Assembly (NCBI GenBank): GCA_051362555.1 | Contig: CM120649.1 | Coordinates: 10,850,001-10,914,000 of the forward strand | DNA: 64,000 bases | Reading direction: 5' to 3' | DNA from: Lingula anatina | Lineage: Eukaryota > Animalia > Brachiopoda | In this document: positions 1 to 64,000 of the stretch, piece by piece | Numbering within the stretch: position 1 is the stretch's first letter | Layout: every line of letters starts with the position of its first letter | Notes under the pieces: generated by a model | The model's database searches: none | What the model was told of the DNA's origin: nothing | Seen by the model: only the letters and a program-made list of their open reading frames with translations | Position numbers and translations under genes: made by a program

Positions 1-1490
1 ATCTCAGAATGGAAGAAATTGGACATTTAACACTGTTCTATTGATATTTTTCACATCTCATCAATTTTCTTAGTTGATCTTATAAAAATGGCAGTAACCT
101 ATTAATTTTGTTTTATGTTAAAAAAGTGTTAAAAATGGAAATAAACCCATTTCAGAACAGTGCAGTCTTGTTTACATTTTGGCATCTTTAAGTCGTGACT
201 TTGAAGTTCCATCGGCCTAAAAACCTTTGTTAGTCACGTTTACTATTTGTCCATGATACTAATATTTTATTATTAAAAATTGATGATCATTATGCTGTTA
301 AACATTATGTAATATTGCATCAAAATTTGAAAAAAACCTATTTTGGGTACTGCTCCCATGATGACCATTTAAGAAAAACCATGTCACTTAATGTTCTCAA
401 ACAGTACAGTTGATATGTACAGATGTGTCTGTACATATTGCCATCACCTGCGTCTGTCGTCGCCGTCGTTGCTGTCACTGTCGCTGTCGCCGGCGCCATG
501 CACTTTCATTGTAAACACGATAAGTGGAAGGCAGTTTTACTTTTTGGCTGTATATTTACAGAGCTGATGAATATTCATAAAATGCAGGTCAAGATCGAAA
601 ATCAGCATGATCGGGCCATTAATGTAGAAGTTATGCTTTTTTTTTCACTTTTCAGCATATATGCAACACTGTAAACACAATATAAGAAAAACAGATAGGC
701 CAATTGTCATTAAACTCACAGGAGTGGTCGTTCCTGCTAAAACGCAGGTTGAGTTCAAAAATCAGCATAATTGGGCCATTATTTTAAAGAAATGCAGTTT
801 TTTCACATTTCCTCAGATTTAATTCCTAGGCATGTAAACAGTTTCATTATTGAACTAATAAGATACGTAAAAGTGTTTGTTTGGCATTTCCTGCAATTTT
901 ACAACATTATTAGTTGATTATGTAAAAATGATTGTAAACTTGTTATCGTGTATTGTGTAATAAAGTTTCAAAAATGGAAATAAACTCATATCATTGCAGT
1001 TTGTCAGATTCAATCATTCACTATGTTCAGAATCTCAGAATGGAAGAGATTGGACATTTAACACTGCTCTGTTGATATTTTTCCCATCTCATCAATTTTC
1101 TTAGTTGATCATATAAAAACGGCAGAAAACTGTTAATTTTGTTTTATGTTAAAAATTGTTAAAAATGGAAAAAAAAACATTTCGGAACAGTGCTGTCTTG
1201 TTTTAAAAAAGGTGTTGAAAATGGAAAGAAAATCATTTCAGTACAGTTATCTCTTGATTACATTTTGGCATTTTGAAAGTGTGACTCTGAACTTCCATGG
1301 CCTTGAAGACCTTCCCAAATCACATTTTCTGAATATTCATGATACTTTTATTTTTTTATAAAAAATTTGATGGTCATTATGCTGTTAAGTATTATGTTTT
1401 ATTGCATGAAAGTTGAAGAAAACCCTATTTTGGACACTGCTGCCAGGATAGCGATTAAGGGAAAACCATGTTACTTACGATACTGAAACT
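1..1490. repeat. Degenerate ~1.03-kb-period direct repeat with Helentron/HINE-like internal sequence
   Basis: Bases 1-~400 recur at 1032-~1480 (ATCTCAGAATGGAAGA...AAAACCATGT). A GTC-rich tract lies at 450-495. Bases 535-620 have an inverted copy at ~3335-3417. Confidence 0.6.
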
Positions 1491-1723
1491 TAGTGAAAAG
1501 TTTCATAAGACAGAAGTGCGCAGCTTGTGTTTGAAAACCAGTGTGATTGTTTTCTGTTTTGGAGGCAATGCAGGTTTATAGAGTGCTATACTGGCATTTT
1601 CAAGTTGTGACTTATCACTCCCATCTGCCAGGAGCCCTGTACTCTTACTTTGTAACATTTTCTGTATTTTGTTAAGTTACAAGAATGATTCTTAGGATTG
1701 ACAAACAGCCAAAAAAAAAAAAA

Positions 1724-1825
<102 letters not shown>

Positions 1826-1915
1826 TGAGTTTAAGCATTTTTTTTTTGTGTGTAATTTTCACTGTACTTCATTCTGGCATTTCCAAAGTTTAACTCTTAT
1901 CAGCCTGACACCTTA

Positions 1916-2134
1916 GGGACTATTTCCAGACCCTATCACGCTAACTGTGGATCGATCTATCTCCATGGGAATTCTCGCTAAATTGCAATCAATGTAAGTG
2001 GCTTAGTTGTCTGTCACGCCTACTGAAACTGGCATGCAAGAATCCTAAGACTCTCAAACTGAAAGCAATTTAGTGAGAAACCCCTTGGAGTTGGATTGAT
2101 CCTGTTAGATTGATCTAGGTATGGGAACTTAGTC
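1916..2134. mobile_element. Diverged Harbinger-type MITE relative
   Basis: Shares the GATCGATCTAT...GGGAATTCTCGCTAAATTGC and GCAATTTAGTGAG...TATGGGAA blocks with 48444-48658. A partial copy lies at ~39836-39915. Confidence 0.55.
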
Positions 2135-4199
2135 TAATGCTTGATACACATTTTACTTTCATCCTAATCCAATGTTATGCAGAATAAGAATTTGATGTTG
2201 GCTATGCAGTTAAAGTAAGCATAATACATTAGTTCATCAGAATTGACAGTATCCTATTTCCTGCGTTTTTATTTTCTGGTTTTTGTCTGTACATTTGACA
2301 GCTTTGCTGCCTTGTTGTGGTTTACGTGGTTTTCAAACATTCATATGGAATCGTATGGATTTATTATATGTGTGTTGTTATTGTTGAGGTGCTTTATACG
2401 TTTCAATTTTTATTAGATTCGCCACAGTAAATATTTCTGCTCTTAGATCAACCTTAAGGCTGCAGACGGGGGAGGGGGTGGCAAGAATATCTTCCTAACT
2501 CACCAGCTTTTCATTTCATATCCTCATTTTATTAAAAAATTGTTACGTGAAGAGATATAACGCTTTCCTGAGCCTGTACTTTATACGCTAAAAACTAAAA
2601 CTCTGCGGGAAATGCACATGAAATGCACATGTGCAGACAACATGATCCGAAAACACCCTTAAACATAAACAGAAATGTGTCTCAAATTCTTGATATGTGT
2701 TTAATTTCCGAAAATATCCCAATTTACAAAATAATCACTACAACTATAGCACCTACCATGATTAAAACACTAGTTTGAAAACGAAGCAGGTACAAGTGTA
2801 TTATGAAATCCCAGATACATTCCTTCAGATGCTTCCATGCGCTTTGCCTCCGTTTCTTGTGAATTAACTTTGTTTAAAAAATGCTTCATTTTGAGGTTCT
2901 AGTTAGTTTTGACACTGGTAATAAAACTTAATCTGAGAAAAAAATTATCAAGCGCTGCATCTCTGTACGTAATTAAAGTAGATCGGATTTGATTCAGAGC
3001 TGAATATTCCAGGCCAAAAGATTGCTTCTGTCTACGCTCCTGTCAGTTCAGAGTTAATAATATAAGAGTTATATAAAACCCGTGCACAAATATGGATTCT
3101 TAAAATTAAATCTGAGGAAAAAACACTTTTACACATAAAAAAGGCATAACTTCACCAAAACTTAACCGATCAAGCTTATTTTCGAACTTAATCTGTATAA
3201 TAGTAAGACTGATCACCCCTGTGAATTTCAAGACAATTAGCCAATCGATTTTCCTTGAAATGTGTTATCATTGTTGCATATATGCTGAGAAAAGTGAAAA
3301 AAAAAACAAAAAAAACAGCATAGCCTTTATGAAAATGGCCCTATCATGCTGATTTTTTAACTTGGCCTGTGTATTATGAATATTCATCAGTTCTGTAAGT
3401 TTCAGCCAAAAAGTAATAATATCTAATGGTAACCTCAAATGTTTTACAATCCAGTGGTGTACGGTGAGGAGACCATGATATCAAATATGCATTATATAAT
3501 ATCAAATATGCATCCATTCAGTACTACTTATGGTATGATCACCTGAAATCATTATTATAAGCAGGCTGCATCTTCGATGCAACATTTTTTCTTAATAAAT
3601 AACTTAAGTTATAACGTTAAGTTGCGGGTCACCATTGTGAGTATAATAAATCCAAGGGGTTGCAAGTATTTGGAAGATTCTTTATAACCAGTTGTAAGGC
3701 TAAGTAAGGTAAATTTGAATAAAATTCAAACATACAATGATGGGGAAATAGTCGTGGACGCCTCAATTTATTGTAATGGTTGAATTTTCTTCTATAACTA
3801 TATTGAGTATTGTGTAAACTTGTTTACGTTTTCTAACCAGGTGATAAGACGGTGTTGTGAAAGAGATGCAATGAAGAATATTTACAAATGTACACGATAT
3901 TTTTAGTTCTAACAGCGCCATTTGTACGTGTACTGAGAAAAAAGTATCACACTTATCAGAGAAGAAAACAATAAACGATTTAATCTCACAGACCATGCAT
4001 TTTTCGTCTTGATCCCCCCTTCAATTTCTCACACACACACAAAAAAATAAATAAATAAATAAATAAATAAAATAATTTACACAAGTGATCCCCTCTTGAA
4101 ATTAGAATTCTGACTAGCTGAATCATAGTTCTAAACCGTACCAAATGGTAGGCCTACCTTTCGCCCTCTTAAATACCAAAAGTGGGACGTATACTATTA

Positions 4200-5280
4200 C
4201 CGTACATTGTTTTTTCTTGCATTTTCCTAAGTAGTGTGATCGTACATTATAAAGTTACCTTTAAGCACTTGTCTATGCTTGATAACTGTTTTTCCTCGGT
4301 GTTCACGAATTTGGCTATGACGGGTCTTGCGCCACCGATGTAACCTGGTATTCTGTGGATTCCCAGAATTGAGGTGGGGCTGATGTCCACATTTACCTTT
4401 TCCTTCGAGACGCGGCAGAGGTCCCTCTTTAGATTTTCTTTTGGTTTTTCCGGCCAGTTTAAAACCTTAATGTTGTTTTTCTGCGAGTACTGCTGGTTGT
4501 GGTTTGCCATTTGCACAGCTATTTTCGCCAAATGACTGATTTCTTTTAATTTGTCCAAAGTCTTCCTGTGTCACTGAATTGGTTGGAGAGTTTCACAAGC
4601 AGGGGTGCGTTTTCCAGATACAGGGAATCTATTTTCTCGTTCAGGAGGCTGAGTCTATCCGTCAATTATTGTTGCATTTCTTGCTTAAAATCCTCCTTCA
4701 GCGCCTGCTTTATTTCATGTTTCATTTGAATAATGGTTTCCTTTACGTCGGATTTTCTTATCGTTTCACTTTTTATCTCTGACAGAGTGGCTTGAATGGA
4801 TCGTAGTTCGTCAACAGTAATGCTTTCTGTTAAGTCCATGCTGTTTGATCTTGTTTCTTATTTTTCTTTTCTGGTCTTTTCCACTTGCATTGCTGCGTCG
4901 TAAACACGCTGGGGTCGAGTTGATTTTTACCTGTGCCAACTTATTTAGGGCTTTGTTCGCTCGGACTGGGGTAATTAGACGCCATTGTTACTTTTGTTCT
5001 GGATACAAATGGACTATTGTTGCCGATTACGTAAAGATAAGGACTTCTCAATCTTGGCAATCTTTTCTCATATGTGGACATAGAATCCAAGTGAATAATT
5101 TAAAATATACACGTTATATCAAGTGTTATCATGAATGAAGTATGTTACCTCATACAGAGTATCTTTGTTGTGACCCCAGTGTCTTTATCACTGTAATCAA
5201 TGTCCAAAGCAAGTTTATATTCACAGAAACAGCAGAGCGATCTTACAAGTATCTACACCGTACACATGTCACCGATCATG
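4200..5280 (-). mobile_element. Degenerate LINE 5' fragment (ORF1, L1-RBD-like)
   Basis: ORF 4247-4558 contains QYSQKNNIKV...IHRIPG...RPVIAKF, typical of LINE ORF1 RRM regions. A Lys-rich, interrupted segment lies upstream. No ORF2 seen; boundaries approximate. Confidence 0.65.
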
Positions 5281-5645
5281 ATTTATAAACAATGTTAATC
5301 CCTGTAACATTCACCTTGCTGAAATTGAAATAGGCATGCGAGTATCCGTGTTTCTTATTACGAATGTTGTCATTACACACCTGTGTGCACACCGTAAGGT
5401 TTTTTTCCTTCTGTGTAGTCGACTTTCCCCATCACAGCCCCCCTCCCCCCATGACGAGCCACAATGCAACAAAGCAGTCTACTCCCCCCCCACCCGACCC
5501 CCATTGCGAGCCCCATTTCATCTTAGTCGTCTCCCCCCATCACGAGCCCCATGCCATCTTTGTTGTCTCCTCCATTCCGGGCCCAATTAACCTTTTTTGT
5601 CTCCCCTCTCATCCCATGACGAGCCCCCCTTTCAAACACGCACGT

Positions 5646-5688
<43 letters not shown>

Positions 5689-5689
5689 C

Positions 5690-5860
5690 CAGGCCCGTAG
5701 CCAGCAATTTCAAAAGGGGGGTTCTTTTTTCTAAAAAAAGTGGACCTTTTCCCATAAAAACCTCATGTACCTAGTTCAAATTTTACCCAAAGTGGACCTT
5801 TTTCTAGCAAAAGGGGCGGTTCTTTCGAACCCCCCCCGAACCCCCCTGGCTACGGGCCTG
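5690..5860 (+). mobile_element. MITE with 15-bp TIR CAGGCCCGTAGCCAG and 5-bp TSD CTAAC
   Basis: TIRs at both ends; CTAAC at 5685-5689 and 5861-5865. Near-identical inverted copy at 33101-33269 and a fragment at ~7487-7545. Confidence 0.85.
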
Positions 5861-6729
5861 CTAACACACACACACATCTTAAAAAGCAAGCCGTTATACA
5901 AGCAGTGTGAAGATTCAATGTACGGGGATATCGAGGAGGGTGGTGGTGGTTATGCTATTACAGAAAAAAGGAGTGCAGTCCCCTTGAGCAGGAGCGTAAA
6001 ATACTAGTCACAGCAAGCGGTACATTTATGTGGTTCGTTCCACTCTGGTTTATCGACAACTAAATCAACAGGAAATGATAGTTGAGGATGAATCCTGTAT
6101 AATCGCGATAAAACCATGGGATTTAAAAACAAGTTCAGTTTAAAAATTAAAAATAGATGTCAGGCTTGATCTGTCTGTCCTAGGAAATGAGTGATAAGAT
6201 GAAAGATTACTGGGAATGCTATATTCCTGGAAAAATAGCATTTGAATTTGACTCATTTGTGAGGCCGGTTCGAATTCAAGAATGTGACTATAATTATTTT
6301 GGCAGAAATGATTTTCAAAAATTGCGTTTGATCACTATAAGAGGAAACTCATAGGTGCGGAGGGTGGGCGGTTTTCTCACGGGTCGGTAGCGTGCACGGC
6401 TGCCAAAGTCAATCGAAAGTGTACTGAAAAGTTTGAACATACCCGTGTCATTGTCCTCTACAGAATAGAGACAAGTTTTCCCTCTAGCAGGACCTCACAT
6501 TGATTTATGTGCATTTTTCTCCAGCGCCGGCAGAGAATCGTGCCGTGAATTACTCGGTTACATTGTTGTGAATGTCCAGTCTGCCGTGAAATGCATTTGT
6601 GACACTGGTAGAGGGTAAAAAATGTTGACTTTTGTGAGTAACGAGATGGAGATGTATCGTCGTATTTTGCCTTGGGTCAGACGGGAATTTAATTAAACAT
6701 TTTATCCATCAAAATAACTCAAACGTGAC

Positions 6730-6736
6730 CGTCCCT

Positions 6737-6780
<44 letters not shown>

Positions 6781-6803
6781 TTAACCTATTGCGCCTCAGA
6801 GAC
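6730..6803 (-). tRNA. tRNA-Asn (GTT), possibly a pseudogene
   Basis: Reverse complement GTCTCTGAGGCGCAATAGGTTAACGCGTTCGGCTGTTAACCGAAAGGTTGGTGGTTCAAGCCCACCCAGGGACG (74 nt) is nearly identical to the conserved animal tRNA-Asn. The invariant U8 is A and one D-stem pair is mismatched. A T4 run lies about 15 nt downstream. Confidence 0.85.
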
Positions 6804-7043
6804 CTGTATGCCTCACCTGAAGGCATTATTTAGCACCTGGCGGCTCTTTTGACGGCAGGTAGAATGAGATTTTATCTCACCATCGCTTAAGCCTTTATGC
6901 ATAAGGCCTCTGGTTTGATGATGACTTCTGATAAAGTGTCCTGTGCAGGATTTTCTACCAGCCTGTTTAATGAAATAGACTTTTTTTGTAAGTTTTTTCC
7001 AACACCACCATTGTTCCACATCAAACAAGTAATGTTTTGGTTG

Positions 7044-7416
7044 TTACCTCCGCCAAGGAGGTTATGTTTTCACACCTGTTTGTCTGTTTGTCTGACTGTC
7101 ATCAACATAACTCAAAAAGTTAAGGACCAATTTAGATAAAATTTTCAGGAACTTTCAGAAGTGGGCCAAGGAAGAGATGATTTTTTTTGGTAGTGATCCG
7201 GATCAATAATTAATCAATAATCAAAAATAAATCATCAACATAACTCAAAAAGTTAGGGACCGATTTTGATGAAATTTTCAGGGTAGGTCAAAAATTGGTT
7301 AACTTAGAAGTGATAAGATTTTGGTGGTGATCCGGATCAATAATCAATCAATAATCAATAATAATAAAAAATTGCTGCCTTGGCGGAGGTCTGCGCTCTG
7401 GGAGTGCTTTTCTAGT
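7044..7416 (+). mobile_element. Helentron-associated non-autonomous element (HINE/DINE-1-like)
   Basis: Subterminal inverted repeat CCTCCGCCAAGG/CCTTGGCGGAGG, a (CTGT)n-like tract, two tandem core repeats, a CTAGT 3' end and T-rich flanks. Confidence 0.75.
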
Positions 7417-8210
7417 TTTATTAAGAAATAAATAATTGTAAAACATATATTAATAATTTATTAATGGTAAACTAAGGTTTCATGGCAAAAGGTCCACATT
7501 TTCAGAAAAAGAACCCCCCTCATGCAATTGCTAGCTACTGGCCTGTGTACGGGGCAGTGTTCTACATGTATGTATTATGTCATTTACATCTATTTGTATT
7601 GTTATATTCAATGCGCACAGATCTTATACATATACTACTATAGTAACGTTGTATGAAAAGTTAAGGGCCTTCATACGTGACAAAAAAAGACAACCTACGC
7701 ATTTCGCGGTAACTAGTTATTACCTGAGAATAGCATACCAGTAAACATGTCAGACATCAACCTGACTTCATAACCTAACTCACAGGTGCGGCAGATGTAT
7801 ACGGTTACTCTCATTTCAACTAGTCTCGATTTCTGGGAAATACGATGGAACAGATTTCAGGCTATTTGAAATGTGAGGTTGTTTACGGTGTTGAATTTAT
7901 GTTTTTTCTAAGTGATAACTTGACAAGTTCTCAAATTCTTTTAGTTGATTCGTAGTATTTTTTTGTCGTGCTGGGGATAAAGAAGGCTAAATAGCGAGCC
8001 CCTATATATCAGCATGAATTACATACAGTGTGTACTAGTAGGCATGCTCTACCAGGGCTACGGAGATTATTTGTTCACTACATATTCACTGATATTACAC
8101 TCGCTATTTCTGTACTGTTCGACCAGAATCTTTAATTAAAAAAAATGACACCTTCACTCAAGTGACATCTTGCCTCGTTTTATTAATTTTTTTTAAAGAT
8201 TAAAATATTT

Positions 8211-8321
8211 TTCTGAGAACCGTGGGCAGTTAGAATTTTCACGGAGCCACATCAAAGAAATCGAGATGCACCTTGTTTTATAGAAACTTTTTCAAACAGT
8301 CACGACATAAGTGCTATATAA
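8211..8321 (+). promoter_or_regulatory. Proximal promoter of copy 1: TTCN3GAA motif and TATA box
   Basis: TTCTGAGAA at 8211-8219; TATATAA at 8315-8321, about 90 nt before the exon-1 donor AAG|GTGAGA (8411). Conserved in all three units. Confidence 0.6.
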
Positions 8322-8862
8322 GAGAGATAGGTTTACTTGTTTTCCATCTCTATTGTTCAACGATAGACATTCCCACCTGCAGATACTAGCGCCGGACGTT
8401 CCTTGTTGAAGGTGAGAGATTTTTTTTCGTGTTCGTATCGTGATACTTTTATCGGGCGTTTAAAACTTTACACTTGTAGTTGTTCATGTATACATGGGTT
8501 TGTATGCACTCTAAAATTAATACGTAACACGTTTATGCCGTCGGTGATTGAGACAAATTTGTCTCAGTTGTTGCCACCAATGTTACGTGACTCCACTATC
8601 AGTAGCTGGATGAAGCGCTAATGAAAGGTTTCTGAAATCTTAGCGTCGAAATTTTGTCGTTAGATTTAATTTTGATTACGTTGTCGACTGTTTTTTTTCC
8701 TTTAATGTTCACTATCAACTTATTCTTAGATATTTATTCAAAACACTTCATGTCAGTGAGTTTATGTGGTGATTGGATGTACTGTACGTCTCTCATAATG
8801 TGATCTAGAATAATGTTTTCCGATGAATCGATAAACTAAAAAGCTCCACATTGCAGTTCACC

Positions 8863-10008
8863 ATGAGGCTGTACCTTTTGATAGGACTCTTACTGGCCGT
8901 TGTAGCCATGATGGTCCAGGAGGGAGACAGTTGGCCCAGGATTCGCATCAGGCTTCCACGAATTCGTATTCGCGTAAGAAGGCAAGGAACTATTTTTGCT
9001 TATTTCTGAATTCAAAGTAATTTTCCATGCATGGAAATTGTGGTTAAAAAAAAGAGTAAAGAAAAATATCAAAACAACACATTTGGAAACAAAAGCAAAA
9101 ATACCATCTTGAAGAGAGTTTAAGTGATTTAGTGCACGTATTAAGTCAAAATAAATTAAACTACATGTACGTTTTATTTCCAGAGTCCTGGGGCGTGTAG
9201 TCAACTTTTGCAAGTCCCACCCAATCACTTGTTACAAAGTGGGGAAAGCGGCAGTAGTCGCCGTTGGTGACGTAAGTACACAAGAGAGAGAGAGAGAGAG
9301 AGAGATAAAGTAAACAATAAAGGAGAGAAAAGTGGGAGCTGTGAGACGGATGGAAAGAATAGGAAAATGAAAGGACGGTAATCAGAAGCGAGATACCATG
9401 ATTTTCAAGAAAAATCATATAATTTCAGGAAAATAAACTGCAGGTTATGATGAATGATCAGGACGGGGACGGCAAGATGGCTCTGCATGAGATGGAAGAT
9501 GAGGATCTGTTTGAGGAGCTCGACGCGAACGGTACGTTATAACATACAATATATTACAAATGACAAAAATAAAAGAAAAATGACGCCTTTTCTGTTGATG
9601 TACATACAATGTACATTGTAGTTTACGAAGTTATTCCACAATATCATGAGTAAAGCAAACAACGTCAGTGAAGCAAACATTTTGTGCTACACAATATGTG
9701 CATTTTATTACTAAGCTATATGTACCAGGTATATCACTTAATTTTTTTCTTTCAATATTGGAGGTTACTGTAGAACAAGGCAGAGAAAAATAGTGTGACG
9801 TGTCACCATTAAGCAAATTTTTCTCAAAACTGTGAAGTGACTCATCTTTACGCCAGATGTCTTAAAAGTGGTAAACGAAGGGCTAAGTTGATGTCATGGG
9901 TATATAAACGTGATAGCTCCCTTCTTCTTTCTTATTTTAGACGACGGATTCGTTGACCAAAAAGAGCTGGACAATCTCCAGGAACATTTTAATATGATAA
10001 CAGGTCAG

Positions 10009-10090
<82 letters not shown>

Positions 10091-10388
10091 AAACAAACAC
10101 GCAGGCACGTGCAGACGCACGCACACACGTGGGTTGGCTATATTAGTTACAGAATATATCCATCGTCCAAGTTACTAGCCCATTTCTTTAATTAATCAAG
10201 TTTTCTTTGCACCTTTGCACAGAAAAATGGTTATGTGAACTACAGAATTTTTGTACAACCCCATTTAAAACAGTCTTTCTATTCCAGCTCTGACCCAGGG
10301 TCACTCCTCGGATGATGACCAGCTGGACGATGAGCTGGACGAGAAAGAACTCGCTGAACTTAAAGCTCTGCTCAGCAATCAGCCTTAA
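8863..10388 (+). CDS. Secreted cationic-peptide/EF-hand precursor, copy 1 (157 aa; putative antimicrobial peptide precursor)
   Basis: Coding exons 8863-8981 (GC donor), 9184-9271, 9429-9531, 9941-10003, 10288-10388; phases 2,0,1,1 join into one frame. Protein: MRLYLLIGLLLAVVAMMVQEGDS/WPRIRIRLPRIRIRVRRVLGRVVNFCKSHPITCYKVGKAAVVAVG/DENKLQVMMNDQDGDGKMALHEMEDEDLFEELDANDDGFVDQKELDNLQEHFNMITALTQGHSSDDDQLDDELDEKELAELKALLSNQP. Non-coding exon 1 ends 8411; 3'UTR exon starts 10913; AATAAA at 11023-11028. The same structure is present in all three paralogs. Confidence 0.85.
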
Positions 10389-11765
10389 AAGGTAATATAT
10401 TATGAAGATATATTCTATGCACTTAAAATATGCATTTACAGGTATATAACCAATAAGTAAGAATCTGTAAATGTAGTTCATGGATTATCTTAAATTAAGG
10501 ATATATATAATAGATAGATCCGCTGTGATGAAATTGAAAGAATAACAATGCTGAATAACCAAAAATGTGTGATAGGAAACCTGTTACATGCTCGCGAGGA
10601 GGGGGAGGGGAGGGGGAAGGGGGGTTACCAAACAAAATGGTGGCAGCAGCCATCGCCATCGCATTTCACAAAACTGAAGAGAATACATACTCTGGGTCCA
10701 TAAACCATGTTACGTTATACTCTATTTCACCATTCTCCCACAATACCCACTTTGAGACCTTCCTATACAGGCAAGGGATTGACTTTCTGAGTGCACTTGA
10801 TTTCTGGGGTGGGGAGGGGGGGGGGTGTATGTCTTCATCAATGCGTATTTAATATTCATTCAAACATCAAATTAGCAAAAATGTTTGTATAATCTCTCAT
10901 ATTCTTTTTCAGATACAGATAGGAGATTCAAGTCTGTCATTTTATTAAATGAGATTTATTTCTGTCATTTGACGTCTTTGGACATTGAGATTGCTGTAAA
11001 CCAGACGCATTCTGACACTGGAAATAAATCATATGATATCATCGTTTGTTGTTCATAGGGTATTGATTTTTAAAATACAGATGCACGCAGTAAAATGACA
11101 TCTATGGAGTCAGCCAACAGCTGTCAATCATGAAGTAAAGAGTTGCACTAATGCCATATCTTTTCACCCGATTTAAAAACCGCGAAACAATATAATGACA
11201 ATGCGATCATGGGCAGAACATAGTTCACGATGAATTAATGTTAGCCATATTTCAGTTTTAACATCCGACTTCAATCTTTTTAAATTTAAGGTAAAAAATG
11301 ATATCACAAATTTGCTCTGATACTTAGTTATCGCTCCTGTATCTATATGAATTCCGCGATTTATACTTGAAACCTTCAAGTGAATCTGTGCCTTTTACTC
11401 AATGACTATTTGGAATTTATATCACACCATTGATTTTTTCTTTGTTTTTTTCCTTATAATATACTTCTTTTGTTCAATGTAACATACAACTCAAATCGAA
11501 TAAAATATGCCTCCCCTGGTACGTACATGAACAAGTGCCTAGGGCTAAGTGCCGAGGTTAACGGTGACCTCGTTGCAGATTATCCGGACAGTTTCACTGG
11601 GTGAAATACAGCTAGTTCATCTTCTTTTTTCCCTATGGCCGTCGTCTCCCATTATGAATATGAACTTCAGATTTGCCATCTTTCTGTCCTCATTTAAAAA
11701 ATAATTCCCTGCATCTGTACCTTCTACTTCAACTAAGGCAAATCCAAATCTAAAGCACATAACGA

Positions 11766-11838
11766 TAATTAAATTAAATTAAATTAAATTAAATTAAATT
11801 AAATTAAATTAAATTAAATTAAATTAAATTAAATTAAA
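11766..11838. repeat. (AAATT)n pentanucleotide microsatellite
   Basis: About 14 perfect units; only 1-2 units at the paralogous sites near 19821 and 31747. Confidence 0.95.
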
Positions 11839-12917
11839 ATTCAAACATCACTATTCATATTATTTTGAATAAACCGTGAAATTTTCTTCAGTATACATAG
11901 TTATCATGTGGCAAAACTTACATGATTGATAATATGAAGAAATCTCATTGCATTTTTGTCCCAATCTTCACGTATCATCGTATAATTGTGTTTACGTCTC
12001 ACTGAGGGGCTTCTATAACGCAATTATCAGATTGAAATTGAAGTTCCAGTCATATTCTCTAACACAACGGATTTGTTATATGGGAGATATTAAGCAATGT
12101 GATGCAGAGTGCTTGTATACAGTTAATCAAGATTTTTTTTAGAAATATTTTATGGAGAGAGAGTTCGGGGTTTTTCTAACGCTAAACTTAATTGTGTATT
12201 TTCTTGATTCGGTTTGAAATACGACGCATTCGGCTTTTTCAGAGTAAAGATAAGAATTAAGATTGGAAAGTGGAAACCTCAAAAAATGAACACATATGAT
12301 ACTGAAAAATATTCATGAAAATAAGATTAATACTTTTTTAAGATCTTGTTGCCAGTTTTGCTTAATTCTCCACCATACTTGTTCGCAACTGACCCAAAAT
12401 GTACGAAAAATGCATAGTATTTGGGAATATTTTTTCTTCTCTGATAAGTGCGATACAGATGTCTTTTTTTCTCAGTACACGTACGAACGGCGCTGTTAGT
12501 ACTAGTACGTGTCCATTTGCAAATATTAGGAGAGGGATGTTTATGTACAAATACTGCTATCAGGATACTCGAGTTTGAAGTTGACTTTAAAGTCATTTAA
12601 AGCCTATATAGTAAATAATTTAAAATTCTACATCGACTTTTCATTTTCATATATCAAAATTCAGGGTTTTGTGTTTCGTCCACAGACTTTTAAGTCTTAA
12701 AAGAATGGTAGTAAACTTTTGCCCAGTAAAATTCATAACAATCATGTAAGCGAAAGAGCATAATTTATTATTTTAGATTTCATTTATTAGCTTGCGTCTT
12801 GTTGCATTTATACCGTTTACCTCATCCAAATGATTTAATGCACATCACCATAGTAAATATATTTAAAAAGAAATTAAAAAATGTAAAATTTAAACATCAA
12901 ATTTGAATCACCAGTTT

Positions 12918-13124
12918 CAGGCCTACCCAACTACCAGACTCGGCACCGAATGATCCTGAATTCACCGGTAAATCAGACCACACTACCCGTTTTCAAGGTG
13001 TGTGTCAGATCGCATTACCCAGTATCATACCCTGAACAAATTTTGAGTGGTGATGCAATGCTTTTCAACCCCGCTGAGAATCGTCACTATCACATCGTGT
13101 ACTAGGCAAGAGCGGTGTCGCGTC
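12918..13124 (-). mobile_element. Truncated copy of the long-TIR MITE at 53221-53513
   Basis: One ~87-bp TIR (CAGGCCTACCCAACTACCAG...) plus the internal region in reverse orientation; the second TIR is missing. Confidence 0.85.
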
Positions 13125-13178
13125 TGATACATTTATGTCGTTCCTTCCACTTTGATTTATCGACAACTTAATAGTCAC

Positions 13179-13388
13179 TGCATTCCCAGAGATTTAGATC
13201 GATCCATATGGATCGACCTAACTCCCTGAGGGTTCACGCTAAATTGCTGTCAGCCGAGCGCACGACAGTTGATTACCCATTACAGCTTTTAGTAGGCGGG
13301 ACAGACATTAAAGCCGGTTAAGCTAACACCAATATAGTGAGAATTCCCAGGGGGATAGGTCGATCTAAATATCTATGGGAATGGGGTC
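13179..13388 (-). mobile_element. Harbinger-type MITE (family of 48444-48658), opposite orientation
   Basis: Reverse-complement match ending GGGAATGGGGTC followed by TTA; left terminus clipped by a few nt. Confidence 0.8.
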
Positions 13389-13828
13389 TTACAGGGAGCC
13401 CCAACGTTCGACGCAGCCAACTGCAAAACTGATTAACTGAACTAAACAAAAGGGGGTGAACATGTGTAGAAATTGTGGAAGAAAAAAAATCTCTTGCAGC
13501 GTAATATCATGTCAGAGCCTACTTAAGAGGACCGGCCAGTTTAGTTTACCGTTAGATGTGCATAGGACCTTAGGGATTCAACGGAAAAACAGGAAATTAT
13601 AGTTCACAGTGAACGCTTTATTACCGTAATAAAATCATGGAGATTAAAACAAGTCCAGTTAAAATAATAAAAATAGATGTCCGACCTGACCTGTCTGTCC
13701 TAGAATTTTATGACTGATGAGATGGAAGATTACTGGGAATTAATGTATATATTCCTGGAAAAATAACATTTGAATTTGACTCATCTGTGAGTGGTTTAAC
13801 CAAGACCACGGGGTATCCGATGTGAGAC

Positions 13829-13862
<34 letters not shown>

Positions 13863-14053
13863 CCTGACTTTTTGTACAAGTGAATTAAATAATTAATATC
13901 ATAAAAGAAAATTATCCAGAATGTTTCAGGAGGGGTGTGGTGCGAAAGAAAAGAAAATATATCTACGTTTTGCTTGACGAATTAGACATAAGGTACATGT
14001 AGAAGGGTGATGGTGTTTGCGTTTGTCTGCTTGCACTTTGAATACTTTTCTTT

Positions 14054-14084
<31 letters not shown>

Positions 14085-15586
14085 GGGGCGGGGGGGGGGG
14101 GAGGGGGAGGAGGATGAGGGGGGCATAGACGTATACCCCTTGTGTCTCCCTCCCAAAACCAGCCGATCTGCCATTCAGTTAAAGTTCACCTTGATGAAGT
14201 TGAGATATACATAACCAAGTTGTACGTGATTTCATGAAAAATCATTGAAAGAGAGAAAAAAACATTGAAAATGAGCCGTATTTCCGTGTACTGTCTTGTA
14301 CATATAATCCCCCCCTTTTGGAGCCTCAGTGCAACTCAGTGTAATGTGAATGAGGGAGAGAAGTTTTATGAGGAGAAAGGGCAAAAATTAATGCAGTCTT
14401 GTGCATTAATAAATACCCCCTTATATTATTTGAGAGGAGAGTGACCAAGACCACGGGTGTCAGGGGTGTGTACTATGTGAGACTTCGATGAGACTTAGTT
14501 CATAGAACTCCTTGCTCACCGTAATAAACAAACGATGAGTTTGTCTGGGATAAATGATCATGTACAAAATATGTTAGCTGTACTCCGTATATTGAAGCTA
14601 AGATCTAATAAACGTTTGAAGTATTATGACAAGCTGCCTTTTACTTTTTAACACGAATGACGGTGCTACGTGAACCTTTCCTTTCACATTTTTTTTACCT
14701 TAAATTGTGATGTAATGTAATGATATTTATTCCATGAATACCGGTATTATCTATATCGGGCTAAAGGGTTATTTGTTAAATACTAATGGATGCAAAAGAA
14801 ATTCCATTGTTACGAACGCTTACAAACTTTATGCTTTTTTAAAACCATTAAAATACAAACAAAAATGATTTCTGAAGGATGTGGTTCCTTTCACAGCATT
14901 TTTATGCCATGTCTGTTTATGATTATTTATTAATGGGAGAATCATTTACAGTTACACACATATACATCTATTTGTATTGTTATATTCAATGGGCACAGAT
15001 CTTTTACTCGTAATGTTGTATGAAAAGTTGAGGGCCTTCATACGTGACAAAAATGACAACCTACGAATTCCACGGTAACTAATTATAAACTGAGAATAAC
15101 ATACCAGTAAACATGTCGGACATCAACCTGACTTCATAACTTAACTCACATCAAGCAGGTGCGGCAGATGTACGATTACTCTCATTTCAACTAGTCTCGA
15201 TTTTTGGGAAATACGATGGAACAGATTTCAGGCTATTTGAAATGTGAGGTTGTTTACGGTGTTAAATTTATGTTTTTCTAAGTGGCAACTCGACAATTTT
15301 CAATTTTTTAGTTGATTCGTAGGAGCTTTGATCTATTAGTATTTTTTCTCGTGCTGGGAATAAAGTAGGCTAATTAGCAAGCCCTCATATATCAGCATCA
15401 ATTACATAACAGTATGTACCATTATGAATCCTCTACCAGGGTCACGGAGAGTCTTTGTACACTAGATATTCATACATATTACACTCGCTATTTCTGTACT
15501 GTTCGACCAGAATCTTTAATAAAAAAAAAAAAAAATGACATCTTCACTCAAGTGACCTCTTGGCTGTTGTTTTAATTTTAAACTTT

Positions 15587-15715
15587 TTCTAAGAACCGTG
15601 GGCAGTTAGAATTTTCGTAGAGCCACTACAAAGAAATCCTGATGCACCTTGTTTTATAGAATCAGATAGTATAATCGGAAACTTTTCAAACAGTTACAAC
15701 ACAAATGCTATATAA
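15587..15715 (+). promoter_or_regulatory. Proximal promoter of copy 2: TTCN3GAA motif and TATA box
   Basis: TTCTAAGAA at 15587-15595; TATATAA at 15709-15715; donor after 15805. Confidence 0.6.
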
Positions 15716-16324
15716 GAGAGATAGATTTGCTTGTTTTCCATCACTGTTGTTCAACGGTAGAGATTCCCATCTACAGATACTAGCGCCGGACTTTTCTTGT
15801 TGAAGGTGAGAGATTTTCTTCGTGTTCGTATCGTAATATTTTTATTGGGCATTTAAAACTTTACACTTGTAGTTGTTCTTATATACATGGGTTTGTATGC
15901 ACTCTAAAATTAATACGTAAAACGTTTAAGTCGTCATTGATTAAGACAAATTCGTCTCAGTTGCTGTTACAAATGTTACGCAACTCCATTTTCAGCAGCT
16001 GAATGAAGCGCTGATGAAATGTTTCTGAAACCTTAGCGTCGGATTTTTGTCATTAGATTTAATTTTGAATACGATGTCGACTGTATTTTCCTTTAATGTT
16101 CACTATCAACTCGTCCTTAGACATTTATTCCAAACACTTTATGTCATCAAGTTTATATGGTGATTGTATGTACTGTACGTCTCTCCCCTGTATTATGTGA
16201 TCTAGGATAATGTTTTCCCGATGAATCGATAAACTAAAAAGCTCAAAATTTCGTTTAAAAACCTATTTGTTGAATTTTAGCGAATCTTTTTCACTCCAAC
16301 TTTCTCTCCACATTGCAGTTCACC

Positions 16325-16718
16325 ATGAGGCTGTACCTTTTGATAGCACTCTTACTGGCTGTTGTAGCCATGATGGTCCAGGAGGGAGACAGTTGGCCTA
16401 GGATTCGCATCAGACTTCCACGAGTTCGAAGGCAAAGAACTATTTTTGCTTATTTCTGATGTCAAAGTAATTTCCATGCATGGACATTGTTGTTAAAAAG
16501 ATAGTAAAGAGAAATATCTAAACAGTACGTTTGGTAACAAAAACAAAAATACCAATTTGAAAAGGATTTAAGTGATTTAGTGCACGTATTAAGTCAAAGC
16601 AAGCTAAATTGAAGAACTATATATGTTTTATTTCCAGAATAGTGGGGCGTGTAGTCAACTTTTGCAAAAACCGTCCGGTTACTTGTTACAGAGTCGCCAC
16701 TGGTGACGTAAGTACACA

Positions 16719-16778
<60 letters not shown>

Positions 16779-17856
16779 GGGAGAGGGTGAGGAGAGGAAG
16801 AGAGAGATGGGAGAGGAGAGAGAGAGAGATAAAATAAACAAGAGAGGAGAGAAGTTGGTGCTGTAAAACAGAGGGAGAGAAAATGAGAGGAAGAAAAGAT
16901 GGTCATCATAAGCGAGATTCCATGATTTTCAACAAAAACAAACTATAACAATATCAAATAATTTCAGGAAAATAAACTGCAGGCCATGATGAATGATCAG
17001 GACGGGGACGGCAAGATGGCGCTACATGAGATGGAAGATAAGGATCTGTTTGAGGAGCTTGACGCGAACGGTACGTTATAACGTACAATATATTACAAAT
17101 GACAAAAAGAAAAGAAAAAGGACGCCTTTTTCGTTGATGTATATACGGTAGTGTACATAGTAGTTTGCAGAGTTATTCCACAATATCATGAGTAAAGCGA
17201 ACAACGTCAGTGAAGCAAACACTTTGTTCAACACAATTTGTGCATTTTATAACTGAACTATATGTATATCACTTGGTGTTTATTTTTTTCTTTCAATATT
17301 GGAAGTTACTGTAGTATAAAGCAGGGAAAAATAATGTGACGTGTCATAATTATGCAAATTTTACTCAAAACTGTGGAGTGACTCGTTCACCTTTACGCCA
17401 GATGTCTTAAAAGTGATAAACGAAGCACTACGTCTTAGATATATACATATGATAGTTCTTCTTTCTTATTTTAGACGACGGATTCGTTGACCAAAAAGAG
17501 CTGGACAATCTCCAGGAACATTTTAATATGATAACAGGTCAGCCTCTCTCTCTCTCTCATTCAAACACACACACGCATGCACGCACGTGCAGACTCACAC
17601 ACACATGTGGGTTGGCTATATTAGTTCCAGAATATATGTATTGCCCATATATTTAATTTATCAAGTCTTCTTTTCGCACTTACACACGCAAATGGTTAAG
17701 TGAACTACAGATTTTTTTGTACCTATCCCTTTTTAAAACAGTCCTTCTATTCCAGCTCTGACCCAGGGTCAGTCCTCGGATGATGACCAGCTGGACGATG
17801 AGCTAAACGAAAAAGAACTCGCTGAACTTAAAGATCTCCTCAGCAATCAGCCTTAA
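16325..17856 (+). CDS. Secreted cationic-peptide/EF-hand precursor, copy 2 (147 aa)
   Basis: Coding exons 16325-16431 (GC donor), 16638-16707, 16968-17070, 17475-17537, 17756-17856. Cationic segment WPRIRIRLPRVRRIVGRVVNFCKNRPVTCYRVATG; exon 3 has an in-frame 18-nt deletion. EF loops DQDGDGKMALHE and DANDDGFVDQKE. Exon 1 donor after 15805; 3'UTR exon from 18380; AATAAA 18490-18495. Confidence 0.85.
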
Positions 17857-19087
17857 AAGGTAATATACTATGCAGATATATTTTACGAACTTAAAATCTC
17901 TCTCCAAAGTAAGACTTTGTAAATGTAGTTCATGGATTATCTTAAATTTAGGATATATACAATAGATAGATCCGCTGTGATGAAATTAAAGAATATCAAT
18001 GATGAATAACCAAAAATGTGTGATAGGAAACATTAAAAATTGTTCGCGAGGAGGGGGAGGGGAGGGGAAGGGAAGGGGGTTATCAAAACAAAATGGTGGC
18101 AGCGGCCATCGACATCGCATTTCACAAAACTGAAGAGAATACATACTCTGGGTCCATAAAACCATGTTACGTTATACTCTATTTCACCATTTCCCATAAA
18201 TCCCCCGGGCCCTTCGCGACCTTCCAATGAATTAACTCTCTGAGGGCACTTGATGTCGGGGGTGGGTGGGTGGGGAGGAGGGGGGGGGGGAGTAGAGGGA
18301 AGGGTATTTGTCTTCATAATATTCATTTTAATATCAAATTAACATACATGTTTTTATAATCTCTCATGTTCTTTTTCAGATACACAGAGGAGATTCAAGT
18401 CTGTTATTTTATGAAATGAGATTTATTTCCCTCATTTGACTTCTTTGGACATTGAGATTGCTGTTAACCAGACGCATTCTCACATTGAAAATAAATCAAA
18501 TGATTTCATCTTTTGTTGTTCATAGAGTATTGATGGTTTAAAAAATAGAAGCACACGCAGTAAAATGACATGTATGGAGTCAGCAAACAGGTGTCAATCA
18601 TGAAGTCAAGAGTCGCACTAATGCAATATCATTTCACCTGAATTAAAAAGTGAAACAATAGAATGATGATGTGATCCTGTGCAGAATTAATTAGTTAACG
18701 CTAAATTAAAATGTGAAGATTTATTTTATAAAGTAATATCTTTGATGACCATTCGTCCTTCTGATCGGTCTCTGATGTATACTGTGGATAAATGTCTCTC
18801 TAATTTTTTGCCATCTTTCAGTTTTAATAGCTGACTTCAGTCTTGTAAATATGAGCTTAAACAAATGATCTCTTTGATTTCCTCTGATATCCAGTGACCA
18901 CTCTTGTATCTATGTGTACTAACCCCGCGTTTTATACAATATGTACTTGAAATCTGCAATTGAATCTGTGCCTTTGCAGTGACCCAATTTTGGAAATTTA
19001 TATCACACCATTGATATTTTCTTTGTTTTTTCTTTATTTTTTTTATTATATATTACTTTTGTTCAATGTCACAGACAACTCAAATCA

Positions 19088-19534
19088 AACTAGAAAAGCA
19101 CCCCGACAGCGCAGACCTCCGTCAAGGCAGCAAAGTCTCCACCCAATGCCGTTTCACCCCTAAATTTTCATTCTATAATGATTTAGCTTTTTGATTTTTG
19201 ATTATTTTTAATTGATTGATTAATGATCCGGATCACCACCAAAAACTAATCATCTGTTCCTTGGCCCACTTTCAGTTCCTGAAAATTTCATCAAAATCGG
19301 TCCATAACCTAGTTTTTTTTTATTTTTGATTATTGATTATTGATTGATTATTGATCGGGATCACCACCAAAAACTAATAACCTCTTCATTGGCCCACTTC
19401 TGACAGTTCCTGAAAATTTCATCAAAATAGGTCCACAACTTTTTCTGTAAAGTTGCTGACAGACAGACAGACAGATAGATAGACAGACAGACAAACTAAC
19501 GGAACCAAAAACATAACCTCCTTGGCGGAGATAA
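19088..19534 (-). mobile_element. HINE/DINE-1-like element, same family as 7044-7416, present only in unit 2
   Basis: Reverse-complement similarity with an (ACAG)n tract and two core repeats. Paralogous sites near 11500 and 31430 are empty. A fragment also occurs at ~39732-39835. Confidence 0.8.
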
Positions 19535-21289
19535 TAAGAAATGCCTCCCCTGCTACATGTACGTACGAGTGGTTAAGTGGCGAGGTTAAGTGACGCGGTA
19601 AACGGAGCACTTGGTTTTCGCGGATTATCCGGACAGTTTCACTGGGTGAAATACAGCTTGTTCATCTTCTTTATTAACCTATGGCCGTCGTCTCCCATTA
19701 TGAATATGAATTTAAGATTTTTTTTTGCCATCTTTCTGTCCTCATTAAAAATTATTTCCTGCATCTGTACTTTCGACTTCAACTAATACAAAACCAAATC
19801 TAAAACACATGACGATTATGAAATTAAATCCAAAGAAATAAAATGACTAAAGTTCAAACGTAAAGATTATCTTGAATAAACCTTGATAGTTTCTTTAGTA
19901 AACATAAGCATTATGTGGTAAAACTAACATGATTGATAATATGAAGAAATCCCATTGCATTTTTGTCTCAATTTTCACGTATCAACGTCTTATTGTGTTT
20001 ACGTCTTTACGAGATATTAATCAATGTGGTGCAGAGTGCTTGTATACAGTTAATCAAGAATTTTTAGAAATATTTATAGCATGTGGCTGGAGACAGAGAG
20101 TTCGGGGTTTATATAACTCTAAACTTAATTGTGTATTTTCTTGATTTGGTTTGAAATACTACGCATTCAGCTCTTTCAGAGTAAAAGTAAGAATTAATGG
20201 GAAACCTCAGAAAATGAACATATATGCTACTGAAAATATTCATGAAAATAAAATTCATATTTTTGACATCTTGTCGACAGTTTTGTTTAATTCTCCACTA
20301 CACTTGTTAGCAACTGACCTAAAATGAACGAAAAATGCATGGTCTGTGAGATTAAATCGTTTATTGTTTTCTTCTCTGATAAGTGCGATACAGATGTCTT
20401 TTTTTTTCAGTACACGTACGAACGGCGCTGTTAGTACTAGTACGTGTCCACTTGCAAATATTAGGAGAGGGATGTTTATGTACAAATACTGCTATCAGGA
20501 TACTCGAGTTTGAAGTTAAAGTCATTTAAAGCCTATATAGTAAATAATTTGAACTTCTATATAGACTTTTCATTTTCATATATCAAAATTCAGGGGTTTG
20601 TTTTTCGTCTACAGACTTAAGAATGGTAGTAAACTTTTTCTCAGTAAAATTCATAGCAATCATGAAAGCGAATGAGCATAATTTATTATTTTAAATTTTA
20701 TTTATTAGCTTGGCTTGCATCTTGTAGCATTTGTACTTTTTACCTCATCCAAATGATTTAATGCACATCACCATAGTGAAAATATGTAAAAAGAAATTAA
20801 AAAATGTAAAATTTAAACATCAAATTTGAATCACCAGTTTGGTAAGCTCATGAAATAAAAAATACTATAAAAATACTATTATAAAATACTATTTTGTTTA
20901 TTCAGTGCATGCATTTGAAAATTGGGACACGACTTTTTCTAAAGAATTTATGCTGTCAGCAACATGTTTACTAACTGTGAAAGCATTTGGAGGTGCATTT
21001 GGAAAAAAGTCATTGTATCTTTTTTAAAAGAAGTCTTGAACATTACAAAAATAAAGAAAAAACTCAAAGGGGAAGTAAAAAAATTAAAATTATATAAATT
21101 TATAAACAATGTTCATCCCTATAACATTCACCTTGCAGAAATTGAAATAGGCATGTGAGTATCCGTGTTTCTTATTACGAGTGTTGTCATTACACACCTG
21201 TGTGCTCACTGTAAGGCTTTTTTCCTACTGTGCAGTTGTCTCTCCTTATCACAGGTCCCAATTTATCTTTATGTCTCCCCCCATGACGA

Positions 21290-21515
21290 GCCACAATGCA
21301 TCATAGCTGTCTACTCCCCCCTCCCCCATCACGAGCCCCATGTCATCTTAGTCGTTTCCCCCATCACGAGCCCCATGTCATCTTAGTCGTCTCCCCCATC
21401 ACGAGCCCCATGTCATCTTAGTCGTCTCCCCATCACGAGCTCCATGTCATCCTAGTCGTTTCCCCCATCACGAGCCCCATGTCATCTTTGTTGTCTCCCC
21501 CATCACGAGCCCCAT
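21290..21515. repeat. 35-bp minisatellite (CCCCCATCACGAGCCCCATGTCATCTTAGTCGTYT), about 6 units
   Basis: CATCACGAG recurs at 21327, 21362, 21397 and onward. The paralogous array at ~5430-5630 is more degenerate. Confidence 0.8.
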
Positions 21516-21785
21516 TTAACCTTTATTGTCACCCCTGTCCCCAATGGCTTGCCACCGAAGGGGGCGCGCGCACACACTCACACACATTACGAGCCCCAAT
21601 TCATCTTAGTTCTTAAAGCAAGCCGTCATACAAGCAGTGTGAGGATTCAGTGGGCGGGGATATCGAGGAGGGGTTTATGCTGTTACAATAAGGAGTGCAG
21701 TCCCTTGGAGCAGGAGCATAAGATACTAGTCACAGAAAGCGGTACATTTATGTGGTTTGTTCCACTCTGATTTATCGACAACTTA

Positions 21786-22000
21786 GGCTCTGTTCCCATA
21801 GATTTTAGATCGATCTATCCCCGCGGGGAGTCTCACTAGATTACTTTCAGATAATCCGACTTAAATGTCCGTCCCACCTACTACAAGCTGTAAGGAGGTA
21901 ATTAACTTTCGTGTCCGCCCGGCTGACAGTTATTTAGCGTGAACCCCCAGGGAGTTAGGTCGATCTAAAGTAGGTCGATCTAATCTATGGAAATGGGGTG
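21786..22000 (+). mobile_element. Harbinger-type MITE (family of 48444-48658), TTA TSD
   Basis: Colinear with 48444-48658; TTA at 21783-21785 and 22001-22003. The exact site is empty in unit 2 (GACAACTTAATAGTC at ~13162). Confidence 0.8.
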
Positions 22001-22991
22001 TTAATAGTCACTTATAGGGAGCCTCAGCATTCGACGCAGACAACTGACGGAACTGATTAACTGAACTAGACAAAAGGGGGTTTCAACGGAAAAACAGGAA
22101 ATGATAGTTGACGATGAATCCTTTATAATCGTGATAAAATCATGGGATTTAAAACAAGTTCAGTTTAAATATTAAAAATAGATGTCTGGCCCAACCTGAC
22201 TGTCCTACGAATTGATGAGAGATGAGATGGAAGATTACTGGGAGTTCTATATTCCTGAAAAAATAACATTTGAATTTGACTCATTTGTGAGGGGTTTAAC
22301 CAAAACCACGGGGTATCCGATGTGTGACAGTTATAGAAAATTATATATATTGCCTGACTCTTTGTACAAATAAATAAGATTTTTGTAAAAGTAAATCAAA
22401 TAATTAATATCATAAAAGAAAATTATCCAGAATTTTTCAGGAGGGGTGTGGTGAGAAAGCAAAGAAAATATATCTACGCTTTGCTTGACGCATTAGACTT
22501 AAAGTAGTAAGTGGGGTGATGGCTTGCGTTTGGCTCCTTGCACATTGAATATTTTTTTTCGGGGGAGGGGGGGGGGCATACACGTATACCCCTTGTGTCC
22601 CCCTCCCAAAACCAGCTGATCTGCCATTCCGTTAAAATTCACCTTGATGAAGTTGAGATATTCAAAAGCTACTTATGCGAGATTTCATGATATATCATTG
22701 AAAGTAAGCCGTATTTCCGTGTACTGTCTTGTGCATTGTATAGATCATCCATTCTCTCCCCTTTTGGAGCCTCAGTGCAACTCACGGGTGTTAGGGGTGT
22801 GTACTACATGTATGTGAGGCTTTGATAAGACTTCGTTCATAGAACTCCGTGCTCACCGTAATAAACAAATGATGGATTTGCCTTAGATTAATGCTCATGT
22901 ACAAAATCTTTATATTGAAGTTTTATGACACGGTGCCCTTTAGTTTTTTACTCGAAGTATGGCGCTACACCTTTCCTTTGAAATGTTTATT

Positions 22992-25898
22992 CAGCCCGGG
23001 AGCCACTGGCTGATTTGACGGTTATTTTGGAAAATATTAGATTTGGCCTCGTTTTCAAAACGTGGAGTGGTAGCCCCAAAAAAATTTGGCGGGAGACGAA
23101 GGCATAGAGACAGGTAAGTTGTACATGTGTTTGTGGAATGAACAGTAGATTTAAATACTAATGAATTTGACGGGACAATACAGTATATGCTTAAGTTACA
23201 TTTTATACACCGAATAAGTCTTCGTGTATCGATTTCACTGAGTATTCTCTAAAGTTACTGGCGATTAGCAAAATGGCCGCACACAAAACGTCATTGTAAA
23301 CATTGACTTTTGAACTGTGCCAAATGCAGCTTAAGGGTTTTTTTCTTTATCTGTTCCTGTTTTTTCATAGTTTGGCAATATTTTTTGAACATATCAAATT
23401 TTTAAGATGTGCGATGGCCTGTAATTTGTAGAATTTCAACATTTCCAACAAGCTGTATATTCACCGTGCCGGGTACCTATCATTTAGTTGATCGAGTGAT
23501 GGCAGTGGCTTTCTGGTCTCATGCATGGAATGAATGTCACCGTATAAGTGAAATGTTTGAATCTTGGCTTCTCATGCAATTTCTTCGTGTTTTAATGTGA
23601 AAAGGATGAAGTGGATTGCGAAATAACATTGTCATCCAACCTGCATACACGTATACGTATGTGCATATCGTGGTGTACCAGTACTTGTTTGCAAAGCGGT
23701 GGGGAGGGGGGGGGGGGGGGGGGGCATTGGTACCAGTAGTTGAGAAAGATACAGTATTGTAAACTAACCATAGGCATGTTTTGAAATATATGAATCGTAA
23801 ATTATGTCTTTTTTGCTGGGGGCGGGGGTTAAATGTATCAATTGTGTTAATTTTTTTAGAAAAAAAACATGTAAACACAAAATAACTTTTATTGCATTGG
23901 TTGGGGGTTTTGAGGAGAAGAATGTCATAAAAATGCAAGTTTAAAAAAGGTAAATAATATATGTATGTGTGTATGTACATTAAATGAAACAGGCTCTTCA
24001 ATGATGAGGGCATATGATAGTGATGTGGTGCTCTGACTTGCATGTGTTTTCTAATTTTTTCATGCCTTGATTCAAATTGGGTTTTTGAATTATGATGGGT
24101 GTGCAACTTTGCCCAAAGTTCAGTTTCAAATGTTTTTTTAATAATCACTGTTATGAATTAAGTATAAATAGTGCAGTTTAAGGTAAAGATTGTAAATATA
24201 GTGCTGTTCAAGATTGATTGTCACAGTTTACCTATTACAAAGATTGCAATAAATTATGATTAATTTCAGTGTGTATGTGTGTGAGCAGTGTTAGAAATTA
24301 AGGCTGGACCGTCTGCCCGGGGCAGACAACTTTCAGAACAGGCTGAGAAGTTTTCCCATTTTTTCCCATTCTGTCCAGCTACTTGTCAGGATGGCTGGAC
24401 CTTCGGTCCAGCAACTAATTTTCCTAAGAGGCAAACACTGTGTGTGAGCAATTGATAAATGTAGTTAGAATTTTTTATGATATTCTTTTAAAAACTCTAT
24501 TATTTATTCTAGGCTTGAATAGCATGAATGGGACCAGGATTATTCCTTTTGCCGTGCAATTATCATAACAAAAGCGCCCATCATTTCCAAATGCTGTGTG
24601 GCAATGAACACCACAACCTCTGGGATACTTCTAAGGGATGAAAAATATGTGCTCTTGCTAATATAAATAGTTATTGGTTATCAGTACATAGAAATGCAGT
24701 GAAATCAATTTAGGTTTTAACCACATGAAGTTAGTTAAAAGTGTATGGGCAACTAAGTTAACAATACATTGTTTTATTTTTACTGTGCAGGGTTTTTTTA
24801 TATATGTGTAGCTTATAGATAATATCTACTTATCAGAATACAAGTAAAACAAGTTTATTCAAATGCAAATATGGATTGATACCTGGTATCACTGAAAGAA
24901 AATTAACATGACATCTTTGGGAAAATTTATGAAATTATATTATTTGTAAAAATTCTGGTCCACTGTGTAAAGGGAAATTGTGTGTTAGATGGTTAAATAT
25001 ATATAAATGTGTACCAATCAAGTAAAGTAGCATTGAATTATCACCTACTGGGTAATTAATGTACAATGTAATGTAAAATAACTATTTTGCAATGTACATG
25101 TCTCACTGGTAAAATATTTCAGGCTAGTTGAATTTTATGTAAAATTAAAATAAAATATATAGCAATGTGATTAAATGTAAATTGTCTTTCATTTGTTTTT
25201 TTTTTTTCATATTTAATGAAAGGAATACCCTCATCAGTTGGCCTCATGTAATAAAAAGGTTTATCTACAATGAAAAAAAATGTTAAAGTTCATTTGTATT
25301 AGCACCGTGGTAAGTTCCAAGAAAAAAATTATTTCATTGTCCCCAATACCCAGTTGCTCTATATAAGTAATACTGTGTGAAGGAAAAACTAAAACGAGAC
25401 TGAAGCTCATGAGAAAGCACTAAGTCAAAGCGAGGCTTATATGCGGATATCGTAAGTGAGAGTTTTCAGGCTGACATGGCCGTGAATTGATTTGTGCCAT
25501 TCACAGCTTAAGGCAAAGTTCTTTACATGCTTACATTGACAGAAAGCTGAATAAATTTTCCACAACTTGTAGTAATTTCAAGTTGTGCGGAGGCCTCTAT
25601 AGGTACAAAAATCAAAATCAAAAACGAACTTCCGTAATAGCTTTAATAAAATTTCGATTTCAAACTCATTTTTCAACATTAAATATGCTGTAGATCAACT
25701 TTTGGGTCATCTCACATTATTCGAAATTTATTTCTCAATATGACAATGTACATATTGTAACCCCAAGTACGTTAATAGCCGAGATAATACACCGTTTATG
25801 ACACCCTATAAATCTAAAAAAATATTGCCCAATTCAAATTCTCGAACTTCCGGTTTGTTTAATAGCCACCTAGCGGCAGACCAGTGGCTCCCGGGCTG
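22992..25898. mobile_element. 2.9-kb non-autonomous DNA transposon, 18-bp perfect TIR, 3-bp TSD ATT (Academ-like by inference)
   Basis: CAGCCCGGGAGCCACTGG at the left end and CCAGTGGCTCCCGGGCTG at the right; ATT at 22989-22991 and 25899-25901. Absent from the paralogous site in unit 2 (~14690). No transposase ORF. Confidence 0.85.
24286..24440. mobile_element. hAT-type MITE nested in the 2.9-kb element, 8-bp TSD TGTGTGAG
   Basis: Termini CAGTGTT and AACACTG; TGTGTGAG at 24278-24285 and 24441-24448. Confidence 0.75.
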
Positions 25899-26596
25899 AT
25901 TCCCTGCAAGTGTGATGTGAAATGTTACCGATGATATTTATTCCATGAATACCGGTATAATCTATATCGGGATATAGGCCTATTTGTTAAATACTAATGG
26001 GTGCACAAGAAATTCCATTGTTACAAACGATTGCAAACTTTATGCTTTTTTAATTGATAAAACCATTAAAATGCAATAAAATACGCATTCTGAAGGATTT
26101 TATGCCATTTCTGTTTATGATTATAGACTATAGATAAATGGAAGAATCATTTACATCTATTTGAATTGTTATATTCAATGTGCACAGATCTTATACTAGT
26201 AATGTTGTATGAAAAGTTGAGGGCCTTCAAACGTGACAAAAATGACAACCTACGAATTCCACGGTAACTAATTATAAACTGAGAATAACATACCAGTAAA
26301 CATGTCAGACATCGACCTGACGTCATAACCTAACTCACAGGTGCAGCAGATGTATACTGTTACTCTCATTTCAACTAGTCTCGATTTCTGGGAAATACGA
26401 TGGAACAGATTTCAGGCTATTTGAAATGTGAGGTTGTTTACGGTGTTGAATTTATGTTTTTTCTAAGTGACAACTTGACAAGTTCACAACTTCTTTTAGT
26501 TGATTCGTAGGAACTTTGATTTATTAGAATTTTTTTCTCGTACTTCCAATAAAGTAGGCTAGTTAGCAAGCCCTTAAATATCAGCATGAATTACTT

Positions 26597-27487
26597 ATTA
26601 TTTACCCACGATTGTGTGGCAAGGGAAGATAACGCATTTCTAATGAAGTTATAATGAAGTTCGCCGATTAGTCGGTCTGATCAAGAAGTTGAAAAGAGAC
26701 AACTTCTTGGTCTGATACATAACAATGTTGAGACTTCGTATAGGCAGTCGGAGACAACTCAATAAATTGGGGTACAGACCATGACTTGATACCGAATGTG
26801 AGCAAAACAAAAGAAATGGTTGTAGACTATAGTAGACGTCAGACTGTAAAAAGTCCCATAGAGATTAACGACAAAACTGTCAAAAGGTCTGTGATTATAA
26901 ATTTCTGGGTATTGAACATTAGACTAACCTGGAGTAATAACACCACTTAAGTATTGAAAAGGCAAGGCGGTTAATGTACTTTTTAGGAAATTAAAATCTT
27001 TTACCAGGAATGTGTCTATTTTGACGAACTTTTATAGGTGTGTTTTAGAAAGTATTTTAACTTATGCAGTAACTGTTTGGTATGGGCGTGCAACTGTATA
27101 GAGGATTAAAACCAAGTGAAAAAGATTGTTGAAACGGCAGGTACGTAATTGGAATGGATCTTACCCCCATTCATTCCATTTATCTCGATAGTGAAAGTAA
27201 AACAGCTTCCATCATGACTAATACTACTCATCCAGCTCATACCCTATTCAAATTTTTACCCAGCAAATCGAGGCTTTTAGTTTTTAAGGGTAGAAAGCGA
27301 TTTTTATCTAGCTTTTATCCTTCAGCAGTAACTCTTCTTAACACCAATACGTAATTTCATTTCAGTACATTTAAATAGTTTGCTTCAACAATGGCGCTAT
27401 CACAGGGCCAAAAATTCCCAATTTTATACATTTGTATTTTATTGGTTTAATAAATTATTATCTATCTATTAAATAAATCATTATCTA
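26597..27487 (+). mobile_element. 5'-truncated, frameshifted LINE 3' end (Rex1/Babar-like RT C-terminus) upstream of copy 3
   Basis: Broken frames read KTKEMVVDY, KFLG, MYFL, LTNFYRCVLESILTYAVTVWYG, HPAHTLFKFLPS and RFLSSFYPSAVTLLN. It ends with AATAAA and an (ATCT) tail. Absent in units 1 and 2. Confidence 0.85.
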
Positions 27488-27636
27488 AACAGCATGCACC
27501 AGCATTCATCCTCTACCAGGGCCACGGAGATTATTTGTTCACTCGCTATTTCTCTACTGTTCGACCAGAATCTTTGATATATTAATGACATCTTCACTCA
27601 GGTGACCTCTTGGCTGTTGTTTTAATTTTAGTCTTT

Positions 27637-27764
27637 TTCTAGGAAACATGGGCAGTTAGAATTTTCGCGGAGCCTCAAGAAAGAAATCGTGATGCACCTT
27701 GATTATAGAATCAGATAGTATAATCGGAAACTGTTCAAACAGTCACGACACAAATGCTATATAA
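27637..27764 (+). promoter_or_regulatory. Proximal promoter of copy 3: TTCN3GAA motif and TATA box
   Basis: TTCTAGGAA at 27637-27645; TATATAA at 27758-27764; donor after 27851. Confidence 0.6.
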
Positions 27765-28670
27765 GAGAGATAGGTTTGCTGGTTGTCCATCACTATTGTT
27801 CAACGATAGAGATTCCCACCTGCAGATACTAGCGCCGGACGTTCCTTGAAGGTGAGAGATTTTCTTCGTGTTCGTATCGTGATACTTTTATCGGTCGTTT
27901 AAAACTTTACACTTGTAGTTGTTCATATATACATGGGTTTGTATGCACTCTAAAATTAATACGTAACACGTTTAGGCCGTCAGTGATTAAGACAAATTCG
28001 TCTCAGTTGTCGTCACAAATGTCACGTGACTTCACTTTCAGTAGCTGACTGAAGCGCCGATGAAATGTTTCTGAAGCCTTAGCGTTGAGTTTTTGTCGTT
28101 AGATTTAATTTTGATTACGTTGTCGACTGTTTTTCCTTTAATGTTCAACTATCAACTCATCCTTAGAAACTTATTCCAAACACTTCATCTCATCGCGTTT
28201 ACATGGTGATAGCATGCACTGTACGACTCTCACCGGTATAATGTGATCTAGAATAATGTTTTCCCGATTGGTGATAAAATGTTTTGACCGTGACATATCC
28301 GATTCGGATTGCATTTATTAATATCAAAGCTAGCTTTATCTTTTTTATGACAGTATTTTTTTATATTGTAAAGAATGTCCTTGTACGGCTTAAATGTAAT
28401 GTTTGTAGTGTCAAGTGTTATAAGTATCATAAGTACAGTGTATTTCCTGACCAAGATATTAAGAAAAATGTGTTCTGTTAATCCGTCTTCGAGTTCTAAA
28501 TCTTGGTTTTTACCTTTACTAGTGAAACGCAGGAGTCTCCCAGTCCACTATAACTTCGACTCGATAATACAAACAACAAAGCTCAAAATTTGGTGTAAAA
28601 AACTTTTTGTTGAATTTTATCGAGATTTTTCACTCCACCTTTCTCTCCACAGTTTACCATGCAGTTCACC

Positions 28671-29084
28671 ATGAGGCAGTTCCTTTTGACAGGACTCTTA
28701 CTGGCTGTTGTGGCCATGATGGTTCAGGAAGGAGACAGTTGGCCCAGGATTCGTATCAGACTTCCACGAGTTCGAAGGCAAAGAACTATTTTTGCTTATT
28801 TCTGAAGTCAAAGTAATTTCCATACATGGAAATTGTGGTTTAAAAAAAGAGTAAAGAAAAATATCAAAACAATACGTTTGGAAACAAAAACAAAAATACC
28901 AGCTTTCAAAGAGTTTAAGTTATTATGTGCACGTAGGCCCCTATTAAGTCAAAGTAATTTGAAATGAACAACTACGTTTTTATTTTCAGACTCGTGAGGG
29001 GTGTAGTCGACTTTTGCAAAAACCGCCCAGTTACTTGTTACAAAGTGGGGAAAGCGGCAGTAGCCGCCGCTGGTGACGTAAGTA

Positions 29085-29116
<32 letters not shown>

Positions 29117-30212
29117 CGGGAGAGGGAGGGAGGAGGAAAAGAGAGAGAGAGAGAGACAGAGAATTTAAACCGGAAAAGAGAAAAGAGGGTGCTATGAGAC
29201 AGGGAACGAGAATGAAAGAGAGAAAAGACAGTCATCAAGCGCAAGATACCATGATTTTCAAGAAAAATCAAATAATTTCAGGAAAATAAACTGCAGGTTA
29301 TGATGAATGATCAGGACGGGGACGGCAAGATGGCTCTGCATGAGATGGAAGATGAGGATCTGTTTGAGGAGCTCGATGCGAACGGTACGTTATAACGTAC
29401 AAAATACTACAAATGACAGAAATTAAAAGAAAAGGACGCCTTTTTCGTTGATGTATATACGGTAGTGTACATTGTAGTTTACAGAGTTATTCCACAATAT
29501 AATGAGTAAAGCGAATGACGTCAGTGAAGCAAACATTTTGGGCTACACAATGTGCATAACTGAGCTACATGTATATCACTTGGTGATTAGATTTTTCTTT
29601 CAATATTGGATACTACTGTCGTATAAAGCAGAGAAAAATAATGTAACGTGTAATAATCATGCATGTTTTACTCCAAAACTGTGGAGTGACTCGTTCACCT
29701 TGACGCCAGATGTCTTAAAAGTGATATACGAAACGCTACGTTGATGTCATGGATATATATGACATTTCCTTTCTTCTTCCTTATTTATTTTAGAGGACGG
29801 ATTCGTTGACCAAAAAGAGCTGGACAATCTCCAAGAACATATACATATGATAGCAGGTCAGCTCTCTCTCTCTCTCTCTCTCTCTCTCAAACACACACAC
29901 ACACACACACACACACGCCAGTCTACAGTCACGTGCAGACGCACGCACACACGTGGGTTGGCAATATTTGTTACAGAATATAGCCATCGTCCCCTATCTT
30001 GCCCATTTATTTAATTTATCAAGTCTTCCTTGCGCACTCACGAATGGTTAACTTAAGTGTACTACAGATTTTTTGTACCCATCCCCTTTTAAATCAGTCC
30101 TTCATTTCCAGCTTTGACCCAGGGTCAGTCCTCGGATAATAACCAGCTGGACGATGAGCTGAACGAGAAAGAACTCGCTGAACTTAAAGCTCTGCTCAGC
30201 AATCAGCCTTAA
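28671..30212 (+). CDS. Secreted cationic-peptide/EF-hand precursor, copy 3 (153 aa; 157 aa if the in-frame ATG at 28659 is used)
   Basis: Coding exons 28671-28777 (GC donor), 28990-29077, 29282-29384, 29794-29856, 30112-30212. Cationic segment WPRIRIRLPRVRRLVRGVVDFCKNRPVTCYKVGKAAVAAAG; EF loops DQDGDGKMALHE and DANEDGFVDQKE. Exon 1 donor after 27851; 3'UTR exon from 30750; AATAAA 30860-30865. Confidence 0.85.
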
Positions 30213-31578
30213 AAGGTAATATATTGTGGAGATATATTCTATGCACTTAAAATATGCATTTACATAACCAATAAGTAAGAATCTGTTAATGCAGTTCATG
30301 AATTATCTTAAATTAAGGATAAATACAATAGGTAGACCCGCTGTGATGAAGTTTTAAAAATAACAATGATAAATAACCAAAAATGCGTGATAGGAAACCT
30401 GAAAAATGTTCATGAGGGGGGGGGGGGGGGGGGGGGGGGAGGGGTCTACCAAAACAAAATGGTGGCAGCGGCCATGGCCATCGCACAAAACAAAATAATA
30501 CATACTCTGGGTCCATAAAACCATGTTACGTTATATTACATTTCATCATCCCCCCCCCCCCCCCTTCGCGACCTTCTTATACAGGCAATGTATTAACTTT
30601 CTGAGTGCACTTGATGTCGGGGTGGGGAGGGGGGGGCGGGAAGGGGAGGGTTTAAAAAGGGGTATTTGTCTTCATCAATGCGTGTTTAATATTCATTTAA
30701 ATATCAAATTAGCATACATGTTTGTATAATCTCTCATGTTCTTTTTCAGATACACAGAGGAGATTCAAGTCTGTTATTTTATAAAATGAGATTTATTTAT
30801 CTCATTTGACTTCTTTGGATATTGAGATTGCTGTAAACCAGACGCATTCTGACATTGAAAATAAATCAAAATTTAATGATTTCATCTTTTGTTGTTCATA
30901 GAATATTGATGGATAAGAAAATAGAAGCACACGCGGTAAAATGACACGTATGGAGTCAGACAGGTGTAAATCATGATGTCGAGAGTTGATCTATGTAATA
31001 TCATTTCTCCAGATTTAAATAATAGGTGTAACAATAGAATGATAATGTGATTCTGTGCAGAATTTAGTTCACGATTAATTAATACCTAAATATTTATGTT
31101 GTATAGTAATGTCTTTGATGACCATTCGTCCACCTGATCGGTCTATAATTTTTGCCATATTTCAGTTTTAACACCGACTTCAATCTTATAAATCTGAGAT
31201 ACAACAAATGATCTCACTAATTTCCTCTGATATCCCGTGACCACTGTTGTACATGTATCTCTGTATATTAACGTCGCTATTCATACCCAAAATCCTCTAT
31301 TGAATCTGTGCCTTCACAATTACTATTGGAGATTTATATCACACCATTGATTTTTTTTTGCTTTACCTTATATTTCATAATTATTATATATTTCTTTTGT
31401 TCAATTCCAACGACAAATCGAATCAAATCAAATAAGAAATGCCTCTCCTGCGAGTACGAGTACCTGGTGGCTAAATGACGAGGTTAACGGTGCACTCGAT
31501 CTTCACGGATTATCTAGACAGTTCCACTGGCTGAAATACAGCTCGTTCATCTATATTTCCCTAAGGCCGTCTTCTCCC

Positions 31579-31648
<70 letters not shown>

Positions 31649-32134
31649 TTTGCCATCTCTCTGTCCTTCGTAAAAAATAATTCCCTGCATCTGTACCTTC
31701 TGCTTCAACTAATGCGAATCTAAATCTAAAGCACATGACGATAATGAAATTAAATTAAAAGAAATAAAATGACTCAAGTTCAAACATCAAGATTATCTTG
31801 AATAAACCTTGACATTTTCTTTAGTATACAAACCGATCGTGTGGCAAAACTTGCATGACTGACAATATGAAGAAATCCTACTGCATTTTTGTCCAAATCT
31901 TCACTTATCAACGTCTTATTGTGTTTTCGTCTCACTGAGGGGCTTCTCTAACACAAATATCAGATTGAGATTGAAGTTCCAGTCGTATTCTCTAACACAA
32001 TGGATTTGTTATATGGGAAATATTAAGCAATGTGGTGCGGAGTGTTGATATACAGTTATAGTTAATCAAAATTTTAGAAATATTTATAACGTGTGACTGG
32101 AGAGAAAGAGATCGGGGTTTATATAATGCTAAAC

Positions 32135-32392
32135 CAGGGCCGGATCCAGAATTATTTGAAGGGGGTCCGCCGATGCGAAGCTGACCCCCCTTGGCGCGGG
32201 GTTGGGGGCCTGCTGAAGGGCTCCGAAAAAATTTGGTATGTTAAAGGGCAAAAGGTGCCATTTGGTACGGTTTAGAACTATGATTCAACTATTCAGAATT
32301 CTAATTTCAAGAGGGGACAATTAGTGCGATTTTTTTCAGAAATCGAAGGGGGGGGGGGGGGGGGGGTCAGGATCCTCCTGAATCCGCCACTG
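32135..32392. mobile_element. MITE of the CAGGGGCGGATCCAG type with 6-bp TSD CTAAAC
   Basis: Termini CAGGGCCGGATCCAG and CTGAATCCGCCACTG; CTAAAC at 32129-32134 and 32393-32398. A single CTAAAC is at the empty paralogous sites (12182, 20119). Confidence 0.85.
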
Positions 32393-33100
32393 CTAAACTT
32401 ATTTGCCTATTTTTTTGTTTCATTTTGAAATTTTGCATTCAACTCTCTCAGAGTAAAGTTAAGAAATTAAAAAAAATTAAAATTCGGAAACCTCAGTCAA
32501 TGAACACATATGTCACTGAAAAATATTCATGAAAATAAGTTTCACATTTTTTGAGATCTTGTTTTGCTTAATTCTCCACTACACTTGTTCGCAACTGACT
32601 TAAAATGAAAGAAAAAATGCATGGTCTGTGAGATTAAATCGTTTATTGTTTTCTTCTCTGATAAGTGCGATACAGATGTCTTTTTTTCTCAGTACACGTA
32701 CGAACGGCGCTGTTAGTACTAGAAATATCGTGCCCATTTGCAAATATTCTTTATTTCAAAACACCGTCTTATCACGTGGTTAGAAAACGTTAACAAGTTG
32801 ACTCAATACTCAATAGTTATAGAAGAAAAACTACATTGTTCATATTTTAATATTATAATAAGATTGCTACACGCAGGACAAAAAGAAAAGTGTACAGAAA
32901 AGAAAAAAATTGACATGTAATAAATAATAATGCAACGATGGAGGCTACAGTACACTTAATGGCTTAATATTTAAGCTTATCTTCATTTAAATAAGTATCT
33001 ATGCCGCAGTGGTCGCTCGATGCGCTATTCCTTACGAAACGCTCAGTTTTACAAATTCCATGGTGCCCCAACCTTTCCACAACTAAACTACTTAGTCTTA

Positions 33101-33269
33101 CAGGCCCGTAGCTAGGGGGGGTTCGGGGGGTTCGAAAGAACCGCCCCTTTTGCTGGGAAAAGGTCCACTCTGGGTAAAATTTGATCTAGTTACATGAAGT
33201 TTTTTATGGGAAAAGGTCCACTTTTTCAGAAAAAGAACCCCCCTTTTGAAATTGCTGGCTACGGGCCTG
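33101..33269 (-). mobile_element. MITE, same family as 5690-5860
   Basis: Reverse-complement match to 5690-5860; termini CAGGCCCGTAGC and GCTACGGGCCTG. No clean TSD. Confidence 0.85.
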
Positions 33270-34822
33270 TGACTTAGCACACCTTTGAAGAAGGTCATCT
33301 TAGCTCTTAAATATTTCCAGCCAGAATACAGTATGCACTATACATAATTCAATCTGTCTTTGGCAATCACCCTTACTTCGTTTATATTGATATTAACAGC
33401 AGGGCTGATTTTTTAACCCACACAAGAGCCGATTTTTAAAAACAAATAGCCCTTAAAATAGCACGTAGCGGTATACATTTACATACGCAAATTATTTTCC
33501 TGTCTTCACCAAAGATTACTTTTGCAAATTAAAAATCGATCATGTGTATGGAAGTGTAATTTGGTATCGTGATATAATATACCCGTTGTGCATGCATTGC
33601 CTATATCAATAACTTACAATACTATGCTCCTGAAACACCAGCAAAACTCCACGGTTCTTACCCCTCCAATATATCAGTGTCTAGAACAAGACACCTTCAT
33701 CAGTGAATGAGGATGCAGGTGGAATTGTTGCCTATACCTTTTATCATTGGAACTTAGAGCACAAAACACAGCTGAGGAAATTCTGGAAATTTGCTGGATT
33801 GCACGTAGCATTCACACTCGTTTACACCCAACACTTAACTTTTAATTCGCTCCGAGGTTATGCATTTTTGATAATCCTTATTCAATTTTAAAGCTTTTTA
33901 GACACTCCAGTAAACAGTGAAATCGAGAATTCTCTTTCCTGTACCCAACAGCTACACATTTTTTATGACAAGGCATTCACAATGATGCTTAAACATAAAA
34001 GAAACGAGAGTGCACAGTTTACCAAACAAAATCCTATCTGAATGGGCCTACCGTGTATCTACCTGTTCAGTTACAAAGTGTCAATAATAAAAATGTCGTA
34101 TAACGTGGGGGTGGGGATGGGGGGATGCCGACCCGTGCCCCCGACATAACTTCTGATGCGTCCTGACTGCAGATAACAAGCAAAAAGAGGAAAATCCAAT
34201 AAAAATTTTCCATCCCATCTATTTGTCCAAAATATGTAGAATAGTACATGTACACATCTGCCGTTGTTTATTTATATTGTTAGTTCTTGTATCCCCTACC
34301 CCCATACACACTCCACGGCTCCTGAATCCGCCAGACAATTATTCACGTGAAAGCCCTGCGTTTCTTTCGTATCAACATGCCCCTTCTCTTTCTATTATAT
34401 CCAAAGCCTTATAAGATAGAGGGCTGTCTTTTATGCAGGAGCAGGAGGAGACACCATCATCTTCATTCGTTTTGACAGAAACGTAATAAAAATAGGGAAT
34501 GTATGTATGTGTTTGATTTTACAGAACATTTAACTACAGATAGCTCTTGAATTAAACGATTCTGAATTGTCTTTTTGCCTATGAACTAGACAGGTTTATC
34601 CGGGCCCGCAGACACTAAAATAAGCAACATGAAAACAGCTTGTTTATAAAAACAACTTTCTGAAATAAATAACTTACGCCTTCAAATAATCGTACCGGTA
34701 TTTTTGGAAAGAGATTCTTGGAATGATGAAAATGCCAGAGATAAAATATAATTCCGAACAATTTGAATATACTTTGCGATCTCTTTCTTTTTAAAAAATA
34801 AATGTTGGTGTATCTAATCTTC

Positions 34823-36508
34823 TTAATATTCCCCATTCACAACGAAATCCATGACGCAAGGTGCCCGACAAGCATTCAGCTTGTTCAGGTTAAAAGCGTG
34901 CAACTTCTGGAGAGCAAGTAAAACTGATGTGGCGCCCTCTTTACATTCTTCGCTGTCACGACAAGCCCGCTCCGCAGCCGCCAGGAATCCTTGATCACAG
35001 CTGTCACGTGACCCTCCAACGGCGGCACCCTACGGAAGAAAAAAACATAACACTCGTGACGGTATTTTTATTGGGAAAAATAACATTCTCTACTAGAGAC
35101 CAATTTGGTTGTGACGTGTGAATTTTTTCGTAAAACAATTCTTGTTGGCACTGTACAGAAATGTACACAGAATTAGCCAAAGCAATATCCGTGAATATCT
35201 CCTGACACCATTTTCTGGTGCCTGTAGGAGATAATAACATAAGCATATTTCCTTGTCTTAAACCTTCCAAATTTCTTTTTGTATGCCCCGAATTAATATT
35301 CCAATAACGTCCTTTTTTATCAGGCCTACGTGTATTTCAACTCAAATCTAACTTACTGATATTAATAAAACTCATTGTATATGCAAGTACGTAATGATTT
35401 ACTTGACCTGAGCCAGATCAAGAAAACGGCGATCTTTAAAACTTATCTCAGGATCAGGGTACTTTGAGTTTGACACTTTTAACTGAAAACATACTGATGG
35501 TCAAATGATAGCTTTTTCACAGTACTGGAGACCCCGAAGTAATTCGTTTTTTATATACTCATTTATTTAAGAACGAAGGTATAAAGTATAGTGGCAATTA
35601 CATGTACGTGTAGATGGTACCAACGATACCGGGAATAAATATTAAAAAATATATAAAAGAGAGACTAAAATATTTGACTATCCTCGACCAAGCCTCGTGC
35701 AAAACCACTGATAACCCCCAGTGCGTGTATTTATAGTAATACTTACACAGGCGTAGCAGACAAGATGTCTGTCGCACAGAGTGGCGGCCTCTAGGTCCAG
35801 TACAACACCGACCTCTTGGAGAATCTGGCAGCCATTTGCAATCTTCTCCACCAGCGGGCAGGTAGGTGCCAGGTCTGGAATGGACATACTCCGTCAGTTT
35901 AACAAGATTCGATGTCAAAGAGCTGGTAATCCCACTATATTTCATCAAACTCTACCCCTGCAATGGTGGATCTGGGATTTTACCGAGGGATTGGGATAAA
36001 ATAATACTGCCTCACTTCGTCGGCAATATGCATGCATAATGCAGTCGCTGAAGGCAAATTTCATTATAATATGTACAGGGATAAAAAAAATACTTTGTTT
36101 CGTCAAGTTTCTCTCCATACAATGTTATTGGGAGGGGTGCAGGAGAAGTGAAGGGAGGGACACGTGTGTAAGATTCGCTAGTGAAAGTTGGATATGATTT
36201 TCTAACCTGCATATATCGGACCGTCGGGTATATAGGCCGTGTTCATGTCCTCGTCATCATCAGCTGGCCTTGGCATTTGGAAGAGTTTTTCATCAATGTC
36301 ATTATAAGCATTTTCTGGCGAAGACTGTCTCTTGTCCTCCACGCCTCGGAGGTAACCCTCTTCACCTTATTGCGCAATAATAATAATAATAATAATAATT
36401 ATAATAATAAAATATAATAATGAAAAATAAACGTTTGGGGTGAACAAAAGCTTACCAGAATATACTGGTACGATAACATTATGTCGTACATAACGCGCGA
36501 GTGTGAAT

Positions 36509-36574
<66 letters not shown>

Positions 36575-37851
36575 GAGTGAGTAGGAAGCAGTGGAAAGCA
36601 GGCAAATGGCTGGAGAAAGAAAGTTCTCTTCTTAAGAAATCATTTTCACGGAACTCACTTACCAAGATCTTCCAAATTCGACTTTTTCTCTTCATCATTT
36701 TCGTCCTGGTGCTCCCCATCGGCATGTAGATCAACTCCTATCTGTTGCACCATGTTCCTCTCCAGGCGACCAATCAACGACTCGATTTCCATTGCTTTCT
36801 GTAGGTTGTCTGCCTCCTTGGGGACCAGGTCGTTTCCACCCTTTAACTGGCTCAATGTTGCCAAATCCAAGGCATCTGTTAGGTATTCGTTTTCTCTTTG
36901 AAGGAGGTTGGCCTTTAAGTCGGTTTGTTGATAAAGCTTTCTGAAGTCGAGGTCGTCCCCGTTTTTCGTTGATGCATCTCCTATGACGTCATCAGTGCCA
37001 CTGTTTTGGTTCCGACTGTTAAGTCCATCTGTGCCAGAACGCTTGCGTTTCTTGGTCATTTCCTCGTTACTGGGCACGTCCTCTTTGGTCTCTTTCTTGA
37101 CACTTTTTTTAATCCCAGCTGACCCAAATATGGAGTTTAGTTCTTCTTGATTGACTTTCTGAAGGGAGTCACCTCCGGAGGTTGACTTCTTGGCGGTGTT
37201 TCGCTTTACCTCCCTTGAAGCCTCCGCTCGTAGTTCGTCCAGCAGCGCCTGCATCTGTTGTGGGTTCATGTTCTTTAGGCGAGTTTTCGTGTCCGTTAAA
37301 GAGTTGGAATTTTTAAACTGTTTTGGGGAAGGTTGATATTTCTTCTTTAGGGATAACTTCAATGGTTGGGCCGATTCATGATCCTGATCCTGATCTTGGT
37401 ACTGGTCATTTACGGATTTGAAGAGGTCTTCGAGCTCCTCCCGTGTGACTGGTTCTTCTCGTGGCGCCCCCTGTTCCATCCCCACGAAATCATCGCTGTT
37501 TGTTGGAGACATAGCACCGTCGCCGTATGACGGGGATTCAAAGGGTGGGTATGGATCGAATTCTTCATCTCCGCCGTAGCTTTCGTCTCCCTGCCCTAGG
37601 CGGGACTCATCCAGAAGGTTCTGTAGAAGATATGGATCGGTACTTTCGTAACCTTCACCATCGTCAAACTCGTCGTATGGAACACCTTGGCTGGCAGCGT
37701 CGTAGTATTGACCCCCGTCCCCCAGTCGGCGGCTTTCCAAGGCTTCGAGGGCGTCCCTCATGGATTCCTGGTCGTCAAAGGGGTCACGCCGCCGGACAAC
37801 GTAAGCGTTCGATGTCACAAACACAAGCAGAAGGTAGGCCGTGGTCCTCAT
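34823..37851 (-). CDS. Secreted acidic granin/prohormone-like protein with a C-terminal conodipine-like (group IX-type) phospholipase A2 domain, probably catalytically inactive (560 aa)
   Basis: Exons 37851-36663, 36365-36207, 35874-35747, 35029-34823; all introns GT-AG, phases 1,1,0, total 1683 nt. Signal peptide MRTTAYLLLVFVTSNA; basic clusters RRR, RR, KKK, KR, KKRKR, KR. The C-terminal domain has 10 Cys: CPLVEKIANGCQILQEVGVVLDLEAATLCDRHLVCYACGAAVGGSRDSCDQGFLAAAERACRDSEECKEGATSVLLALQKLHAFNLNKLNACRAPCVMDFVVNGEY. It fits the recalled conodipine pattern N[GA]C...CDRHDxCYxCG...CDxxF...C...PC. An acceptor at 37894/37895 implies an upstream exon. Confidence 0.85.
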
Positions 37852-39555
37852 GACTGCTGCGGTCTTGGATGTCCAGTCGGTTTCTTCACGTCCCTAATAT
37901 GTGGAAAGAAATGTAAAATTGAATTGGGCCATGTTACGTACACATGTACATCGAGAACAGCACATGAATAAGACGTCAAGATAGAAAATCACAGGTCATT
38001 GAGAAGATGAAATATAATCTGGTGACATGTACAATAACTGGTTCAAAGATAACTTGGTAATGATCGCCTGGAAGGAAAGAAAATAGCACTGTTTACGAAA
38101 ACACGTATATACACATGATAGAGTAGTCACGTCTTTTTCTACCTCGTTTTTAATAAATTATTTCTAACCACACGGATAAAATACTACAGTGAATCCAAAA
38201 ACATTCTATTATAGCTACCCTGTCCTGAAGTCAGCACTCAAGCAATCTAAACAGGAATTATAATTAACAAATCAGTACAAATCGCTAGTTTTACCTACAG
38301 TTTTTAGCAACTCTGTGGGAGAAAGTGACATATGAGGCACTGTGTTGCCCTATAAAGCCTCACCCTTTGATAAACTCGTCTTTTTCTCAGTAAAGTGCTA
38401 ATTACCTATTGGCGGGATGTGCCTTTTAAAGTGGTATGACGTAAGGTGCACGTGCCTGAGGTAGGTTAGATCAGCTTCTGCCCACATAAGTATTCTTTGA
38501 TATGATATGATAAGATATTATTTATTTCATATTTAAAATGTAAATATATACTGTAAATTATACATTAAAATTTTCTATAAGAACATTAATTATATATATA
38601 TTGTGCTCGTGCAAAAGCACCGGTGTGGGTTTCCCAAATCAGCCCCCTTCCCCCACATGGACAATTCCTGGACAATGCCCTCCCTGCAATTATTTTAAAT
38701 TGACTAATTAACACTGAATAATATGACACCGAGAAAATTGTGATATTAAAGTGATGTGAAGATGCAGTCATTTTTGTGCTCTGCACCTTGCCATTTTAGT
38801 GGTATTACTAGGCATAAGTAGATCAACTGTCGCTTCTTTTACCACCAAGTGGAGTTTACGGAAAATCTAAAGCATTTAATTTTTTTTTCAATTTGTTTTT
38901 TTCCTTCCTTTCCAACCCTGATCATTTCCAGCGCGGACTCGTTTAATTTTGATAAGAAAGATTCAACTAACGCAGGCATAAACTCCTCCCCTCCCCCACG
39001 ACTCACCCTGCCCCAGAGCCACTCTCTTCCAGGGCCACAGATTGATGTTAAACTAAATATTGACGAATATGTCCCTGGCTTATTTATGACAATTTTCTCT
39101 GCTGCATGACTCGCGTTTCTCATTTATTTAAATTTTTTGTCGATTGGTTTATTTTTATTACACTGCCAAAACACTGCAGTGAATCTAAATATATTATATT
39201 TTTCCTGCCCTATAGGCACGGTATTATATTAGGCAATGCAATAAAGAGGTTATGGTTGTTCCAATTGGTAATTTGTTCCAAATCAGTATTTTACCAACAT
39301 TATGTAGTACCTCTTTGGGACAAAGAGACAGTTGAAGCGTTAGTACGTACAGATTCATTTTTACATAAACTAGTGTCAGAGTTAGCGTTCTCGTTAATCC
39401 TTTCAGTTGAGCTGCTAATTACCTGTGGGAATGATTTAAAAACATGTCTTGCCACGTGTGAACTTGTTCTTTGATATTGCAAGTCGTCTGAGGTTAGCCC
39501 TGGTTCTGCCCACGCGAGCTTTCATTGAAGGACGTACGTTTGGCCTTTTTACAAA

Positions 39556-39557
<2 letters not shown>

Positions 39558-39589
<32 letters not shown>

Positions 39590-39684
39590 CGTTATAATAA
39601 TAACAATTATTATTAAGCCTTTCTAATTATAATAAAAGTGCCTTTCTGGTTATAATAATAATAATAATTATTATTATTATAATA

Positions 39685-39729
<45 letters not shown>
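39558..39729. repeat. (AAT)n/(ATT)n compound microsatellite
   Basis: Directly visible; a similar compound tract is at 61607-61728. Confidence 0.9.
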
Positions 39730-39730
<1 letters not shown>

Positions 39731-42700
39731 TAACTAGAAAGGCACTCAGAGAGCGCAGAGAGACGTCAAGACATTAGCTGATTTATGATCTGTCCGGAAA
39801 ATTTCATCAAATTTCATCCATAACTGTTTGAGTTAAGGAGCGTTCCCATGAACTCATCGTACTAGCTGGATCGATCTAACTCTGCGAGAATTCTCGCTAA
39901 AATGCATTCAGTGCACGCGACATAATAATGTTTTTACTTTACTGATTTTGATTTGTTCACTACACTCTTCAATGTGAATAATCGTCATATGTTCTGCCAA
40001 AGTTTGTGGCAAATGGCTAAATGTAATAATCTAATCCATATTTTACGTAAACTGTTGTTCATTATAAGGAACCACATTAGCAAATTCACCATCAACAAAG
40101 TGAGGCAGGTAAAACCCTGTAGACATCTTACCCTGTACAAGCAAATATGATTCCTCTAATAATCAGTTCAAAATTGCCTGCGTGCAAACATTTATGTGGT
40201 TATTTTCAGATAAAAGATCGAGCCAGACCGCTCTGACGCGGGGTTTCACTGTAATACTCGCCGATCACAAATGCACAGTGCTGTCTAAGATATATCAATA
40301 AGAAGTAGCCAACAAATAACTGATTCTGCCAGACATTCCGACCAAGTGACATTTCTGTTATTTATAAATTGGAAGTGGGTCACTATTGGTTTCGAGCGTA
40401 AAATACTATACCCACTTTATGATCTCCAACGGTTTTGCATAGGGCGCACATTTCATAAAAATACAACATTTTTTCTATGTGAAGTTCTATAATGTACATT
40501 GGTTACCCTGAACGTACTCTAAATTTCATATAAGAACACGACTAACCATTACATGCTTATCTTCAAGTGCCGTTCTCGAATAAACTTGACTTTTCTTCGT
40601 TGATACATTAAACTCAATGAATAAATAGAGAAAACTGCAATTCAGTACATGCATACCCACCACTTCAGACCACTGTTTGCGATGGTCTATTTGCTTTCCA
40701 CTCTCTTCCACCTACAGCCGCCCTTAAAGAACGCCTCTCTCTTACCTAGAATACGGTTACGCGGTTTCCTTCACTTCTCTGAAACTACTGACTGATTGTT
40801 TTTCTTTATTTCGACTGATTGCAAAGGTTAAGGTACCATCAATGCTATACCTTCACCCTCCTAATACCTGGAACCTACCTCTGGCACTGCTCTGTCGCCC
40901 ACAATCCGCTTCAGAAAATGGCGCACCTTTCAGAAAACGTCACCAGATCTAGTATCGATCAGAAAATCGTGACATTGTGGTTCTTGGAATAACGCTTTCC
41001 TCTGATGCACACCTATTTATTTTGGGTTGTGTAAGGAACCGTTGTGCAATGTTCAGAAATAACAAGGTCGCCTCACGACAGCAACTGGCGTTTTTATATG
41101 ACTAATTTTGAAAACCTGGAGCACGGCTGGGGTTTATTCCGTTATCTTTACTTATGTTGAGGGGAAATAATTCAGAACTGTTTTATATCTGATGTTTTGT
41201 GTTTCAATATTTTTTAAAACTTTCGTTTCCGTTTATTATCCTTAGATGTTATGTGCATTTGAATAAGCCGTTGTTACTTTAGCATCATTGTATAATGTGC
41301 TCTTTTTCTTTTGTTTTTGTTGATAAGGATTTCTTGTCGTTCTATCTATCCGTATAGAGTACAACCGTAGCATGTCGTTGCATTTATTTCTATATTGCAA
41401 AGCCGAAAATGAGATTCATTTCTCGAAAATAGGCTTCTCGACACATGAAGAATACTGCGATTGGTCCAAAATCAAAACATTGTTCCATCTCTATATTCCT
41501 GATGCAAACACTTCATCCTTCGCGTCGCAGCGAGTGTCACACAAACTGTGCTCCATTAAATTTGTACATGTAAGGGTTGCCGTGACTTAAGCGGTTCGAA
41601 ATCTTGGACATGGCTTACCTGTACAGATCAATGGAAACTGGACTCCCTCGATCTGTGGTACATGACGCTGGCTAGAATTTCTAGATATTATGTAAGTACT
41701 GTATAAAATATTGGTATCTTTGTTATATGATTCTGCCTATTAGTGTACATTGATCCGGATTCGCAATATCATCTCAGGAATATGGAAGATTTCAGGTTTC
41801 ACTGTATACGGTGGATTTAATATTTATGTTATGAAACTAACGGCGGTTAACCAACACCTCAATTGAATTTATATCGATCTTGATGTCAAAGATTAACCGG
41901 AGAGGTGCTGGAGATCGATCGATAGAGACAAAAACTTACCAGATATGTAATCTGATTAAACCAATGCAACAATGCCGGTATTACTGGGATACTTTGTTTG
42001 ACAATGTGGTTTTATAACAGGGAAATACTCGCTTATCTATGGGAAAGAATAACACAATGGTTGAAATGAAAGAATTACAGCAAAATACATATGTACTCAA
42101 GATGTGTGACATACAGTGTACAAAAAGGAATTGGAACGTGCAAATTTGCATTGAAAACGAAATGATAGAGGACATAATGAATACCCATTCATTATTGTAT
42201 AACGGCAAAGGCTTGTCAAGAGCGGGCAGCCATTGTTCAATTTTTCATTTGGCATCAGTCACCCACAACCACAAGCAGGCATCGTAACGTATTTGTTAGA
42301 TTTTTCTGTTGATTGAAAAATGAATTAAAATACAAAAGCCATAGGCGTAATGGATTTAAAGCATATATTATACAAATAATATGGCCTGTCCCCAAAGAAA
42401 GGTGACCGAGAGCAGAAAGGTGGCCGAGTTTAACATAGGTTAGAACAATCGATGGAAATGGAATTCGTATGATCTTAACTAGGCATTAAGGGCGGTGCAT
42501 ATATTTGCATGATTCTTTAATAGATAAACCAAATTATTCTGGACTGCCAACACGTAAAAAAGTACATGCAACTACAGGGAAAATCACAGGAAACTACGAA
42601 TGGGTTCACCTTGATCGTAATAATAGGACAAAGTACTTAATACTCTGGGTTTCCTTAACGTTGAGGGGGATGCAGTGCACTTCCTCGTACAAAGGCTTAA

Positions 42701-45700
42701 GAATGAGGTTAATCATCATTAACGATGCCATTAACAGACAGTGGCACACGGTTGACATTCATTACCATGTTGTGAAGACAGTGTCATTGTACTCGTAGGA
42801 CGCTAAGTAGAAAAGACAATGATCTCATTACACTATGATCATATTTTGTTCTAATCTTCCTCTTGAGCTGCGTGCACAAAACGCATAATCTTGATGTTTT
42901 CTGGTACGACTTGCAATTTTTTTAACAGTGGCTTGTCCAGGATTCTAGGGAAAAGGGGTGATATACGACGTCTTATAGGAAATTGGCCCCAAATCCTATA
43001 GGAAAATGTAGAACGTGTTTCCTATAGGACGTTCGTTAGAATTCCTGTCCAGAACCCTCTATAGCCCTGTAAAATCCATATAGTCCTATAGAATTCCTAT
43101 AGAGTCCCATAAAGTCCTATAAGACAGCCTAAAGGAAATATTTGCAAGAGTTAAAGGTACATACGAACCGAGCATTGGTGGAGCGTGGATTCCCAGTAAC
43201 ACATGTAAACCACTTCTACTAGATTCTTATATGACTCAAATACATTCGACATGCCAAGGGATAAACTGAATAGATCACTCGATCAACCATAAAAGACCTT
43301 TAGACTGCTCCTTTCTTTAAATTTTTGGTTGTAAATTTAACCTACTTTCGTGACCTACTTTCCTGCCTCATTGACATACAGCTTAGAATGCCAGCAGAAA
43401 AATCTGTTCAAACATCATTTTCGGGTAAAATTAAACAACGCCTTTTGGTAATTCTCTTACATGTAATTATACTACTTGTAACTATATGCTGGCATTTGGT
43501 TGGTTTTTGTGACAAAAAATTGACTTTGTATGCATCTTTAAGACATAAGATAGAAGTCGACGGCAATTGCCACTATACTACGTATTATCTGATGGGCACT
43601 ACCCCTGTCTTCCCTGTTGGGAAATAGGGCCGCTCTGAAGGGCACAGAGATGGGCAATTTATCTGGTTTTGTTTCGTTTCACTGGTTGTCCTGATTTTTA
43701 ATGGGGAGCGTAGAAAAGAAGACACCTTAATGGGTAAAGGACTTGCAGGTGACCTTGTGTTTTTTTTCCTGAACCATTGCCCACGTATGGCTTGAATCCG
43801 AGGAGTCTCACTTTAACTGCATAATGATTACAGACATGTTTTGTTCTATTTCTGGGCAGTTAATCAATACCGATAAGACGACTGTCACATGAACGCTCTC
43901 CAGTGTGCAGTCTCATTAACCAGATGTGACGTGAGCTTGGCATGATTGCTTCAAGGTGTCGCAGATTGTAATCGTTTGCAGTTTTCTTTTTTTACTAAAA
44001 AAACAAGAATATTCAAGTCCTGACATAAAGAGAGGGCTTTTGTTTTGCCAGACGCCATAGCATTGTGACCAGCTAGCTCCTGCAGGTCGGGGAGTGGGGG
44101 ATGGAGTTCGAACAACTCAACAGTAGTAAGCACCTGAATGAGCACAGTAATATGTTCTGTATCTGAGAAAAATCCAGATGCGGGAAACGCGTCTGAAACG
44201 CACATATTCAACGCGTGCTAGTATTAGAGTTTTAAAAATGGCTTATTGTGTATTTGGCATGAGTCGAATTTATCTTTTTTTATCTAAATAAGTCTCATAC
44301 GGGTGGTATGAAATTATATTGATATATTTGTATTTAAGTGAAAAGTCGCATTTAACATTGTACGTTTTGAATCAAGCAGATAGACACAGTCGATATTTGT
44401 ACTGTACGTTCAGCTGGGGAAATTGCCTTTTAGGCATTTGACTCGAGAGGACGAGTGATCTAAAGAGAAATTCATTGAATTTATCACCAAATGATGTACA
44501 TATTTACCGAAAGCAATATTACAAAACTTCCAAAGATTGTATGCTGGTAAACTTGTCCTTATGAGAAAATATAACCCTTTCGTTAATCAATTCTGGTCTC
44601 TAGTGTCCGACCAGACAAAGAAAAATTCATTCCTAATTTTTAGATTGGAAGCAGTAAGAATACACGACCTGTGTTGATTCAAAAAAGTTCTGCAACTACT
44701 AGGAAATATAACGTCACCCGTGGGGCATCATACACTTTATTGGACTCAGATTTCTATTTCTTATCAAGAATGACACAACAACTCCAATTCATTCGTCTTC
44801 CTTATGTCTATATGAAAACAATGCAATTTCATTTATCTACAATCTTCACACCGCTTGTCAAGGTCCTCGCCATGGGATCGGAGATACCATAAAATAAGAC
44901 CAAGTGAGGATCTACACTTTTAGACCCTATAAAGGGCGTTGATTTCCACTAGATGTTCATAGATATTTCTCTGTTCATTAGCTCCGGCACATTTCAATTC
45001 TGTGTCCGGGTAGGATTTTTGGGCAACAAATACGTCATCACTTTTTCGGCCTCTGGTATACATGGCTTAAGAGCATCCGGGATATTCCGCGTGCCTTGTA
45101 TTGCCGATTATTTGTTTCGTGTTATGCCAACAAAATCAAAACAAAGATTCATTATTGCAAATGATAGTTTGCCGTTTTGCAGACGTTTGCTCTTTTCTCT
45201 TGGGTCGATTTGATCATTTCTGATTTCAGTAAGATAGATGGTACGCATAACAAGGCATGTGGAATGATGAAGCATTGCCCTGTTTAGAGCAACTGTATTG
45301 TGAGATTTAGACGTTCAACGGGGAACCAGACTTCAATTGTTGCGCATCATCCATATGTTTGCTTCGATTTTTTTAAAAATCTCATCGGGTCGATCGTTAA
45401 GAAGGTCGTCGACTACATTACAAGAGAGGCTGCTTTGCTGGAATTGACATGTGTTGCGTATTCGACAAGATAATGCAAACGAGTAAAAATGCTGATGGTC
45501 CATACCATTCGCTGTTTTCATTACCATGGGGGGAAACTACATGTTTTCGATCGACATATTTAGATTACATAACTACCATGTTTCAAATAATTATCTGTTG
45601 TAGGCCTTAGTGCTACATTAGCTCGAAAAGTACATGCAGCCCGTCAGAAATACAACTGCCAAAGTTCCAGATAGTGTTTGCTCTCCCTGTGTTATTAATG

Positions 45701-48443
45701 GCGCACGGCCCAATCCAGAGAGGCGTGTAATTAGAATTATGAGTTTGCGAGCGCTCTAAGGTACGATGTCTAAGAGCGCTGTGCGGGCTTGCTTCACCTT
45801 AACCTTTTACTCTCCTTCACAATAGATTTTAAGGTCATAAAAGAAACATAAACATGTTATTAAAGCTTATTAGACAGTGTTTACTACTGCAATATCCTTT
45901 CTGGGTCTTATTGCTAAAGCTGGCTTTAGATTGCCCTTTAATCATAGAGGCTTTCCTGTTGTCGGATATAAAAGATTTTATGGCACGAAATATTTTTTAT
46001 CTATCCGAAGTTCTCCGGGGTCGATAAAAGATCAAGCAAGGTTTCTGGCAGAAAAATAAACATGAATCAGACTACCAAAGTAATCATGACAGTTAAAATT
46101 TTGCTATTGTGTGTAAGCGCGATTGCACCAGATCTAACTTATACACGAAATTATCTAACTTACAGTATAAGAAGGAACCTATAGAAACCCCCGTGCGTTG
46201 CGTTTTGAATGCCATGGCGATAAAGAACCAGTGCGTCAGTTAATATGTTTTCAGATATTTGATTTCCTAGGACATTACTAGGCACACTTGCAACACGTTC
46301 TTAAAATTCACAATGTATCCTACCATGAATGCAATAACTATTTGATAAAAATGGTCAAAATTAGAGCGAATTTTTTATTAAGTAATGTCCATTTTATGTT
46401 CTCCGTCATCCACAAATTGATGTCCGTAAAATATATATTGCAGCGCTATTCGCATGCTTGTGTGTCCAAATAGCGAAAGGGTTATCAGACAATAACTGAT
46501 TGGCTACATATAAAACACAATTAAACTACTAAAATATATAGTTTAATAGCAGCCATGGTTTATTTCTGGGCCATTTTGCATTTTAAAAAACCTAAGTCGA
46601 CCACATCGCCCCGATACATTAGCTGCAATGTATATTAGTCATCTCTTCAGATTAAATTATATCTGATTCTTGGCTGTAAACATACATTTCATACAAAAGC
46701 ACTCAATACTGCACGAAAAATGTCCTTTCATGTTGATCAAGCTATTGCACATACACCAATTATCTTCGAAATTACGACACAGGAATCTTCGGTCATTGAT
46801 TTTTTCCTGAGCCACGCACGATGTCTCTATAGATAATAGTTCTACCCAATGCAAAAACACTATTTTCCTGATTGATTTTTTCTGAACCATACACAATTTC
46901 TCTTCGGAGATAATAACTCTGCTTGATGCCAGAAGAAACGACCTTGTTCGTTTCGAGGACATGCATTAAATCAAAGTAAATGTATGTAATTGCGGTCGAG
47001 TAAGTCGATAGAATACATTTCGTTGTACAACAATTATCCTCTTCACATCGGTTTTTAGCTTTAAAACTGGCTATCATAACTGAACATTGCTGTGTAGTAA
47101 GCGTTACCTTGTGCCAAGATCTCTAAACACCAAGTTATTCTCCTGCACTTTTATTCCCTATGTATCATAAAATTTTCAGGGTCCTATTTAATACATGCAT
47201 TTTGAATTAACAGCTCTTGCCTATTTGTTTTGTTTATTATATCTATACCTTTTGTAACAAGCGTGACAAACTTTAACCTATATAAAGTACATGAGTTGAA
47301 AAATTCTTAATAATAATAATAATAATAATAGCTTGTCTGTCTGGATTGTCTTAAAATTGAAGATAGGAAAGAAAGAATTAGGAATATCCAGTATTTGTTA
47401 TCATTGTATGCCCAAGAATAACCCACTCCAGAGCAAACGGCTAGAACTACAGCTAATGCCATCTTCAACCTTTGCCGTGATGGATTCCCTTGTAAAATCC
47501 ATTCAGTTCAAGGTAGAAACTACGAAATCAAAATAAACGAGCAATTGACCAACATTTCAGGAAAAAATAAACTCACCATCAACAGTCTGGACAAACGAAC
47601 AGTCTGGACAAATAAATACAACTTTCTTTTACTACTCAAATGTAAAATTAGAAGAAAAAAAAGCATGTATACCTCTCCTTTGATTCACACGTACAGCTGT
47701 ACTCAAAATAGGAGTATTACCGTAACACTTAATTCCCGTTACTTTTTAATGTTTGAAAGACAACCTTCAGTACAGTATCAGAATATAATCTACTAAACAC
47801 TCACCTGGAGTCAATTCCCTTTCTTTTTATTCCGGTTTTGTTTCAGGGTTATGAACGCGGCTTAAAGAAGCGAGCGAGTTGTCTACGAGTCACATTAAGG
47901 AGGTTCAGGCACCACACACAAGAAATCGTTTAGACATTAAAATCAAAAGGATGTGTGTTGGCTGCGGAGACAGGTTGTTAATTCGAAATGTTGCTTTTCT
48001 TGGAAATAACAGCTGACAGGCGGCAACGGGAAGTGTGGGCACATGAACATGTAGTTTTGCTTCAATCCAATCAGAAAATTCCAAAATGATAATAATAAAG
48101 TTTATGAAAAAGAATGAACGACCAAACAAAGAGACAAAAGCCTGTTTGACGACGAGTTCACACAAATAGGATCTTTTGAATTGATACCGCTCGCATTTTA
48201 TGATCATGGTATAAATATGTTATATGCATTATGTTATACTTATGTGCAAATGAAATTAAAGAAAGTCAGTCTTCTTGTGTATGTGTGATCGGAACTTTTA
48301 AAATTTCCTTTCAGTGGTGAAGGGAATTATAAGGGTGTGATTGTGTTAGTGGAGTGTTAGCTTCTTGTTTTCGTCTCTTTCTTATTCATTCACATAAAAA
48401 GCCACTTTGGTCGACTTCGCAGTAGATTTGACCTTGCCACTTA

Positions 48444-48658
48444 GACCCCATTCCCACAGATTTTAGATCGATCTATCCCTGTGGGGAGTCTCACTAGATT
48501 ACTGCCAGCTTAGCCGGCTTAAGCGTCTGTCCCGCCTACTAAAAGCTGTAAGGGGGTAATTAACTGTGGTGCGCGCTCGGCTGACTGCAATTTAGCGTGA
48601 ACTCCCAGGGAGTTAGGTCGATCTAGATGGATCGATCTAAATCTATGGGAATGCACTC
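48444..48658 (+). mobile_element. PIF/Harbinger-type (Tourist-like) MITE with TTA TSD
   Basis: Imperfect ~29-bp TIRs (..CATTCCCAxAGATTT(T)AGATCGATC); TTA at 48441-48443 and 48659-48661. Confidence 0.8.
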
Positions 48659-50932
48659 TTAGTAGCCTGATATCACTTCTAAACACGTTGTAAAGCATTT
48701 ACACGGGGTCTTCAAAATAAACATTCTTAAAGCCTGCATTAATTTATATACAGCGGTGGAAGCTCCTTTTCCTCTTTAAGAAAAGGGCCTTGTCTGACTT
48801 GTCGACGTGAGTGTCGTGATGCCATGCATGGATAAAATAACACGTTTACTCTCTATAAATGTGATTCACTATTCTACCATCACTACACATTGACAACTTG
48901 TTCCACTCATGTTTCTTCCTATGCAACCCTGGGCATAGATTACAATCGTGCTTTGCGTACGTGTGATATTAATTACGCCTTTTTTTAGCTATTAAAAAAA
49001 CAATCTATGCCCACCAGCAAATTCTACCAGCATTTAGTGCATTTAGTGCCTTGATTCTCTCAGCGCGTCGCCGTTTTCAGGTTAATCATCGACCTATACG
49101 TTCACTCGAAGCGCAAGATTTAAAAGCAAAGAGCTTAATTATTAATGCTAAGAGCTAACTTGAAAAAGAGATTGATGATGACATATAGCATGACAGTGCC
49201 TAGATTTGTTCGGCAAGTTCTCACTTACAGTGCCAAATTTGATTTTATGTATGTTTTTAAAAAATTAATAAATTAATAAGAGATTTTGCGAGAAGTGCGC
49301 TATTCTCATGTTAAAAAAAGATGAGCTTACAAGGTGTGTACGATGGACTTAGCATCGATCACAATAACTTAGACGCGTTATGCGCTTATCGTAACTTTAA
49401 AAGGGTTATTTTGTGTAGGGTATTATTATCATTATTTATTTATTTATTTATTTTTGAAAATTAAAAATAAAAAAAGATTCCTTCTCTTATTAATACTGAG
49501 CAATAGGAGTTCATGCAAGCCAATGTCTGTGCATTTTTTACATTGTTTAAAATTTCATTCTCATTTGCTGATAACTCGGTATAAAACGATTAAACATGCA
49601 TTACTTAGGCAAAACAGTTCAATGGCGGGTAGGGGGGTTTTCCCATCTCCACCATCTTCCTCCGCCATACAAACACAGTATAAAAGGATAAAAATCTACT
49701 TTTCATTTGTCTATCCTGGGCTCAACAAATGATAGAAAAACGATCTTCGGCTAGTGCTATATTTGTTCAGCAAAACGAAGCAACTTTTTGTCCTTTTGCA
49801 GCCCCCCCACCTCCCTCATCCCCAACCGTCTTTCAAGCAATGTCATGGAGCTGCTATTGCAGAACAATGGGAACTTCCGTGTCTAGTTGTCAGGAAAGCC
49901 TGCGGCTCTCACTCCCGGAGATGCCCTATGCCACGGTTGTAATCTTCATCGACCAGAATTGAAGAACCTGGAGTCAATGCCCTGGATTTTTCCAGTTGAA
50001 GCTTTTCAAGGTGAGGCTTTTTCTGCAAGACGGTTTCCAGGGTTTCAGGCGCCTCGGGGAGACAAAAGAGATTAAAACGACCTTCAGAATGAACTAGCTC
50101 CAAAGGGCACACTAGCACTACGCCTGGTGATTGTAAAAAACAGAGACATACATACAGGTGGGGTGCGGCATACTCAACTATAAGGTACCGTTATTTGTTA
50201 GGCGAGAAGAACGAACGATGAAAAAAAAACTATTGGGCTCGTGAGGACGATTTTCAGAGATATTGGCGATTTTTTAACTTTGCATGCCCTATACCTTTCT
50301 TTCCTTTGTGCGTAAACCTAAGATAGCTATAATTCATGTAATCTGCCTGTAATCTGAAAGCATGTCACTCATCATTCTTGTCGTAAACTTTTTTATGAAG
50401 TATACATCTTCATAAAAGCAATGTGAAGCATGGAAGCCCTTTGACAAGTGACATTAATTTTATGAACTCGTTTACGACGTGTCTATTTTTTCCTAAATCC
50501 CTGGTGGACCTTTAGCTCAATTAAAAATAGGTATGCTTCTTATCAGTCAGTATCCACTGGCTGAATTAATTGGAGCTCAAACCTCTCTGTGAGCAATAAA
50601 TAAATAAATAAAAGTTACGAATATATTTCCCTGTACATGTATATGAGAGATTGAACACTTCTCACAGGTTTACAAATCATTTCGCTCAGCTTCGCAGATT
50701 TCACAATGACGGATACTAATGACACCCATTCACATGACGCAGTAGGCAAGCGCTTGTGAGTCATCGGCAAAAGGAAACAAAGGTAAATGGAAAATGTGAC
50801 TATGATGATCAATAACGAGTAAAACCGAGCCGATAATCTGTAACTGATCTGGGTAAAGTTACGCCCTTTCTGAACCGATTGAGGGGATCGATTGATGGGT
50901 TTACTAACGTTCAGCATGTTGGATAGAGCGAT

Positions 50933-51437
50933 CCCCTACGGAAATTTTCTATAGGATCCAACAGGACGTCCTATAAGAAGTAAGCCCAAAAATCCTGTAA
51001 GGTCCTGTAGGACATATGCCACAGATCCTGTAGGAAGTAAGCCTAAAAATCCTGTAAAGTCCTGTAGGACATATGCCACAGATCCTATAGGAAGTAAGCC
51101 TAAAAATCCTGTAAGGTCCTGTAGGACATATGCCACAGATCCTATAAGAAGTAAGCCCAAAAATCCTGTAAGGTCCTGTAGGACATATGCCACAGATCCT
51201 ATAGGAAGTAAGCCTAAAAATCCTGTAAGGTCCTGTAGGACATATGCCACAGATCCTATAGGAAGTAAGCCTAAAAATCCTGTAGAGTCCTGTAGGACAT
51301 ATGCCACAGATCCTATAGGAAGTAGCCTAAGCCTAAAAATCCTGTAGAGTCCTGTAGGACATACGATGGAATTTTTAAAGAGTCCGGTAGGATTCCTATA
51401 GAGTGCTTTTTAGTCTTACGGGACATTTTCGTAATGG
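50933..51437. mobile_element. Non-autonomous element carrying a 57-bp minisatellite (~7 units); possibly animal CACTA/EnSpm-like
   Basis: Unit ATAGGAAGTAAGCCTAAAAATCCTGTAAGGTCCTGTAGGACATATGCCACAGATCCT. Imperfect TIRs CCCCTACGGAAAT and ATTTTCGTAATGG, flanked by AT on both sides. Similar CCTATAG-rich remnants at ~42930-43150 and ~54300-54480. Confidence 0.6.
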
Positions 51438-53015
51438 ATATACTGGACATGATCACAGCACAGCACATATTGTGACAGTATGGCTTCCACCTCCCAACCC
51501 GCCGAACGTCATAGCTGCACAGTTTGCAAACGTGTACACTTCTTTTTTACTAAAATGAACTCGGTCTGTTAAGGTCGTTGGTGTCACAATACGTTCCGTT
51601 GTGGCACAAACTGGGCACAAAGAAGGGAGATATGCCTAAACATAACGGCATTTTAAGGGCATGGATTTCCACAGAGATGAAATACCAATTACTACAAGTG
51701 GAAAACAGACACCCTGAGGCCCAAGCAGTCTCCCTTATATTACAATCGCTTTTTTCCTCTTCAATAACGGTTCATCATGGAAATTTCATTGAAGTTTTCA
51801 TTTGAAGAATGGTTTAGATATCTTGACAACCGACAGACAGACAATTCTTAGTCTATAAAAACAACCTTATTAGTCGACGAAGGCAATAACACGTGAAAAC
51901 TTTGGGAGTGGATATTGTGAAATTCCTGGCTTTTCAATAGTGTCCGAAGTTCTCGCCACTGGTTAGATATTACATCTTTTGCCAAGACACATTTTATTAT
52001 GATAAAAAGATAAAGAAACAAATTGTAAAAATTGAAAACGGGATAATAAAATCTGTGCGTGCAAAAATGTCATGAACAAAGACAATATAGCTCAGGCTTA
52101 AGTCGACAAGAACTGATAGGAAACGTTTCTGCTTACCTTAATTGGCACGTCTCCCTCGAGGTGGATATCTAATTTATATATACGACACTAAACCTGTTGA
52201 CACAGTGACAAGCGGCCTGAATAATTCATTCCAACCCGGGTGAAACTAGGCTTCTTTAATCAACAATATTGACTGTAGATGGACGAAACATTGGGGTTTG
52301 GGACATCTCTGCTTTGGGAATTCAAAGTGATTTCCGACTTCAGAAAATGAAGGAGAAATTTAAGGGTTTGTTTTTTTGGGGACTGTTTTTGCATATGGCT
52401 GGCTTTCTAGTTTTATACATGTGCACGCAGTGACGTCTAGCAGAATGGGAGTAGAAGTTGGATGTAACTGACATATATCTATATCTATTTATCAGTCAGT
52501 TCTTATCAATAATTCATGACCTGTCACAAGTTTTCAATTTACCAAAAGCGTGCAAATGCCACGGTTCGTTGTCTTGCTGCTTTTATGGAAAGCTCGTGAC
52601 TTCTTGGCAAACTAAAAGTAATTAATAATCACACTAATTTGCGATGGAAGTTTATCTCAGAAACTAATCCAAAACTAATCATGTTTCAAGACTATATCAG
52701 CTGAATTCCTTGATCCGACATTTCAAACAATATCACTAGATGTTTTTGTCTCATTTAAAAAATAAGAACATGTCAAGCTTGCATTTTGTTTGCACACCGA
52801 ACAAATTTAAGAACTGGAAGTGGCCCTGCATTACATCTAACTGTACACGTATAAGTAAAATGGGCTTTGTTAAAAAATTCCTGCAGAGATACGTAAAATC
52901 ACAATACCATTTTTTTTTCAAACAACAAAATCTAAACACGACGTCATTTACACCTCAAAATGTGAACAGTATTTGTTTCATAAGACACATTCATCAGAAA
53001 GTGATGCTATAAATA

Positions 53016-53198
53016 AGGGCATTCAGAACATCGGACTAAGAAACCCAAGGATCAAACATGCCAGACCCGCTTGAATGGTTGTTGCGTAATCCCCGCGGGA
53101 AATGTATTCGGTGTCTAAATGGGAATTAAGCGGCAAGCTTTATAGTGGGTGGCCATATTTGATCTGCGGATCTGTTAGTCAGCTGTTCTGAATGCCCT
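53016..53198. mobile_element. MITE with 15-bp TIR AGGGCATTCAGAACA
   Basis: Perfect terminal inverted repeat (TGTTCTGAATGCCCT at the right end) with further imperfect internal pairing. TSD ambiguous. Confidence 0.7.
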
Positions 53199-53220
53199 CA
53201 ATGATACTATAGCCTTTACC

Positions 53221-64000: not shown

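What the first reader, a model, noticed from the sequence alone, without database searches (positions are those of the whole stretch)
8315..30865. Hidden tandem family of secreted 'cationic peptide + acidic EF-hand' precursors: candidate Ca2+-regulated antimicrobial system
Seen: three intact 7-exon paralogs that the ORF track does not show. In copy 1 a 23-aa signal peptide is followed by 45 aa containing 9 Arg, 3 Lys and no acidic residue, with alternating R-I, a putative amphipathic helix and a C-x6-C loop. Then come 89 aa with 29 Asp/Glu and two canonical EF-hand loops. The charge switch sits at the exon 3/4 boundary. Known: anionic C-terminal propieces accompany cationic AMPs (clavanins, pleurocidins, myticalins), and the mussel mytimycin precursor has a C-terminal EF-hand, but its mature peptide is Cys-rich, unlike this one. 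Inference: the acidic EF-hand module masks a membrane-active peptide, and Ca2+ (granule, haemolymph or seawater) or proteolysis releases it. I do not recognise this family.
Basis: partly seen in the sequence, partly recalled or inferred. Interest (0 to 1): 0.9.

Follow-up and report, generated by a model that had tools for sequence, protein, structure and literature searches.

The report
Brachiopod antimicrobial-like peptides with EF-hand tail
Three neighbouring gene copies of the lamp shell Lingula each encode a predicted secreted precursor in which a strongly positive, likely antimicrobial peptide is followed by an acidic, predicted calcium-binding tail that would keep it harmless until cut off, an apparently undescribed candidate defence-peptide family from a little-studied animal phylum.

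Summary
Three intact paralogs encode a predicted signal peptide, a 34–44-aa peptide (net +10 to +12, one C-x6-C loop) and an 89-aa acidic tail with two EF-hand loops. They are not hidden: they match Lingula anatina RefSeq 'uncharacterized' models (copy 3 exactly), and RNA reads of a diverged variant cover exons 1–6 and no intron. Added here: a divergent Lingula subfamily has a cysteine-free amphipathic helix before the same tail, and an unnamed marine protein carries two tandem copies of the peptide without any EF-hand. All peptides end in an invariant Gly-Asp-Glu, a likely cut-and-amidation site. The peptide changes three times faster than the tail and takes all indels, without sign of positive selection. 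The family is absent from Lingula shell proteomes. Best reading (0.55): prepro host-defence peptide released by proteolysis, with a permanently Ca2+-loaded EF-hand propiece as neutraliser. It works like myticalin or mytimycin precursors but fails membership of both. No activity is shown, and the main Lingula immunity paper could not be read.

The parts
8309..8411 (+). Copy 1, exon 1 (untranslated; 5' end not defined, probably upstream of 8309)
   Evidence: GT donor conserved in three copies; X7 reads cover it, join it to exon 2 and run on upstream
8857..8981 (+). Copy 1, exon 2: ATG 8863, predicted signal peptide 8863-8931, Arg/Ile-alternating start of the cationic peptide; ends at a GC donor
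   Evidence: same junction in RefSeq P0001/P0007; reads on the exon
9184..9271 (+). Copy 1, exon 3: amphipathic helix, C-x6-C loop, hydrophobic end, Gly-Asp (9266-9271) of the invariant Gly-Asp-Glu
9429..9531 (+). Copy 1, exon 4: EF-hand loop 1 (9456-9491) and first part of loop 2 (from 9522)
   Evidence: exon 4-5 joint in reads of X7 and X8
9941..10003 (+). Copy 1, exon 5: rest of EF-hand loop 2 (to 9966) and exit helix
10288..10391 (+). Copy 1, exon 6: acidic linker and predicted acidic C-terminal helix, stop 10386-10388
   Evidence: reads
10913..11028 (+). Copy 1, predicted untranslated exon 7 to AATAAA (11023-11028)
   Evidence: conserved acceptor and signal in three copies; no reads
15708..18495 (+). 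Copy 2 (147 aa): exon 1 ends 15805; exons 16319-16431 (ATG 16325), 16638-16707, 16968-17070, 17475-17537, 17756-17859 (stop 17854-17856); predicted exon 7 from 18380
   Evidence: 140/147 identical to RefSeq P0003 (LOC106179445)
27757..30865 (+). Copy 3 (153 aa): exon 1 ends 27851; exons 28665-28777 (ATG 28671), 28990-29077, 29282-29384, 29794-29856, 30112-30215 (stop 30210-30212); predicted exon 7 from 30750
   Evidence: identical to RefSeq P0002 (LOC106179444 isoform X2)

Best explanation
These three intact paralogs likely encode prepro-forms of membrane-active host-defence peptides: a predicted signal peptide, a 34-44-residue peptide of net charge +10 to +12, and an acidic tail with two EF-hand loops that would neutralise the peptide until a protease cuts it off. 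Shown: gene structure, charge layout, loop motifs, paralogs and transcription of the family. Predicted: the peptide is an Arg/Ile-alternating head, an amphipathic helix, a kink stapled by the C-x6-C disulfide and a hydrophobic helix ending in Gly. Inferred: the precursor is cut between Gly and Asp of the invariant Gly-Asp-Glu, and the Gly is used for C-terminal amidation; the tail (net -21 to -25) stays Ca2+-loaded along the whole secretory route and serves as charge neutraliser, chaperone or granule-packing aid rather than as a Ca2+ switch; the freed peptide binds anionic microbial membranes.
For: Charge layout and amphipathicity: best 11-residue helical moment 0.85-0.93 in the window copies, 1.16 in the cysteine-free paralog P0035. 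P0035/P0183 (LOC106172683, LOC106180903) keep signal end, Gly-Asp-Glu and EF tail at 50% identity but carry a different, linear Arg/Val helix: conserved flanks with an exchangeable cationic core is the pattern described for myticalins (PMC5577615). Between window copies pN is 0.106 in the peptide and 0.035 in the acidic part, introns differ by 0.12, and all indels are in frame and in the peptide. A profile from Lingula peptides alone scores the unnamed marine protein P0012 at 34.8 bits in two tandem units, against a maximum of 10.6 in 2000 windowed and 9.5 in 2000 full shuffles; both units end in Gly-Asp-Glu with no EF-hand behind, so that motif belongs to the peptide module and the units look excisable. 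A mussel AMP precursor, mytimycin, has an anionic EF-hand extension (PMC8004829); anionic propieces and Gly-dependent amidation are general in marine AMP precursors (PMC10608444). None of the family's RefSeq accessions is among 54 L. anatina shell proteins. The second AlphaFold model gives helix 32-47, helix 49-63 and an EF pair at pLDDT 84-87.
Against: No activity, processing or tissue data. No sequence or profile match to any known AMP family (Pfam; PDB sequences). There is no dibasic site between peptide and tail, unlike myticalins and mytimycins; the only dibasic sites lie inside the peptide, so the protease is unknown. No positive selection: pN/pS is 0.38 in the peptide, where pS is also raised (0.28). 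Expression was low in the 7 RNA runs laid: on copy 1, 32, 4, 1 and 0 reads in X7, X8, X2 and X5 and trace or no exon depth in X1, X4 and X9; tissues are not known, and the reads come from a variant about 7% different.
Confidence: 0.55

Rival explanations
1. Ca2+ switch: the EF-hand pair binds the cationic helix in a Ca2+-dependent way, as calmodulin binds basic amphipathic peptides, and a change in Ca2+ frees or captures the peptide with or without cutting.
For: Both loops keep the Ca2+ ligands at positions 1, 3, 5 and 12 in all Lingula members, even at 50% identity; the EF exons are the most constrained part (pN 0.031); the model folds them as a pair resembling two-EF-hand domains such as polcalcin and S100. 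Ca2+-dependent binding of basic helices by EF-hand pairs is established knowledge (recalled).
Against: ER, Golgi, granules, body fluid and seawater hold far more Ca2+ than canonical EF-hands need (recalled), so no switch is expected unless the sites are unusually weak. The same peptide occurs in P0012 without any EF-hand. Conservation fits a structural role equally well.
Confidence: 0.15
2. Secreted matrix or biomineral protein: the uncut two-charge protein binds phosphate, polyanions or chitin by its Arg-rich end and Ca2+ by its acidic end in shell, chaetae, cuticle or mucus.
For: Lingula makes a calcium-phosphate shell, and EF-hand domains occur in all lophotrochozoan shell proteomes compared in PMC13425148. 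No dibasic cleavage site separates the parts.
Against: 0 of 54 listed L. anatina shell proteins is a member. In the 2015 proteome no row seen matches length 144-157, pI 4.5 and 20% acidic residues, and its domain table has no EF-hand (the first rows of Table 25 were not seen). It does not explain the tandem, EF-free units of P0012.
Confidence: 0.1
3. Signalling peptide precursor (neuropeptide, hormone or pheromone) with an acidic granin-like carrier; the peptide acts on a receptor, not on membranes.
For: Signal peptide, likely amidation Gly, single disulfide loop and polyprotein form (P0012) are also typical of neuropeptide precursors (established knowledge); a granin-like precursor gene lies 6 kb downstream.
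Against: Receptor ligands are usually conserved, whereas this peptide varies in length and can lose its disulfide while keeping charge and amphipathicity; no orthologs were found in other animals with sequenced proteomes.
Confidence: 0.08
4. Membrane-active peptide with a non-immune target, such as a cytolytic deterrent against predators or foulers, or a gamete or egg-coat factor; processing as in the best explanation.
For: The sequence features show a likely membrane-active peptide but cannot name its target.
Against: High Arg content favours anionic microbial over neutral animal membranes (established knowledge); Lingula is a filter feeder in microbe-rich sediment.
Confidence: 0.12

Closest known systems
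Mytimycin precursors (Mytilida; PMC8004829)
   Same: 23-aa signal peptide, cationic mature region, anionic C-terminal extension with an EF-hand domain of unknown function.
   Different: Mytimycins have 10-14 cysteines and a dibasic site before the extension; here 2 or 0 cysteines, no dibasic site, and a Gly-Asp-Glu junction. No homology was shown.
Myticalins and modiocalins (PMC5577615)
   Same: Conserved signal and anionic propiece around a variable Arg-rich peptide of similar length; multigene family; N-terminal Trp/Pro/Arg/Ile motifs look alike (Table 1 of the paper, compared by eye, low complexity).
   Different: Myticalins have three exons, a Lys-Arg site, an unstructured propiece and are restricted to Mytiloida; here seven predicted exons, the peptide split over two exons, a disulfide loop and a folded EF-hand pair.
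Clavanin, styelin and pleurocidin-type helical AMP precursors
   Same: Signal peptide, amphipathic helix, Gly, then acidic extension; clavanins and styelins are C-amidated (PMC10608444); the Gly-Asp junction in their precursors is recalled, not checked here.
   Different: Their extensions are short and have no EF-hand (recalled); no Pfam match to those families at E up to 1 or 5.
Compact bacterial EF-hand repeat proteins, including lanmodulin
   Same: Loop-to-loop spacing of 22 residues; 142 of 148 other top phmmer hits have a 21-24 spacing, the few named ones are bacterial, and lanmodulin aligns over both loops.
   Different: Those proteins have several pairs and no cationic peptide (1 of 148 has a basic stretch before the first loop); the Lingula loops lack the second-position Pro recalled for lanmodulin.

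Membership tests
Myticalins | Signal peptide + Arg-rich cationic core (over 10% Arg) + anionic C-terminal extension | tested here: met
   definition from PMC5577615; signal peptide read by eye
Myticalins | Lys-Arg dibasic site between core and extension | tested here: not met
   only internal Arg-Arg sites inside the peptide
Myticalins | Three exons, whole mature peptide in exon 2 | tested here: not met
   five coding exons, peptide split by a GC-AG intron
Myticalins | Restriction to Mytiloida and myticalin signal consensus | tested here: not met
   proteins are from Lingula anatina; signal differs from the consensus
Myticalins | Antibacterial activity of the mature peptide | not testable with these tools
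   needs MIC assays
Mytimycins | Anionic C-terminal extension containing an EF-hand | tested here: met
   two loops, Pfam EF-hand above cut-off in P0035, model and fold comparison
Mytimycins | [quoted passage not shown] | tested here: not met
   2 Cys in the window copies, 0 in P0035/P0183; definition in PMC8004829
Mytimycins | Dibasic cleavage site before the extension | tested here: not met
Mytimycins | Homology of the EF-hand extension to that of mytimycin | tested here: inconclusive
Clavanin/styelin/pleurocidin-type precursors | Profile match to the Pfam families | tested here: not met
   only EF-hand or spurious families reported
Clavanin/styelin/pleurocidin-type precursors | Amidated helical peptide released at a Gly before an acidic extension | not testable with these tools
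   invariant Gly-Asp-Glu is present; cleavage and amidation need mass spectrometry
Lingula shell matrix proteins | Detected in the shell proteome | tested here: not met
   0 of 54 in PMC13425148 Data S1; no matching row or EF-hand domain in the part of PMC4595640 tables read
Lanmodulin | Four EF-hands with Pro at loop position 2 (recalled) | tested here: not met
   two loops, with Gln/Ala or Leu/Thr at position 2

The most novel reading that the evidence does not exclude
An undescribed marine-animal defence-peptide module (cationic helix, disulfide-stapled kink, hydrophobic helix, Gly-Asp-Glu release site) occurs both as tandem polyprotein units and, in brachiopods, fused to a compact bacterial-style EF-hand pair that acts as a Ca2+-dependent built-in inhibitor, gripping the peptide as calmodulin grips basic helices and letting go when Ca2+ falls or bacterial membranes compete. 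That would be a calcium-gated prodrug antibiotic and would explain the EF-hand of mytimycins.
Probability: 0.15. Interest if true: 0.8.

Novelty: new variant of a known kind. Interest (0 to 1): 0.5.

Why it matters
No brachiopod AMP appears in three recent marine-AMP reviews (0 hits for 'brachiopod'), so this is a ready candidate family from an untapped phylum, with short peptides that can be synthesised and tested at once. It is a second, apparently independent case of an EF-hand propiece on a cationic peptide; the role of that domain in mytimycin is stated to be unknown, and these small precursors, with natural variants with and without disulfide and a relative without EF-hand, make that question directly testable.

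Tried and rejected
No whole genome is held for this window, so further copies were found only through protein databases. No RNA holder was listed by the run index; same-species runs were laid instead. The GC-AG junction itself was not listed among read joints; it rests on three-copy conservation and RefSeq. An alternative GT donor 43 nt further on is excluded by an in-frame stop before it (read), and the GT at 8974 exists in copy 1 only. A profile of the peptide parts found only its own members (6 hits of 6930 candidates); PDB sequences gave 0 hits; JGI metagenome contigs gave no confirmed locus for P0012 (596 pattern matches, none confirmed); the ESM Atlas gave no usable feature hit for P0002 residues 1-70 or P0012, and only weak helical matches under its bar. 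The DUF5330 match of P0012 (21.5 bits, cut-off 27.5) was set aside as below cut-off. First AlphaFold model unusable; Foldseek on the second gave no match at E up to 0.001 and VIA-align no Z of 8 or more. The complex predictor was not available, so tail-peptide binding is untested. Positive selection was looked for and not found. A protein tree did not resolve the six close copies. Horizontal origin of the EF pair was not tested. Earlier findings of the scan: none returned. Paper searches for the sequences or accessions found 0 papers; topic searches showed no description of the family. Gerdol et al. 2018 on Lingula immunity (PMID 29278680) is not held.
Full report
Observation. The window holds three copies of one gene on the plus strand inside duplicated blocks of several kb that are about 80-87% alike. 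Splicing at conserved sites gives open frames of 157, 147 and 153 aa. Five introns are GT-AG and intron 2 is GC-AG in all three copies. The first acidic residue is the last codon of exon 3. The signal peptide is judged by eye; no predictor was available.

Identity. A search with the exon 2 frame gave 4 proteins among 72 candidates, all Lingula anatina RefSeq 'uncharacterized' proteins (accessions). Copy 3 equals P0002 exactly, copy 1 is 154/157 identical to P0001 and copy 2 is 140/147 identical to P0003. The genes are therefore modelled already, including the GC-AG junction, but carry no function.

Transcription. Seven same-species RNA runs were laid. On copy 1, X7 gave 32 reads, X8 4, X2 1 and X5 0, all in exon bins and none in intron bins, with exon 1-2 and exon 4-5 joints; X1, X4 and X9 gave trace or no exon depth at a stricter threshold. 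The reads differ from the window by about 7%, with 11 silent and 11 replacement codons and no stop, so they show that the family is spliced and expressed in a diverged population, not that each copy here is. Five X7 reads run upstream of 8309, so the TATA-like motif at 8315 lies inside the transcript; exon 7 had no reads.

Wider family. An exhaustive phmmer search listed 150 best hits of 557 at E up to 0.001. Besides the query only P0035 covered the whole length (51%); it and P0183 are two more Lingula loci. They keep the end of the signal, an invariant Gly-Asp-Glu and the EF tail, but carry a cysteine-free Arg/Val helix with a helical moment of 1.16 against 0.85-0.93 in the window copies, whose N-terminal Arg/Ile stretch has a strong strand-type moment. 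The other 148 hits centre on the EF stretch; 142 of them share a loop spacing of 21-24 residues and one has a basic stretch before the first loop. A profile search (30 hits of 7992 candidates scored) also returned P0012, an unnamed 141-aa protein from marine assemblies with no EF-hand. A profile built from four Lingula peptides alone scores it at 34.8 bits in two tandem units, each with Phe-Cys-x6-Cys and ending in Gly-Asp-Glu; 2000 full and 2000 windowed shuffles reached at most 9.5 and 10.6 bits. A plain pairwise BLASTP is weak (E 0.014), so the link rests on the profile and the double occurrence. Between its units lie a dibasic pair and two X-Pro/X-Ala dipeptides, the look of a polyprotein spacer (sequence; interpretation from general knowledge). 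A further search with the peptide alignment found only its own members (6 of 6930 candidates).

Evolution. Across the three window copies introns differ by 0.12. Replacement divergence is 0.106 in the peptide, 0.050 in the signal and 0.035 in the acidic part; 11 of 41 peptide columns vary against 11 of 89 in the tail; all indels are in frame and in the peptide. pN/pS is below 1 everywhere (0.38 in the peptide), so this is purifying selection with a freer peptide, not shown positive selection.

Structure. Pfam EF-hand scores stay under the curated cut-offs for P0001-P0003 and pass them for P0035. A model from five close sequences failed (pLDDT 38.5). With 23 EF stretches from other proteins added, mean pLDDT was 69, 84-87 over residues 81-110, with helices 32-47 and 49-63 in the peptide around the Cys pair; the EF fold is partly owed to those added rows. 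The best fold match is the two-EF-hand protein polcalcin (Z 7.7, rmsd 2.3, 56 residues), under the tool's bar of 8, with EF-hand proteins filling the list; Foldseek gave nothing at E up to 0.001. Binding between tail and peptide could not be modelled.

Mechanism. Shown: layout, motifs, paralogs, expression of the family. Inferred: signal cleavage before Trp24; release of the peptide at Gly-Asp-Glu with amidation; neutralisation of the +10 to +12 peptide by the -21 to -25 tail; action on anionic microbial membranes. The reason to place the cut there is that the motif is invariant in all Lingula members and follows both units of P0012, where no EF-hand comes next, while no dibasic site lies between peptide and tail. 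A Ca2+ switch is less likely than a permanently loaded tail because secretory compartments and seawater hold Ca2+ well above canonical EF-hand affinity (own knowledge); weak sites would revive it. A shell role is disfavoured: none of the family's accessions is among 54 L. anatina shell proteins (PMC13425148, Data S1 read whole, supplement searched), and no row seen in the 2015 tables fits (PMC4595640, passages and supplement part 9 of 24).

Known systems. Myticalins (PMC5577615: abstract, two of three parts of Results, tables) share the three-part layout but need a Lys-Arg site and three exons. Mytimycins (PMC8004829, passages; PMC7653742, passages) share the EF-hand extension, whose function the authors call unknown, but have 10-14 cysteines and a dibasic site. 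Anionic propieces and Gly amidation are general (PMC10608444, passages). The family works like these but belongs to neither. Searches for its sequences and accessions found 0 papers, and three reviews do not mention brachiopods (passages). The one paper most likely to mention it, Gerdol et al. 2018 on Lingula immunity, is not held (seen only as a reference), and its supplements may bear on novelty.

Verdict. A real, expressed, so far unnamed family and a good candidate for brachiopod host-defence peptides with an EF-hand propiece: a new variant of a known kind. Function is inferred from sequence alone. Interest 0.5; 0.8 if the tail proves to be a Ca2+-gated inhibitor (probability about 0.15).

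Noticed in passing
window 36655-37812 (minus strand), with a probable last exon near 36230-36370: Long exon encoding a secreted-looking acidic precursor with a signal-like start and many dibasic sites, granin- or neuropeptide-like; no Pfam family above cut-off.
   Followed up: partly
window 9456-9966 and paralogs: The EF-hand loops are only 22 residues apart, the geometry of compact bacterial EF-repeat proteins and lanmodulin rather than calmodulin; the few named top hits are bacterial. Origin not tested.
   Followed up: partly
proteins P0012, P0191-P0194: Unnamed marine polyprotein with at least two tandem cationic disulfide-loop peptides and no EF-hand; likely a partial reading frame of an AMP-like precursor from another animal.
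   Followed up: partly
proteins P0004, P0006 (RefSeq X2 isoforms): Isoform models that begin at Met16 and so lack most of the signal peptide; real cytosolic isoforms or annotation artefacts.
   Followed up: no
window 22992-25898: 2.9-kb insertion between copies 2 and 3 with a perfect 18-bp terminal inverted repeat and an apparent 3-bp target duplication; a non-autonomous DNA transposon (read).
   Followed up: no
window 26598-27488: Insertion in the upstream region of copy 3 only, with broken frames resembling the end of a LINE reverse transcriptase (gap; resemblance recalled).
   Followed up: no
window 12900-13390: Hairpin-rich repeat heavily covered by RNA reads in all four runs, from copies elsewhere in the transcriptome; inverted copies at 48.5 and 53.3 kb.
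   Followed up: no
window 6730-6803 (minus strand): tRNA-Asn(GTT) gene upstream of copy 1.
   Followed up: yes
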